Source: Clostridiales bacterium (GTDB lineage Bacteria; Bacillota; Clostridia; Christensenellales; Pumilibacteraceae). From it: a DNA stretch of 51,821 nucleotides. The DNA lies in the NCBI GenBank assembly GCA_031255775.1, contig JAIRRW010000064.1, forward strand, positions 1 through 51,821, read 5' to 3'. The notes under the pieces are model-generated. The model made no database searches and was not told the origin of the DNA. It saw only the letters and a list, made by a program, of their open reading frames with translations. Position 1 is the first letter of the stretch. Each line of letters opens with the position of its first letter. A program made the position numbers and the translations under genes. Shown here piece by piece: positions 1 to 51,821 of the stretch.

Positions 1-705
1 ATCGTCAACCTGTTGACAGATAGCTTTATTGATTTAATCGCCGCAGAAACCTATCTTCTAATACAAGCCGAGAAAAACGATAGCGAAATCAGGCGGTTGG
101 AAAGCCTTGTCGCCGAAAACCAAAAGGCTATCAATAACCTTATGAAAGCGTTAATGTCCGGTAAAATAACGGATACTATCATGGCGCAGATTGAGAAATT
201 AGAGGACGAGAATAAGGAGCTCAATGATTTAATCGCAACGGAAAAATCTCTGCAAATGGATTATACTTATTCCGATATTCGCAAGTGGCTGCTGCGTTTC
301 AAAAACTTGGATTATACAAAAATCAAGAATCGCAAGGACTTAATCGACACTTTGGTTTATAAGGTTATCCTTTACGAAAAGAAGATGAAAATCTTGTTTC
401 ACCTCAAAGGCGGACAGCAAAAGGGCGAACTCATACTCAACATAATCTTCCCCGAATACCCCGACGAGGACGGTGGGTTTGATGATAATTCCGGCGGCGA
501 AAACACTTTTAACGAAAGAGAAGAACGCGTTATTTCACTTTCTTCTCTTGGTCCCGGGTGTTCTTATACCGGGAAAATGGTGGAGATAAGGGGATTCGAA
601 CCCCTGGCCTATACGTTGCGAACGTATCGCGCTACCAGCTGCGCCATATCCCCACGATATGGTATTGACCGGGCGGTGGAATTTTCTGCCCGGCCAATAT
701 TGTAG
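1..705 (+). CDS. Large serine recombinase, C-terminal portion (coiled-coil plus DUF4368-like tail). It is 5'-truncated by the window edge. The true stop is uncertain because the frame reads through the tRNA gene.
   Basis: The reading frame is open to base 1 with no upstream stop. Coiled-coil heptads (LIQAEKNDSEIRRLESLVAENQKAINNLMKAL...) are followed by a KWLLRFKNLDYTKIKNRKDLIDTLVYKVILYEKKMKILFHLKG motif typical of clostridial LSR C-termini. The segment is about 40% GC, against about 60% for the rest of the window. It abuts the 3' end of a tRNA gene. Confidence 0.55.
   Translation: MVNLLTDSFIDLIAAETYLLIQAEKNDSEIRRLESLVAENQKAINNLMKALMSGKITDTIMAQIEKLEDENKELNDLIATEKSLQMDYTYSDIRKWLLRFKNLDYTKIKNRKDLIDTLVYKVILYEKKMKILFHLKGGQQKGELILNIIFPEYPDEDGGFDDNSGGENTFNEREERVISLSSLGPGCSYTGKMVEIRGFEPLAYTLRTYRATSCAISPRYGIDRAVEFSARPIL
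578..653 (-). tRNA. tRNA-Ala (anticodon CGC)
   Basis: The reverse complement gives a 76-nt cloverleaf: GGGGATA TG GCGC AGCTGGTA GCGC G ATACG TTCGCAA CGTAT AGGCC AGGGG TTCGAAT CCCCT TATCTCC A CCA. The G3:U70 pair is the Ala identity element. The anticodon loop is TTCGCAA, giving CGC. The T-loop is GGTTCGAATCC and CCA is encoded. Confidence 0.85.
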
Positions 706-778
706 CATATCTTGGTGGAAATTTCAAACCTTTTTATAATGATTTGGGTAAAATTTTGTACGGGCGGGGCATTTGCGC

Positions 779-897
779 CGTCTATAGGGGGCTTTAGGGC
801 GTTTGCCGGGGGCGTTTGCGCCGTCTATAGGGGGCTTTTGGGCGTTTGCCGGGGGGCTTTTGCGCCGTCTATAGGTGGCTTTAGGGCTTTTTCTTGG
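779..897. repeat. Tandem direct repeat, about 2.7 copies of a 43-45 bp unit (TTTGCGCCGTCTATAGGGGGCTTTAGGGCGTTTGCCGGGGGCG)
   Basis: Read directly: unit 1 is about 779-821, unit 2 about 822-866, and a partial unit 3 about 867-897. The last unit overlaps the final about 17 nt of the flotillin CDS. On the minus (transcribed) strand the unit is C-rich and G-poor (about 44% C, 21% G). Confidence 0.8.
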
Positions 898-2329
898 GTT
901 TTTCGGTCGGGGGTTCGGGCGTTTCGGCGCCTTCTTTGACCGTTCCCAGATATTTGGGGAGTTCCATGCCGGTTTGGGCGAACATCTCGTTTAGGGGCGG
1001 GACGGACTTATAGAGGCCGGAGATGAAGTTGGCGGTGGTGGAGCCGTCCTTGCCGGCGCCGGCGTTCATCGAATCCCAGACGGTCACCTTGTCGATCTTG
1101 ATGTTTTTGATGGCCTCGGCCTGCGTCTTGATCATGTCCTCCATCTTGTCGGTCATCATCAGCTTGACCGCGCCGTCGGCGTTTCCGCCGGCCTTGACCA
1201 GCTCTAAAAAGCCCTGTGCCTGCTTGGAGAGGATTTCGTAATTACCCTGCGCCTCGGCGTTTTTGACCGCCAGAATGGCGTCGGCTTCGCCTCGCGCTTT
1301 GCGGCGGCGCTGCTCGGCCTCGGCCTCGGCCTCCAGCTCGAGCTTTTTCTTTTCGATCTCGGTCTTGACGATAATGTCGGCCTCAAGGGTGCTGTGCTCG
1401 CGCTTGGCGCGCTCCTGTTCGGCCAGCTGTTCGGCGGCGTACGCTTCCTTTTTTGCGTTGGCGCGGGCGATGAGCTCGGCGACACTCGCCTTGCGTTCGG
1501 CCTCGGCCTCGACCTCGCGGAGCGCCGAGTTGACCTGCGCAACCTTGGCCTTGGCCTCGTTTTCGCCCTCGACCGCGGCCGAGTTGGCCCTAGAGACGTT
1601 GATGCGCTGCTCCATCAGCGCGTTGGCCTCGCCGACGGCGCCGTCGCGGTTCTTTTCGGCGACCGACTTACGGGCGTCGTTGACGGCCTTGGCGGTGGCC
1701 TCCTTACCTAAGGCCTCGATATAACCCGACTCGTCGCGAATGTCGGTGACGTTGACGTTGATGAGCCTGAGGCCGATCTTTTTGAGCTCGCCCTCGACGT
1801 TTTTGGAAACCTCGTCCAAGAACCGATCGCGGTTGGTGTTGATCTCCTCGATGTCCATCAGCGCGATAACCAAACGCAGCTGACCCAGGATGATGTCGCT
1901 GGCAAGGTCCTGAATGTCGGTGAGCTTGAGTCCCAAGAGGCGCTCGGCGGCGTTTTGCATGATGCCGGGCTCGGTGGAAATACCGACGGTAAAGCGGGAG
2001 GGCACGTCCACGCGAATGTTTTGGTGCGACAGCGCCGCCCTAAGGTCGACGTTGATGGAGATGGGCGTCAGATCCAAGAAGCTATAGGCCTGAAAAAAGG
2101 GCGTGACGAACTTGGATCCGCCGTGCATACAATAGCTGGACTTGGGCTGGCCGTCCTTATCCTTCCCCAAACGGCCGTAAATGACCATGATCTTGTCCGA
2201 CGGGCATTTTTTGATGCGGCGGATCAGGGGCAGTCCGACCGACAAAAACAGAACGACGACGACGATCGGAATGACGATCGCGGCAACGGTGCCGCCCGGA
2301 AGCGCGGCAAACAAAACGGTGTTGAACAT
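881..2329 (-). CDS. floT: Flotillin / SPFH (band-7) domain protein, FloT/YqiK-like
   Basis: It has an N-terminal TM segment, an SPFH domain, and a long EA-rich coiled coil (AEAEAEQRRRKARGEADAILAVKNAEAQ). An AGGAG sits 9 nt upstream of the ATG. It is co-oriented immediately downstream of an NfeD gene, as in B. subtilis yuaF-floT. Confidence 0.8.
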   Translation of the reverse strand: MFNTVLFAALPGGTVAAIVIPIVVVVLFLSVGLPLIRRIKKCPSDKIMVIYGRLGKDKDGQPKSSYCMHGGSKFVTPFFQAYSFLDLTPISINVDLRAALSHQNIRVDVPSRFTVGISTEPGIMQNAAERLLGLKLTDIQDLASDIILGQLRLVIALMDIEEINTNRDRFLDEVSKNVEGELKKIGLRLINVNVTDIRDESGYIEALGKEATAKAVNDARKSVAEKNRDGAVGEANALMEQRINVSRANSAAVEGENEAKAKVAQVNSALREVEAEAERKASVAELIARANAKKEAYAAEQLAEQERAKREHSTLEADIIVKTEIEKKKLELEAEAEAEQRRRKARGEADAILAVKNAEAQGNYEILSKQAQGFLELVKAGGNADGAVKLMMTDKMEDMIKTQAEAIKNIKIDKVTVWDSMNAGAGKDGSTTANFISGLYKSVPPLNEMFAQTGMELPKYLGTVKEGAETPEPPTEKPKKKP

Positions 2330-2390
2330 ACTTTTTTCTCCTTATTCCTTATAATTATACCGGGGGAAAAGCTACCCCAAAAGCACATCC

Positions 2391-3068
2391 TTAGGAGAGA
2401 ACCGGCTGTTTATCCTTGCCGGCCTTGGGGTCCTCGGCGCGGATCGAAGTGACGGGTTCGACCAGAAGCACACTGCTGTTGATGGCGTCGATTACGCGGA
2501 CTTTTTCGCCGGTTTTGATGTCCAGCTCGCAGTCGGTGACGGCCTCGCGCTCGATAAACGAATCCTGCACCACCAGCGTCACCTTGCCGCTGCCCGCCCT
2601 TAGGCCGGGGATACGGAGGTAGACGTCGCCGATCTTGCCGATCGCGTTTTCGATGAGGATGTTGCCGTTTTCTTGCATACGGAAGATGGCGCGCACCAAG
2701 AAGGCGACGCCCACGGCCGCCGCCGCGCCGAACACGATGCCGAGGGTGGCCGAGAGATACCATTCCATCCAAAACTGAAAGAGAAAGAGTGACCAGGCGC
2801 CCACGCACAGAAAGGCCATGACCGTCCGAAAGCTAAGCAGGCGGAGCCCCGAAATGGTCGCAAACGGCTCGTTATTAAAAATATCGGTATCGGCCGAGGC
2901 GATGTCGGTATCCATATCCAAGGACGAATCGTCGCCGATGCCGATAAGAGCCAGGATCAACTGAACCAAAAAAATAGCCGATGTGACGCAGGCGATAATA
3001 AACATGACGCGCTGCAAGCCGTCAAGCTCGATCATCCACCAATCGCCGATCGCGGACGCAAACAACAT
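2391..3068 (-). CDS. NfeD-family membrane protein, the flotillin partner (YuaF/YqiJ-like)
   Basis: It has N-terminal multi-TM segments and a C-terminal OB-fold-like soluble domain. A strong SD (AAGGAGGG) lies 7 nt before the ATG. It is the conserved upstream partner of flotillin. Confidence 0.75.
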   Translation of the reverse strand: MLFASAIGDWWMIELDGLQRVMFIIACVTSAIFLVQLILALIGIGDDSSLDMDTDIASADTDIFNNEPFATISGLRLLSFRTVMAFLCVGAWSLFLFQFWMEWYLSATLGIVFGAAAAVGVAFLVRAIFRMQENGNILIENAIGKIGDVYLRIPGLRAGSGKVTLVVQDSFIEREAVTDCELDIKTGEKVRVIDAINSSVLLVEPVTSIRAEDPKAGKDKQPVLS

Positions 3069-3098
3069 AGGGCTGCCCTCCTTATTCGGAATCTTTTT

Positions 3099-3135
3099 TT
3101 ATAGTATAACACGACCGCGCCGGCATTGCCACTAA
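3099..3135 (-). promoter_or_regulatory. Putative sigma-A promoter for nfeD-floT (extended -10 TGtTATACT, weak -35)
   Basis: The minus-strand sequence reads gTGtTATACT about 30 nt upstream of the nfeD ATG. The -35 element is poor. Confidence 0.3.
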
Positions 3136-3335
3136 AAAGCGGGCGTCATGAAAAAATTTTATCTATTTTTAATAATAGACCTGTCTTGACGATTCGGAAA
3201 GCGGCTTTTTGCGCCTTTTTGCGCCACTCTGCGCTAATTTTCCTAACCGTAGCGCTGCTACGGCGTCGTCGAAATCGCTTGATTGGCGCAAAAATCCATC
3301 AAAAATCCTGTTTTCCTCATTCATCAAGACAGGTC

Positions 3336-3392
3336 CTAAGAACGACCGCGCTTGCGCTTGCATTTGAACGAAATCGGTAGCGTCATTCAAAA
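3336..3392. repeat. Copy K of the modular intergenic palindromic repeat family
   Basis: GCGCTTGCGCTTGCATTTGAACGAAATCGGTAGCGTCATTC matches the modules seen in copies F and I. It overlaps and supplies the last codons plus the stop of the FtsX permease. Confidence 0.5.
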
Positions 3393-5983
3393 GACTTTAG
3401 CGATTCGGTCATTTTGATTCGGCCGGTGCCCAGGGACATGACAAGGTTGATGACAAAGCCGGTGCCCAGCGTGATGAGCGACGCGTACAGGTAGGAGAGG
3501 CCGAAAAGCCGGTACAAAAACTGGACGACGGGCGTTTGGTTGATGGACAGCACCAAAACGGTCAGGGGGTAGCCCAGCCCCAGCCCCAAAATGCCGCCGA
3601 GGAGGGTCAGGATCATGACCTCGATCATCAGGGTGAGCGCGATCTCGCGCCGGCTAAAGCCCAGCACCTTGAGGGTGGCGATGTCGCGCTGCCGTTCGCG
3701 TTGGTTTAAGAGCGCGATGTTATAGAGGACGACGACGGCCAAAAGAATGGCGAATATCTTGAGCGTAAAGGTCATGAGCGAAATGCCGGACAGCGCGTCG
3801 TTGACCGATTGCCGAAACACCGCCGACGTAACGGCCAAAACGACGTCCGCGCGGGCGTTGAGCGCGTCGCCCACGGCGGCCGTGTCCGCGCCGGACGCCG
3901 CTTCCGCCCAGGCGTTGGCGCCCTTTTCGAAGAGCGCGGGATAGTCGGAGGCGTTGGCGACCAGGCCGTGAAGATAAAAGGCGTCAAACACGTGATCCAC
4001 CTCGGCCTCCAGCCTTTCGCCGTTGACGGTAAAGGCGATCCGATCGCCCGCCCCGGCGTTTAGGTCGTTGGCCGTCTTGACCGCCAGCGCGATCCTGCCC
4101 TTTCGTACCCGAATCGAACAGAACGCCGAATCGTCCTCGACGATGCGCAGCGTGGTCTGACAGCCGCTCTTGTCCGACACGGCCGAGACCGAAAGGGCGG
4201 CGTAGGTTTCGATGCGGGCGATGCCGGGCACGGACGCCGCGATCTCCGCCGCGTCGATCGCCGTATCGGGCATAAAGGTGATGCTGACGTCGCTTTTATA
4301 GAGCTCCTGCGAATCCAGCCGGACGCCGTAATCCAGCGTATCGTCGATGCCAAAGCCGCACAAAAGAAGCGCCATGCACCCCATGATCCCGGCCACCACC
4401 ATCACGCCCCGCGATTTTTTGGCCCTAAGGTTTCGAAGCGCCATTTTGAGCGGCATACGCCGGGTTTCTCGTTTAATATCGACCTCCGACGCGCGCCGGG
4501 GCGGGGTTTTTCCGTCGGCACGGGGCCGCGCGCTTGCCGCCGCCGCGTCCCGCCGATCGGACGGCAGTCTTTTTTGGGGCGCGGGGCCTATGGGGCGCAT
4601 ACTGTCGGCGGGCAGCCGGGCGATCTCCTTGCGGCAGCACAGATAGGCGACCAGCGCCGCCGCCGCCGCAAACACGCCAAGGATGCCGAGAATCTCGGGG
4701 ACGGGAAAGACCGGCGCCAGCCGCGGCAGCGAAAACAGCATTTTGTACTTTTGGTTCATGACGTTGGGGACGAGAATGGGGCCGGTCACAACACCGATGA
4801 CAAAGCCGATGGTGACCAGCGAGACCGTCAGCGACAGGTAGTGAAACAGGATGCTGCCGGTGGAAACGCCCAGCGCTTTCATCATGCCGATCTGCGTTTT
4901 TTCGCGGATGATGATCTGCGAAATGGTGGTCAAAATGACCAGCAGCGCGACGAGAAAAAAGATGACGGGAAAGACCAGCGTCATCTTTTGGGACTGCGTA
5001 ATATCCGACATGATCCCGGCGTTTGTGGAGAGGTTGCGGACGTCAAAGCAGCTCAAAAAATTGTTCGCCTCCCCTTTTTTAGAAAAATAGGCGCGAATGT
5101 CCGCCGAAACCGTTTCCGTCCGCGCCCCGCCCGCCGTGCGGATCACGTACTGGTTGGGCGCGGTGAGCTTTTCGAGCGTTTCGGTCATGTAGGGCCGGGC
5201 GGTCACAAGGGGCAAAAGCTGTTTGTCCAGCGCGTAATTTTCTTCCAAAACGGCCAGCGCGGTCTCGACGATATACGCGTGCCGGGTATAAAAATAGGAG
5301 ACGGCAAAGGCGCCGTTGTCCACGCATTCGGGGTGCGTCATGACGCCGGTCACGGTAAAGGGCAGGCTAAACGAATCGCCCGCCAGCACGTTTTTGCCCT
5401 CCGGCCGCAAAATGGCGCGCAAAAGCGGGGCAGCCTCCCCAAACTGCGCCTTCATGTCCGGCGTAAAGGGCAGCGTAAATTCGAAGGTCTGACCCAAAAT
5501 GGGGGTAAAGTCGGTGATTTCGGTCATCGCGCTCTCGGCGCCCCGCTGCTTGATGAGGATCTGCGCGGCCATACTTTTTTCCAGCATAAAGCCGGGCGTC
5601 CCCGCGATGATCTCGGCATAGGCGCTGATCGAGGCGTCCGCCGCCGCCCCCAGCCCCGATACGGCGGCGTTGTCGTGAAGGCCGGACAGCAGCAGCCGGG
5701 GCTCGGCCCGTTCGACCCCCGGGAGCGCTTCGAGCCTGCCCGCCTCGTCCGGGTCAAAATCGGACACCGTCACCCAGAGGTCGGCGATCCGGCCTGCGTC
5801 GTAGAGGGTTTGCACCCGTTTTTGCAGCGCCTTATAGTTGGCGGTAAACCCGGTAAACAGGCAGACGGCCAGCGCCGCGATGAGAATGATCGCCGCAAAC
5901 TGCAACAGGTTTTTGGCGATGTCGCGCCGTGTCTTTTTAAGGAGGATCGCGCCCGTTTTCACCATCTTCACCATTTTCACCAT
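3383..5983 (-). CDS. ABC transporter permease, FtsX-family with two FtsX domains (MacB-like)
   Basis: Two 4-TM FtsX-like regions are separated by large extracytoplasmic domains. The start was chosen at MVKMVKMVKTG, whose ATG overlaps the ATPase stop (ATGGTGA). The upstream 71 codons of the track ORF are Arg-rich junk. Confidence 0.8.
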   Translation of the reverse strand: MVKMVKMVKTGAILLKKTRRDIAKNLLQFAAIILIAALAVCLFTGFTANYKALQKRVQTLYDAGRIADLWVTVSDFDPDEAGRLEALPGVERAEPRLLLSGLHDNAAVSGLGAAADASISAYAEIIAGTPGFMLEKSMAAQILIKQRGAESAMTEITDFTPILGQTFEFTLPFTPDMKAQFGEAAPLLRAILRPEGKNVLAGDSFSLPFTVTGVMTHPECVDNGAFAVSYFYTRHAYIVETALAVLEENYALDKQLLPLVTARPYMTETLEKLTAPNQYVIRTAGGARTETVSADIRAYFSKKGEANNFLSCFDVRNLSTNAGIMSDITQSQKMTLVFPVIFFLVALLVILTTISQIIIREKTQIGMMKALGVSTGSILFHYLSLTVSLVTIGFVIGVVTGPILVPNVMNQKYKMLFSLPRLAPVFPVPEILGILGVFAAAAALVAYLCCRKEIARLPADSMRPIGPAPQKRLPSDRRDAAAASARPRADGKTPPRRASEVDIKRETRRMPLKMALRNLRAKKSRGVMVVAGIMGCMALLLCGFGIDDTLDYGVRLDSQELYKSDVSITFMPDTAIDAAEIAASVPGIARIETYAALSVSAVSDKSGCQTTLRIVEDDSAFCSIRVRKGRIALAVKTANDLNAGAGDRIAFTVNGERLEAEVDHVFDAFYLHGLVANASDYPALFEKGANAWAEAASGADTAAVGDALNARADVVLAVTSAVFRQSVNDALSGISLMTFTLKIFAILLAVVVLYNIALLNQRERQRDIATLKVLGFSRREIALTLMIEVMILTLLGGILGLGLGYPLTVLVLSINQTPVVQFLYRLFGLSYLYASLITLGTGFVINLVMSLGTGRIKMTESLKSFE

Positions 5984-6678
5984 TCGATCTCCGAAACGGC
6001 CTTGGGACGCTCGTTTTGCCGATCGGCGGCGATCCGGCCGTCCTGGATCCGAATGACGCGGGAGGCGATTTCGGCAATCTTGGCATTGTGCGTGACGATG
6101 ACGGTGGTGCGGTTTTGGCGGCGGCAGATGTCCTGCAAAACGCCCAAAATCGCCGCGCCGGTCTTGCTGTCCAGCGCGCCGGTCGGCTCGTCGCACAGCA
6201 AAAGCGCCGGGTTTTTGACAAACGCCCGCGCAATGGACACGCGCTGCTGCTCGCCGCCGGACAGCTGCGCCGGAAAATTCTTGAGACGGCGGCTAAGCCC
6301 CACCAGCTCCAAGGCCTCCCGCGCGTCCATCGGCCGATCGGCGACCGACTGCGCCAGCTGAACGTTTTCGAGCGCCGTGAGGTTGGGCATGAGGTTGTAA
6401 AACTGAAACACAAAGCCGATCCGGCGGCGGCGGAACTGCGCAAGGCGCTTGTTGTCAAACTCGTGAACGTTTTCGCCGTCGACCGCGTACGTCCCCTCGG
6501 ACAGGCGATCCATGCCGCCGATAATGTTTAAAAGCGTGGTCTTGCCCGCGCCCGACGACCCCAAAATAACGGCAAACTCACCGGGCGAAAGCGTCAGACT
6601 GACGCCGTCCAAGGCCGCCACGCGGTTCTCGCCGCCGCCGTAAATCTTAGAAACCTGATTGAGACGGATAAATTCCAT
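5977..6678 (-). CDS. ABC transporter ATP-binding protein (MacB/LolD-like)
   Basis: Walker A is GSSGAGKTT, the ABC signature is LSGGEQQRVSIARA, and Walker B is LLLCDEPTGALD. The start at MEFIRLNQV has GGAGGAACGCGC immediately upstream. The upstream 43 codons of the track ORF lie in a repeat region. Confidence 0.85.
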   Translation of the reverse strand: MEFIRLNQVSKIYGGGENRVAALDGVSLTLSPGEFAVILGSSGAGKTTLLNIIGGMDRLSEGTYAVDGENVHEFDNKRLAQFRRRRIGFVFQFYNLMPNLTALENVQLAQSVADRPMDAREALELVGLSRRLKNFPAQLSGGEQQRVSIARAFVKNPALLLCDEPTGALDSKTGAAILGVLQDICRRQNRTTVIVTHNAKIAEIASRVIRIQDGRIAADRQNERPKAVSEIEW

Positions 6679-6715
6679 GCGCGTTCCTCCAATAGCGCTA
6701 CCGCTTTCGGCCAAA

Positions 6716-6900
6716 CGTAAATGCCGCAAGCGGCATTTAGCCGAACTTAGATTCGGTGTCCGCAAGCAAAAAATGTCATTTTTGCTTGCTCCCGATTGAT
6801 TCGCCAAAATGCCGCTTACGCTCGCATTTTGGCGAGGAAAGAGGTGTCCTCAAACAAAAAACGTCGTTTTTGTAAAAAAGATTTAAGAGAAAGGTAGCTG
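6716..6900. repeat. Copy A of the modular intergenic palindromic repeat family (several hairpin modules)
   Basis: It contains the hairpins AAATGCCGCAAGCGGCATTT and GCAAGCAAAAAATGTCATTTTTGCTTGC. It also contains CGCCAAAATGCCGCTTACGCTCGCATTTTGGCG and CAAAAAACGTCGTTTTTGTAAAAAAGATTTAAGAGAAAGGTAGCTGCCGCG. These modules recur elsewhere in the window. Confidence 0.6.
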
Positions 6901-7025
6901 CCGCGTTTCGATAAAATGGGGCTCGGTCATATCGCATGGCCGGGAGCGGTCAGATCGCGTGTGTATCGCGTGCGCCCCCTTGCCCAGTCAGGCGCGGTCA
7001 GATTGCGTGTCAGACGGACAACAGG

Positions 7026-7080
7026 CGGTAAGGGGATGAGGGAGTGTACTTCCGGTACATGACCTCATCCCCTTACCGCA
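7026..7080. promoter_or_regulatory. Perfect 17-bp stem hairpin (GCGGTAAGGGGATGAGG ... CCTCATCCCCTTACCGC) with a palindromic loop (GTACTTCCGGTAC), downstream of glmM
   Basis: Read directly. It is preceded by 17-bp direct repeats GCGGTCAGATCGCGTGT and GCGGTCAGATTGCGTGT at about 6948 and 6994. No U-tract follows on either strand. Confidence 0.5.
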
Positions 7081-7112
7081 CGTAGTCCGTATCACACGTG
7101 ATATGGCCGCGC

Positions 7113-8402
7113 CTAAACCCGGTTGTTGATGAATCGCTTAAACCCGGCTAAGAGCTCGTCAACCAGTGTTGCATCCGCCGCCTCAACCATCACGCGCACC
7201 TTGGGCTCGGTGCCGCTCATGCGCACGATGACGCGGCCATGGCCGGACAGACGCGCCTCGGCGGCCTCGGTGAGGCGGCGCATCTCGCGGTCGTACATGA
7301 TCGAGGGATCGGCAAACTCGGCGATCGCCCGCTGGGGCAGGAGTTGTAGGGGGGTCATGGGGCGCAATTCGCCGTCCTTGTACAGCGAATCCGCCAAAAA
7401 CATGGCGCTCATGATGCCGTCGCCCGTCGTGGACTGCGGATAGACGATGTAATGCCCCGACTGCTCGCCCCCGATGTTGTAGCCCTTTCGGTACATGAGG
7501 TCGCAGATAAATTTATCGCCCACCGGCGTGCGCACCAGCCGCCGCCCCTCCTGTTGCAGCCGGGTCTCCAAGCCCAAATTATTTAGGATCGTGCCGACCA
7601 CCACGCCGTCCTTGATGTCTTGCATCCCGCGCGAAATGTTGTACAGGACGGTGTCGCCGTCCACGATCTCCCCGTCCATGACCACGCTCAGCCGATCGGC
7701 GTCGCCGTCAAACGAAAAGCCCAGCCGATAATCGGTGCCCTTCATGCTGTTGCGGACATAATAAGGATAGAGCGCGCCGCAGCCGCTGTTGATCTTTTCG
7801 CCCCGGAGCTTATAATTTTCGACGGTGACGGTCGCGCCCAACGACTCAAACGCCAGCCCCGCCACGGTGGACGCCGCGCCGTACCCGCAGTCCAAAAAGA
7901 CCTTGAGCCCCCTAAAGTCAGCCGACATGGCGCCCTTTAGGTATTGGATGTACTCCTCCTTCGAATCCGTCCGAACAAGTTTTTTTCCGCCGCCCGGCTT
8001 GCGCACAGGCGGATTGTCGATATAATATTCGACGCTGCCCTCCTGATCCTCGGTCAGCTTGACGCCGTTTCCGTCGAATACCTTGATGCCGTTGTACTCG
8101 GGCGGGTTGTGGGACGCCGAAATCATGATGCCGCACTTGGCGCCGCAATGAATGGCAAGCCGCGCCACCGCGGGCGTGGGCAGAATATCGACCACGTACA
8201 CGTCCCCGCCCATCGAGGTGATCCCCTCGACCAACGCGCTTTCGAGCTCCTCGCCCGACACGCGCGTGTCCCGGCCCACCACGAACTTGCCGACGCCGAA
8301 ATACCCGCACAGCGCCACGCCCGTCTTGTAGGCCAGTATGTCGTCCAGCTTTTCGCCGTACTTGCCCCGAATCCCGTCCGTCCCGAAATATTTATTGCTC
8401 AT
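7113..8402 (-). CDS. glmM: Phosphoglucosamine mutase
   Basis: The active-site motif SASHNPPEYNGIK is present. The N-terminus is MSNKYFGTDGIRG, and full-length alpha-D-phosphohexomutase architecture is present. Confidence 0.9.
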   Translation of the reverse strand: MSNKYFGTDGIRGKYGEKLDDILAYKTGVALCGYFGVGKFVVGRDTRVSGEELESALVEGITSMGGDVYVVDILPTPAVARLAIHCGAKCGIMISASHNPPEYNGIKVFDGNGVKLTEDQEGSVEYYIDNPPVRKPGGGKKLVRTDSKEEYIQYLKGAMSADFRGLKVFLDCGYGAASTVAGLAFESLGATVTVENYKLRGEKINSGCGALYPYYVRNSMKGTDYRLGFSFDGDADRLSVVMDGEIVDGDTVLYNISRGMQDIKDGVVVGTILNNLGLETRLQQEGRRLVRTPVGDKFICDLMYRKGYNIGGEQSGHYIVYPQSTTGDGIMSAMFLADSLYKDGELRPMTPLQLLPQRAIAEFADPSIMYDREMRRLTEAAEARLSGHGRVIVRMSGTEPKVRVMVEAADATLVDELLAGFKRFINNRV

Positions 8403-8589
8403 ATATGTATCTTGTCCGCTCCTCGGTGGATTTGAGAACCTGTCGCAACGAACAGGTTCTTATTACAGTATATTGGCATTATATAGGTTTTGTCCCGATT
8501 TGGCAAGAAATACGCTGCCGCTATCGCGCGAATGTGCCCATTCGCGCGAGGGATAAGGCACTCATTTTTATTTAGGGTGTGGCCGTTCG

Positions 8590-8619
8590 TTGACAAAAGG
8601 CGTTTGGGGCGTGTACAAT
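8590..8619 (+). promoter_or_regulatory. Sigma-A promoter for apgM (TTGACA-18-TACAAT)
   Basis: The -35 TTGACA sits at about 8590-8595 and the -10 TACAAT at about 8614-8619. A GGAGGA SD lies 7 nt before the GTG start at 8652. Confidence 0.6.
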
Positions 8620-8651
8620 AGAGGCAGATAGGCAAGCGGAGGATTTGCGGC

Positions 8652-9872
8652 GTGAAATTTTTGACCATTCTTTGCGACGGAATGTCGGATCACCCCGACG
8701 AGCGGGGGAATACGCCCATGTCTCAGGCAAAAAAGCCGAACATGGACGCACTGGCCGCGCGCGGCGTCAGGGGGCTTGCGCAGACGGTGCCCGCCGGCAT
8801 GAAGCCGGGCAGCGACGTCGCCAACCTGTCGGTCATGGGGTACGACCCCAAAAAATATTATACGGGACGCTCCCCCCTGGAGGCGCTGTCCATAGGCGTC
8901 CCCATGAAGTTTTCGGACGTCTCCTATCGGCTCAATCTGGTCACGCTGAGCGGCGAGCCCGTCTATGACGAAAAGCGTATGCTGGATTATTCGGCGGGCG
9001 AAATCACCACGGCGGAGGCGAAAAAGCTGATCGAGTTTTTGGCGTTTACGCTGCCGCCGGACGGCCTATACCTCTATCCGGGCGTCAGCTATCGGCATTG
9101 CCTCTTGCACCGGGACGCCGAAACGGGCGCGGAGCTGACGCCGCCGCACGACATCGCCGACCGCGTGATCGGCGCGTACCTCCCCAAAGGGCGTTATGCC
9201 GAGGTCTTTTGCGACCTGATGCGGCAGTCAAACGAGCTTTTGACCGGACATCCCGTCAACGAGGCGCGCATAAAGGCCGGGAAAAATCCCGCCAATTCGA
9301 TCTGGCTGTGGGGCGAGGGGCGAAAGCCCGCTTTGGACAACTTTTATCAGCTGTACGGCGTGCGGGGCGCGGTCATCTCCGCCGTCGATCTCTTAAAGGG
9401 GATCGCCGTCGGCGCGGGACTGGACGTCGTGGAGGTGCCCGGCGCCACCGGGAACATTCATACCGATTTTTCGGGAAAGGCCGCGGCCGCGATCGAGACG
9501 CTGCGGGATCACGATTATGTGTACCTGCACATCGAGGCGCCCGACGAATGCGGACATCAGGGCGACCGGGCGGGTAAAACCAAGGCCATCGAGCTGATCG
9601 ACGAAAAGGTCGTCGGCCCGATCGTCGAGGCGCTGGGCAAGAGCGGCGCGCCGTTTCGCATCCTCGTCCTGCCCGACCACGCGACGCCCACGGCCCTGCG
9701 CTCGCACGTCGCCGACCCCGTCCCGTTTTTGCTGTACGACAGCCGGACGGACGCGCGCGCAAAGACCGGGGCGGACGGGACGCCCCCGCCCTTTACCGAG
9801 GAAAGCGCCAAAAGATCCGGCCTCTTTGTGCCCTCCGGCAACGCGCTGCTGCAACGCCTGATCGGCGGTTAA
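8652..9872 (+). CDS. apgM: Cofactor-independent phosphoglycerate mutase, archaeal-type (ApgM)
   Basis: The N-terminus is MKFLTILCDGMSD. The protein belongs to the metal-dependent phosphopentomutase/ApgM superfamily and is about 405 aa. Confidence 0.8.
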   Translation: MKFLTILCDGMSDHPDERGNTPMSQAKKPNMDALAARGVRGLAQTVPAGMKPGSDVANLSVMGYDPKKYYTGRSPLEALSIGVPMKFSDVSYRLNLVTLSGEPVYDEKRMLDYSAGEITTAEAKKLIEFLAFTLPPDGLYLYPGVSYRHCLLHRDAETGAELTPPHDIADRVIGAYLPKGRYAEVFCDLMRQSNELLTGHPVNEARIKAGKNPANSIWLWGEGRKPALDNFYQLYGVRGAVISAVDLLKGIAVGAGLDVVEVPGATGNIHTDFSGKAAAAIETLRDHDYVYLHIEAPDECGHQGDRAGKTKAIELIDEKVVGPIVEALGKSGAPFRILVLPDHATPTALRSHVADPVPFLLYDSRTDARAKTGADGTPPPFTEESAKRSGLFVPSGNALLQRLIGG

Positions 9873-9917
9873 TACGTGCCCGTTGACAAACGGAAAGTTT
9901 TATGGTAGGATAAGGTC

Positions 9918-10280
9918 ATGATCTTGGATCGGATTCACGAAGACCTCGAGCGCAACGAAAAAAGCACGCCCTCGGCCAAGCTGCACACCAATCTCCAGAT
10001 CGTCTCGGCGCTGGGGAGCGTTTTGCTGTTGCTGGTGAGTTTTGTGCTCTTTTTTGTGGACGAGGACATCTGGCGCCGGGTGTTTGGCGCCTGCCTCTAC
10101 CCGATCGTCATCCTATTGATCCTATCCTTTTACTGCGGCATTGCCCAGATATTCCGCCAGCGCCTAAAGCGCAACCTGTTGTTTTTGATCGTCGCCCTCC
10201 TGTGCGTAGCGGCCGTCGTCGGGACGGTCATCTACGAGGTCGGCGTCTTCGGCGCCTTTTATATCCCGCCGTTTAACTGA
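9918..10280 (+). CDS. Hypothetical small membrane protein (3-4 TM)
   Basis: The ORF starts with ATG. Hydrophobic helices include LGSVLLLLVSFVLFFV, YPIVILLILSFYC and LLFLIVALLCVAAVVGTVIY. No family was recognised. Confidence 0.45.
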   Translation: MILDRIHEDLERNEKSTPSAKLHTNLQIVSALGSVLLLLVSFVLFFVDEDIWRRVFGACLYPIVILLILSFYCGIAQIFRQRLKRNLLFLIVALLCVAAVVGTVIYEVGVFGAFYIPPFN

Positions 10281-10289
10281 CGCTGACGC

Positions 10290-10338
10290 TTTCGATAAAA
10301 TGAAAGCGCAAGCGGCATTTTGGCGATAGCGGCAGCGT
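10290..10338. repeat. Copy D of the intergenic repeat family
   Basis: GATAAAATGAAAGCGCAAGCGGCATTTTGGCGATAGCGGCAGCG lies between the convergent membrane-protein gene and lysC. Confidence 0.5.
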
Positions 10339-11664
10339 TTAAATAAATTCGCGGTACAGGCAGGCGATTGCCTTTTCGTAATCGGCATTGTCCACGCCGA
10401 TGATGATATTGAGCTCGCTGCTGCCCTGATCGATCATGCGGATGTTGACGTCGGCACGGTACAGGCAAGAGCAGACCTTGGCCGCGGTTCCCTTTTTTCG
10501 GAGCATTCCGTGGCCGACGACCGCGATGAGCGCGATGTCCCGGACAATATCGATGACGTCCGGCCGACAGGTCTTGACGATCTCGGCCAAAATGTCCTCC
10601 ACCGTCTCCGGCTCGACGCCCGTCCCGTCAATAACGATGCTCAAAGTGTCCACGCCCGTGGGCATATGCTCGATGGACAGCCCCTTATTTTCGATGGCGG
10701 AGAGAACCCGACGCGCAAAGCCCAGCTCGTTGTTCATCATGGACTTTTCGATAAAAATGGCAAAAAAATCCTTTTTGCCCGCAATGCCGGTCACCGTGCT
10801 ATCCCGGCGCGTAAATTCGCCCTTAAAGAATTTTTTGGTGGGCACGATCAGCGTGCCGGGCGCAGCGGGGTTAAAGGTGTTGCGGATATTGATGGGAATG
10901 TCGTTTTTTCGCACCGGGAAAATGGATTCGGGGTGCAGGACGTTTGCGCCCATGTACGAGAGCTCTCTGAGCTCCTTATAGGTGATCATGCCGATCAATT
11001 CCGGGTCCTCGACGATGCGCGGGTCGCACATCAAAAAGCCGTCGACGTCCGTCCAGTTTTCGTACATATCGGCCAGGACCGCGCGGGCGACGATCGCGCC
11101 GGACACGTCCGAGCCGCCGCGCGAAAAGGTGCGGATCTCCCCCGCCTCGTCCGCGCCGTAAAACCCCGGCAGTACCAGCCTTGTGCGGCCGCAAAGCGCT
11201 TTTTTCATCAAGACGTCGGTTTCCTCGGCCATAAAACGCCCGGCGTCGTCAAACCGAATGAGTTCCTTGGTGTCGCAAAACGTCCAGCCGAGCGCGGCCG
11301 CCATGACCTTGGCGCTCAAATATTCGCCGCGGCTGGCGATATAATCGGCGGTCGTGCCCCGATCGAGCCTTTCGATGATCCCGTCGTATTCGGCGGACAG
11401 GTCCATTTTTAGCCCCAGCCCGCCCACGATGTCGTCAAAGCGCGTCCTGACCGGCAAAAAGGCGTCGGCCGCGGCCTGCCCCGCCTTGACCGCCCGAAAG
11501 GCGGCGTATAAAAGGTCGGTCACCTTGGCGTCCCCGGCCTCGCGCTTGCCCGGCGCCGATACCACCACATAGCCCGCGTCCGGGTCGGACAAAACGATCT
11601 CCTTAACTCTCTTGATACAACCGGCGTTTGCCATGGACGTGCCGCCGAACTTCAATACTTTCAT
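10339..11664 (-). CDS. lysC: Aspartate kinase
   Basis: The N-terminus is MKVLKFGGTS. It has an amino-acid kinase fold and two C-terminal ACT-like regions. Confidence 0.9.
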   Translation of the reverse strand: MKVLKFGGTSMANAGCIKRVKEIVLSDPDAGYVVVSAPGKREAGDAKVTDLLYAAFRAVKAGQAAADAFLPVRTRFDDIVGGLGLKMDLSAEYDGIIERLDRGTTADYIASRGEYLSAKVMAAALGWTFCDTKELIRFDDAGRFMAEETDVLMKKALCGRTRLVLPGFYGADEAGEIRTFSRGGSDVSGAIVARAVLADMYENWTDVDGFLMCDPRIVEDPELIGMITYKELRELSYMGANVLHPESIFPVRKNDIPINIRNTFNPAAPGTLIVPTKKFFKGEFTRRDSTVTGIAGKKDFFAIFIEKSMMNNELGFARRVLSAIENKGLSIEHMPTGVDTLSIVIDGTGVEPETVEDILAEIVKTCRPDVIDIVRDIALIAVVGHGMLRKKGTAAKVCSCLYRADVNIRMIDQGSSELNIIIGVDNADYEKAIACLYREFI

Positions 11665-11669
11665 GAATA

Positions 11670-11740
11670 AACCTCTTTCAAACGCTGCCGCTTGCGATAA
11701 AATGCCGCTTGCGCTTATAGTAAGCCGAACGCTACCTAAG
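11670..11740. repeat. Copy E of the intergenic repeat family (inverted orientation relative to D)
   Basis: CGCTGCCGCTTGCGATAAAATGCCGCTTGCGCT is the reverse complement of the copy D module. Confidence 0.5.
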
Positions 11741-11889
11741 TCGTGTTGACACGCGTGTAATCGAGCAAGTTTTTAGGGATTTTTGTGTCTGTTGAAACGA
11801 TTTTTCGCAGGGCGTAGCAGCGCTACGTGCAAGAAAATTCGTGATAACAGACGCGAAAAGAGCAAAAACCTGCCGATTATTATCTCGTG

Positions 11890-13068
11890 TCAACACGACC
11901 TAATATAACGCGCTTCGATATAATACCGTTTTTCGTCCGCCTCGCCCATCGAAAAGGTCTTTTTGGGCAGGGGGCCGTGCTGGACAATGTAGGGAAAGAG
12001 CGCTTCCTTTTGCATTTTACGGAGGACGATGCCCACGCCGCCGGTTCGGCTTGCGACGGCCTTTAGCTCGGCCTCGCCGTGGATATAGTCGATCTCCCCG
12101 CCCTTTTCCGCTTGGTACGCCTCTAAAAACGCGTCCACGGCCTTGACGGCGTCGATCGCGTTTTCGGGCACAAAAAGCCGGACGGCGTCCCCGCCGACAT
12201 AGCCCGCGGTGCGCGCCCCGCCCTTGATACGGGCGGCGTACGCGGCCAGAAAATCGGCGGCGTCGATGCCGTGAATGACCCGATGAATGGGCTCAAACAG
12301 GATGCCCGGGTCATAAATATTGACCGCCTCGACCAGCGCGTACTTGGATTTTGGGTTCGCGTCCGTCCGGCAGGCCTTGGCCGTCGCCAGCGAATGGTTG
12401 CCGTCGCCTACCAAAAACAGCAGCTCCTCGCCGTACACCCTTTTCGCGCGCAGGACAAGCGCGTCCAGCGCGGCGGAAAGCCCCCGCGTGTCCGTGACTT
12501 GATACCCGGTGATCCGTCCGCCGTTGCCGTTTAATTCGCCCTCGTACAGGACGGGGGCGCTGGCGGCTCTATAGGGGCCCAAGACCGAGTCGGCGGGGTC
12601 GTCGTACAGCGCCATGATGTGCGGAAGCTCCAGCAGGCAGTCCTTGCGGACGGCGACCCGCGGCGGCACCCGCTCGGGGACGACCGCTTCGGTCGCGCGG
12701 ATCAGCGTTTTTTCGCCGCGAACCACCGAATAATCGTCCAGATCCACCAGCAGCATCAGGCCGTGATGCGTGTGGCCGTAGGCGGTTTCGCGCTTTAGGA
12801 CGACCGTGCCGTCCACCGCCCGAAACAGGCCGTCCGCCGCGTACCGCGCCTGCGTCTCGATGATCGAACGGATACGCTTTTCCTTGCCCGGCGCGTTTAG
12901 GTACGCCTCGGGAAAAATGAGGTTGAGCGTTGTCGGCGGCGTCAGGCTCTCCTCCAAGCCCCGCCAATAAGCGGGATTGGACGAATACTGGTCACAGGCC
13001 ACGACCGCCCAATTGCGCACATCCGGCTCTTTAGGGAGAACGATCTCCCCAAAACGAAAACAACCCAT
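11890..13068 (-). CDS. Conserved hypothetical protein, DUF1015-like
   Basis: It is about 392 aa. The N-terminal VVACDQYSSNPAYW motif resembles the DUF1015 family. Confidence 0.5.
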   Translation of the reverse strand: MGCFRFGEIVLPKEPDVRNWAVVACDQYSSNPAYWRGLEESLTPPTTLNLIFPEAYLNAPGKEKRIRSIIETQARYAADGLFRAVDGTVVLKRETAYGHTHHGLMLLVDLDDYSVVRGEKTLIRATEAVVPERVPPRVAVRKDCLLELPHIMALYDDPADSVLGPYRAASAPVLYEGELNGNGGRITGYQVTDTRGLSAALDALVLRAKRVYGEELLFLVGDGNHSLATAKACRTDANPKSKYALVEAVNIYDPGILFEPIHRVIHGIDAADFLAAYAARIKGGARTAGYVGGDAVRLFVPENAIDAVKAVDAFLEAYQAEKGGEIDYIHGEAELKAVASRTGGVGIVLRKMQKEALFPYIVQHGPLPKKTFSMGEADEKRYYIEARYIRSC

Positions 13069-13120
13069 AGCGATGCCGGTCTCCTTGCCTTTCGATAAAC
13101 TTTTTGATGAACTTTTTTTA

Positions 13121-13310
13121 ATCGACCTGTTCTAATTTTAACAGACCTGTTCTAAACCCAATCGTGAATGGATAAACGAGGATATATTTTGTCCGCCGAG
13201 GAAAAGGTTCTTTTTGGTAGCAGCGCTACCAAAAACGGTTCTTTGACGACGGCGGGCGGAATATAGGCCGTTTAGCCGTCACGATTGGTTGCAAGAACAG
13301 GTCTCATTCT
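13121..13310. mobile_element. MITE-like unit: imperfect inverted terminal repeats about 25 bp long flanking about 100 bp that contain a GGTAGCAGCGCTACC hairpin
   Basis: The left arm is CGACCTGTTCTAA...CAGACCTGTTCTAAACCCAATCGTGA. The right arm is TCACGATTGGTTGCAAGAACAGGTC. The AGAACAGGTC/GACCTGTTCT and CCAATCGTGA/TCACGATTGG pairs are reverse complements. Confidence 0.4.
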
Positions 13311-13470
13311 ACCCGATCGGGGTGAACCCGGCCATCAAGAGCCACAGCGCCGCCGCAAACAGCAGCGAAAACAGCTTGAGCGCCCAGTCCTTGACAAAGA
13401 CAAGCCGCAGGAGGCGGGTCAAGGGGTTGCCCTTTTTTTGCGTATCGTTTGCGTTTTTTTGCGTATCCAT
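13311..13470 (-). CDS. Putative small membrane protein (53 aa) immediately downstream of cdaA
   Basis: ATG at 13470 is preceded by AAAAGGGGAGCGGAAC. The product is MDTQKNANDTQKKGNPLTRLLRLVFVKDWALKLFSLLFAAALWLLMAGFTPIG, with a C-terminal hydrophobic helix. It is below the ORF-track size cutoff. Confidence 0.3.
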
Positions 13471-13512
13471 GTTCCGCTCCCCTTTTTTACTCGATCACAC
13501 CCGCGAAAACCG

Positions 13513-14379
13513 CTACCGAATGATCCGCCGACGGCGTCCCGTCTTTTTGTCGTCGGTCGCTTTGAGGCCGTACACCTCTTTTAAGAGGCCGGTCAGCGTC
13601 TGGCTGTCCAAATACCGCTCGATCTCGCCGTGACGGGCGACCGATATGATGCCCGTCTCCTCGGAGACGATGATGGCCAGGTGGTCGTACTGCTCGGTGA
13701 CGCCGATCGCGGCGCGGTGCCGGGTGCCCAAATCCTTGTCGAGGTTGGTCTGCTGGGTGAGAGGCAAAAAGCAGCCGGCCGCCAAAATCTTGCCGCCCCG
13801 GACATAGACGGCGCCGTCGTGCAGGGGGGCTTTTGTGTTGAACAGACATTCGATGAGCGGCGACGACAGATCCGCATTGAGACGGGTCCCGCTGTCCAAA
13901 ATATGCTCCGGGAGGTTGTCGGGCGCGACGATGATCAACGCGCCCAAATCCTTTTTGGACATATTTTGCACGGCGCGCACGATGTCCTCCACGGCGGTTT
14001 GCAGCGCCTCGTCGGACACCTCGTATTCGGTCGTGTAAAAATTATTGGCGTACCGGGGGCTGGCGACCTGCCACAGCACGCGCCTGAGCTGCTGGGGAAA
14101 CAGCAGCAGAATGATCAAGAGCGTCAAAATGACAAAGTGCGAAAACAGGTGGCCGGTGACCGGCATTTGGCCGACGAGGCCTTGGATGACCGCGCCCAAA
14201 AGCACCAGCGCCGCGATATACTTGATGATCCGCGCGGCGTTGTTTTTTTTGAGAAAAATGACAATCAAAAAGACGATGACCGCCGTCAAGAGGATGTCAA
14301 AAACGCTTAGGACGATCCCCTCGGGCGAGGCAAACCGCCCCGTGATATTATTTAAAAACGCTTCAAATCCCTCTCCCAC
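13513..14379 (-). CDS. cdaA: Diadenylate cyclase CdaA (DAC domain, c-di-AMP synthase)
   Basis: It has N-terminal TM helices and a DAC domain with the motifs DGAVYVRGGKILAAGCFLPL and TRHRAAIGVTEQYDHLAIIVSEETG. It has a GTG start. Confidence 0.85.
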   Translation of the reverse strand: MGEGFEAFLNNITGRFASPEGIVLSVFDILLTAVIVFLIVIFLKKNNAARIIKYIAALVLLGAVIQGLVGQMPVTGHLFSHFVILTLLIILLLFPQQLRRVLWQVASPRYANNFYTTEYEVSDEALQTAVEDIVRAVQNMSKKDLGALIIVAPDNLPEHILDSGTRLNADLSSPLIECLFNTKAPLHDGAVYVRGGKILAAGCFLPLTQQTNLDKDLGTRHRAAIGVTEQYDHLAIIVSEETGIISVARHGEIERYLDSQTLTGLLKEVYGLKATDDKKTGRRRRIIR

Positions 14380-14417
14380 GCGCCTCTACCCATTACTTAC
14401 CTTGCCTGTGTGAATTC

Positions 14418-14446
14418 ATTATACATAAAACTGTCTATATTATCAA
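14418..14446 (-). promoter_or_regulatory. Sigma-A promoter for cdaA (TTGATA-17-TATAAT, extended TG)
   Basis: The minus strand reads TTGATAATATAGACAGTTTTATGTATAAT about 35 nt upstream of the cdaA start. Confidence 0.5.
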
Positions 14447-14464
14447 TAAAAATCGAGCCGTTTT

Positions 14465-14577
14465 TTACTTTTTTTCGATTTTGTCGTATTCGTCCCCGAA
14501 TACCGATACCGCCGCGGCGGCTTTCGGGAGCGTCCGCTTTTGGGCGGACGCGGGCATACGCGCGGCTTTTTGCATGG
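14465..14577 (-). CDS. Putative 36-aa small ORF downstream of holA
   Basis: The ATG lies 7 nt after a GGGAGGG SD, which directly follows the holA stop. The product is MQKAARMPASAQKRTLPKAAAAVSVFGDEYDKIEKK. No homology was recognised. Confidence 0.2.
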
Positions 14578-14589
14578 TCTGTCCCTCCC

Positions 14590-15567
14590 CTAGACGCCCA
14601 GTGCCTGTCCGACCAGGGTCAAGAGCGCCGTCCGATCGTTGATTTTGCCCGATTTAAACCCGAAATCGGCCTGATGCAGCCCGTCCAATATGCTTTTGAG
14701 CTTTTTGGCGGACAGGCCCTTGGTCTGGCGCAGCGACATTTTGACGGCGTATTCGGCGACGCCCAGGTCCTGCGCCAGCGTGTCCGAGCCGGGGTTGATC
14801 TTGACAAACAGGAGGCGGCGGAAGTGCCGGTAGAGATAGCCCAAAATCTGGACGGGCGGCGTGTTGCTCTCAAACAGCGCGCGTAAAAGGCGGCCGCTGC
14901 GCGCCCCCGCCTTAGCCGCGAGCGCGTCGCCCAGCTCATAAATTTTATATTCGAGGTCAAAGGCAACCAGCTCCTCGACGTCCTTGACCGTGATTTGCGC
15001 CCCGTCCTTATAATCGGCCAGCTTTTTCGTTTCGAGGTCGATCCGGGTCAAAAACCCGCCCGTCGCCTCGATGAGACGCTCGGCCGCGTCGGTCGTGACC
15101 GCGCCGCCCCGCTCCGTCAGCGCCCTTAGGATAAAGCTCAAAACGTGCGGCTTAGAGAGCCTTGCGCAGTCCACCGGCTCGACCGCGCCCGCCTTTATGT
15201 AGGGCGTAAAATTGGGCGTGGCCTCGCCCTCGAAAATCAATACGGCGTCCGGCGGCGGCGCGTCAAAAAACCGTTCCAGGGGTTTTAGGTCGAACGCGCA
15301 GTCCCGGGCGGCGACCACCCGACGCCCGCCCATGACCGGCAGCGCACAAAGCGCCTCGTACAGCGTCTGCGCCGAATAGTCGCGGGCAAACACGCTGACG
15401 TTCCACTCGGGCGCCCCGCCCGCAAGCGCGGTCAGCATCGAAAAAGCCAGACGGCGGAGGTACGCGTCCTCACCCGTCACCAGATAGCAGGGTCTCAATT
15501 CGCCCGCTTGGATATGTTTTTTTAGTGCCTCAAATTTCAAGCCGCCCGCCTCATAAGGTTGACTCAC
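14590..15567 (-). CDS. holA: DNA polymerase III delta subunit
   Basis: It is about 325 aa and contains YLVTGEDAYL. The delta-subunit architecture is present. The start is uncertain: GTG at 15567, or TTG at 15537 with GAGGCGGG upstream. Confidence 0.75.
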   Translation of the reverse strand: MSQPYEAGGLKFEALKKHIQAGELRPCYLVTGEDAYLRRLAFSMLTALAGGAPEWNVSVFARDYSAQTLYEALCALPVMGGRRVVAARDCAFDLKPLERFFDAPPPDAVLIFEGEATPNFTPYIKAGAVEPVDCARLSKPHVLSFILRALTERGGAVTTDAAERLIEATGGFLTRIDLETKKLADYKDGAQITVKDVEELVAFDLEYKIYELGDALAAKAGARSGRLLRALFESNTPPVQILGYLYRHFRRLLFVKINPGSDTLAQDLGVAEYAVKMSLRQTKGLSAKKLKSILDGLHQADFGFKSGKINDRTALLTLVGQALGV

Positions 15568-15637
15568 GACCGCCCCGCGCCGCGCGGGCCGGACAGCCGC
15601 CCCTGTCTATTGTACCCTATCCCGGGGCTTTTGACAA

Positions 15638-16030
15638 TCAAAATATATTCACGGCGGCGGGAAAGGTTTCGTCCCTGAGATCGTCCACCAGCCGCCGCGC
15701 GGTATTGGCCGCCACGCGCGATTCCTCGGCGTTGTTTTGCTCCATCCACACCCGCAGCGTCACCAACCTTTCGTCCACCGTACGCGCAAGCGCGTGGTTG
15801 GACATACTTAGCGTAAAGGGACGGTTTTTGAGCCACAATTCCTCTATCTCCCGGTACGAAGCCAAATTTTTTTCGCTGTCGGTCTCTTCGGGCAGCAAAA
15901 CAAACTGCGCGTCAAGCGCGGCCAGCTTGTCGGACATCGACCGATACAGGTTGTCGGTCAGGATCATTTCGGTCACCGAAAGCCCCAAAAGCAGGGCGAA
16001 CACACAGGAAATGACGATCAGCTTTTTCAC
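15638..16030 (-). CDS. DUF4363-like small protein (N-terminal TM)
   Basis: The GTG start overlaps the DUF421 stop (GTGA) and has GGGAGGG 8 nt upstream. The upstream 150 codons of the track ORF lie inside the DUF421 gene in another frame. Confidence 0.55.
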   Translation of the reverse strand: MKKLIVISCVFALLLGLSVTEMILTDNLYRSMSDKLAALDAQFVLLPEETDSEKNLASYREIEELWLKNRPFTLSMSNHALARTVDERLVTLRVWMEQNNAEESRVAANTARRLVDDLRDETFPAAVNIF

Positions 16031-16722
16031 CAGCTCTGCCCTCCCGTCAGCGGAATCGTCCCCGTCAGACAGGGGCTGTTTTTGGGCGAGAGGTAGACGG
16101 TTCCGTCCTGTCGAATGTCCATATACAGCACTTCTTTGAGCGATTTTAGCTTGTTTTGCCTGATAAAAGCGAGAATATCGGCCTCCTTTAATCCGGCCAA
16201 CGCCAGATTTTTTTGATAGACGTAGCCGTCCGTCACCAGCGATAGGGGCAGGGTCGCGGTTTCGGGCGGCGGGCCGCTCCGGGGCTTTTCGACGACGCAG
16301 AGCTTGCCGTTGGTCTCGAAAATGGCGTACGCGATGTCGTTGAGGTCGGTATAGCCGCCGCTCCGCGCCGCCTCGACGAGGTCGTCCACATTGACGTTGA
16401 TTCGCTTTAGGTTTTGATAATTGATGCCGTTTTTGTCTATGGCGATGACCGCGCTGCCCGAAAACACCCGACGCGCCCAAATGCTTTTACGCGCGATAAA
16501 GGACATCAGCACCTGCAAGAGGGTGAGCGTCACCACCGGCACAACGCCCGCGTAGAGCGGAATGGCCGGGTCGTTTAGGGGGATGCAGGCCACCTCGGCG
16601 ATCAACAGCATGATGACAAGCTCAAACGGCTGCATTTCGCCCAGCTGCCGCTTACCCATAATGCGCACCGTAAAGAGCACGATGACATAAATGATCGCCG
16701 CTTTCATAAAGATCAATAGCAT
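16027..16722 (-). CDS. DUF421 / YetF-family membrane protein
   Basis: N-terminal TM helices precede the YetF-type C-terminal domain (DLVEAARSGGYTDLNDIAYAIFETNGKLCVV). The start was taken at MLLIFMK. The track ORF's N-terminal extension runs through a repeat copy. Confidence 0.7.
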   Translation of the reverse strand: MLLIFMKAAIIYVIVLFTVRIMGKRQLGEMQPFELVIMLLIAEVACIPLNDPAIPLYAGVVPVVTLTLLQVLMSFIARKSIWARRVFSGSAVIAIDKNGINYQNLKRINVNVDDLVEAARSGGYTDLNDIAYAIFETNGKLCVVEKPRSGPPPETATLPLSLVTDGYVYQKNLALAGLKEADILAFIRQNKLKSLKEVLYMDIRQDGTVYLSPKNSPCLTGTIPLTGGQSW

Positions 16723-16789
16723 AGCGGCGCTAGTATCCGACAGAAAACGGGATTTTATGCGCTGCCGCTGACGCTGACGCTTTCGCTCA

Positions 16790-16925
16790 AACGCCGCTAC
16801 GCTTGCGTTGTGAGCGAGGGATAAGGCACTTTTTGACAAAAAACGTCGTTTTTGTCAAAAAGATTTAAGAGAAAGATAGCTGACGCGTTTTTGTCAAAAA
16901 GATTTAAGAGAAAGATAGCGGTTGC
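16790..16925. repeat. Copy B of the intergenic repeat family, including a 38-bp internal tandem duplication
   Basis: GAGCGAGGGATAAGGCAC is followed by GACAAAAAACGTCGTTTTTGTCAAAAAGATTTAAGAGAAAGATAGCTGACGCG. The segment TTTTTGTCAAAAAGATTTAAGAGAAAGATAGCGGTTGCG then repeats. Confidence 0.6.
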
Positions 16926-17683
16926 GTTAAAAAGTATTCGACGGCGGCGATGCTGCGCTTGGAGGCCTCCAGGACAAATTCGTAAAAGCTCCCCACCGCT
17001 TTTTCGTCGGCGTTGTCCGAAACGGACCTAAGCGCGGTAAAGGGCACATTCAGCTCAAAGCAGACCTGCGCGACGGCGGCGCTCTCCATATCCACCGCGC
17101 TTGCGCCGAACTGTTCTTTTAAATACCGCGCCGTTTGCGAATCGTCGATAAACCGGTCGCCGGACGCCACCGTCCCCTTAAAGCAGGAAAACCCCAGGGC
17201 GCGCGCGGCGGCGTAGAGCCCCTCGCACAGGGTCGGATCGCAGGGGATAAAGGGCGACCCGTACCCCTGTATCTGCCCGGGCAGGAGGCCGTCGGCCACC
17301 GCCGAATAGTCGTGCTGTACCGCGCTTGCCGCCACGACGATGTCCTTTTGCTTTAGGGGCGCGATGCCGCCCGCCACGCCCAGATTGATGAGGGCGTCGG
17401 GGCGAAAGCGTTCGATCATGACGGATGCCGCCATGGCGGCGTACACCTTTCCGACGCCGCAGCAGCACAAAACCACGTCCCGGCTTGCCAGCCGCCCGGT
17501 AAAAAAGGTCAGCCGCCCGATCGTATAGGCCGAAAGCGCCGAAAGCCGCGCCTTTAAGCCCTCCGTTTCAAGCGCGAGCGCGCCGATAATCCCGATTGGC
17601 GCCGCCGCTTTTGCGCAAGCGTCCCCCTTCGCGCGGCCATGCCCGTCCCCGTCAAAAGAATCGGACGCAAAACCCTTGCGCAT
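16904..17683 (-). CDS. mtnN: 5'-methylthioadenosine/S-adenosylhomocysteine nucleosidase
   Basis: The PNP/UDP phosphorylase fold is present (APIGIIGALALE...MESAAVAQVC). The ATG at 17683 has an AGGAGGTGGG SD. Confidence 0.85.
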   Translation of the reverse strand: MRKGFASDSFDGDGHGRAKGDACAKAAAPIGIIGALALETEGLKARLSALSAYTIGRLTFFTGRLASRDVVLCCCGVGKVYAAMAASVMIERFRPDALINLGVAGGIAPLKQKDIVVAASAVQHDYSAVADGLLPGQIQGYGSPFIPCDPTLCEGLYAAARALGFSCFKGTVASGDRFIDDSQTARYLKEQFGASAVDMESAAVAQVCFELNVPFTALRSVSDNADEKAVGSFYEFVLEASKRSIAAVEYFLTQPLSFS

Positions 17684-17769
17684 AAATCCCACCTCCTGTG
17701 TGCCTATCTCCATTATACACGGCGCGGGCTCTCTTTGCAAGCTATCTTTCTATCCTTGTATTAGGTATA

Positions 17770-18633
17770 TCAGAAACGGCCGGGATCGCGGGAAAAGAGG
17801 GGCGCAAAGGCCTCCTGCGCGGCGCGGGAAAAGTCGGCGGGCGAAAGGGCTTCGAGCGCGGTTTCGTCAACGGCGCCCAGTCGGTTGAGCCGGTCGTCAA
17901 CCAAGACAAAGCGCGTAAAATAGTTGGCGTTGATGTACCGAAAGAGTCGGCCGGCCGGAGTTTTGCCGTCGATCATGACCGTTTTGACGACCAGCCCCCG
18001 CTTGACCTTTTGGGTGCGGTAGGCGAGGCGGTAGAGCTGCTGGTACTTGGAGGAGCGGTCGGGAACGGCGGTGGAAACCAGAATAAAAACCGCCATGACG
18101 ATGAGGGACGGGTTGAGCCCGAAAAAAAAGGAGGCGATAAACAACCCCGACAGGAGCGCGCCGAAAACAAAGCCGACGATCCGCAGACGCCTATACGCCC
18201 GGTTTCGCGGCATTTTTAGGGTGAGCGCCGAGAGGAGGATGCGGCCGCCGTCCAGCGGGAAAATGGGCAGGAGGTTGAAGGCGGCGATATAGACGTTGGA
18301 GAGGATAAATTCCCGGGTAAAAAAGTAGGAATCGGGGATCAGCCACAGGATCGCGACAAACAGCACCGAGAGCAGGAGGTTAAACAGCGGCCCCGCCGCC
18401 GCGATTCGGATCTCGTCACGGCTCAAGGCGCCCTCAAATTCGCCGATCAGCGCCGCGCCGTAGGGCGTCAATTTGAAATAGCTGAGCGTATACCCCAAGC
18501 GGCGGGCGACCTCGGCGTGCGCCATTTCGTGGAGGACGATGGCCACAAGGTAGGAGAGAAACGCCTGAAAATAGCCCAAAAAAAACATGACCAGCGCCAA
18601 AAGATAGAGCGTCAGCGAGATGTGCAGCCTCAT
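17770..18633 (-). CDS. spoIVFB: Site-2 protease, M50 family, SpoIVFB-like (288 aa)
   Basis: HEMAHA is the HExxH motif. The second zinc-ligand region is LLPIFPLDGGRIL. Its position after minD/minE mirrors B. subtilis spoIVFB. The start was taken at the internal ATG (MRLHISL); the track start is TTG. Confidence 0.7.
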   Translation of the reverse strand: MRLHISLTLYLLALVMFFLGYFQAFLSYLVAIVLHEMAHAEVARRLGYTLSYFKLTPYGAALIGEFEGALSRDEIRIAAAGPLFNLLLSVLFVAILWLIPDSYFFTREFILSNVYIAAFNLLPIFPLDGGRILLSALTLKMPRNRAYRRLRIVGFVFGALLSGLFIASFFFGLNPSLIVMAVFILVSTAVPDRSSKYQQLYRLAYRTQKVKRGLVVKTVMIDGKTPAGRLFRYINANYFTRFVLVDDRLNRLGAVDETALEALSPADFSRAAQEAFAPLFSRDPGRF

Positions 18634-18747
18634 GCCGCCCGTCCGGCTTTTTTTGCGCCGGGGGCGTTTATTTTTGCGGCGCAGCTTTTCTAAGAGCGCC
18701 GCCGCGCCCCGGCCGTCCCCGCGCCCCGTCTCGTGCTTCAATGCCGT

Positions 18748-19170
18748 CTACGCCCCGTCCGCGCCCGGCTGCTCGGTAAAATAGGCGACGATAACCCCTT
18801 CGCCCGGCGCCTCGCCCTCGCGGGCAAGGCTCATGTCGTATAGAATCGCGTTTTTGACGAGGCCGCCGACCGCCTCGAATACCGGGAGCTTAAACAGGCG
18901 GCCCGCAAACACGGTAAAAGCGATGAGCCCGGCGATGCCCAGCCGGACAAGCAGGCCGCGCCGGGGCGGGTCGGTCTTTTGATAGCCCGCCCCGCCGTAA
19001 CCCGTCCCGCCGTAACCGCCGCCCCGCCGGCTATAAGCGCCGCCGCGCGTTGTGCGCCGCCGCTGGTTGTCGATCAGCGTAACCTCGGCCACGTCGATCC
19101 CGTCGTATTTTCCCATAATAGATTGTATGAAACGGGAGAGGGGAAAAATGACACTTTTCCCCTCGGACAC
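18748..19170 (-). CDS. Hypothetical Gly/Tyr-rich single-TM protein occupying the spoIVFA position
   Basis: A low-complexity RGGAYSRRGGGYGGTGYGGAGYQ region is followed by a TM helix (LLVRLGIAGLIAFTVFAGRLF). There is no M23/LytM domain. The start is uncertain. Confidence 0.4.
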   Translation of the reverse strand: MSEGKSVIFPLSRFIQSIMGKYDGIDVAEVTLIDNQRRRTTRGGAYSRRGGGYGGTGYGGAGYQKTDPPRRGLLVRLGIAGLIAFTVFAGRLFKLPVFEAVGGLVKNAILYDMSLAREGEAPGEGVIVAYFTEQPGADGA

Positions 19171-19228
19171 TATTTCCCTCGCCAAAATGCAAGCGCAAGC
19201 GGCATTTTGGCGAAAGCGGCAGCGCTAG
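19167..19228. repeat. Copy F of the intergenic repeat family
   Basis: CTCGCCAAAATGCAAGCGCAAGCGGCATTTTGGCGAAAGCGGCAGCGCT has an 11-bp stem, CGCCAAAATGC/GCATTTTGGCG. Confidence 0.6.
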
Positions 19229-19467
19229 AGTGTCAGCCCCGGATCGATGAGGTGGTCGGTCTCGGCGCGAATGCTCAAAATATAGCGGCCGTCCTCGGTG
19301 ATGTCGATGCACACGCTAAGGTTTTCGCGGTTGAGATACATAAAATTGGTCAAGAGCCGATACTGCTCGCTGCGAATGATTTTGAGCATATCCTCGATTT
19401 TGGCGACCTTATCCCGCATGACCGCGCCGCTCAGACGCTGCTTGACCTTGCTGTTTTGTTGAATCAT
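19225..19467 (-). CDS. minE: Cell division topological specificity factor MinE
   Basis: It is 80 aa. The N-terminal amphipathic helix and MinE fold are present. It lies immediately downstream of minD. Confidence 0.8.
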   Translation of the reverse strand: MIQQNSKVKQRLSGAVMRDKVAKIEDMLKIIRSEQYRLLTNFMYLNRENLSVCIDITEDGRYILSIRAETDHLIDPGLTL

Positions 19468-19484
19468 ATCGGCGTGAGCCCCCC

Positions 19485-20279
19485 TTACAACCTTTTTTTG
19501 ATGCGCCGCTTGATACTGCCGAAAAAGCCCTTGTATTTTTTGGCCGCGTCGTAGATAAAGTCGGTGCCGTAGTGGAGGTTTTTGGCCGCCATAAACGTTG
19601 CGTCATAGCCCGCGCTCCCCTTGTCGGGCAGGCGGCCGGAGCTGGAGAGGATATTGATGTCGTCGTCCTCGGGCACCACCCCCAACGCCCGCGCCTTTAG
19701 GATCTCCCTGACGTCGTCCACGCCCACCGTTTCCTGCCGGAGCTCCATGTCGCCGCGCACGCGGTTGAGGATAAACGAGATGTCCTTTAGCCGATAGCTT
19801 TTTAGGAGCTGGATGACCTTGTCGGCGTCGCGGATGGCGGAGATGTGCGGCGTGGTGACCACGACCGCCTCGTCGGCGGCCGACACCGCGCGGTGAAAGC
19901 CCACCTCAATGCCCGCCGGACAGTCGATGAGGACATAATCGAATTTCTCCTTTAGGCTCCTGACCACCGCCTTGATGTTTTGGCCGTTGATCTTGGAGGT
20001 GTCGTAGCTGTGCGCGGAGGGCAGCACAAACAGCCCCTCGGCCACCTCGTCCTCGATGAGCGCCTGCTTGATACGGCAGCGGTTTTCGATCACGTCCATA
20101 ATGTCGTAGACGATGCGGTTTTCCAGCCCCATGATGACGTCCAGGTTGTTGAGCCCGATGTCGGTATCCAAGAGAACCACCTTGTTGCCCAAGCACGCCA
20201 GCATACGGCCAAGGTTGGCCGTGACCGTGGTCTTGCCCACGCCCCCTTTGCCGGAAGTAATGACGATCGCTCTTGTCAT
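19485..20279 (-). CDS. minD: Septum site-determining ATPase MinD
   Basis: The deviant Walker A motif is SGKGGVGKTT. The start was taken at MTRAIVITS; the track start is TTG. Confidence 0.9.
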   Translation of the reverse strand: MTRAIVITSGKGGVGKTTVTANLGRMLACLGNKVVLLDTDIGLNNLDVIMGLENRIVYDIMDVIENRCRIKQALIEDEVAEGLFVLPSAHSYDTSKINGQNIKAVVRSLKEKFDYVLIDCPAGIEVGFHRAVSAADEAVVVTTPHISAIRDADKVIQLLKSYRLKDISFILNRVRGDMELRQETVGVDDVREILKARALGVVPEDDDINILSSSGRLPDKGSAGYDATFMAAKNLHYGTDFIYDAAKKYKGFFGSIKRRIKKRL

Positions 20280-20479
20280 ACGCGTTTTTACACTCCTAAT
20301 GGCCGCGCCCAAAAATGGGGCGTGGATTGAGTATACCAAATCCCGCGCCGCAAAAAAACAAATGTTCTTGTCGATTTAGCGGTCTTTATGGAAAAAGAAA
20401 AAAGAGAAACGCCCTGACATGCAGGGCGTTTTCGGACGTATGCGCATACAAACAATTCGAATCGGAAACAAGGGATACT

Positions 20480-20590
20480 CGGCGGCGAAATCGGGAGCGA
20501 CCGAAAATGACGTTTTTGTTTGCGGACACCTTTTTTTTCTCGCCAAAATGCAAGTGAAACGGCATTTTGGCGATAGCGGCAGCGCCTTAC
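20480..20590. repeat. Copy G of the intergenic repeat family
   Basis: AAAATGACGTTTTTGTTTGCGGACACC is followed by CTCGCCAAAATGCAAGTGAAACGGCATTTTGGCGATAGCGGCAGCGCC. Confidence 0.6.
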
Positions 20591-21597
20591 GCGCCGTTGA
20601 TTTCCTTTAACAGCGGGATATTGGCAAGGAGCTTTCCGGCGCCCAAAATGGGAATGAGCTCGGCATTTTCGGCGACGGTGATCCGCATCCCCAACAGCTC
20701 GGAAAAAAATTCGGACAGGCCGGGAACGGACGCGCCGCCCCCCGCGACATAGATGCCCATCTCCAGGATGTCGGACGCGAGCTCGGGCGGGCAAACGTTG
20801 ATGATCCCCGCGACGGCCTCACAGATGCGCGTATAGTAGGGCAGCAGGGTCTCGTAAATGTCGGACGCGTAGACCGTGACCGACGCCGGCGTGAGGTTTT
20901 TGATATTGACGCCCTTGATCTCCCCGCTCGAAATGTCGTTGGGGTACAGGCTGGCGACGTCGTGCTTGAGCTTTCGGACCGAGCTGACGCCCGCCTTGAG
21001 CCCGTACTTTCCGGTAATAAAATCCATGAGCGCCTTGTCCATCATCTGTCCGCCCACGTTGACCGAGCAGCCCGCGATGATGCCGCACATGGAGACCAGC
21101 GCGACCTCGGTCGAGCCGCCGCCGATATTGACCAGCATCCCGCCCGCGGGCAGCGAAACGGGCAGATCATAGCCCACCGCGGTGGCCATGATGTTGTCCA
21201 CCATCGTCACCTCGTTGACGCCGCCCCGGACAAACGCGTCCTCATACGCCTTGCGTTCGTCCACCGAGAGCCCGGTGGGGACGGCGACCAGCGCCTTGAT
21301 TTTGGGGAGGAATATATAGCTTTCGGGCAGGATACACTTGACACATTCCTTGATCAAAACGGCCGCGACCTCGTAATTTTGGATATAGCCGTCGGTGACC
21401 GGCGAAACCAGCAGCGTCCGATCGGGCGTCCGCCCGACCATCTCGGCGGCGCGCTGGCCAAAGGCCTTGATGCGGCGGCCGTCCTCCTCGCCCGAAAAGG
21501 CCACGATGGACGGCTCTTTTAAAACAATGCCGCTGCCCGCCGCGTAGACGGTGACATAGCTGGTCCCAAGATCGATTGCGATATGCATCACCGCCAT
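20587..21597 (-). CDS. mreB: MreB/Mbl-family actin homologue
   Basis: It has the actin-like ATPase fold (IAIDLGTS...NIGGGSTE...GIYVAGGGA). It overlaps the maf stop (TGATG). Confidence 0.8.
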   Translation of the reverse strand: MAVMHIAIDLGTSYVTVYAAGSGIVLKEPSIVAFSGEEDGRRIKAFGQRAAEMVGRTPDRTLLVSPVTDGYIQNYEVAAVLIKECVKCILPESYIFLPKIKALVAVPTGLSVDERKAYEDAFVRGGVNEVTMVDNIMATAVGYDLPVSLPAGGMLVNIGGGSTEVALVSMCGIIAGCSVNVGGQMMDKALMDFITGKYGLKAGVSSVRKLKHDVASLYPNDISSGEIKGVNIKNLTPASVTVYASDIYETLLPYYTRICEAVAGIINVCPPELASDILEMGIYVAGGGASVPGLSEFFSELLGMRITVAENAELIPILGAGKLLANIPLLKEINGA

Positions 21598-22154
21598 GAA
21601 AAATGCTCCTCCAACATACGCCGAACCAACGCGACCGGAAGGCCGATCACGTTGTCCGCCTCCCCGTCCGTTTTTTCTATTATAGCGCGAATCTCGTCAT
21701 CCTGCAACCCATACGCGCCCGCCTTGTCGAGGGGCTTTTTTGTCCCGACGTACGCCGCGATAAAATCTTGGTCAAGCGGCCGAAACGTCACGTCCGTCAC
21801 CGCGTGGCCGACGATGCGCTTCCCTGCCCCGATCAGCGTCACGCCGGTAATGACGCGGTGCGTGCGGCCGGACAGGCGGGTCAGCATACAAACCGCGTCG
21901 GCGGCGTCCTTCGGCTTGCCCAATAAGAGGCCGTCGATCGTCACCACGGTATCGGCGCCCAGTACGACGCCGGTTTTTTGCCGATCGTACACATCCTGTG
22001 CCTTACACGACGAAAGCGCCCGCGCGACGGACACGGGCTCGGTCAAACGCGTGCGCTCGTCAAAAAGCGGCGCGACGACGTCCACGGTCAGGCCGGGCAG
22101 GCTTTTAATCAGTTGGATCCGCCGGGGCGACGTGCTGGCCAGCGTCAGCCTCAT
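21588..22154 (-). CDS. maf: Maf-like nucleoside triphosphate pyrophosphatase (septum formation protein)
   Basis: The N-terminus is LTLASTSPRRIQLIK, the Maf signature. It is 188 aa. Confidence 0.8.
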   Translation of the reverse strand: MRLTLASTSPRRIQLIKSLPGLTVDVVAPLFDERTRLTEPVSVARALSSCKAQDVYDRQKTGVVLGADTVVTIDGLLLGKPKDAADAVCMLTRLSGRTHRVITGVTLIGAGKRIVGHAVTDVTFRPLDQDFIAAYVGTKKPLDKAGAYGLQDDEIRAIIEKTDGEADNVIGLPVALVRRMLEEHFSWR

Positions 22155-23665
22155 AGAATCTCCAAATTCTTTTTAAACGATTTGGCAAATTCGGCGGCGG
22201 CGTTCATCGCGTCCTTGATCTCCAGCGACGCGTCGCCCTCCACCTCGGTTTTCATGATGACGCTGTCGCCCAAAACGTCGCAGTTTAGGGTATGGACGAC
22301 GTTGCACATCGAGCGGTCCAGGCTCTCGGCGATCCGCAGAATGGCGGCCAGCCGCATGACGGCGACCAGATCCTCCTCCTTGACGATGTCCTTATAGCGC
22401 GCCCACTCGGCCATCGAAAACTCGTCCTTGCGAAAGCCCTGCGCGACAAAGGCGGACAGGACAAGGTCGCGGTGCGAGACGCCGTAGAGGTTGGAATTGA
22501 TGATAAAGTAAAAGCTGTGCCGGTACCGGTCATAAAACTTGACCCGCGCGCCCGAATCGTGCAGGAGCGCCGCGATCCTGAGGACGCGCACGTACTGGCG
22601 GGGCAGCTTGTGGAGGACGCGCAGCTGCTTGTAGAGCTGGATGGCCAAATTGCAGACCTGCTCGGCGTGCGGAATGTTGACCTCGTAGCTGCTCATCAGC
22701 GTATAGGCCGAATAGCCCATGACGTCGCTGATGGGCTTTTCGAGCGTGGTCGGCACCGCGTGGTTAAACATGACGCCCTCGCGGATACCCGAGCCGGATA
22801 TGACGAGGTTGTCAAAGCCGGTAAAGTTGAATATCCCCTTGATACAGGCGAGCGCGGAGACAAAGATGTCCGCGCGGCTCTCGTTTAGCCCCTTGATGCG
22901 GGTGCGCTTGTCCGTGCTTAGGCCCTTGATCATGTCAAAGACCTGCGAAAAGTCGTCCAGCGAGATGTTGAAGTTGTGGATCATATCCAGCGGGTAACGC
23001 TTGATCCGTCTGACGATACGCGCAAGGTTGCGGAACGACCCGCCCACGCCGACAAACTGAACGTCCGGCTCGATCTCCTTGAGCCAGGTGATGCGGGAGA
23101 TCTGCTCGTAGACATAGGTCTCGATCTGGCGCGTCTGTTCCTCCGGGCTCAAATTGGGATCGGTAAACAGATCGGTCAGGGTGATGGTGCCAAACGGCAG
23201 GTTTTCGCGGTTTAGGACGTTGCGGCGGTTGTAGTGGATGAGGTGCATACTGCTGCCGCTGATGTCAACGATGACGGCCTTGGGGATGTCCAGCGAATTG
23301 ATGACGCCGTGATAGATATGAATGGCCTCCTCCTCCTCGGACAACACCTTAAATTTAAAGCCGCATACCGCGTTGATCTCCTCGATAAAGCTCTTTTGGT
23401 TTTTGGCGCGCCGCACCGCGTTGGTCGCAAACGCGTACATCTTGTCCACATTATAGCTGTCGCACAGCTTGCGAAACATCTTGAGCGTCTTGACGGCGTG
23501 CGCCACGCGCGAGGGTTTTAAAAACCCGTCTCTGTCCATGTCCTGTCCCAGCCTAACGCTCTCCTTCAGCTCGTCGAATATCATGAAATGCCCGCCGGGC
23601 AGAATGTTTGCCAATACCAGCCGCGCAGTATTGCTGCCCAGATCGATTACCGCAATTTTTTCCAC
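22151..23665 (-). CDS. ppx: Ppx/GppA-family phosphatase (exopolyphosphatase / pppGpp phosphohydrolase) with C-terminal HD-like domain
   Basis: The N-terminus is IAVIDLGSNTARLV. It has an ASKHA fold plus a C-terminal helical domain. The GTG start has an AGAGAGG SD. Confidence 0.8.
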   Translation of the reverse strand: MEKIAVIDLGSNTARLVLANILPGGHFMIFDELKESVRLGQDMDRDGFLKPSRVAHAVKTLKMFRKLCDSYNVDKMYAFATNAVRRAKNQKSFIEEINAVCGFKFKVLSEEEEAIHIYHGVINSLDIPKAVIVDISGSSMHLIHYNRRNVLNRENLPFGTITLTDLFTDPNLSPEEQTRQIETYVYEQISRITWLKEIEPDVQFVGVGGSFRNLARIVRRIKRYPLDMIHNFNISLDDFSQVFDMIKGLSTDKRTRIKGLNESRADIFVSALACIKGIFNFTGFDNLVISGSGIREGVMFNHAVPTTLEKPISDVMGYSAYTLMSSYEVNIPHAEQVCNLAIQLYKQLRVLHKLPRQYVRVLRIAALLHDSGARVKFYDRYRHSFYFIINSNLYGVSHRDLVLSAFVAQGFRKDEFSMAEWARYKDIVKEEDLVAVMRLAAILRIAESLDRSMCNVVHTLNCDVLGDSVIMKTEVEGDASLEIKDAMNAAAEFAKSFKKNLEIL

Positions 23666-23798
23666 TGTTACCTCTCTACCGGAAAATAATTTTTCACGTA
23701 AAAGTATACCACAATCTTTTTTTTATGTATAGACCCCTTTTTGCAAAATTTTGACTAATTTTTTCGGGGTTTTTTGGATAGTTTGTATATAGTATGGG

Positions 23799-24404
23799 TC
23801 AAATTTTTTCCCGTACCCGCAAAACGGCGCCCGCCCGCGCGGCCAGCGCCTCGCAGCGGCCGATATCGACGCCCGGCAGGCGCACGACCGTCATGACCGT
23901 CCGAATCCCGGCCGCACTGCACCGCCCGGCAAAATCCAGCAGGGCGGGAAACGCGTCCGCGCCGAAGCCGCTCCTGCACAGCGCGTCGTAGCGGGCGGCG
24001 TCCGACTCGTTTAGGGAGACCGACACGACGTCGATCCGACCCGCAAGATCTTGCACAATATCGCGGCCGTTGATGAGATTGCCCAGGCCGTTGGTGTTGA
24101 GCCGCACCCTTTTCCCGATGCCGTGCAGGTAGTCGGCGACCGCGCACATGACGTCCGTCCGGTAGGTGCATTCGCCGTAGCCGCAAAATACGGCCTCGTC
24201 AAAGGGGAAGTCCGCGGCCTTGATGCCGGCGATCACCTCGGCGGCGGACGGCTCGCGGCTCAACCACAGGTTGCCGCCCTCGCCCACGCCGTCGGCGTAG
24301 GTGCGGATGCAAAAGGTACAGGCGTTGCAGCACCGATTGGTCAGGTTGATGTACAGCGTATCGCCCACGCGATACACAAAAATGTCCGTCTTCTGTTTTG
24401 TCAT
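23799..24404 (-). CDS. Radical SAM protein, TatD-associated family
   Basis: The CNACTFC cluster is a CxxxCxxC motif. It is a small, about 200-aa rSAM protein. It lies immediately downstream of tatD, as in the TIGR04038-type pairing. Confidence 0.65.
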   Translation of the reverse strand: MTKQKTDIFVYRVGDTLYINLTNRCCNACTFCIRTYADGVGEGGNLWLSREPSAAEVIAGIKAADFPFDEAVFCGYGECTYRTDVMCAVADYLHGIGKRVRLNTNGLGNLINGRDIVQDLAGRIDVVSVSLNESDAARYDALCRSGFGADAFPALLDFAGRCSAAGIRTVMTVVRLPGVDIGRCEALAARAGAVLRVREKI

Positions 24405-24462
24405 GATGTCCGTTTTGTCTCCGTTTAAGCGCGGGCGCAGTCCGTATGGTTCTATGCCATGC

Positions 24463-25236
24463 CTACGGCCGCATTTTGGGGAAGGCGCGGTAGGCGTTTT
24501 GGCGGGTGAGCGCGGCGATCTCCTCAAAGTCCTTTCCCAATATCTCGGCGATTTTTTGCGCGGTGAGCGCGACCCGCTTGGGGTAGTTTGTCTCGCCCCG
24601 AAAGGGATGCGGCGAAAGGTAGGGCGCGTCGGTCTCGACGAGGATCCGGTCGAGGGGCAGCGCCCGAATGATCTCGGGAAATTTGTTGGCGTTTTTGAAG
24701 GTCACCGCTCCGGCAAAGGAGATGTAATATCCCCGGTCCGCGTAGTGGAGCGCGGTCTCCTTTGAGCCCGAAAAGCAGTGCATGACCGCCCCGCCGCGTA
24801 TGTCGGCCCCGCGCGCGTCCAGCGCCCTTTGCGTGTCCTCGTAGGCGTCCCGCACATGAAAGCAGACGGGAAGCCCGCAGGCCGCGACGACGTCCAGCTG
24901 ACGGTTTAGCCAGCGCAGCTGTTTATCGCGGTCGGTGTCGTCGTAGTGGTAATCCAGCCCGATCTCGCCCACCGCCACGGCCTTTTCCGCTTGCGTGAGC
25001 GAAAGCAGCGCGTCAAAAATATCGGCCTCCAGCGCTTGCGCGTTGCTGGGGTGAACGCCCACGGCGCAGTAGACGTCCCGATGCGCGGCCGCGATCGCAA
25101 GCCCGGCGCGTGAGCTGGCCAAGTCGTAGCCCACGGTGATGATCTTGTCGAGGCCGTCCGTTTTCATCGCGGCGATGAGGTCGTCCGCGCCGCCGTAACA
25201 GGCGTCGGTGAGGTGCGCGTGCGTATCGATCAGCAT
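24463..25236 (-). CDS. tatD: TatD-family metal-dependent hydrolase (DNase)
   Basis: The N-terminus is MLIDTHAHL. The TIM-barrel metal ligands are present. It lies 19 nt downstream of metG, the classic metG-tatD arrangement. Confidence 0.85.
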   Translation of the reverse strand: MLIDTHAHLTDACYGGADDLIAAMKTDGLDKIITVGYDLASSRAGLAIAAAHRDVYCAVGVHPSNAQALEADIFDALLSLTQAEKAVAVGEIGLDYHYDDTDRDKQLRWLNRQLDVVAACGLPVCFHVRDAYEDTQRALDARGADIRGGAVMHCFSGSKETALHYADRGYYISFAGAVTFKNANKFPEIIRALPLDRILVETDAPYLSPHPFRGETNYPKRVALTAQKIAEILGKDFEEIAALTRQNAYRAFPKMRP

Positions 25237-25255
25237 ATCGGTCGTGCCCACGCCC

Positions 25256-27229
25256 TTAGCGGACTTCCGAGCCCGGCTCCGCGCCCTTTTCGGGGCAGAC
25301 GAGAGACAGGCGGTCGCCCTTGGACGAACAGAGCAGCATCCCCTGGCTCTCGATGCCGCGCATTTTGCGGGGGGCGAGATTTTTGACCAAAACCACGTCC
25401 TTGCCGGGCAGCTCCGCCGGGTCGTACCACCGGGCGATCCCCGACAGCACCGTGACGGTCTCGCCGCCGCCGATGTCCAGCGTGGATTTTAACAGCTTGT
25501 CCGACTTTTCCACCTTTTCGCAGGCCAGCACACGCGCGGTGACCAGCCGGACCTTCATAAAATCGTCAATCGTAATGACGCCCTCTTCCATTGCTTTTTC
25601 CTCCTGTGTCCCGGGCTGCTTATCGGCCTCCCGCGTCCCCGCCGGTTTGACCGAATTGGCGGCGGCCTTGGCGATAATGTCCTCTAAAAAGGTCAGCTCC
25701 CTTTCGATGTCCAGCCGGGGGAACAGCGCCTCGGCGTTGGTCGTCTGATAGGCGGCCACCTTGCCGAAGACCAGCTCGCCCGCAAACAGCGCCGGAACCG
25801 CCAGACCCAGACTTTGAAATATCCTTTTGGGCGCAACGGTAAGAAAGGGCAGCAGCGCGGCGGCCGCCACGCGCAGCGCCTCTAAGAGGTTGTAGATGAC
25901 CCGGCTTAAGACGGCGGTATCCTTTTCTTTAAAGAGCGCCCAGGGCTTGGTCTCGTCGATATATTTGTTGGCGCGGCCGATCAGCGCAAACACCTCCTCG
26001 GCCGCCCGGTTGATGAGCAGTTTGTCGATCAGCGCCTCGAGCTTGCCGTCCAAGGCGTTGACCGCGGCGATAAACCCGGCGTCGGCGGGGTCGGGCTTTT
26101 CGGGGCGAACGACCCGGCCGCCAAAATACTGGAGGGACATCGCGACCGTGCGCTTGACGAGATTGCCCAGATCGTTGCACAAATCTTGGTTAAAGAGGTG
26201 CAAAAAGGCCTCGCCCGAATAGGTTCCGTCCGACCCGAAGGGCACCTCGCGCAGGAGATAATAGCGGACGGGATCGATGCCGTAACGCTCGACCAGCACA
26301 AAGGGGTCGATGACGTTTCCCTTGGACTTGGACATCTTGTCGCCCGCCAGCAGCAGCAGCCCGTGGCCGCAGACCTTTTTGGGCAGCGGCAGCTCCAGCG
26401 CCATGAGGAGCGCCGGCCAGATGATCGAATGAAACCGCACGATCTCCTTGCCCACCATTTGGAGGTCCGCCGGCCAGTATTTTTTGAAGAGGCCGTCGTC
26501 CCCGCTCGCGTAGCCCAGCGCCGTGATATAGTTGGAGAGCGCGTCGATCCAGACATAGATGACGTGCCCCGCGTCGTTTTTGACCGGGATGCCCCAGCTA
26601 AAGGACGAACGCGACACCGCAAGGTCGGTGAGGCCGGGGTCGATAAAGTTGTTGACCATCTCGTTGACGCGGGATTTTGGCTCTAAAAAATCGGTCTCGG
26701 CCAGCAGCTTTTTGACGCGGTCGGCGTAGGCGGACAGCCGAAAGAAATAGCATTCCTCCTCCGTCTCGGCGACCTCGCGGCCGCAGTCGGGACACTTGCC
26801 GTCCGCCAGCTGGGACTTGGTCCAAAACGATTCGCAGGGCGTACAGTACAGCCCGCTGTACTTGGATTTATAGATGTCGCCCTTTTTTAGGAGCCTGTCG
26901 AAAATGGCGGAGACCGCCGCCTTGTGGTACGCGTCGGTGGTGCGGATATATTTGTCGTAGGAGATGTCGAGACGCTTCCACAAATCCTTGAGCTCGCCCA
27001 CGAGGCCGTCCACAAAGGCCTGGGGGGTGACGCCCGCCTCGGCCGCGCGCTTCTCGATCTTTTGGCCGTGCTCGTCGGTGCCGGTCAGGTAAAACACGTC
27101 GTATCCGCGCATCCGCTTATAACGCGCCAGCATATCGCAGCCCACCGTCGTGTAGCAGTGACCCAAATGCCATTTGCCGCTCGGGTAATAGATGGGCGTG
27201 GTGATATAGTACGTTTTTTTCGCGTTCAT
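25256..27229 (-). CDS. metG: Methionyl-tRNA synthetase with C-terminal tRNA-binding (EMAP-like) domain
   Basis: It carries the HIGH-type motif PSGKWHLGHCY, the KMSKS motif and a CPxCG zinc knuckle. A C-terminal OB-fold domain is present. Confidence 0.95.
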   Translation of the reverse strand: MNAKKTYYITTPIYYPSGKWHLGHCYTTVGCDMLARYKRMRGYDVFYLTGTDEHGQKIEKRAAEAGVTPQAFVDGLVGELKDLWKRLDISYDKYIRTTDAYHKAAVSAIFDRLLKKGDIYKSKYSGLYCTPCESFWTKSQLADGKCPDCGREVAETEEECYFFRLSAYADRVKKLLAETDFLEPKSRVNEMVNNFIDPGLTDLAVSRSSFSWGIPVKNDAGHVIYVWIDALSNYITALGYASGDDGLFKKYWPADLQMVGKEIVRFHSIIWPALLMALELPLPKKVCGHGLLLLAGDKMSKSKGNVIDPFVLVERYGIDPVRYYLLREVPFGSDGTYSGEAFLHLFNQDLCNDLGNLVKRTVAMSLQYFGGRVVRPEKPDPADAGFIAAVNALDGKLEALIDKLLINRAAEEVFALIGRANKYIDETKPWALFKEKDTAVLSRVIYNLLEALRVAAAALLPFLTVAPKRIFQSLGLAVPALFAGELVFGKVAAYQTTNAEALFPRLDIERELTFLEDIIAKAAANSVKPAGTREADKQPGTQEEKAMEEGVITIDDFMKVRLVTARVLACEKVEKSDKLLKSTLDIGGGETVTVLSGIARWYDPAELPGKDVVLVKNLAPRKMRGIESQGMLLCSSKGDRLSLVCPEKGAEPGSEVR

Positions 27230-27392
27230 GCTCGGGTATTCTCCTTATAATGCGGCTATTATACGCTTTTTGGCCGAAATTTGCAATGAAATAGGGCGTG
27301 TTCACATAAAATCATGAGCGTAAAATCGTGAGCGGCCGAATATACATAGTAATAAAGATTAGATAAGGATCAAATGGGGACAGGCGCGGACG

Positions 27393-28028
27393 ATGAATAT
27401 GATTTGGATGCTGCTGCTTATATCGGGGACGGCGGTCATGCTGTTTACCAACCCCGACGGCATTTTAAAGGCTATGCTGGACGGGGCGACCGGCGCGGTC
27501 GGCCTTGCGATGCAGCTCGTCGCCATGTACGCCTTTTGGCTGGGCTTTTTTGCCCTGCTCGAAAGGACGGGCGCCGCCGGCCTCATCGCAAAAATTTTGC
27601 GGCCGCTCATTCGCTTTTTGTTTAAGGACATCGACGAAAAGACCGAAAAATTTATCTCCATGAATATGTCCGCCAACCTGCTGGGGTTGGGCAACGCCTC
27701 CACGCCCATGGGCATCGGCGCGATCAACGCCATGAACGACGGCAAAAAGGCCTTTGCCACCACCAATATGATCATGCTGGCGGTGATCTCGGCGACCAGC
27801 CTCCAGCTCATTCCCTCCACGGTCATCAGTATGCGTATCGCGCACGGCTCGACCGATCCGACCGCCTTTTTGCTGCCCTGCATCGTCTCGACGGTCAGCT
27901 CGACCGTGATCGGGATCCTGTCGGTCAAGCTGTTGAGCCGGGCGCTTGGGCGCGAACCGAAGACCCGGCGCGGACGGGAAAAGCGGGCAAAAACGGGCGG
28001 GCGGCCGCTCCCCTTGGGTGACAAGTGA
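27393..28028 (+). CDS. spmA: Spore maturation protein A (nucleoside-recognition domain)
   Basis: It has the SpmA/Gate-domain membrane topology. It is paired with spmB, with which it overlaps by 4 nt. Confidence 0.75.
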   Translation: MNMIWMLLLISGTAVMLFTNPDGILKAMLDGATGAVGLAMQLVAMYAFWLGFFALLERTGAAGLIAKILRPLIRFLFKDIDEKTEKFISMNMSANLLGLGNASTPMGIGAINAMNDGKKAFATTNMIMLAVISATSLQLIPSTVISMRIAHGSTDPTAFLLPCIVSTVSSTVIGILSVKLLSRALGREPKTRRGREKRAKTGGRPLPLGDK

Positions 28029-28543
28029 TGGGCTGGACGGCATACATCATTCCGGTCATTTTTTTGACCGTCTTGCTCGTTTCGTTTTTTAAAAAGAAAA
28101 CCGGCTACAATATTTTTATCGACGGGTCGAAAAGCGCGATCAGCCTGATGGCGCAGGTTTTTCCCTTTTTGCTGACGGTTTTGGTCGCGGTCGAGCTGTT
28201 TCGCGCCAGCGGCGTGTCGGCCGCGGTCGCAAATTTTTTGTCCCCCGCCCTAAACCTCGTCGGCATCCCGGCGGAGCTGACCGAGCTCATGTTGGTGCGC
28301 CCGCTCTCCGGCGCGGGGGCGCTGGCCATACTCGACAACATCTTTACCCGGTACGGCGCCGATACCTATATCGGCCTGTGCGCCTCCATTATCTACGGCT
28401 CCAGCGAAACGGTCTTTTATGTCTCCTCCGTCTACTTTTCGCAGACCAAAATCAAAAACCTCCGCTACGCCATACCCGTATCCCTCGCCGCGACCTTTTT
28501 AGGGTGTGTTTTGGGTTGCTTGCTGATGCGGTTCTTTCTGTAA
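28025..28543 (+). CDS. spmB: Spore maturation protein B
   Basis: It is a 172-aa SpmB-like membrane protein translationally coupled to spmA. Confidence 0.75.
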   Translation: MMGWTAYIIPVIFLTVLLVSFFKKKTGYNIFIDGSKSAISLMAQVFPFLLTVLVAVELFRASGVSAAVANFLSPALNLVGIPAELTELMLVRPLSGAGALAILDNIFTRYGADTYIGLCASIIYGSSETVFYVSSVYFSQTKIKNLRYAIPVSLAATFLGCVLGCLLMRFFL

Positions 28544-28553
28544 AAACCGGCTT

Positions 28554-29381
28554 TTAGGTTTCTATAAAAGGTTTTTCGTAGGGAAAAGGCAAAATACACT
28601 TGCGCGGGCAGACGTCCGCGCAGTTGCCGCATTTGATGCACCTGCCGTAATCGATGGCGGCGAGGTTGTTGTTGAGCGCGATCGCGCCGGTGGGGCAGTT
28701 TTTTTCGCAGCGGCCGCAGGCGATACAGCCCTTTTTGCAGACGGATGCCACCTCCTTGCCGGTTTTGGTGTTGGAGCAGGCGACATAGACCACGGCGTCC
28801 ACCGGGATGCGGCCGATAATCTTTTTGGGGCACTCGGCCACGCAGGCGCCGCAGGAGGCGCAGTATTCGTAGCTGACCCGCGCCACGCCCGTCCTCTTGT
28901 CCACCGTGATCGCGTTGTACTTACATTCGTCCACACAGGCGGACAGGCCGATACAGCCCAGGGAGCACTGCTTATTGCCCCCGGCCAAAAGCTCGGCGGA
29001 CTTGCAGTCGCCGTAGCCCTGATAGTCAAACTTGTCCTTGCACGCCCTGCCGCCGATGCAGTGGACCACCGCGACGGTGCGCTGCGAATCGGCCAGCGGC
29101 AGCTCTAAAATGCGCAGGATGTTGTTTTTGTTTTCGGGCGAGAGGGGGCCGCACTCGGTCACGCTTGCCTCGCCGGAAAACAGCGCCTCGGCCATGGCCG
29201 AGCACCCCGCCCTGCCGCAGCCGCCGCAGTTGGCGCCGGGCAGAAACCGCTCGATGTCGTCGATCCGCGCGTCGCGGTCGACCGCCATTTTTTCGCCCAA
29301 AAAGGCCAGCAGAACGGCGACGACGCCCCCGATGCCCCCGATGAGCAGAACGGGCATGATGTATGTCAGAAATATCGGCAT
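28554..29381 (-). CDS. rnfB: Rnf complex subunit B (polyferredoxin)
   Basis: An N-terminal TM segment and multiple CxxCxxCxxxCP 4Fe-4S motifs are present. It is the last gene of the rnfCDGEAB order. Confidence 0.85.
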   Translation of the reverse strand: MPIFLTYIMPVLLIGGIGGVVAVLLAFLGEKMAVDRDARIDDIERFLPGANCGGCGRAGCSAMAEALFSGEASVTECGPLSPENKNNILRILELPLADSQRTVAVVHCIGGRACKDKFDYQGYGDCKSAELLAGGNKQCSLGCIGLSACVDECKYNAITVDKRTGVARVSYEYCASCGACVAECPKKIIGRIPVDAVVYVACSNTKTGKEVASVCKKGCIACGRCEKNCPTGAIALNNNLAAIDYGRCIKCGNCADVCPRKCILPFPYEKPFIET

Positions 29382-29384
29382 TTT

Positions 29385-29966
29385 CTACCCTCCAAACAGC
29401 CCTTTAAGCCCCATAAACGCCAGCGCCATGATCCCGGCGGTGATGAGCGCGATGGGGAGGCCCTGCACGCTTTTGGGGAGCGCCGCCCGATCGAGGCGTT
29501 CGCGAATGCCCGCCATCAACAGGAGCGCCAGCGTAAACCCCAGGCCGACGGCGACGGCGTTGACAAAGGCGCCCAAAATATTAAAGCCCTGCGAGATCAC
29601 GTTGTTGGCGGTAAAGAGCACGACGCAATTGGTGGTGATGAGCGCCAGATAGACGCCGAGGGAGGCGTACAGCGCGGGCGAGAGCTTTTTTAGGACGATG
29701 TCGAGGACCTGAACCAAAACCGCGATGATCAGAATAAACACGATGGTCTGGAGGTAGACGAGGCTTAGGGGGGCAAGCACATAGTAGTACAGGACATAAC
29801 AGACCACCGAGGCCAGTACCAGCACAAAGGTGACCGCAAGCCCCATGCCCAGGCCCGACTCGAGCTTTTTACTGACGCCCAAGAAGGGACAGATCCCCAG
29901 GGTGCGCATCATGACCATATTGTCGGTGATGAGGCCGGACAACAGGATAGAAAAAAACATACTCAT
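29385..29966 (-). CDS. rnfA: Rnf complex subunit A
   Basis: It is a 193-aa polytopic protein with the RnfA/NqrE signature (LGICPFLGVS). Confidence 0.85.
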   Translation of the reverse strand: MSMFFSILLSGLITDNMVMMRTLGICPFLGVSKKLESGLGMGLAVTFVLVLASVVCYVLYYYVLAPLSLVYLQTIVFILIIAVLVQVLDIVLKKLSPALYASLGVYLALITTNCVVLFTANNVISQGFNILGAFVNAVAVGLGFTLALLLMAGIRERLDRAALPKSVQGLPIALITAGIMALAFMGLKGLFGG

Positions 29967-30571
29967 TGCTTACCTCCCGTCCCCGCCCGAAACAGCTGCC
30001 GGCGGTTGCGGCGCTTGACCGTATCGATCAACAGGTTGAACAGCGCCATGAGGATGCCGAAAATGATAAAGCCTCCGGCGCTTTGCGAAAACACGCCGAA
30101 CCCCGCCAGCGTCAGCCCCTGGCGAATGAGCCCCAAGAGGCTGATGGCGGCGATAAAGCCCAGTCCCATCGACACGCCGTCGATCAGGGAGGGGAGCGCG
30201 CCGTGCTTTCCGGCGTAGGCCTCCGCGCGGCCTAAAATGATACAGTTGACGACGATGAGCGGGATAAAGACGCCCACGCTCTCGTTGAGGGCGGGGAAAA
30301 ATTTGGCGACGGCCAGCTCGACGACGGTGACAAAGGTCGCGATGATGACGATATAGCCCGGCAGGCGCACGCGGTCGGGAATCACCTTGCGCAGCAGGGA
30401 GATAAAGACGTTAGAACAGATGAGGACAAAGGCGGTCGCGACGCCCAGGCCAAAGGCGTTGGCGAGCGTGCCGGACATGGCCAGCGTCGGGCAGGTGCCC
30501 AAAACCAGCACGAAAACGGGGTTTTGCAGGAGGCCGCCGAGGGCCGCCTTTTTCAGCTCGTTTTTGTTCAT
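29963..30571 (-). CDS. rnfE: Rnf complex subunit E
   Basis: It belongs to the RnfE/NqrD family (LVLGTCPTLA). Confidence 0.85.
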   Translation of the reverse strand: MNKNELKKAALGGLLQNPVFVLVLGTCPTLAMSGTLANAFGLGVATAFVLICSNVFISLLRKVIPDRVRLPGYIVIIATFVTVVELAVAKFFPALNESVGVFIPLIVVNCIILGRAEAYAGKHGALPSLIDGVSMGLGFIAAISLLGLIRQGLTLAGFGVFSQSAGGFIIFGILMALFNLLIDTVKRRNRRQLFRAGTGGKQ

Positions 30572-31227
30572 GCGCGCCGCCCTCCCTGCGCTTCCAGCCT
30601 GCCGATAAGCGTGTTGGACATCCTGAGCGCCTTGTCGATCGCGCCCGCGCTGTAGCTGACGCCGCTGTGCGTAAATTTTCCGTCCAGCGCCGACACCTGC
30701 TTTCCGGCGTAAAACGCGTCCAGCTCCTCCTCGGTGATCCGCCGCAAAAACGACTGCTTTTCGTTTGAAAACACCCGCGTTTTTAAGAGGACGGGGCCGG
30801 GACGGTAGGCGGTGATCATGACGACATAGCCGCCCTCAAAGCCCTCGGCCTGCGCCTTGATCACGAGGCTTCCGGCGTTTTCGCCCTTGGTCGCCCGATA
30901 GACCTCCAGCACCCGATCCTTGGGCGTCTGGTTGTCGGCGCGGTGAAAGGCCGACCTGACCATGCCCGATTCGTCGAGGTTGAAGGCGTCGAGGTCAACG
31001 CCCGCCCCTTTCACGTCGAATATCTCAAAATAATCGAGCGCGTTTTCGTCGGCGGCGCCGGTCGGGCAGACGGCCGCCAGTTTTTGCGCGGTGTCGAGAT
31101 CGAGGACGGGGGGCGGCTCCTCCACCTTTAAAAAGACGTTGGCGACGGCCAGCAGCCCCACGCAGACGCCGGCAATCAAAAACAGGACGAGCCCGGCCTT
31201 GAGCATATCCTTGACGCTTTTATTCAT
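30568..31227 (-). CDS. rnfG: Rnf complex subunit G (FMN-binding)
   Basis: An N-terminal TM segment is followed by an FMN_bind domain (the motif ends ...SGVSYSAGA). Confidence 0.8.
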   Translation of the reverse strand: MNKSVKDMLKAGLVLFLIAGVCVGLLAVANVFLKVEEPPPVLDLDTAQKLAAVCPTGAADENALDYFEIFDVKGAGVDLDAFNLDESGMVRSAFHRADNQTPKDRVLEVYRATKGENAGSLVIKAQAEGFEGGYVVMITAYRPGPVLLKTRVFSNEKQSFLRRITEEELDAFYAGKQVSALDGKFTHSGVSYSAGAIDKALRMSNTLIGRLEAQGGRRA

Positions 31228-32372
31228 GCCTTGCCCTCCTCTCTCTTTTTTGTTTTATCGGGTATGTCCGGCTTGCCGGGCGCTTGGGGCGCGTCCTTTT
31301 TTTGCGCGGGCCTTTTAGCCTTGACGTAACCAAAGGGTCGGGGCACGATATAGCGGTCGATGAGGGGCGCCAGAATATTCATCAACAGCAGCGCGAAGCT
31401 CGCGCCCTCGGGATAGAGGCCGTACCGGCGGATGAGCACGGTCAAAAGCGCCAGCCCGCCCGAAAACACGGCGTTGCCGACCAACGTATTGGGGCTGGTC
31501 GAAAAGTCGGTGGCCATAAAGACGGCCATAAACAGGAGGCCGCCGGAGAGAACCTGCGCCAGCGCGTCCCCAAACAGCGCGGACGCATTGTCCGCCCCGT
31601 CGATGCCCGCAAACAGGAGCGAAAACAAAAACGCGCACCCGACGGTCATCAGCGGATACCGGGGGTCGATGCGCTTGCGGACGGTCAGGTACAAGAGCCC
31701 TAAGCCGATCGCGATGAGTGAGGTTTCGCCCACCGACATGGTGGAGACGTTGCCCAAAATCATGCTCAAAAACAGCTTGCCGCTAAGACCAGGCCGCGCG
31801 CCCGCGTCCGTCCCCAGCCAGGTGGCGCCGCTCTTGGCAAAGAGGCCGAAATCCGCCCAGGTCGAGGAGACGACAAAGCCGGCGGAAAAGCAGAGCATCA
31901 AGAAGATCCGCGCGGTGACCGCGGGGTTGGCAAAGTTGCGCCCGATGCCGCCGAATAGTTTTTTGACGAGAACGACGGCAAACGCGCCCCCGACGAGGAC
32001 GGCCAAAAGCGCGTCGAAGCTAAGCAGGATACCTCCGGCGGCGTCCTTGAGGTTGAGCCCCCAAATTTCCGCGTACGCGGGCAGGTTGAGCGTGAGGATG
32101 ACGCCGGTGACCAGACAGCTTAGGTCCCAACAGGTCGATTGGCGGACGCCCTCGCGTCCGAACGACTTGGCGCGGATGAGGTCGTAGAGGAGCTCCGCGC
32201 CCAAGCAGGCCGCGCAGCAGACCGCGAGGTTGAGGATCACCTGATAGCCGTAAAACAGCGTGGCGGCAAAGACGCAGGGAAACAGCGCGATCAGCGCGTC
32301 GAGCATGACAAGGCGGGTGGTGTTGCGCCGCTCGGTGAGGTGGGGCGAGGAGGAAACGGTCAGATTGTCCAT
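31224..32372 (-). CDS. rnfD: Rnf complex subunit D
   Basis: It is an NqrB/RnfD polytopic protein. The start was taken at MDNLTVSS, 5 nt after the rnfC stop. Confidence 0.85.
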   Translation of the reverse strand: MDNLTVSSSPHLTERRNTTRLVMLDALIALFPCVFAATLFYGYQVILNLAVCCAACLGAELLYDLIRAKSFGREGVRQSTCWDLSCLVTGVILTLNLPAYAEIWGLNLKDAAGGILLSFDALLAVLVGGAFAVVLVKKLFGGIGRNFANPAVTARIFLMLCFSAGFVVSSTWADFGLFAKSGATWLGTDAGARPGLSGKLFLSMILGNVSTMSVGETSLIAIGLGLLYLTVRKRIDPRYPLMTVGCAFLFSLLFAGIDGADNASALFGDALAQVLSGGLLFMAVFMATDFSTSPNTLVGNAVFSGGLALLTVLIRRYGLYPEGASFALLLMNILAPLIDRYIVPRPFGYVKAKRPAQKKDAPQAPGKPDIPDKTKKREEGKA

Positions 32373-32377
32373 AACGC

Positions 32378-33682
32378 CTAGAGCCCCCTTTCGCGAATTT
32401 GTTTTTTGGCAAGACGAATGGACTGTACCAGCGTCCGCTTGGCCGGGCAGACATACGCGCACGCGCCGCATTCGATACAGTGCTTGGCGCCGTACCTGAC
32501 CGCGGCGGCCGCGTCGTCCATAAAGATATATTTATCGATGTACATGGGCATCAGCCGCATCGGACAGGCGCGGTGGCAGCGGCCGCAGTTGATACAGGCG
32601 GTGGGGGACGCCGTCTCGGCCTCGGCCTCGGTCAACAGTAAGAGACAGCCGGCGGTCTTGGTGATCGAAACGCCCCCGCCGGAGAGCGCAAAGCCCATCA
32701 TGGGGCCGCCCCACAGCATTTTGACGACCCGCTTGCGGTCGTCCAGGCCGCCGGCAAAGATGAGGGCGTCGTTTAGGGTCGCGCCGACGGGCGCCAAAAA
32801 ATTGCCGGGCTGCTTGACGCCCTCGCCCGATACGGTCATGACGCGGCGGTACAGGGGGATGCCCTCGCATACCGCGTCGTGCACGGCAAGCGCGGTGTGC
32901 GCGTTGTGCACGATGACGCCCGCGTCCGCAGGCAGGTCGCCCGACGGAACCACCCGGCCGGTCACCGCAAAAATCAGCTGCTTTTCGGCGCCCTGCGGAT
33001 ACTTGGCGGGCAGCGCGCGCACGGACAGATCGGAAATATTTTCGTCCTTTATGTAGGCCTCGACGACGGCGGCCGCGTCCCGCTTATTGTCCTCGATGCC
33101 GATGATGCCGTTTTCCAACGAGAGCGCCCGCATCAGGAGGCGGCAGCCGGAAACGAAACGCGCGGTATACTCCAACAAAATCCGGTAATCGCAGGTGATA
33201 TAGGGCTCGCATTCGGCGGCGTTGATGATCAGCGTGTCCACCGCCGTCTTGGGCCGCAGCTTGACCGCAACCGGAAAGCCCGCGCCGCCCAAGCCCACGA
33301 TGCCCGCCGTCTCGACGCGTTCGAGAATGTCGGCAGGCTTGGGATTTTTGAGGGGCCGGAGGCGCTTTTCGGTGTAGAGCCAGTCATTTTCGACGACGAT
33401 ATGCGCGGCGGAACCGGTATGGGTGGGCAGGGTTTCGACGCCCCGGACATGGCCGGAGACCGACGAATGGATATTGCCGGACAGCGCGCCGTCGGCCTTG
33501 GCGATCAGCTCGCCCATCGCGACCTTTTGCCGCTCCTTGACGACGGGCAGCGCGGGCTTGCCGAGATGCTGGACAAGCGGGATATAGACCACCGCGGGCG
33601 CGGGCATCGGGACGATCGGCTTGTCCTTGGTCAAAGCCTTTCTGTCCCCGGGATGGACGCCGCGCGGAAAAGAGTTCTGCAA
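32378..33682 (-). CDS. rnfC: Rnf complex subunit C (NADH-binding, 2x[4Fe-4S])
   Basis: It has an RnfC barrel sandwich, an NADH-binding domain and two C-terminal CxxCxxCxxxCP motifs. The start is reassigned to a TTG preceded by AGGAGGGG (7 nt), giving (M)QNSFPRGVHP, which matches the canonical RnfC N-terminus. Confidence 0.85.
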   Translation of the reverse strand: MQNSFPRGVHPGDRKALTKDKPIVPMPAPAVVYIPLVQHLGKPALPVVKERQKVAMGELIAKADGALSGNIHSSVSGHVRGVETLPTHTGSAAHIVVENDWLYTEKRLRPLKNPKPADILERVETAGIVGLGGAGFPVAVKLRPKTAVDTLIINAAECEPYITCDYRILLEYTARFVSGCRLLMRALSLENGIIGIEDNKRDAAAVVEAYIKDENISDLSVRALPAKYPQGAEKQLIFAVTGRVVPSGDLPADAGVIVHNAHTALAVHDAVCEGIPLYRRVMTVSGEGVKQPGNFLAPVGATLNDALIFAGGLDDRKRVVKMLWGGPMMGFALSGGGVSITKTAGCLLLLTEAEAETASPTACINCGRCHRACPMRLMPMYIDKYIFMDDAAAAVRYGAKHCIECGACAYVCPAKRTLVQSIRLAKKQIRERGL

Positions 33683-33784
33683 AAAATTCCCCTCCTGTTT
33701 TTGTGCCTTAGCTATCATACCACAGCGGCCGAACAAGCGTCGGCCGATTACCCTATATCATAGCATATCCCATACGGACTTGTA

Positions 33785-34020
33785 AAGAAAAACGCTACCG
33801 CTTTTTCGGCCAAACGCGAATGCCGGAGGCATTCGGCCGAACTTTTACGGTGTCCGCCCCCAAAAAGTGTCATTTTTGGGGGCTCCCTTTTTTATCGAAA
33901 ACCATAAACAAAGCACACCCAAAAAAATTGGGAGCAAACAAAAACGACGCTTTTTGTTTGCGGACACCTTATCCCTCGTTCAAATGAAAGCAACGCGTCA
34001 TTTGAACGAAAGCGTCAGCG
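33785..34020. repeat. Copy H of the intergenic repeat family (composite, about 235 bp)
   Basis: CGAATGCCGGAGGCATTCG is followed by CCGAACTTTTACGGTGTCCGCCCCCAAAAAGTGTCATTTTTGGGGGCTCCC. Then come CAAACAAAAACGACGCTTTTTGTTTGCGGACACC and TTATCCCTCGTTCAAATGAAAGCAACGCGTCATTTGAACGAAAGCGTCAGCGTT. It supplies the stop of the TSUP C-half gene. Confidence 0.6.
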
Positions 34021-34473
34021 TTTTTTGTAAATCGTGATTTTTTCCTGCGATTCGCGGCGTTTCAGGTCGGCCGCCTTCCGTTTTTCGGCGCGTCTTTTTT
34101 TGACAAAGGCGCGGACGATGCCGGACAGCTGCCAGACGCCCAGCACGATGAGGAATATGCCGAAATACATCCGCAGGGAGCCCGCCTCGACACGGCGTGC
34201 CAAAATCGCGCTGAACACACTGCTGACGACCGCCGGGACGGCCATGAGCGGGAGGTATTTAAACTCGACCAGGCCGTTTTTGATGTGGATGATGAGCGCA
34301 ACCGCCGACATCGGGATAAACGCGATGAGGTTGACCGCCTGGGCAGCGTGCTGCTCGGTCTCGGTCAGCATGGTCAAGAGCGGGATCAAGAGCGTGCCGC
34401 CGCCCATGCCCATGCCGCCGATCAGGCCGCCGACCGCGCCGATAAGCACAAACAGAATGATTTTTAGGGTCAT
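34015..34473 (-). CDS. TSUP (TauE/SafE) family transporter, C-terminal 4-TM half
   Basis: It carries the DUF81 repeat with a GGGT-type glycine motif (GGMGMGGGTLLIPLL). It is 152 aa. Confidence 0.7.
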   Translation of the reverse strand: MTLKIILFVLIGAVGGLIGGMGMGGGTLLIPLLTMLTETEQHAAQAVNLIAFIPMSAVALIIHIKNGLVEFKYLPLMAVPAVVSSVFSAILARRVEAGSLRMYFGIFLIVLGVWQLSGIVRAFVKKRRAEKRKAADLKRRESQEKITIYKKR

Positions 34474-34499
34474 AGCCCCTCCTTGATTCTATTAAGTGG

Positions 34500-34612
34500 T
34501 GTTGACACTACTTAAATCTTTTTTACAAAAACGACGTTTTTTGTAAAAAAGTGCCGTATCCCTCGTTCAAATGAAAGCAACGCGTCATTTGAACGAAAGC
34601 GGTAGCGTTAGC
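34500..34612. repeat. Copy I of the intergenic repeat family, located between the two TSUP halves
   Basis: CTTAAATCTTTTTTACAAAAACGACGTTTTTTGTAAAAAAG is the inverted form of a copy A module. It is followed by GTGCCGTATCCCTCGTTCAAATGAAAGCAACGCGTCATTTGAACGAAAGCGGTAGCGTTAGC. The last 8 codons plus the stop of the N-half gene lie inside the element. Confidence 0.6.
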
Positions 34613-34962
34613 TTTATGCCCACCGCGATCATCAGGCACGCAAAGAGGAGCCCGACGACCTCGGGCTTGAGCTTTTTTAGGAGCAGCGCGCCCAAAACGC
34701 CGCCCCCCAGGCAGCCGGCCGAGGCGAACGCGGCGGGGAACCATTGAAAATGGCCGTTTAGGATATAGGTGACGGCGCTGGCGATGCTGACGGGCAAAAT
34801 CACCGCAATCGCGGTCGCGTGGGATTTTTTGACGGGACACTTGAGCGCCTTTTCCAGCGCGGGAACCAGCAGCATCCCGCCGCCCCCGCCGAAAAACCCG
34901 TTGACAAAGCCGATGACGGCCGACAGGAGCCCCGCGCCGCCGTACTTGAGAATTTTCTTCAT
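34585..34962 (-). CDS. TSUP (TauE/SafE) family transporter, N-terminal 4-TM half
   Basis: It carries the DUF81 repeat (GFFGGGGGMLLVPAL). The start is uncertain: ATG at 34962 or TTG at 34980. Neither has a clear SD. Confidence 0.6.
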   Translation of the reverse strand: MKKILKYGGAGLLSAVIGFVNGFFGGGGGMLLVPALEKALKCPVKKSHATAIAVILPVSIASAVTYILNGHFQWFPAAFASAGCLGGGVLGALLLKKLKPEVVGLLFACLMIAVGIKLTLPLSFK

Positions 34963-35108
34963 GGAACATAGTTTTACCAAAATTTACGCAAAATACCACT
35001 GCGGCGGCAAATGGGCAAAGCATGTGTTATTCGGGGCCAAGCGGGCGGGCGGACGGGCTTGCGCGGCGCGAAACCTCCAAGTTTTTTGCAAAAGCGGAAG
35101 TAAAACGT

Positions 35109-35137
35109 TTGCAAAAAGCGGGTGAATCATATATAAT
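35109..35137 (+). promoter_or_regulatory. Sigma-A promoter (TTGCAA-17-TATAAT) for the large surface protein gene
   Basis: Read directly. The TSS would be about 35145. An AAAGGTGATG SD sits before the ATG at 35234. Confidence 0.55.
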
Positions 35138-35233
35138 TGTAAAATGTATTGTATCGTGCCTAGGTATGCTCCGATGCGGACAAGCCGCGGCGCGGACACG
35201 AAACTTGATTAACACAAAAGGTGATGAAAGAGA

Positions 35234-38200
35234 ATGAAGTTCACGCGTTGTCTAAAGAAATATTTTGTTGCGATTACCGCCGCGTTTTTGGCGCTGGCCT
35301 TGGGATTCTGCTATGCCTCTCTCCGCTTTCCCGGCGCGTACGCCGCCGACGAGGATGCCTTTGACGACAGCCGGTATTTGATTTGGACAGCCCCCCTGAC
35401 GATCGCCGACGGTCAATTTGACAGCGGCAGCGGCGTTTTGGGTACGCCCTCCTCCTGGACGGGCGAGCGGGTCTCGGGCGCCGAGCCCGTCACGGGCATT
35501 TTGGATCTCTCCGCCTATTCGGCCAACGTTGACTCGTACAAGCTCAAGGACAGATACGACGAATTTAAAAACGACGCGCCCGATTCGCCCTTTGGCAAGG
35601 CGAACGATTCGTCCAAGGGGTTTGAGGGCAGCAACCGCAAGGTTCTTTTGATCAATTCGGACGGCAACACTACGACCTACGGCTACCGCTCGCAGGCCTT
35701 TACGCTGGAGCCCGCCTCCTATTACGGCATTTCGGTGTGGCTTAGGACGGGCGCGTTTCACGGAAAGTCCGGCGCTTCCGTCGTGATAGACGGCTTTGAC
35801 GGCAAGGACAACAAAAACATCGGCATCTACAACATCGACACGACCAAAATCGCCGACCCCGCCGAGGACGATTACCGGGTGGGCTGGCGCGAACACACGA
35901 TCTATATCGCGACGCCCGCCTACACCGCCACCGAGGCCACGCTGACGCTCTCGCTGGGCGCGGCGGATCGGGTCGGGAGCGGCGAGGCGCAGGGCTATGT
36001 CATGTTTGACAACATTACGGCCAAGCAGTATTCGCCCAAGACCTTTGCCGACGCCTTTCATTTCGAATCGGTGTCGGAGGACGGCACGGGCCGGTATTTT
36101 GACCTGTATGACGGCGTTCCGGTCGAGAACGGCGATTTCTCGTCCTTGCCCGATTTTTGGTCGGGCGTAAAGGGGAGCGACGCCAACGCGCTCGTCCGCG
36201 ACGTCGAGGGGGGCGCCTACGCCTACGACCATTTCGGCATGGAACGCTATGCCTACGCGCCCGGCTTTACGGACGTGGGCACAAACCGCATCCAACTGAT
36301 CACCTCTTACGACGAAACGAAGGACGCCTTTAAGGAAGGGTACAACGGCATCATCTCCGAGGAAATCGAGGTCAAGCGGTATGCCCTGTACCGGGTCGCC
36401 TTTTGGGCCAAGACCGAAAGCCTTTCCGGCGGGGGCGCGACGGCCGCCGTCCATTACAAGGCGGTGGGCGCTCCGGAGGAGACCGAATCAAAGGAGACGC
36501 GCATGACCGGCGTGACCGGGGACGAGAGCAATTACGCGCGTTTCGGCTGGAAGCAGCACGCCTTTTATATTCGCGGCTCGGCCTATTTTGATTTTAAGAT
36601 TCAGATCGAGCTGGCTCTTGGGAGCAAGGACAGCAAGGGCAAGGGGCTTGTCCTCTACGACGACGTGACCATGGAGACGCTGACGCCCACCCGGTTTGCG
36701 GCCTTTGCCGAGGGCGACGGAACCAAGGTCGAGCTGGACAGCGTGACCGACGAGTCCGGGCTGACAAACGGCAATCTGGACAAGGCCGGCGAATATGAGG
36801 AGCTGGTCTACCCCCTCTACGACAATCCGCTGCCGCCCGAGGGGTGGACGCTGACAAAACCCAGCGCCAACGACGCGGCGGGATACGACAAGACCGACCG
36901 GGGCGCCGACGACATCGTTAGCGGGCTGGTGCCCGTCGAGGATATTATCAGTCTCAACCTAGACAAGGCCTACGGCGGGGCGCTTCGCCTCTCTTCGCCC
37001 ACCCTGACGGCGTTTGCCTATAAGAGCAGCGGCATCACGGTCGCCGCGTCCACGGCCGAGGCGCCCGTCTATAAGGAGATCGCCGTGACGCTGGCGGTCA
37101 GCGACATCAGCGGGTACGGCGCAAGTTTGGTTTTAAAAAACGGCGCTTCGACCGTCGCGAACATCGAGGGCATCCGGGATACCCTCGCCAAAACGCAGAC
37201 CTATAAATTTTATGTCAAGGGCGGCAACGCCGAGGCCGCGATGACCCTGGAGGTCTGGCTGGGCATGGCCAACCGTCTAAACGCCGCGCCCAAGCTGAGC
37301 GCGGGCGACGTCTTTGTCACCGGCGTACGGGTGACCGATTCGACTGCGGAGGCGTACGACGCGGCGGCGGCAAGCTACAAGGTCGATCGGCGTCACGCTG
37401 TGGAGGACGGCCTCGACTACGCCGTCGTCCCCCTCACGGACAACCAGTTTTATCTGTTTGACAACTTTGACACCGACAACAACGCGGGACTGCCCAACCA
37501 GGTCAAGCATCCGTACAACTGGTCGATGTCAACGATCGGCGACCAAAGGCTGGTGCGTTACGGCATTTTCGCCGCCGACCCGATTTCGGGCAGTCAGATC
37601 CCGGCCGCCTTTAAAAACCCGCTGGGCGCGCCCTATATCCTACTGCTGGAAAACCTGGCCGACACCGCCAGCACGCTGACGCTGGACACGCCCTACGCCC
37701 TCTCCGCTTCCGGCTATTATAAGCTGTCCGTCGCGGTCAAGGTCGACCTAAACGACGCGGCGCGCGACAGCGGCAAAATGCTGGGCGCCTCGATCAAGCT
37801 TTCCTCGGGGGATTTTGTCTTTAAGGACATTAAGGACACCTCGAAAAAGCCGGTGGGCGACACCAATTTAGACCCCGACAAAGAGGTTTTTCGGACCTAT
37901 ACCTTTTATATCAAGGCGGGTGACGCCGAGAGTACGCTCGGCCTGACCTTCGGGCTGGGCGGCAGTGAAAATCCCGGCCAGCGGATCGCCGGACGGCTGT
38001 ATATCGGCGACATCACGCTCGAAACGATCGACAACGTCGCCTATGACGACGCCGCCGACCGCTATGCCGCGCTAAAGAAAAACAACGACAGGGACGTCAA
38101 TGAGGCCGAGGAATACGCCACGACCATGATCGTCGATCAGTCGTCGGCCGCACAGCCCGAGGAGGGCGGGGATACGCCCGACGCGGACGCGGGCTGCGGC

Positions 38201-38914
38201 GACATTCAGTGGTGGCTGATCCCCTCCATTCTGCTGGCCGTCCTGTTGATCGTCGTCGTCGTCGGCAGCTTTATCCGCCGCAAGATCGACAACCGACCCA
38301 AGAAGGTCACCGTCAAAAAAGCGGCCTCCTACGACAGACGCCTTGTCAGCCTTGACGAGGAGGAAGTCACGGTAGACGCCGCCGGAAAGACCGTTTCCGT
38401 CAAGACGCCCGATTCGTTTGAATCGTTTGACGACGACGCCGAGCCCGCCGCCGAAAAGCCGGTCAAAAAGCCGAAGCCGGTCAAGGAAGTGCGCGGCGAC
38501 GAATTTGACGAAACGGACGACCTAGAGGACGCAGACGACGCGGACGACGCGGCCAACGCGGCCAACGCGGCCAACGCGGCCAACGCGGCCAACGCGGCCA
38601 ACGCGGCCAACGCGGACAACGCGGACAACGCGGACAACGCGGACAACGCGGACGACGCGGACAACGCGGCCAAGACGGACGAAATGAACGACGCGGACAA
38701 CGCGGACGACGCGGCCAAGGATGAAACGCCGGAGCCGACGGAGGCCGCCGCGCCCGCAGACATGGCCGAACCCGCGCCCGCCGAACCGACGACGGAACCC
38801 GCATCGGAACCCGCGGCCGACAAAACGACCGCGCCCGACGAGAAAGCGGAGCCGGACGAAAAGGCCGCGCCCAAGAAAGCGTTTGGCGGCTTTGAGGACG
38901 ACTTTGAGGATTAG
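35234..38914 (+). CDS. Large type-I membrane/surface protein with four CBM_4_9-like beta-sandwich modules and an acidic repetitive cytoplasmic tail
   Basis: The N-terminus has a signal peptide (MKFTRCLKKYFVAITAAFLALALGF...AYA/AD). About 980 aa of ectodomain carry four recurring modules that end in W..H.FYI / YKFYVKGG / TYTFYIKAGD patterns. One TM helix follows (IQWWLIPSILLAVLLIVVVVGSFIRRK). A D/A/N-rich tail of about 200 aa follows (DADDAANAANAAN...). Confidence 0.7.
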   Translation: MKFTRCLKKYFVAITAAFLALALGFCYASLRFPGAYAADEDAFDDSRYLIWTAPLTIADGQFDSGSGVLGTPSSWTGERVSGAEPVTGILDLSAYSANVDSYKLKDRYDEFKNDAPDSPFGKANDSSKGFEGSNRKVLLINSDGNTTTYGYRSQAFTLEPASYYGISVWLRTGAFHGKSGASVVIDGFDGKDNKNIGIYNIDTTKIADPAEDDYRVGWREHTIYIATPAYTATEATLTLSLGAADRVGSGEAQGYVMFDNITAKQYSPKTFADAFHFESVSEDGTGRYFDLYDGVPVENGDFSSLPDFWSGVKGSDANALVRDVEGGAYAYDHFGMERYAYAPGFTDVGTNRIQLITSYDETKDAFKEGYNGIISEEIEVKRYALYRVAFWAKTESLSGGGATAAVHYKAVGAPEETESKETRMTGVTGDESNYARFGWKQHAFYIRGSAYFDFKIQIELALGSKDSKGKGLVLYDDVTMETLTPTRFAAFAEGDGTKVELDSVTDESGLTNGNLDKAGEYEELVYPLYDNPLPPEGWTLTKPSANDAAGYDKTDRGADDIVSGLVPVEDIISLNLDKAYGGALRLSSPTLTAFAYKSSGITVAASTAEAPVYKEIAVTLAVSDISGYGASLVLKNGASTVANIEGIRDTLAKTQTYKFYVKGGNAEAAMTLEVWLGMANRLNAAPKLSAGDVFVTGVRVTDSTAEAYDAAAASYKVDRRHAVEDGLDYAVVPLTDNQFYLFDNFDTDNNAGLPNQVKHPYNWSMSTIGDQRLVRYGIFAADPISGSQIPAAFKNPLGAPYILLLENLADTASTLTLDTPYALSASGYYKLSVAVKVDLNDAARDSGKMLGASIKLSSGDFVFKDIKDTSKKPVGDTNLDPDKEVFRTYTFYIKAGDAESTLGLTFGLGGSENPGQRIAGRLYIGDITLETIDNVAYDDAADRYAALKKNNDRDVNEAEEYATTMIVDQSSAAQPEEGGDTPDADAGCGDIQWWLIPSILLAVLLIVVVVGSFIRRKIDNRPKKVTVKKAASYDRRLVSLDEEEVTVDAAGKTVSVKTPDSFESFDDDAEPAAEKPVKKPKPVKEVRGDEFDETDDLEDADDADDAANAANAANAANAANAANAANADNADNADNADNADDADNAAKTDEMNDADNADDAAKDETPEPTEAAAPADMAEPAPAEPTTEPASEPAADKTTAPDEKAEPDEKAAPKKAFGGFEDDFED
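38534..38668 (+). repeat. 15 tandem 9-bp units inside the cytoplasmic tail coding region of the surface protein
   Basis: The units read GACGACGCG x2, GCCAACGCG x7, GACAACGCG x4, GACGACGCG, GACAACGCG. They encode (DDA)2(ANA)7(DNA)4DDA DNA. Confidence 0.8.
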
Positions 38915-38955
38915 GGTTCACAACGAGATTTGAAAAGCATATAACCGCTTTTAGC

Positions 38956-38990
38956 GTCAAAGACCGTCGGTAAAGCCGACGGTCTTTGAC
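38956..38990. terminator. Perfect 15-bp-stem hairpin (GTCAAAGACCGTCGG TAAAG CCGACGGTCTTTGAC) between convergent genes
   Basis: Read directly. It lies 42 nt after the surface-protein stop and about 90 nt after the stop of the minus-strand gene. The flanks are A/T-rich but carry no long U-tract. Confidence 0.5.
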
Positions 38991-39024
38991 TATAGACAGC
39001 GCAACATAAAACGGGAGCGGACAC

Positions 39025-39090
39025 CTTATTTCCTCGCCAAACTGCAAGTAAACCGGCATTTTATCGAAAGCGGTCGCGCTATAGCGTCAG
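39025..39090. repeat. Copy J (degenerate) of the intergenic repeat family
   Basis: GCGGACACCTTATTTCCTCGCCAAACTGCAAGTAAACCGGCATTTTATCGAAAGCGGTCGCGCT was read directly. Confidence 0.45.
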
Positions 39091-40044
39091 CGTTTTGATT
39101 GAGTCCAGCAATTTGTGATACGCGTCGTCCAGCGCCTTTGTTCGGCCGGGCGTGCGGTTTTCGGGCTGAAAGCGCTGTGCCCGCAGGAGGGCGGCGATCT
39201 CCTTCATTTCGCCGATCGGCGCGCCCGTTTCGCTGAGCTCGACGATCCGGGTGATGACGTCCTCCAGGTCCGGCTCCAACCCCGCCTCGGTCTCATAGCC
39301 CGAAAAAACATAGGGCGCGTAGGGCGTTTCGTCCGCCGCCTCCCGCTCTTTTTGCGTCGGCGTCGTCGGGACATCGGCGGCGTACGCCCCTCCCGCCGCC
39401 CCGGCTTTTTCGACGGCTTGTGCCGACGGAAAGGCGGTATCGACGATAAAGAGGAGGCGCTCATAGCGGCGCATCGCCCGCTTGTAGAGGGGGTTTAACG
39501 CCAAGCGTCCCAAAAAGGCGCAGACCGTCCCGGCAAGCGCGACGAGGAGGACGACGGCGGGCGTCGAAACGGGCGTATACGCGGCGATGCGGGCAAAGCC
39601 CAAAAAGCCGGAGAGCAGGGCGATGATGCCGGTAAACAGCAGGGTCAAGGGGGTGATCTTGTACACCGCCGAACGCTCGAAGGGGACGGCGACGCAAAGC
39701 CAGGCCGTCAGCCGCTCGCCGAGGGGCTCGCCCCGCTCGGCCGCCCGGCGGCAGGCCTCCGCCGCCATAGCGGGCATACGGGACATCTCCCCGTCCAGCA
39801 CACGGACGGTCAGTCGTTTTTTCTTAAACAACCTGTCGATCCGACGGACGCGCCGACAAAAGCGCGCCGTTCCGCCCCGGCCAAACAGGCACAGGCAGAG
39901 CACAAACAGCGCGGTGAGCGCGGCGCCGGCGGCGGCGATGCCCGCAGGCGTCAGCGCCGCTGCGGCGGCGGCGATCCAAGCTATCACGGTTTCAAACAAG
40001 GGCAAGGCGCGGCCTCCTTTCCATACAGCGGCCGGAGCGGACAA
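39079..40044 (-). CDS. Hypothetical polytopic membrane protein downstream of addA
   Basis: Several hydrophobic helices and an Ala-rich N-terminus are present. No family was recognised. The start is uncertain, because the track start lies in a repeat region. Confidence 0.4.
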   Translation of the reverse strand: MSAPAAVWKGGRALPLFETVIAWIAAAAAALTPAGIAAAGAALTALFVLCLCLFGRGGTARFCRRVRRIDRLFKKKRLTVRVLDGEMSRMPAMAAEACRRAAERGEPLGERLTAWLCVAVPFERSAVYKITPLTLLFTGIIALLSGFLGFARIAAYTPVSTPAVVLLVALAGTVCAFLGRLALNPLYKRAMRRYERLLFIVDTAFPSAQAVEKAGAAGGAYAADVPTTPTQKEREAADETPYAPYVFSGYETEAGLEPDLEDVITRIVELSETGAPIGEMKEIAALLRAQRFQPENRTPGRTKALDDAYHKLLDSIKTLTL

Positions 40045-40073
40045 ACAGCGGGTTTATACGGGCTGCGTTTGTC

Positions 40074-40325
40074 TTGCCCACTCCCGGCCTTTTCTATATG
40101 TATATGCGAAGGAAAGCGGCCAAACGACTTTGATTGCGCAGGTTTATTGTTTTTTGAATACGGAACCTCGCGGAGTGGCCAAATAGTGGGTTGATACGGG
40201 CTACGTTTGTCTTGCCGCCTCAGTCATGTATGTCATATACACTCCTGTCGGCGGCAAAACAACTGTTGCCCGTCTGAACCTCACTCTTTGTCACTCCGTG
40301 TAACTCATGATTTGCCCACTCCCGG
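40074..40325. repeat. 14-bp perfect direct repeats (TTGCCCACTCCCGG) flanking a 224-bp segment that carries a third related copy (MITE/indel-like)
   Basis: The direct repeats sit at about 40074-40087 and 40312-40325. The second lies inside the last codons of addA (VPGVGKS). ATACGGGCTGCGTTTGTCTTGCC at about 40057 and ATACGGGCTACGTTTGTCTTGCC at about 40196 are near-identical. CGGAACCTCG occurs at about 40163 and about 40324. Confidence 0.5.
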
Positions 40326-43300
40326 AACCTCGTACAGCTTGCCGGTGCCAAAGGCGTACACGTACAGCTTTTCGGGCTCTTTTTTGAGGATCTTGCGCGC
40401 GGCGCGGCCGTACATGCCCAGCTGCGCGTCAAAATGTCCCGCCGTAATTGTATCCGCTTTAGCGGTTTTATAATCAATGACCGTACAGCTTTTTTCGTCC
40501 GCGATCAACAGGTCGATGATGCCCTGTATCAGGCGGCCGCCCTCGCTTAGGATAAAGGGAATCTCGCGGAAATACGTCCTGTTTTTGACCAGCCGTCCGA
40601 TCACGCGGTGCGCGGTCGCGATCTCGCCTTTATCGACCGAGGCCGCCTCTCCCTCGGCCAGGCCGCCGACCGCGTCCGAAAACGCCCGCTCAAAGGGCTT
40701 GGCAAAATCCAGCCTTTCCATCACGCGGTGGTAGGCGGTGCCGCGCGCCGCCGCCCGGTCGTCCGTCTCGCCGCCCGCGGCGTACCCGGCCCGCGGCAGG
40801 TCGGCCGCCGCCTCGTCCGCTAAGAGCGCGGTCACCGAGGTCTTGACCGGGCGGGGCGCGTGCGGATAGACAAACGAAAACTGCGCCCTCAAGCTCGCGG
40901 TGAGCGCCGGGTCCTCCCTCCCCGAAAGGGTCCTGTCCTGCGGGGCGTAGTCGATCGTTGGCTGTGCCGCCCGATCGATGAGCGAAAACCCTTTCTCCCG
41001 CGCGGCGGGCATCAGCCAGTCGAAAAAACATTCGGCGTCGCGGGCGGGCGGGCAGGGATCGCCGGTAAACAGCGGGTCCTTTTCGGGGAGGACGGCGTAC
41101 AGGCGCAGGCCGGTTTTCGCGCGGGTGAGCGCGACGTACAGGAGGCGCATTTCCTCTTCCTTTTGGGCGGCGGTCAATTTGACGGCGGCCGCGCGGTGGA
41201 TGCGGTTTGGGAGGACGGCGCGGCGCGTCTTGTCCCAGGTCTTTAGGCACAGACCCAGCCGGGGCTCGAGGATCGCCGACGCTCTTTCGTCGCTGAGATT
41301 GAATTTTTTTTGCGTGTGGATCAAAAACACGTGCTCAAACTCCAGCCCCTTGGCGGCATGAACCGTCATCAGCCGGACGGCGCCCGCAGGAGCGTCGGGC
41401 GTGTGGGCGGGCTGCGCGTTTCGCAAATAAACCACATAATCGGCCGTCGTGCGTCCGTAGGGCGCCCGGTTGATATGCTCTAAAAAGGCGCTTAAAAGCT
41501 CGGCCTTTTCGGCGCCGCCGTCCTGCGCGAGCACGTGCGCAAAATAGCCGTGGGCGGCGATAAAGCGTCCGATCAGCTCGCCCGCGGTATGCCCGGCGGC
41601 ATAGGCGGTATAAAAGTCAAGCTCGGCAAAAAAGGCGTTGAGCCGGACGGCGGTGTCGTCGGTTTTATCGGCGGCGTACGCCTTGGCGGCGCGGAAAAAC
41701 CGTCCCGGCTCTTCCTCGGCCGGGCGCGAACCCTGCCGCGCGTCTCCCGCCTGCGGCCGCTCGGACAGCCGAATCTCCGCCAGCCCATTCTTGTCAAGGC
41801 CGACAAAAAAGGATTGTAGCACGCTGACAAGGGCAATGTCGTCGGTGTGGTTGTCGATCAGCCGCAAAAAGGCCAGCAGCACCGCGATCTCATAGACGGA
41901 CGAAAAGTTTAGCGGCTTTTTCATATAGACGTTGACCCCGGCCACGCGAAGCCTTTCGTACAGGTCGGCCGCCTCGCCGCCCGCCGACCGCGTCAGCACC
42001 GCGATGTCCGAGGGTCTGACCCGGCGCTTTTCGCCGTCCTCCTCGACGAGGCCGGACTCTAACAGCTCGACAATATCCAGCACGATCCGGTCGTTTAGGA
42101 GCCCCGTGTCGGCGCCCGAATCGGTTTCGTCATGAGAGAGCACGCTGTAGACCGCGGGCGTCGGCTTTGGCCGCTCGGCGGCCTTTTGCAGGATCACGGC
42201 CTCGACGACGCCGCCCGAAAAACCCGCCCGCCCGATGAGCCGCGCGTCCGACGCGTAGTCGATCCCGCCGAAGTCCCGCGTCATGCAGCGCGAAAAGACC
42301 TCGTTGCAAAAGGAGAGGATCTCGGCGCGGCTGCGGAAATTGTGGTTGAGCTCGATCGGCGGTTGCAGGCCGAGCGCCTTATAGCCGTAATATTTGTCGA
42401 TAAAGATTTGCGGGTCGCAGCGGCGAAAGGCGTAAATACTCTGCTTGACGTCGCCGACAAGCAGCACCTCCGACTGCTTGGACACGGCGGAAATAATGCT
42501 GTCCTGCAGGGGGTTGATGTCCTGATATTCGTCCACAAAGACCGCGCGGTAACGCCCGGCGATATCGGCGGCGACGTCGGGGATTTGCAGGAGCTCCCGC
42601 GCGTAGTGCTCTAAATCGGCGTAGTCCAGCTTGTTGCGCCGCCGCTTGGCCTCGCGGTACAGCTCAAAAACCGTCCGCGTCACCGCGCACAGCGTCCCGG
42701 CGTAGACCGACGACTCCGTGCCGTCCGGCAAGAGGAGGTCGCCGCGGGCGCGGGACAGGCGGGGTAAGAGCTTATCCTTAAGCGCCTTAAACGCGTCGTT
42801 GAGCGCGGGAAAATCGCCGACCGGGCCCCGGCCGACGGGCAGTCCGTCCAAGAGGTCGTTTTTATCCCCGACCCGGGTCAAAACCTCTTCGATCGCGTCG
42901 TCGTTGCGCGAATAGCCGACGGCGCGGCAGCGCGCCAACAACTCGGTGAGCTTGCCCCCGGCCAAGGCGGAAAGCCGTTCCTCCTCGCCGCGCAAAACTG
43001 CGTCCGCCCTTGCCGGGTCGGCGTACACGGCCAGCGCGTCGCCGCGCAGCCAAGCCTGCGGGTCGGGCTGCGTGGCGGCAAATTGGTAGACCCTTAGGAG
43101 AATACGCGCTAAGCCCGTGTGGCGGCGGCGCCATAAAAGCGCGTCGTACAAGAACAAAAAATCCGCGTCGGCCGCTTCGAGATACTGGGCGATCGCCCCC
43201 TCCACCGCCTCGCTCAAAAGCACGTCGGCCTCCCCCTCGTCCATCACCTCAAAGCCCGGGTCCACGTCCAGCGCGTAAAAATAACTGCGGATCAGCCGCT

Positions 43301-43607
43301 GGCACCAGCTGTCGATGGTGGAGATCTCGGCGGTGGACAGCGCGTTGAGCTGCCGCTCGAGGTCCTCGCCGCCCCTCTCTTTATATATGGTAAAAAGTTT
43401 TTGGTACAGCTTGTCCTTCATGTCGGCGGCGGCGGCGCGCGTAAACGTGCAGATGACCGTTTCGGACAGCTCGCCCCCCGCCGTCAGCCGTTGGGCGGCG
43501 CGTTCGATCATGGTCGTCGTCTTGCCGCTTCCGGCGGACGCCGACACCAGCATCCCGCCCGTCCCCGAAATGACCTGCCGCTGCTTGTCGGTAAACCGCG
43601 TCACCAT
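40305..43607 (-). CDS. addA: ATP-dependent helicase/nuclease subunit A (AddA)
   Basis: A UvrD-type helicase (GSGKTT Walker A) is joined to a C-terminal PD-(D/E)xK nuclease (IDLLIADEKSCTVIDYKT). The ATG overlaps the addB stop (ATGGTGA) and has GGGGAGGG upstream. Confidence 0.85.
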   Translation of the reverse strand: MVTRFTDKQRQVISGTGGMLVSASAGSGKTTTMIERAAQRLTAGGELSETVICTFTRAAAADMKDKLYQKLFTIYKERGGEDLERQLNALSTAEISTIDSWCQRLIRSYFYALDVDPGFEVMDEGEADVLLSEAVEGAIAQYLEAADADFLFLYDALLWRRRHTGLARILLRVYQFAATQPDPQAWLRGDALAVYADPARADAVLRGEEERLSALAGGKLTELLARCRAVGYSRNDDAIEEVLTRVGDKNDLLDGLPVGRGPVGDFPALNDAFKALKDKLLPRLSRARGDLLLPDGTESSVYAGTLCAVTRTVFELYREAKRRRNKLDYADLEHYARELLQIPDVAADIAGRYRAVFVDEYQDINPLQDSIISAVSKQSEVLLVGDVKQSIYAFRRCDPQIFIDKYYGYKALGLQPPIELNHNFRSRAEILSFCNEVFSRCMTRDFGGIDYASDARLIGRAGFSGGVVEAVILQKAAERPKPTPAVYSVLSHDETDSGADTGLLNDRIVLDIVELLESGLVEEDGEKRRVRPSDIAVLTRSAGGEAADLYERLRVAGVNVYMKKPLNFSSVYEIAVLLAFLRLIDNHTDDIALVSVLQSFFVGLDKNGLAEIRLSERPQAGDARQGSRPAEEEPGRFFRAAKAYAADKTDDTAVRLNAFFAELDFYTAYAAGHTAGELIGRFIAAHGYFAHVLAQDGGAEKAELLSAFLEHINRAPYGRTTADYVVYLRNAQPAHTPDAPAGAVRLMTVHAAKGLEFEHVFLIHTQKKFNLSDERASAILEPRLGLCLKTWDKTRRAVLPNRIHRAAAVKLTAAQKEEEMRLLYVALTRAKTGLRLYAVLPEKDPLFTGDPCPPARDAECFFDWLMPAAREKGFSLIDRAAQPTIDYAPQDRTLSGREDPALTASLRAQFSFVYPHAPRPVKTSVTALLADEAAADLPRAGYAAGGETDDRAAARGTAYHRVMERLDFAKPFERAFSDAVGGLAEGEAASVDKGEIATAHRVIGRLVKNRTYFREIPFILSEGGRLIQGIIDLLIADEKSCTVIDYKTAKADTITAGHFDAQLGMYGRAARKILKKEPEKLYVYAFGTGKLYEVPGVGKS

Positions 43608-46600
43608 GCGCCCTCCCCGTCCGCCGCCGGACGCGAACCGCCGGCCGCTTCCGCCAAGTCTTTTTCGGGCGGCGTCCCCGCCCTTTGCGCCGCCATTGCC
43701 TGCTCCAGCGTCTCGCGGCTTGCCGCCGACAACAGCCGCGCGCCGCCGCCGTGCGCGCAGGCCGAAAAATAGGGGCAGTAGCCGCAGGCGCCGTGCCCGT
43801 CGCTTTTTTTATAGGGATACGCGGGCAGGACGCCGCTCAATATCTCTTTGACCGCGCCGGCGGACGCCGCCCGGGCATAGTCGGCGATCGCGTCAAGCTG
43901 CGCCTCGCTGCATCCCTTTTTGTTGACGCCCGCGATCGACAGGCCGCCGTCCTTGCCGAGGCGAACCGTACATTCGATCACGCTGCTCTTGCCGCCGGCT
44001 ATCAGCGCGGCGTCCATATCGACGAGCGCCGACGGGTCGCCGTTGAAGGGGCCCGAAAGCCGATGCGAAAACGCGTCGTCCTGCCAGGACACCGAAAAGG
44101 GCAGATAAAAGAATCCGGCCGGGCGGCAGCCGTTTTCGATAAGGATGCGCATATACACCGCCAGCTGCAGCTTTCGGCCGTAAAAGAGGTCGGCGTACTC
44201 GAATTTGGTGGCGCCCGTCTTATAGTCGATGACCCGCGCGAACCCGTTGGCCGTATCCACGCGGTCGATTTTTCCGATGAGGCGCACGGGGCAGTCCGGC
44301 GTGCCCACGTCCAGTGTTTTGAGCGCGTCCCCGGGCTGGCCGAAGGATATTTCGGCGGCAAGCGGCACAAAGGCGCCGGCATTGAGCTGACGCTTCACGA
44401 CGCCGCAGAGCGTGACGGCCTCGGCCAACAGGTCGGCCTTGACCTTGCCGGACAGCCGATAGGCAAGCAGCGGATTTTTTTCGATCTCGTTTTCTAAAAG
44501 CCGCGCGATCTCCGCCTCCGCGCCCCGACATTCGCCGCCCACAAAACGCTCGACGATCCCGTGCAGCACGTTGCCGAAGTCGACGGGCGTCATCTCCCCG
44601 GTGTCGCGCTCCTTTAGCCCCAGTCCGTATCGGTAAAAATAGCGGGCCGGACACTCGAAATAGGTTTGCAACGCGCTGACGGAGGTGGTATGCGCGGGGA
44701 AAAAGAGACGTGCGGCATCTGTCAGCGGGGCGGGGGGCTCCGTCGGCGAAAACACGGCGTCCGGGTCGTAATAGCCCCTAAGCGCCCGATTTAGGGAGGC
44801 GGCGTGCGGCGAGTCCGGGCGGAGAATCCACTGCTCCAGCGCGTGCAGGGGCGCGGAATAGGCCTGCGCCGTCTCGGCGATCCCGTACTCGCCCTCAAGG
44901 AGGGCGAACCGGCGGTCGAAGTAGTCGTCCGCCCGATACGCGCCGCCGGGCTCGAGCAGCTTGAGCGCGTAGGAGGGGCGCTGTCCCTCGCTTTTAATGT
45001 ACGAAATAAAGAGGTCGGGCTGTATCCGCAAAAAGTCCTTCAAAACCTTTTGCCCCACCCGGTTTTTCTCGGCGCATTTTGGCTCCAGGCTGACCTTGCA
45101 GGCGCGCATTTTGTCTATGTCGGCGTCGCTCAACAGCCCGGTATCCGGGCTCAAAACCGGCAGAACGCCCTCGTTGCAGTTGAGGATGACCGCAAACCGA
45201 AACCGCTGGCCGCGAAAGCTGTCCAGCCCGCCCAGCTTGACGGTGTCGCTCAAAACCGGAATGTGCGCCACCTGTTCGCTGTTGAAGCCCTCCTCCAGCG
45301 TTTCGAGTAAGGAGGCGCGATCCTGCGGGTCGGTAAAGAGCGCGGCAAAGAGGTCCAGCGTGCGGCAAACCTTGTCATAGACCTGATCCAGCCGCCGATC
45401 GTCCGTCGGCTCGGGCGCGTCGGCCATGGCCGCGCAGTCGGCGCGCTCCATCAGGCGGTAGAAGGCCGCGCTCACGGCGGCGGCGTCGGTGCGCTGCCCC
45501 ACGCCCGACAGCGGCGAAACCGCGTCCAAAAGCGCCGTCCGGGCACGCTCGGCCGCCGCGGCCGTCGGCGCGGCGTCGGGCGCATCGGCGGCGGCAAAGG
45601 GCGTAAAAAAGCCCTTATACTCGATGCCCCGCATGAGCGAGAGGTTTTCAAACGCGTCCGCGTCGGCCTTGTCGATTTTGAGGTAGCGGTTTTTGACAAG
45701 CGCCAAGGCGTCGGCGCGGGCAAAGCCGCCAAAGCAGAATCCGGCGGCGGCAAGGAGAAAGCGCACCAGCTCGGTATTTTTTAGGTTGAGGCGGGTCTCC
45801 ATATAAAACGGGATGTCAAATTCGGTCAGGATGCGGCGCGCGGCCTCATAATCCGCGCCCTCGTCCACGATACACATTTCGTCATACCTAATGCCCTGCA
45901 CGGCGCGCGCGCGGATTCGGACGGCGGCCTCCTTTAACTGGGTGACGGCGTCGGGCACGCTCAAAAGCTCGACCGCGCCCCCCGTCCGATACCCCGCGTG
46001 CTCGGCCGCCTCGAACACGCAGCAGCCGGCCGCCGACCGATCCATCGCCTCAAACAGCAGCCGCTGCACGGGGGACGAACGCTCAAACAGGACAAAATAG
46101 ACGCGGCAGTTTTGGAGGTACGGCTCGCGCCGAAAAAAGCGATCCAGCGCCGAGAGCCGCCCGGCGGCGTCGGTATAGGCGCCCGCCGTCTCTTTGAGGT
46201 AGTCGGCATACAGGGTTTGGATGTCCGTCAGCTTGTAGCGCAGGCTGTCGGGAAAGGACAGCGCCTCGGGCGTGATGCCGCAGCTCAAAAAGGCGGAAAA
46301 GGTTTCGTACAGCTTGAGCGCAAAGCCCGCCGTCCGCGCCGAACGGGAAAAGCAGGTCAGCTCCTTTTTTCGCGCCAGCGCCAGCTTTTTGATCAGCATG
46401 ACCGCCCCTTTTTTGGGCAGAACGCCCGCCCCCCGGACGAGGCGCATATACAGGCGGTTAAAGGTGGTCACCTCGATGTCGAACGCGCCGTCCGAATCCA
46501 AAAAGAGCTCTTTTTCCAGCGTGAAGGTATAGATGTCGGGCGCGATGACCAGATGCCTATGCGAAAGCGCGGGCGTCCGTCCCCGCAGCATGGCCTTTAG

Positions 46601-46645
46601 CGCCTGCACCGCCTCGTAATGCGTGTTTGCCGATACCGTCTGCAT
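43601..46645 (-). CDS. addB: ATP-dependent helicase/nuclease subunit B (AddB)
   Basis: It has a C-terminal RecB-family nuclease with an Fe-S cluster (CGYCPYFSAC) and an IDYKTG motif. The start was taken at MQTVSAN, with AGAGGGAGAT upstream. Confidence 0.85.
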   Translation of the reverse strand: MQTVSANTHYEAVQALKAMLRGRTPALSHRHLVIAPDIYTFTLEKELFLDSDGAFDIEVTTFNRLYMRLVRGAGVLPKKGAVMLIKKLALARKKELTCFSRSARTAGFALKLYETFSAFLSCGITPEALSFPDSLRYKLTDIQTLYADYLKETAGAYTDAAGRLSALDRFFRREPYLQNCRVYFVLFERSSPVQRLLFEAMDRSAAGCCVFEAAEHAGYRTGGAVELLSVPDAVTQLKEAAVRIRARAVQGIRYDEMCIVDEGADYEAARRILTEFDIPFYMETRLNLKNTELVRFLLAAAGFCFGGFARADALALVKNRYLKIDKADADAFENLSLMRGIEYKGFFTPFAAADAPDAAPTAAAAERARTALLDAVSPLSGVGQRTDAAAVSAAFYRLMERADCAAMADAPEPTDDRRLDQVYDKVCRTLDLFAALFTDPQDRASLLETLEEGFNSEQVAHIPVLSDTVKLGGLDSFRGQRFRFAVILNCNEGVLPVLSPDTGLLSDADIDKMRACKVSLEPKCAEKNRVGQKVLKDFLRIQPDLFISYIKSEGQRPSYALKLLEPGGAYRADDYFDRRFALLEGEYGIAETAQAYSAPLHALEQWILRPDSPHAASLNRALRGYYDPDAVFSPTEPPAPLTDAARLFFPAHTTSVSALQTYFECPARYFYRYGLGLKERDTGEMTPVDFGNVLHGIVERFVGGECRGAEAEIARLLENEIEKNPLLAYRLSGKVKADLLAEAVTLCGVVKRQLNAGAFVPLAAEISFGQPGDALKTLDVGTPDCPVRLIGKIDRVDTANGFARVIDYKTGATKFEYADLFYGRKLQLAVYMRILIENGCRPAGFFYLPFSVSWQDDAFSHRLSGPFNGDPSALVDMDAALIAGGKSSVIECTVRLGKDGGLSIAGVNKKGCSEAQLDAIADYARAASAGAVKEILSGVLPAYPYKKSDGHGACGYCPYFSACAHGGGARLLSAASRETLEQAMAAQRAGTPPEKDLAEAAGGSRPAADGEGAW

Positions 46646-46732
46646 ATCTCCCTCTATCGGGCCCATTAGACCCATTCTATTGTAGCCGTAAAACCCTGCT
46701 CCGCGCAAGCGTTTTCGCGGGCGGTCAAGGAA

Positions 46733-46761
46733 TTGCTATTTTTTTTTCGGTGTGCTATACT
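46733..46761 (+). promoter_or_regulatory. Sigma-A promoter (TTGCTA-17-TGcTATACT) for the lipoprotein gene, divergent from addB
   Basis: Read directly. AGGAGG sits at about 46804 and the GTG start at 46820. Confidence 0.5.
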
Positions 46762-46819
46762 AGACTCTAGGTCGCCGCTTAAATTGGGGCGGCCGCTTAG
46801 ATTAGGAGGCAGACCCGCC

Positions 46820-47989
46820 GTGAAATACCCTATGAGAAAATTGAGCGTTTTTGTGCTCGCCGCCATGCTGCTGTTCGGCGCGGCGGCCTGCAACGTCGAA
46901 AATTTTGAGGATTTTAGAAATCCGCTGCCCTGGCGCACGATAGCGGGCGTCTACAAAAGGGGCGAGATCGTCGGCTATACCGTCGAAAAGACCGATGCCG
47001 CGCAAGGGGACGCCGTTGTGGGAAGGGGCTATACGATCTACGACCTGCATACGCTGGCGCCGGATGAGGCGCATTACAGCGAGGCCGAGTCCCGGGACGT
47101 GCTAAGCATGGAGACGTCCGTCACCTACAACGACAGGGCGGATCCGATCCTGCGGGGGCGGACGGATACGGTCGTCAGCCGCGTCGTCTTTGCGTCCGAT
47201 GCGCTGACCATGCGGTATTCGCGCAAGGAGGTGCGCTACGACCGCGGCTATATAAAAAACGCGGACGGCAGCGACAGCGGCCAGGAGGTCAGGCGCGACG
47301 ACTATACGCTTGTCACCGACTATCTGCAACAAAAGAGCACGCTGACCAAGATGGGGTACGACGAGGGAAAAAACGTGCTCGGCGCCCCCGTCGAATTTAG
47401 CTTTTCCGGCCAAAAGGCCGAGGCCTTGAGCAAGCTGGTGGACAACGAATTTTTGTTTTATCAGGTGCGCGCGCTGCGGGTCAAGCTTCGCGAGACCTCG
47501 ACGGGCGGCTGCGGCGGCGGCAGCGTCGAACCGGGCGGGACGGGCACGGTCAAGCTCTTAAACGCCTATCACCTGTTTGAAAACAACGTGTTTAAGACCT
47601 ACACCTATACCTATTCGTGCGCGACCGACCAGGAGGACGCCGCGGTGCTGAACGTCCCCGCGCGCCTAAACGCTTGGGGCATCACCGAGGGAAAAATCAG
47701 CTGCATCCCCACCACGCTCAGCCTCTCCGGCGGCAGCGAGGGCTCGGGCGCGGACATCAAGCTCAACTACGCCGAAAAGCCCTTTGCAAACGCGGAAACC
47801 GGTTTGGAGACCCAAAAGGTGCTCTGCTCGATCGAGACCACCGAATTCGGCCGCTTTTCCGACTCCGGCTATTACCAGTTTACCGGCGAAAAATCCTGCG
47901 TGACGACGACCGCGATCGATGACTATTACTTCGGCGATCAGCCGACGGCCTTTAAAGAGGCGCTTCGCACAAGATTACAAGAGAGTTGA
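46820..47989 (+). CDS. Hypothetical lipoprotein
   Basis: The GTG start lies 10 nt after AGGAGG. The signal peptide is MKYPMRKLSVFVLAAMLLFGAAAC, with a lipobox (LFGAAA-C). No domain was recognised. Confidence 0.6.
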   Translation: MKYPMRKLSVFVLAAMLLFGAAACNVENFEDFRNPLPWRTIAGVYKRGEIVGYTVEKTDAAQGDAVVGRGYTIYDLHTLAPDEAHYSEAESRDVLSMETSVTYNDRADPILRGRTDTVVSRVVFASDALTMRYSRKEVRYDRGYIKNADGSDSGQEVRRDDYTLVTDYLQQKSTLTKMGYDEGKNVLGAPVEFSFSGQKAEALSKLVDNEFLFYQVRALRVKLRETSTGGCGGGSVEPGGTGTVKLLNAYHLFENNVFKTYTYTYSCATDQEDAAVLNVPARLNAWGITEGKISCIPTTLSLSGGSEGSGADIKLNYAEKPFANAETGLETQKVLCSIETTEFGRFSDSGYYQFTGEKSCVTTTAIDDYYFGDQPTAFKEALRTRLQES

Positions 47990-48001
47990 AACGCGCTGCC
48001 G

Positions 48002-49363
48002 CTACTGGCGGTAGACCATGTTGCGGATGTCGGAGACGGCTTTTTTGATGCGCGGGTCCTCCTTTTGCAGGCTGCTTGCGATCTTGTTTTTGGCGTGCAT
48101 GATGGTGGTGTGGTCGCGCCCGCCCATCAGGCCGCCGATGGCGGTGAGCGGCAGGGGCAGCATTTCGGAGATCAGGTAGATGCAGATCTGGCGGGGCTCG
48201 ACGATCTCCTTGTCCCGCTTTTTGCCGACGATGTCCTCGCGCTTGACGTTGAAGTAGCGGCAGGTGGACTCGATAATGTCCTCCGCGCCCACGGCCTCGG
48301 CGGTGGGCTCGCGGTAATCCTTAAAGGCCTCGCCCGCAAGCTCGACGGTCAGCGGCTTGTCATACAGCTTGGACAGGAGGATGATCTTGTTGAGCAGGCT
48401 TTCCATCTCGCGGATGTTGCTGTCGATATGCTGTGCCATAAAGACCAGCACGTCCTCGGGGACGTTGTACTTTTCGATCTGCGCCTTTTTTTGTAAGATG
48501 GCGATGCGCGTCTCTAGGTCCGGCGGCTGGATGTCGGCGATGAGCCCCCATTCGAACCGCGAACGCAGGCGGTCCTCTAGGTCGGGGATCTCCTTGGGGG
48601 CGCGGTCGGAGGCGAATATGATTTGTTTATTGGCTTGATACAGGTCGTTAAAGGTATGAAACATTTCGGTCTGCGTACTCTCTTTTTTGGAAATAAACTG
48701 GATGTCGTCGATCATCAGGACGTCCACGCTGCGGTATTTGTCGCGAAAGTCGACGGTGATGCCGTTTTTGTTGCGGATCGACACGATCAGCTCGTTGACA
48801 AATTTTTCGGAGGAGACGTACAGCACCTTTAAATTGTGGTCGTGCTTGCGGATATAATTGCCGATGGCGTGCATGATGTGCGTCTTGCCAAGACCCGCGC
48901 CGCCGTAAATAAAGAGCGGGTTGTAGGTCGCGCCCGGGTTTTCGGATACCGCTCTGGCCGCCGCGTGCGCAAACCGATTGCACTCGCCCACGACAAAATT
49001 GTCAAAGGTATAGCGCGGGTTGATGACCATGGCGTCGGTCTTGTGCGGCTCGTCGGCCTCCTCGCGGTCGGACGGGGACGCCGCCGCGCCGTCCGCCTCC
49101 GCGTCCTTGGGGATCTCGTCGGCCAGCACGACGGCGATGTCGCCGTACAGCGGATTGACATAGGACAACACGCTGCGAATGAGCGGACGCAGGCTGTTGT
49201 TGACGGCCTCGCGGTTGGCCTCGGTGGGCGCCATAAGAACCAGCTTGCCGTCCTCGATATCCAACGCCTCCAGGGGCTTGATCCACACGTCAAAGCTGAT
49301 GGTGGACGCTTCGGTCTCCAGTATGCTGAGCATTTCCTGCCAGATTCGTTTTGCGCTGTTCAT
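48002..49363 (-). CDS. dnaA: Chromosomal replication initiator protein DnaA (full four-domain protein)
   Basis: The AAA+ Walker A is GGAGLGKTHIMHAIG and the sensor region is VDVLMIDDIQF. Domain IV is LPLTAIGGLMGGRDHTTIMHAKNKI. The start was taken at MNSAKRIWQ, with GGGGGAG upstream. Confidence 0.9.
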   Translation of the reverse strand: MNSAKRIWQEMLSILETEASTISFDVWIKPLEALDIEDGKLVLMAPTEANREAVNNSLRPLIRSVLSYVNPLYGDIAVVLADEIPKDAEADGAAASPSDREEADEPHKTDAMVINPRYTFDNFVVGECNRFAHAAARAVSENPGATYNPLFIYGGAGLGKTHIMHAIGNYIRKHDHNLKVLYVSSEKFVNELIVSIRNKNGITVDFRDKYRSVDVLMIDDIQFISKKESTQTEMFHTFNDLYQANKQIIFASDRAPKEIPDLEDRLRSRFEWGLIADIQPPDLETRIAILQKKAQIEKYNVPEDVLVFMAQHIDSNIREMESLLNKIILLSKLYDKPLTVELAGEAFKDYREPTAEAVGAEDIIESTCRYFNVKREDIVGKKRDKEIVEPRQICIYLISEMLPLPLTAIGGLMGGRDHTTIMHAKNKIASSLQKEDPRIKKAVSDIRNMVYRQ

Positions 49364-49387
49364 ACGGCCTATTCTCCCCCTGTCCTG

Positions 49388-49411
49388 CACGAATGTCCTA
49401 CACGAATGTCA
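49388..49411 (-). promoter_or_regulatory. Two 10-bp direct repeats (CACGAATGTC on the + strand, GACATTCGTG on the coding strand) in the 92-bp dnaA leader
   Basis: Read directly. The spacing is 13 bp. They do not match the DnaA-box consensus TTATCCACA. Confidence 0.35.
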
Positions 49412-49455
49412 ATCCTCTCTATACGGCATAGGTTAGCCGCCGTATAGGACGCTCG

Positions 49456-51787
<2,332 letters not shown>

Positions 51788-51821
51788 GGCGGCCTGCGGA
51801 AAGAGCTGTAGGATCAGGGTA

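Follow-up and report, generated by a model that had tools for sequence, protein, structure and literature searches.

Modular palindromic repeats at gene ends in a Clostridiales genome, probably a lineage-specific family of the MITE/REPIN kind

REPINs are REP doublets mobilised by RAYT transposases, and the REP sequences of E. coli stabilise the mRNA lying upstream of them. When located within about 15 nt of a stop codon, REPs reportedly lower expression through ribosome stalling, in work by Liang, Rudd and Deutscher dating from 2015. The defining signature of a REP is a conserved 5′ tetranucleotide, GT(A/G)G, with the palindrome starting right after it (PMC3686654), and compensatory stem changes are common in REPINs (PMC3116915). 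Here, we describe a repeat family in an uncultured Clostridiales bacterium (contig JAIRRW010000064.1), of which we analysed a single stretch of 51,821 nt (hereafter, the window). According to our best reading, the family is new and its kind (REP/BOX/MITE) is ordinary: with a probability of about 0.6, we regard it as lineage-specific, small (about 50–240 bp), non-coding and non-autonomous repeat DNA of the MITE/REPIN/BIME kind.

The original prediction of a dense, modular, BOX/MITE-like family of palindromic repeats is borne out by a covariance model (R1) of the commonest module, i.e., linker, hairpin 2 and tail, which recovers 13 loci in the window, all within 3309–39079 and none elsewhere, and none in shuffled sequences. 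These loci occupy 11 of the approximately 23 spacers of at least 45 nt (about half of them) and, as also anticipated, occur in both orientations (seven on the plus strand, six on the minus strand). The five predicted modules all lie where they had been placed and are far more frequent than in shuffled sequences, even if one of them, CGAGGGATAAGG, is not independent, being the reverse-strand reading of the linker that joins the two hairpins. The 14-nt tail CGAAAGCGGCAGCG, with at most two mismatches allowed, has 21 matches (1.8 expected) and CGGACACC has seven (2.0 expected), while the 33-nt hairpin-2 module, a second hairpin variant and the hairpin-1′ module have three, two and four matches, respectively, none being expected from 100 shuffles.

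The contig belongs to a metagenome-assembled genome, and the repeats might be products of assembly or binning, an explanation to which we give next to no credence, considering that the copies differ from each other and are embedded in an intact, syntenic order of housekeeping genes. Moreover, independent contigs of a different sample match the overlapping parts at 99.5–100% identity, which clears the repeats of being an assembly artefact, one of the objections raised at the outset. Two short-read contigs of the same species (Logan SRR14710884) cover element H in part, with 100% identity, as well as some of a neighbouring repeat (99.5% identity); the contigs of this sample break at repeats, and one contig end coincides with the foot of hairpin 2 of element H. 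In the second strain (the sole one at hand), the same elements are found wherever it overlaps them, and neither presence/absence polymorphism nor an empty site was found. In contrast to the window, the syntenic loci of five relatives (with 64–67% identical aspartokinases) are devoid of every module and none of the five carries a copy, which agrees with the lineage-specific character initially proposed for the family; plasmid records, phage records and viral contigs yielded no copy either.

A complete unit consists, in order, of GGGAG, hairpin 1, CGGACACC, TTATCCCTCG, hairpin 2 and the tail, whose hexamer periodicity is visible on the other strand (C-GCTGCC-GCTTTC-G), while a second type of unit has a different head, CTTTCTCTTAAATCTTTTT. 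Units measure 49–167 bp and are found singly, in tandem, as an inverted doublet of 238 bp, as a minimal tail–hairpin–tail form and as remnants. No reading frame is conserved across copies, and the family has the small size (under about 300 bp) and the lack of coding capacity expected of a MITE. The copies are quite diverged from each other, and several are degenerate. Loops and linkers are conserved, whereas stems vary: in the alignment of hairpin 2, 93% of the cells are paired and six of the 12 pairs change on both sides, a value reached by none of 500 shuffles, and hairpin 1 has four different outer stems (AGGGG, CAAAC, CAAGC, CCCCC), each of them perfectly paired over 10–11 bp. Predicted folds are stable for full copies (z = −4 to −7) and indistinct for remnants (z about 0), and neither strand is consistently more stable. 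Conserved loops on freely varying stems would also suit a protein that recognises a folded single strand, be the element mobile or not. None of the Rfam 15 covariance models matches the elements, even at E-values up to 5, the only hit at gathering score being a tRNA-Ala.

Of all modules, the tail recurs most often, at about one copy per 4 kb, and is the best conserved. The three bases outside all 14 tails conform to W-D-R, without any C. It could be asked whether the tail is itself a DNA signal (a protein-binding, DNA-uptake-type or Chi-like site) to which the hairpins are secondary, with inverted pairs perhaps doubling as intergenic hairpins, by analogy with the DUS pairs of Neisseria and the USS pairs of Haemophilus. 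The tail contains AGCGG, which is the Chi sequence of Bacillus subtilis, addAB lies within the window, and one inverted pair of tails surrounds a hairpin between convergent genes (element D, below). However, the tail never occurs without hairpin 2 in good copies, its matches inside genes have two mismatches and are at chance level, the loci have no orientation bias (7 plus, 6 minus), and both uptake sequences and Chi sites are typically frequent within genes too, which makes this explanation very improbable.

Inverted tails of 14–17 nt bound three loci, which therewith possess the terminal inverted repeats of a MITE, while a single type-1 unit bears just one tail, at one of its ends. The largest of the three is the doublet I–J (33788–34025), in which I (33793–33887, minus strand) and J (33930–34020, plus strand) are arranged head to head between 17-nt inverted tails (AAAAACGCTACCGCTTT/AAAGCGTCAGCGTTTTT, 88% identical). 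The stop codon of a TauE-like gene (34015–34017) falls inside the tail of J, and the tail of I adjoins the −35 box of the rnf operon promoter. Element F (16760–16926, minus strand) is of type 2, has CGCAACCGCTATC ... CGAAAGCGTCAGCG as terminal inverted repeats, and owes the extra length of its tail to hexamer repeats; the internal tandem duplication originally attributed to copy B is actually located in this 16.8-kb copy, where it spans 39 nt (16836–16929). The ORF of a purine nucleoside phosphorylase enters element F by seven codons (..TQPLSFS*, stop 16904–16906). Finally, element D (10281–10337) is the minimal form, i.e., inverted tail, hairpin 2 and tail; it makes a 22-bp imperfect stem and fills the entire spacer between two convergent genes, its ends lying 0 nt from a TGA (10278–10280) and 1 nt from the TAA of the aspartokinase gene (10339–10341), the natural C-terminus of which is kept. 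Candidate target duplications, which are short, A/T-rich and drawn from few complete copies, are the direct GTAAA repeats around the doublet (33782–33786 and 34027–34031, with one base between the left GTAAA and the A-run of the repeat) and TTTAA around element D (the left copy being offset by 4 nt), while none was found at element F and at the single units.

A strict REP/REPIN system would be consistent with the inverted doublet, which can fold into a long hairpin, with singlets resembling decayed doublets, as described for REPINs (PMC3116915), with the compensatory stem changes, with a GTAG in about half of the tails and with the lack of firm target duplications. In such a system, single-stranded DNA hairpins would be cut and joined, without target duplication, by a single-copy HUH tyrosine transposase (RAYT, of IS200/IS605 type) encoded elsewhere, and the two hairpins and their conserved flanks would be the recognition elements. 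Yet, the REP signature is wanting: the GTAG or GCAG is located 8 nt past the 3′ side of hairpin 2, which on the other strand gives CTAC upstream, and what stands before hairpin 1 is GGGAG or, on the opposite strand, GGTGTCCG. Furthermore, doublets do not predominate (a single one, 33788–34025, among 13 loci), the copies are diverged where REP families are usually near-identical within a genome, and the window holds no RAYT, so that we consider the strict version unlikely. More generally, no transposase of any kind, RAYTs included, was detected in the 52-kb window.

The remaining loci are single units, a tandem and remnants. Element G (19134–19224, plus strand) is a full type-1a unit (fold z = −6.7) that takes up most of a 108-nt intercistronic spacer, its tail lying 0 nt from the TAG of a minE-like gene (19225–19227, minus strand). 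Element H (20493–20584, plus strand) is another type-1a unit, in which hairpin 1 is decayed; 2 nt separate its tail from the stop of mreB (20587–20589), and the element sits between this stop and a canonical terminator (20431–20407, minus strand). The 6.7–6.9 kb locus consists of two diverged units in tandem: element B (6695–6793, minus strand), a full type-1b unit (fold z = −5.2) made of GGGAG, hairpin 1 (CAAGCAAAAA/TTTTTGCTTG), CGGACACC, a nested hairpin 2 and a tail placed just upstream of the ribosome-binding site of an ABC ATPase gene (start 6678), and element B2 (6800–6910, minus strand), a hybrid in which a type-2 head (CTTTCTCTTAAATCTTTTT, hairpin 1′, AGGACACC) is followed by hairpin 2 and then by CGAA, TCAATC and the GGGAG of B. 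Element K (34511–34607, plus strand) is a type-2 unit without left terminal repeat, and shares an identical hairpin 2 with J; the TauE-like ORF upstream of it enters the element by seven codons (..LTLPLSFK*, stop 34585–34587). Element C (8513–8561, minus strand) is composed of GTGCC-TTATCCCTCG, hairpin 2 (CGCGAATG/CATTCGCG) and tail, and is placed between two sigma-70-like promoters that point away from each other (minus strand, TTGCCA-17-TATAAT, 8506–8478; plus strand, TTGACA-18-TACAAT, 8590–8619), where it is probably not transcribed. In element L (39013–39078, plus strand; fold z about 0), hairpin 1 is deleted and GGGAG is joined directly to CGGACACC, followed by a degenerate hairpin 2 and a tail; the latter lies 0 nt from a TAG (39079–39081), and a second tail-like copy (39082–39096) supplies the last four codons of the corresponding gene (TLTL*). 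Element E (11683–11736, minus strand; R1 17.2 bits, fold z about 0) is reduced to a degenerate hairpin 2 and a tail that precedes the aspartokinase ribosome-binding site by about 8 nt, its other end abutting a different MITE-like element (11740–11899). Likewise, the remnant A (3348–3382, plus strand; R1 19.3 bits) has kept only the loop and right arm of hairpin 2 and the tail CGAAATCGGTAGCG, 0 nt from the TGA stop of an FtsX-type permease gene (3383–3385, minus strand), and lacks its left part, which is lost beside a different MITE-like element (3178–3335).

Tails always face the nearest gene. They contact nine gene 3′ ends, six of them at 0–2 nt from the stop codon, and the probability of five such ends arising by random placement in their spacers is about 8 × 10⁻⁸. 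The intergenic placement originally described holds for most copies and not for all: because three ORFs extend 1–7 codons into an element and stop there, not every copy is strictly intergenic. Every copy located after a gene end presents its tail first, with hairpin 2 beginning 14–16 nt past the stop. This constancy brings up two further explanations. The elements could function in cis as RNA modules, in 3′ UTRs and between cistrons, and owe their spread to selection for that role rather than to selfish transposition; on the tail-first strand, a stable hairpin 14 nt past the stop would stand at about the leading edge of a terminating ribosome, where it could block 3′-to-5′ exonucleases or modulate termination and expression of the upstream gene. 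Besides its fixed distance to the stop, hairpin 2 has a stem that is lengthened on the tail-first strand (CUUUCG/CGAGGG, in G, J, K and F) thanks to two G-U pairs whose counterparts on the opposite strand are C-A mismatches, and the stems of both hairpins covary, with conserved loops and linkers. The G-U extension is nevertheless one inherited feature rather than a series of independent events, and elements B, B2 and E are oriented opposite to local transcription. Element C lies between divergent promoters, no consistent strand asymmetry is predicted in stability, the same gene junctions do without any such element in relatives, and the ORFs entering elements look like insertion damage rather than design. 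We thus hold a primary RNA function to be improbable. As for transcription termination, an intrinsic terminator (a G+C-rich hairpin followed by a U-tract) was considered and rejected: most copies do not resemble one, element H lies upstream of the true mreB terminator, and a terminator scan retained only hairpin 1 of element I (plus strand), into which no gene runs. Owing to the placement of C and H, the elements are neither the terminators of their genes nor tied to one transcript strand.

The second explanation is that the family is a stop-directed mobile element or a selected 3′-end module (with its hairpin one ribosome footprint, 14 nt, behind the stop), remodelling gene 3′ ends and having its loops and linkers read by a dedicated protein. 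We deem it a little less probable still than a primary RNA function. If it were true, gene 3′ ends would be systematically remodelled in this lineage, with new stops and new C-terminal residues, such as ..LTLPLSFK* and ..TQPLSFS*.

Between mobile element and structured RNA, which had been left open, the evidence favours mobile or selfish DNA, even though the elements may play an RNA role after insertion. The arguments for a DNA-level element are that copies point either way relative to the flanking genes and that one of them is placed between divergent promoters; the terminal inverted repeats, the ORFs entering elements and the absence of strand bias in stability favour it too. If the family is indeed non-autonomous repeat DNA, its replicative form is probably delimited by two inverted tails, as in the doublet 33788–34025, F (16760–16926) and D (10281–10337), single units and fragments being decay products. 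Long palindromes being unstable, one arm may have been lost; other routes of decay would be a collapse of the sequence across hairpin 2 (itself palindromic), hexamer slippage in the tail and disruption by a second family of MITEs. The mover would be a transposase whose gene lies elsewhere in the genome, and insertion would occur in A/T-rich sites, which, in this tightly packed genome of 59% G+C, would mostly be stop codons and their surroundings. Because of such landing, tails would come to lie on gene 3′ ends, sometimes replacing the last codons and the stop, and the elements would then be carried as stable hairpins in 3′ UTRs and intercistronic regions. We infer this mobility from the anatomy of the copies; their considerable divergence and the degeneracy of several of them make it hard to call any transposition recent.

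Among known systems, the enterobacterial REP/BIME mosaics and Pseudomonas REPINs share with this family short and dense extragenic palindromes with conserved linkers in both orientations, an inverted doublet forming a long hairpin, decayed-looking singlets, compensatory stem changes and a frequent, co-transcribed location just after stop codons. Unlike them, it has no 5′ GT(A/G)G directly upstream of the palindrome, its units combine two different hairpins with a 14-nt hexamer-periodic tail, its copies are much more diverged, and its host is a lineage of Clostridia instead of a proteobacterium. The BOX elements of Streptococcus pneumoniae (boxA–boxB–boxC) are likewise intergenic repeats of Firmicutes without coding capacity, in which a few modules vary in number and combination and the terminal parts are able to pair. 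BOX has one fixed module order, whereas exchangeable heads, inverted doublets and a minimal tail–hairpin–tail form exist here, and we know of no similarity to the BOX modules themselves, the likeness being one of modular design only. With Correia elements (Neisseria MITEs), ERIC/IRU and RUP, the family has in common a size of 100–250 bp, terminal inverted repeats, putatively A/T-rich targets near genes, co-transcription, altered gene 3′ ends, and the coexistence of full-length and internally deleted forms. In contrast to these elements, its inverted repeats are only 14–17 nt long and its interior consists of two conserved-loop hairpins, and while Correia elements have a fixed TA target duplication, only the GTAAA and TTTAA candidates are available here. 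Finally, Rickettsia palindromic elements (RPE) and mycobacterial MIRUs also contact or enter ORFs and contribute codons or stops, but RPE lie in frame inside genes and are translated throughout, whereas only the last 1–7 codons are contributed here, and MIRUs are direct tandem repeats with small ORFs, whereas the elements of this family are palindromic.

The lettered copies A to L form one family of palindromic mosaic repeats that is real, dense and lineage-specific; the family is new but of an ordinary kind. Every module listed in the original prediction recurs in the window and none does in dinucleotide shuffles. In numbers, the 33-nt hairpin-2 module is matched three times, a second hairpin variant twice and the hairpin 1' module four times, with zero expected from dinucleotide shuffles of the window in each case, while the 14-nt tail (up to two mismatches) has 21 matches vs. 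1.8 expected and CGGACACC has seven vs. 2.0. A covariance model of linker, hairpin 2 and tail (R1) was trained on ten aligned rows, two of which are the two strands of copy D; searching the window with it returned the ten training copies and four lower-scoring ones (B, 25 bits; A, 19; I, 17.5; E, 17), i.e., 14 matches at 13 loci, D being counted on both strands, and nothing convincing in the window outside 3.3–39.1 kb. Copies occupy 11 of the approximately 23 spacers of at least 45 nt. Along with relatives' loci devoid of the modules (see below), the module matches and R1 loci confirm the dense, lineage-specific palindromic mosaic family that had been proposed. An assembly artefact was rejected, as contigs from another sample match overlapping parts of the window at 99.5–100% identity and end at the repeats. 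Two details had to be revised: the internal tandem duplication ascribed to the 6.7-kb copy does exist (39 nt) but is sited in the 16.8-kb copy, the 6.7-kb locus being two diverged units in tandem, and CGAGGGATAAGG, considered a separate module, is actually the inter-hairpin linker read on the opposite strand.

Read in one orientation, a type-1 unit consists of GGGAG, hairpin 1, CGGACACC, the linker TTATCCCTCG, hairpin 2 and the tail CGAAAGCGGCAGCG. In hairpin 1, the 5-bp outer stem varies, the inner stem is always A5/T5 and the loop reads YGACR(C), whereas hairpin 2 combines a variable outer stem with an AAATG...CATTT core and an AAGYGNAAGCG loop. The opposite strand of the tail has a hexamer periodicity (C-GCTGCC-GCTTTC-G), and extra hexamers lengthen the tails of F (16760–16926) and L (39013–39078). 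In subtype 1b (B and I), hairpin 2 is nested, while in type 2 (F, K and B2) the GGGAG end is replaced by CTTTCTCTTAAATCTTTTT, a 14-bp A/T hairpin and GTGCC. Several copies have tail sequences at both ends: the left terminal sequence of F (CGCAACCGCTATC) matches the tail in inverted orientation, D (10281–10337) is an inverted tail, hairpin 2 and a tail, with nothing more, and I (33793–33887) and J (33930–34020) lie head to head, making up a palindromic doublet of 238 bp with inverted tails of 17 nt at its ends. Hairpin 1 is missing from L, and A, C (8513–8561) and E are partial copies, of which A and E adjoin copies of a second family of MITE-like elements, unrelated to this one.

Predicted folds of the full copies reach z-scores of −4 to −7 against shuffles, while those of the remnants A, E and L are not better than shuffles. 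In the hairpin 2 alignment, 93% of the cells are paired, both sides have changed in six of 12 pairs, and neither shuffles nor slid registers approach such values. The outer stem of hairpin 1 reads AGGGG, CAAAC, CAAGC or CCCCC in four copies, each perfectly complementary over 10–11 bp; that of H (20493–20584) has decayed. Since the stems of both hairpins vary and yet stay complementary, stem sequence drifts with pairing retained, and the 13 related copies show either a constraint on palindromy or a mechanism maintaining it. As modelled, the pairing would be compatible with folded RNA or with folded single-stranded DNA, and predicted stability does not differ consistently between strands.

Several readings of the elements were rejected. 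No Rfam family matches them at E-values up to 5, and no conserved encoded peptide was found. Intrinsic terminators were rejected: apart from one fortuitous case, the hairpins lack a following U-tract, and H separates the mreB stop from a canonical terminator. We also rejected a small ORF starting at the ATG of the hairpin 1 loop, its frames and lengths varying among copies and J having ACG instead, a promoter role for the TTGACA of the type-2 head, which has no −10 box at the right distance, and a tail acting as Chi or uptake sequence, which shows no strand bias and has no good free-standing copies inside genes. Elsewhere in the window, a weak Rfam match to AsdA (antisense RNA of dnaA mRNA; 30 bits vs. 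a gathering score of 52) at 48840–48907, inside dnaA (48002–49390), is probably due to chance.

The most regular feature of the family is its orientation and position relative to genes: every copy has its tail toward the gene closest to it and its GGGAG end toward the inside of the spacer. Six tails end 0–2 nt from a stop codon, namely those of A (FtsX permease), D on its left (120-aa ORF) and right (aspartokinase), G (19134–19224; minE-like gene), H (mreB) and L (gene at 39079); the joint probability of five such ends placed at random within their own spacers is about 8e-8. Three other ORFs enter an element and stop there: at J, with a TGA inside the tail, at K (34511–34607), where a TauE-like protein ends in ..LTLPLSFK*, and at F, where the phosphorylase ends in ..TQPLSFS* and the alignment with a homologue stops at ..EYFL. 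Hence, K and F are not flush with stop codons, their frames showing ORFs that run into both. Because the aspartokinase beside D keeps a natural C-terminus, as in homologues, while three ORFs run in, some elements directly follow a native stop and others directly precede one. Of the other tails, those of B and E immediately precede a ribosome-binding site, and those of C and I a promoter −35 box. Outside all 14 tails, the three flanking bases follow W-D-R, C never being present, and half of these triplets are TAA, TAG or TGA, two of which are not used as stops. The elements may instead have been selected for an RNA role in 3' UTRs, where a hairpin would stand 14 nt past the stop, but copies of opposite orientation and one copy between divergent promoters count against this.

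The host contig (51,821 bp in its entirety, from a metagenome-assembled 'Clostridiales bacterium'; NCBI/JGI) has a G+C content of about 59% overall and 54–65% across 2-kb windows. It carries core chromosomal genes (ABC/FtsX transporter, phosphoglucosamine-mutase-like gene, aspartokinase, holA, purine nucleoside phosphorylase, minDE, mreB, maf, ppx, metG, rnf operon, addAB, dnaA, guaB) and encodes a diadenylate cyclase domain protein (Pfam DAC); no transposase genes were found in it. Look-ups of two of its proteins returned nothing on record. Two adjacent, half-size TauE/TSUP-like membrane-protein genes (34015–34473 and 34585–34980) have element K between them, and a long ORF on the same strand (34523–35023) is a spurious frame. 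A 1226-aa membrane-anchored ORF (35234–38914), without Pfam hit, includes a 9-nt tandem array (38462–38776) coding for DADNA/NAANA-type repeats in its acidic C-terminal tail.

Other repeats are found in the same contig. The second family consists of MITE-like copies of about 160 nt at 3178–3335, 11740–11899 and 13143–13304, a solo end at 13123–13133 and a small palindrome at 8432–8460, with 11–15-bp terminal inverted repeats (GACCTGTCTTGACGA, GTCGTGTTGACACG, AGACCTGTTCT) and a central palindrome (GTAGCAGCGCTAC). Remnants A and E each have one of these copies next to them, and the copy at 11740–11899 has direct CTAA on its flanks and the stop of a DUF1015 ORF (11890–11892) inside its right repeat. 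A long imperfect hairpin, single-copy in the window (6990–7114; 60-nt arms 80% complementary, 5-nt loop), shares two bases with the stop codon of the phosphoglucosamine-mutase-like gene (7113–7115), and partial direct repeats of its arm occupy 6915–6990. Between tRNA-Ala(CGC) (578–653) and the 3' end of a Band-7 gene, a 43-nt unit occurs in three tandem copies (766–895; 86–95% identical to the reference copy), and a same-species contig from another sample ends inside this array. Finally, GGGTTKATACGGGCTRCGTTTGTCTTGCC is directly repeated in the 260-nt spacer upstream of addA (approximately 40048–40085 and 40197–40235).

The closest aspartokinase among 5.8 billion proteins is only 67% identical, hence the host has no close sequenced relative. 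The modules are absent from the syntenic loci of its nearest relatives (L089, L090, L091, L143 and L144), whose spacers are much shorter (e.g., 15 nt from DUF1015 to aspartokinase in L089), and the four loci measured (L089–L092) have a G+C content of 37–51%. L089, L090 and L091 have the gene order DAC–DUF1015–aspartokinase in common with the host (G+C about 59%), with aspartokinases at 64–67% identity. Using the doublet (33788–34025), blastn found no match in plasmid and phage collections, and two scans of viral contigs gave chance matches only. Genome contigs scanned with CATTTNNNCGAWAGCGNYAGCG yielded, among the matches listed, chance matches inside genes and one hairpin-like match, in Clostridia MAG152 (L043). 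The latter was rejected as a sign of wider spread of the family: it is a conserved, single-copy aldolase-gene terminator of the Faecivicinus clade, present once per locus in L145–L147 and absent in L148–L151. In metagenome contigs, a 22-mer found three times in the window gave three chance coding matches, the window itself not being recovered, so these two contig scans were uninformative. Six-frame peptides of the elements had no match among the 5.8 billion proteins, where a spurious ORF from another contig of this genome might have shown up.

Modular mosaics in both orientations, terminal inverted repeats, a doublet alongside decayed singlets, nested insertions, damaged or extended ORF ends, restriction to one lineage and a copy that is probably not transcribed lead us to interpret the elements as a non-autonomous repeat family. 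The favoured active form is a tail-delimited element, which would be mobilized by a transposase encoded elsewhere. The candidate target duplications (GTAAA at the doublet, TTTAA at D) are not firm, being so few and so rich in A/T. If TTTAA is real, D would have inserted into overlapping stop codons of two convergent genes, parting them and re-forming each. In a compact G+C-rich genome, a preference for A/T-rich targets would alone suffice to gather insertions at stop codons.

These results point to no new biological principle. If correctly read, they add a well-defined family of repeats in a deep lineage of uncultured Clostridia, for which such families are poorly catalogued. The repeats break short-read assemblies, as at the ends of two independent contigs, and mislead gene callers, being crossed by three real C-termini and by several long ORFs that are spurious; they could also serve as strain-typing markers. 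The precise contact with stop codons would be a simple case of a small mobile element coexisting with a compact genome, through insertion at sites that themselves re-create the stop.

The elements are not REPs in the strict sense, since they lack the 5' GT(A/G)G that adjoins the palindrome and defines REPs (PMC3686654). A REPIN-like single-strand mechanism is possible by analogy, compensatory stem changes and singlet decay having also been described in REPINs (PMC3116915). As for the non-autonomous family reading, the combined set of features observed here is the signature of such families in bacteria, e.g., REP/BIME, REPIN, BOX, Correia and ERIC.

Follow-up and report, generated by a model that had tools for sequence, protein, structure and literature searches.

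Our analysis indicates that the dnaA gene of this genome, from an uncultured member of the Clostridia of gut type, is quite probably an ordinary chromosomal initiator gene that has moved off the replication origin, as part of a detachment that is clade-wide, and that its arrangement behind guaB is derived. The missing origin features of the window, by which we mean the whole 51.8 kb contig analysed, would imply an oriC located elsewhere in the genome, at which DnaA acts in trans. The detachment appears to be older than this organism, with its whole clade, made up of uncultured Clostridia, keeping dnaA in a block of housekeeping genes, and it is this clade-wide gene order that would explain the location of dnaA away from dnaN and DnaA boxes. 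Judged from gene order, the detachment is real and a property of the lineage; it is unusual among Firmicutes, whereas similar cases are known from other phyla. A further rearrangement has probably occurred in this MAG, placing dnaA directly behind guaB with loss of the tilS-rsmI block and its promoter.

The gene occupies positions 48002..49363 of the minus strand and encodes 453 residues, from an ATG to a TAG stop codon (48002-48004). The open reading frame as listed is longer (48002..49390, minus strand), and the true start is the ATG at 49363, which has a Shine-Dalgarno sequence (GGGGGAG) 8 nt upstream and gives the N-terminus MNSAKRIWQEML, in agreement with the homologues. The complete four-domain DnaA described in the earlier note was borne out by the Pfam domains DnaA_N (PF11638), Bac_DnaA (PF00308) and Bac_DnaA_C (PF08299), all above their cutoffs, and by TIGR00362, which scores 519.8 bits over residues 8-449 (equivalog cutoff, 343.9 bits). 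The Bacillus subtilis protein (8BTG) matches residues 6-448 with 417 bits, and the Walker A and B, box VII and sensor II motifs align with it (GGAGLGKTH, DVLMIDDIQF, RLRSRFEWG and NIREME, respectively). The bases of the DnaA-box 9-mer are contacted by R399, P423, D433, H434, T435 and H439 in E. coli numbering (PMC7561715). Residues R399, D433, H434, T435 and H439 are all kept in the window DnaA, and the P423 region reads PL-T-A-IG, a variant also found in two outgroup proteins (L025 and L026) whose loci carry clusters of perfect TTATCCACA boxes. From these residues, the window DnaA is expected to recognise TTATCCACA-type boxes.

The same data bear on the suggestion that the true initiator lies by dnaN and oriC on another contig and that the present gene is a second copy, a dnaA-like paralogue serving regulation or some other role. 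The non-canonical context and a promoter without autoregulatory boxes are in line with this suggestion, two dnaA genes have been reported in Chlamydiae (PMC4009838), and a weaker second copy could lie below the best 80 of 595 genome matches. Nevertheless, we consider it very unlikely: the TIGR00362 score is far above its cutoff, the ATPase and DNA-contact residues are all kept, and the protein does not resemble Hda or the truncated DnaA-related regulators, which have about 230 residues and an AAA+ domain only, without domains I and IV, whereas this one has 453 residues and both of these domains, and scores 114 bits with the Hda model TIGR03420 (cutoff, 194.8 bits). In a neighbour-joining tree it falls inside the clade L001-L019 on a branch of ordinary length, nested among those of 20 related assemblies, each of which contributes a single dnaA to the best 80 of 595 genome matches. 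No second dnaA locus from these 20 assemblies appears among the same 80 matches, although a Negativicutes DnaA with only 43% identity is listed there. The proposal of a paralogue with a different role is thus not supported by score, residues, branch length or nesting and, on the sequence evidence, dnaA is very probably the orthologous chromosomal initiator, native to its contig, with no backing for a diverged paralogue.

In Firmicutes the origin locus has the order rnpA-rpmH-dnaA-dnaN, and in B. subtilis and C. difficile a bipartite oriC flanks dnaA (PMC7561715). None of these surroundings was found here: tblastn searches of the 51.8 kb contig with four DnaN queries, RecF and GyrB gave no match, rpmH is absent from the window (best E = 5.9), and Pfam annotation of 37 of the 41 listed ORFs of at least 150 residues revealed no DnaN, RecF or GyrB. 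The claim that dnaA lacks the rpmH-dnaA-dnaN-recF-gyrB context therefore holds for the entire contig. DnaA boxes are likewise missing. The window contains seven scattered matches to TTATCCACA with at most one mismatch, against 4.3 expected, no match to TTWTNCACA and, when up to two mismatches are allowed, no box cluster outside its low-GC, mobile-element-like end (1-800). The two spacers that border dnaA (92 and 12 bp) hold no box with up to two mismatches, in agreement with the earlier statement that the leader is free of DnaA boxes, and there is no 40-mer of at least 75% A+T near the gene. The one box-like site in the vicinity, inside dnaA (49279-49287, TGATCCACA), encodes conserved V-W-I residues, and is therefore a by-product of coding.

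Two candidate positions for oriC within the window were rejected. With up to two mismatches allowed, boxes cluster best at 201-800, where the contig end is low in GC (about 40%) and holds a partial ORF together with a tRNA-Ala gene; this cluster reflects AT richness rather than an origin. The other, a shallow minimum of cumulative skew at about 25-30 kb, has neither a strand switch nor boxes.

The absence of origin features extends to the relatives of this organism. In all 20 related loci, which were searched with up to 10 kb of flank, the gene order is tilS-hpt-methyltransferase-rsmI-(tetR)-dnaA-rpmE-prmC-prfA, with all genes co-oriented, and for two representative proteins this order was found on 24 and 11 independent contigs. 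In none of the 20 is there dnaN, rpmH, or at least three boxes within 800 bp of dnaA, whereas in the outgroup of more distant Clostridia dnaN is nearby in 47 of 60 loci, rpmH in 33 and a box cluster in 40. Our results thus support the view that the origin lies elsewhere: beside dnaA there is neither room for it nor a box, no cluster occurs in the 48 kb downstream (the low-GC end aside) or the 2.4 kb upstream, and the related loci agree within their flanks of up to 10 kb. In the subclade of L015 and L017-L019, orthologues of guaB (73-75% identity) directly precede tilS, at a distance of about 4 kb upstream from dnaA.

A perfect DnaA box is present in the tilS promoter of several clade members (L002, L007, L008, L009 and L081-L084), where it sits between the −35 and −10 elements (cTTGACAaaTGTGGATAActttt-TATAAT). 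Canonical boxes are thus in use in the clade, and several of its members appear, from this promoter arrangement, to autoregulate the operon through the single tilS-promoter box.

A more specific expectation had been that the origin lies near dnaN. This part is supported by analogy with a related genome, MAG-R039 (L057 and L088), where dnaA and dnaN are 23 kb apart on one contig, a five-box cluster occupies the AT-rich spacer upstream of dnaN, and dnaA is box-less; for the present MAG and its clade, the searches found neither dnaN nor oriC. With the DnaN of the sister lineage L027 as query, five matches were inspected, and four of them (P0261, P0284, P0342 and P0252) proved to be outgroups with dnaA adjacent. 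An attempt to reach the clade oriC through recF was also set aside, as the recF of L013 and its homologues lie in different contexts again, with neither dnaN nor boxes.

Compared with the canonical Firmicute locus, the initiator is the same (417 bits to the B. subtilis DnaA, with identical DNA-contact residues), but the window dnaA has no rpmH, dnaN, box cluster or AT-rich spacer and is packed between guaB and a lipoprotein gene. A closer parallel is found in Cyanobacteria, in which oriC adjoins dnaN and dnaA is elsewhere (PMC4009838, PMC6323995). The window dnaA is similarly unlinked from dnaN and from a box cluster, and the history proposed is also the same, i.e. translocation of dnaA out of an ancestral dnaA-oriC-dnaN unit; the layout in MAG-R039 is exactly of the cyanobacterial type. 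The present case differs in phylum and in the expected box, which is TTATCCACA here and TTTTCCACA in Cyanobacteria. The oriC of E. coli (gidA-mioC) is separate from the dnaA-dnaN-recF operon, and DnaA boxes in the dnaA promoter mediate autorepression. As in E. coli, DnaA is proposed here to act in trans on a distant origin, and relatives within the clade seem to use box-mediated autorepression, at the tilS promoter. In contrast to E. coli, where the three genes are together, dnaA, dnaN and recF are dispersed, and no candidate promoter in this MAG carries a box.

The rnpA-rpmH-dnaA-dnaN context has been stated in reviews to be conserved across Firmicutes (PMC7561715), and origin predictors rely on the proximity of dnaA (PMC6323995). 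In these MAGs the origin will be misplaced if the genome start is set at dnaA or if dnaA is used to predict it, and a bipartite origin that flanks dnaA is not obligatory in Clostridia. The clade also offers natural experiments on the control of dnaA away from oriC, through a boxed distal promoter or possibly through translational coupling to guaB. The current view of how DnaA acts is unchanged by the finding.

The absence of a local origin could also mean that oriC is nearby, just outside the contig, e.g. behind an rRNA operon or a repeat that breaks the assembly, so that dnaA would be origin-proximal without being adjacent to the origin. Upstream of dnaA the contig continues for only 2.4 kb before breaking off within an ORF, and the strand bias favours that side: the minus strand carries 33 of the 37 genes and 85% of the coding bases, and no strand switch occurs in the window, which suggests, on this reading and on our preferred one alike, that the origin is beyond the right contig end, upstream of guaB. 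The GC skew is weak (−0.0025 overall) and gives no independent direction. In B. subtilis 168, guaB, metG-tatD, tilS-hpt and rsmI are origin-proximal, with an rRNA operon between gyrA and guaB, and five outgroup loci in which dnaN is not adjacent (L046, L047, L059, L060 and L065) have box clusters 1-7 kb from dnaA. In the clade itself, however, relatives with full 10 kb flanks on either side (e.g. L001, L002, L004, L006, L007, L011 and L015) show no cluster of at least three boxes in 21 kb; the one exception is L019, in which the interval from the methyltransferase gene to rsmI, about 1.6 kb upstream of dnaA, contains three boxes. In addition, L081-L084 show no strand switch upstream of dnaA. 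We regard a nearby oriC as possible but rather unlikely, and favour the clade-wide detachment of dnaA from its origin.

The immediate surroundings of dnaA in the window are compact, and coincide with those given in the earlier note. Directly upstream and co-oriented is guaB, encoding IMP dehydrogenase (49456..50907, minus strand; TIGR01302, 614 bits), separated from dnaA by 92 bp if the ATG is used or 65 bp with the alternative GTG. Downstream, a convergent gene for a predicted lipoprotein (46829..47989, plus strand) leaves a gap of 12 bp between the two stop codons (47990..48001). This ORF is listed from 46733, but the likely start is at 46829, which gives a signal peptide (MRKLSVFVLAAMLLFGAAAC) with a lipobox-like AAAC; the protein matches no Pfam or NCBIfam family, and its gene has a GC3 (0.78) in the usual range for the contig. 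Upstream of guaB is a gene of unassigned family (51029..51821, minus strand; GC3 0.81), without Pfam or NCBIfam match, whose frame runs open to the contig end with no stop codon, so the gene is partial.

This gene order is unmatched in the relatives, the window shows no synteny with them beyond dnaA and guaB, and the guaB-dnaA junction is unique to one contig. The window DnaA is identical to MDR0426236.1 in GenBank, whereas the next-nearest DnaA has only 75% identity (among the best 80 of 595 genome matches). A closer relative sharing the junction was sought and rejected on this identity, and looking up the exact sequence of the window DnaA gave no match. The uniqueness of the gene order, together with the occurrence of this DnaA on one contig only in about 15 billion catalogued proteins, would fit a chimera created during assembly or binning, with its join at dnaA or close to it, a reading to which we give very little credence. 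Neither dnaA junction shows a break in GC content, GC3 or tetranucleotide composition: the GC3 of dnaA is 0.83, like its neighbours, and dnaA correlates with the remainder of the contig in tetranucleotide composition at 0.85, compared with 0.89 ± 0.05 for other 1.4 kb segments. The dnaA genes of relatives are very different in composition, with correlations of 0.55-0.69 to the window contig. Linkage of guaB to dnaA in L015 and L017-L019 also argues against a chimera, as does a 9 bp complementarity between the 3′ end of guaB and the dnaA Shine-Dalgarno sequence, which suggests that the junction evolved in place.

This complementarity involves the Shine-Dalgarno region of dnaA (GGGAGAAUA, 49370..49378, minus strand), which is predicted to be base-paired, and a segment in the last guaB codons (..N-Y-S-P-K-stop) that is its perfect 9 bp complement (UAUUCUCCC, 49462..49470, minus strand). 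The two pair in predicted folds of 121, 241 and 361 nt, in which the unpaired probability of the Shine-Dalgarno region is at most 0.04, and removal of the first 30 nt, which mimics a terminating ribosome, raises it to 0.57-0.98. The z-score of the leader fold is −3.25. The predicted accessibility of the dnaA ribosome-binding site is the lowest among 32 genes, and three further genes, of which two have uncertain TTG starts, give similarly low values. A consensus scan of the 92 nt spacer that forms the dnaA leader (49364..49455, minus strand) revealed no σ70-like promoter and no intrinsic terminator, which counts in favour of guaB and dnaA being co-expressed, and the two genes may be co-transcribed. 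In such a transcript the dnaA ribosome-binding site would be held in the 9 bp helix with the last guaB codons, and ribosomes finishing guaB would open it, coupling translation of dnaA to that of guaB. The pairing suggests such coupling as a thermodynamic prediction on one sequence. We note that the guaB-dnaA junction is present on a single contig and that the leader structure is predicted from this one sequence, not from covariation.

Coupled gene pairs in which upstream coding sequence sequesters the downstream Shine-Dalgarno sequence include rpmI-rplT and the MS2 coat-replicase pair. The predicted helix is like these in joining the end of the upstream ORF to the downstream Shine-Dalgarno sequence and in being opened by the terminating ribosome, and unlike them in that the guaB-dnaA spacer is long (92 nt) and the helix is predicted here from thermodynamics on one sequence. 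As a tentative wider view, to which we assign a low probability, a large clade of uncultured Clostridia from gut and environment would have dismantled the dnaA-oriC-dnaN-recF unit, leaving dnaA promoter-distal in housekeeping operons mostly under one-box control, while in this genome a guaB-dnaA bicistron with its Shine-Dalgarno helix would make DnaA synthesis dependent on IMP dehydrogenase translation and thereby tie the supply of DnaA to guanine-nucleotide biosynthesis.

The leader also contains a 13 nt tandem repeat (49381..49410, minus strand; TRF, 2.3 copies, score 53). As reported before, it includes two direct repeats: there are exactly two copies of GACATTCGTG, at 49388-49397 and 49401-49410 (minus strand), with a 13 nt period. 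Exact 10 nt repeats just upstream of dnaA could be taken for divergent DnaA boxes, forming a mini-origin or an autoregulatory site in the 92 bp spacer, but we find this barely credible. GACATTCGTG differs from TTATCCACA in at least four of nine positions in either orientation, and the motif has four matches against 2.9 expected, so that it does not recur elsewhere above chance; the spacer has no 40 nt stretch of at least 75% A+T. A divergent box specificity of the window DnaA was rejected in view of its canonical contact residues and of the perfect canonical box that the clade relatives use. Small tandem arrays are frequent throughout the window (TRF gives 47 rows scoring at least 30), so the leader repeat alone is weak evidence of function. 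An Rfam scan of the leader gave nothing at the gathering threshold or at E ≤ 5. In the predicted fold, repeat copy 1 (CGUGUAGGAC, 49395-49404) pairs with GUCCUAUACG (49441-49450), just past the guaB stop codon. In the same place a local hairpin can be read from the sequence (CUAUACGGC-N11-GCCGUAUAG, 49419..49447, minus strand), which has no T-tract and was not called by the terminator scan, and which gives the segment paired with repeat copy 1 another possible partner.

Judged from its sequence, the gene belongs to the DnaA family. The protein (GenBank MDR0426236.1, annotated 'MAG: Clostridiales bacterium'; found in a protein catalogue look-up on this contig only, a single complete MAG contig of 51,821 bp) has the Pfam domains DnaA_N, Bac_DnaA and Bac_DnaA_C, scores 519.8 bits against NCBIfam TIGR00362 (cutoff 343.9) and far under the cutoffs of the NCBIfam Hda models, and aligns over its full length to Bacillus subtilis DnaA 8BTG (417 bits), an alignment in which Walker A/B, box VII and sensor II are all preserved. 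The gene runs on the minus strand from an ATG at 49363, preceded by the Shine-Dalgarno (SD) sequence GGGGGAG, to the stop at 48002-48004, and its N-terminus agrees with those of homologues. The GTG listed as start, at 49390, falls within the leader repeat and lacks a ribosome-binding site (RBS). guaB (49456-50907, also on the minus strand; TIGR01302, 614 bits) ends 92 bp upstream of the ATG; on the other side, 12 bp separate dnaA from the end of a convergent ORF whose product has a signal peptide of the lipoprotein type. The complete DnaA and both flanks had been described in the earlier note, whose factual statements on the locus are all correct.

That note had also reported that the rpmH-dnaN-recF-gyrB context is missing around dnaA, and tblastn with queries from related loci gave no match for DnaN, RecF, GyrB or RpmH in the window. 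The 37 of 41 long ORFs that were annotated by Pfam are ordinary chromosomal genes (addAB, rnfCDGEAB, metG-tatD, ppx-maf-mreB, a MinD/ParA-like ATPase, holA, a DAC-domain cyclase, aspartokinase, glmM and gpmI). The reported lack of DnaA boxes stands as well: the canonical 9-mer TTATCCACA, with at most one mismatch, has seven scattered matches in the window versus 4.3 expected, and the relaxed consensus TTWTNCACA has none. The residues that read the box are R399, D433, H434, T435 and H439 (E. coli numbering; PMC7561715), and their equivalents are all kept in this DnaA. Its P423 region reads PL-T-A-IG, not SLPEIG, a variant also present in the outgroup loci L025 and L026, where perfect TTATCCACA boxes cluster in the dnaA-dnaN interval; together with the kept contact residues, this indicates that canonical boxes were the right search target.

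The lone box-like site near dnaA (49279-49287) lies within the gene and codes for V-W-I, conserved residues in domain I. It occupies the same position (+77 of dnaA) in many homologues, for example at 10077 in L015 and L017, is perfect in some, and is probably a by-product of coding, though conserved across the order. Boxes with at most two mismatches are enriched in the window only at 201-800; we rejected this region as an origin, since it is made up of a tRNA-Ala gene and a partial ORF of low GC, sits at the end of the contig and resembles a mobile-element boundary. Positions 1-705 have about 40% GC versus 60% elsewhere, with a partial ORF lacking a Pfam match that runs into tRNA-Ala(CGC) (578-653, minus strand), and this left end resembles the margin of an element inserted at the tRNA.

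One genome per species was scanned for relatives, and the best 80 of 595 matches were taken as 80 loci. Among these, the twenty closest (L001-L020, 55-75% DnaA identity) belong to uncultured Clostridia, including Candidatus Neoclostridium and Protoclostridium. In an NJ tree without the truncated L020, L001-L019 are monophyletic and the window DnaA nests in this clade, as sister to L001-L007, on a branch of unremarkable length. In the fetched loci (up to 10 kb on each side), dnaN is present in 0/20 of the clade versus 47/60 of the outgroup (60 loci, DnaA identity at most 51%), rpmH in 0/20 versus 33/60, and at least three boxes (at most one mismatch) within 800 bp of dnaA in 0/20 versus 40/60. 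The non-canonical neighbourhood is thus a lineage trait, not an oddity of a single contig; the two representative clade proteins inspected occur on 24 and 11 independent contigs. recF is scattered, as recF-tetR-dnaA in L013 (8139-9236), as recF-hydrolase-hprK in the recF loci L085 (10001-11101) and L086, beside an integrase/conjugation module in L087, or, for some homologues, alone; neither dnaN nor gyrB is near recF in L013, L085, L086 or L087.

All 20 clade loci share a packed (rpoB-rpoC-...)-tilS-hpt-methyltransferase-rsmI-dnaA-rpmE-DUF1385/prmC-prfA order, unlike that of the window, with a TetR-family gene directly before dnaA in L010-L019. The guaB-dnaA junction and the window's downstream genes are matched in no relative, and in the L015/L017-L019 subclade guaB is the gene immediately before tilS and lies about 4 kb from dnaA. 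The simplest history would start from an ancestral guaB-tilS-hpt-methyltransferase-rsmI-...-dnaA, from which a block of four or five genes would have been relocated; that the block was simply lost is unlikely, given that tilS is usually an essential gene. Nothing in the composition points to a chimera: GC3 is 0.83 in dnaA, as in the adjoining genes, and the tetranucleotide usage of dnaA correlates at 0.85 with that of the remaining contig (other 1.4-kb segments, 0.89 ± 0.05; relatives' dnaA, 0.55-0.69).

The clade would have two different solutions for dnaA expression. In relatives, the promoter upstream of tilS, cTTGACAaaTGTGGATAActttt(a/t)TATAAT (TTGACAaaTGTGGATAActttt-TATAAT), combines consensus -35 and -10 elements with a perfect DnaA box in between (L002:6348-6364; L007:6506-6522; L008:523-539; L009:1216-1232; and, in further clade loci, L081/L082:6351-6367 and L083/L084:6564-6580). 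Six distinct loci among these carry the perfect 9-mer at one promoter position, far beyond chance, which indicates that clade DnaA would bind canonical boxes. The tilS-hpt-methyltransferase-rsmI-dnaA operon is probably autorepressed by DnaA from this distal promoter, some 3.5 kb ahead of dnaA. The lone cluster of at least three boxes found in any clade locus, a trio (two perfect) in 40 bp at L019:8420-8459, lies between the methyltransferase gene and rsmI and may be an internal autoregulated promoter.

In the window, no box-bearing promoter of the tilS type is present upstream of dnaA, guaB or the truncated ORF. The 92-nt spacer (49364-49455) has no sigma-70-like promoter, intrinsic terminator or Rfam match, so co-transcription of guaB and dnaA is the default reading. 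Both direct repeats noted earlier in the leader, the GACATTCGTG copies, are present within a tandem repeat with a 13-nt unit (TRF score 53), unremarkable alone because the window contains 47 small arrays, this one included. The leader is predicted to fold at -41.9 kcal/mol (z-score -3.25), with a perfect 9-bp helix between UAUUCUCCC (49462-49470, the final guaB codons) and GGGAGAAUA (49370-49378, the dnaA SD) and an inner helix that pairs repeat copy 1 with GUCCUAUACG, a segment immediately following the guaB stop. The predicted SD pairing holds in 121-, 241- and 361-nt contexts (unpaired probability at most 0.04) and is gone when the first 30 nt, roughly the stretch covered by a terminating ribosome, are removed. 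The dnaA RBS has the lowest predicted accessibility of 32 genes tested, with a few doubtful-start genes coming close. Translational coupling of dnaA to guaB, a thermodynamic prediction from a single sequence, is possible rather than probable; it offers a testable regulatory idea. Upstream of guaB, 50908-51028 contains two GC-rich hairpins without T-tracts (CCGCCCCG..CGGGCGGGG and CCGCCCG-ATGC-CGGGCGG) and no recognisable sigma-70-like promoter.

The minus strand carries 33 of 37 genes and 85% of coding bases, with no strand switch in the window, and GC skew is nearly flat along it. Gene orientation usually follows replication in Firmicutes; if it does here, the replication fork would move leftward through the window, and the origin would lie beyond position 51821. 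Searches for recF and dnaN homologues, with context look-ups for the clade origin, gave dispersed recF or outgroup genomes with dnaA beside dnaN. The earlier proposal of an origin near dnaN draws what support it has from analogy with MAG-R039, an outgroup Clostridia MAG (47% DnaA identity). Its contig CAKJYJ010000001.1 carries a dnaA without nearby boxes (L057) and an orphan dnaN (L088) at a distance of 23 kb; the spacer upstream of this dnaN (L088:9314-10000; 690 bp, 18% GC) contains five boxes, one perfect. The box cluster can thus stay with dnaN when the two genes are split in this group. This layout resembles that of cyanobacteria, where the cluster stays with dnaN and dnaA is apart (PMC4009838).

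Reviews describe the canonical Firmicute origin locus as conserved (PMC7561715). The window locus has none of the features that define it. An initiator gene located apart from its origin is an already known kind of arrangement, here in a clade of Clostridia whose dnaA, dnaN and recF are dispersed. It is found in E. coli and alpha-proteobacteria. Cyanobacteria and Chlamydiae have it too (PMC4009838, PMC6323995). A literature search on Christensenellales and dnaA gave nothing relevant; the arrangement bears on how origins are predicted and genomes oriented for these MAGs, and it leaves the mechanism of initiation unchallenged.

Other repeats were observed in the window. The spacer from the tRNA-Ala gene to the SPFH/Band-7 gene contains a 43-bp tandem repeat (766-891; 2.9 copies, 91% matches, TRF score 210), and intergenic repeats at 16847-16928 and 13090-13155 (a 39-bp unit in 2.1 copies, plus 12-bp and 20-bp units) lie within AT-rich spacers separating housekeeping genes. 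On the minority strand, a 1226-aa ORF without a Pfam family (35234-38914, plus strand) contains 21 copies of a 9-bp unit (38529-38718) encoding an acidic (A/D)-N-A run (..AANAANAANADNADNADN..).
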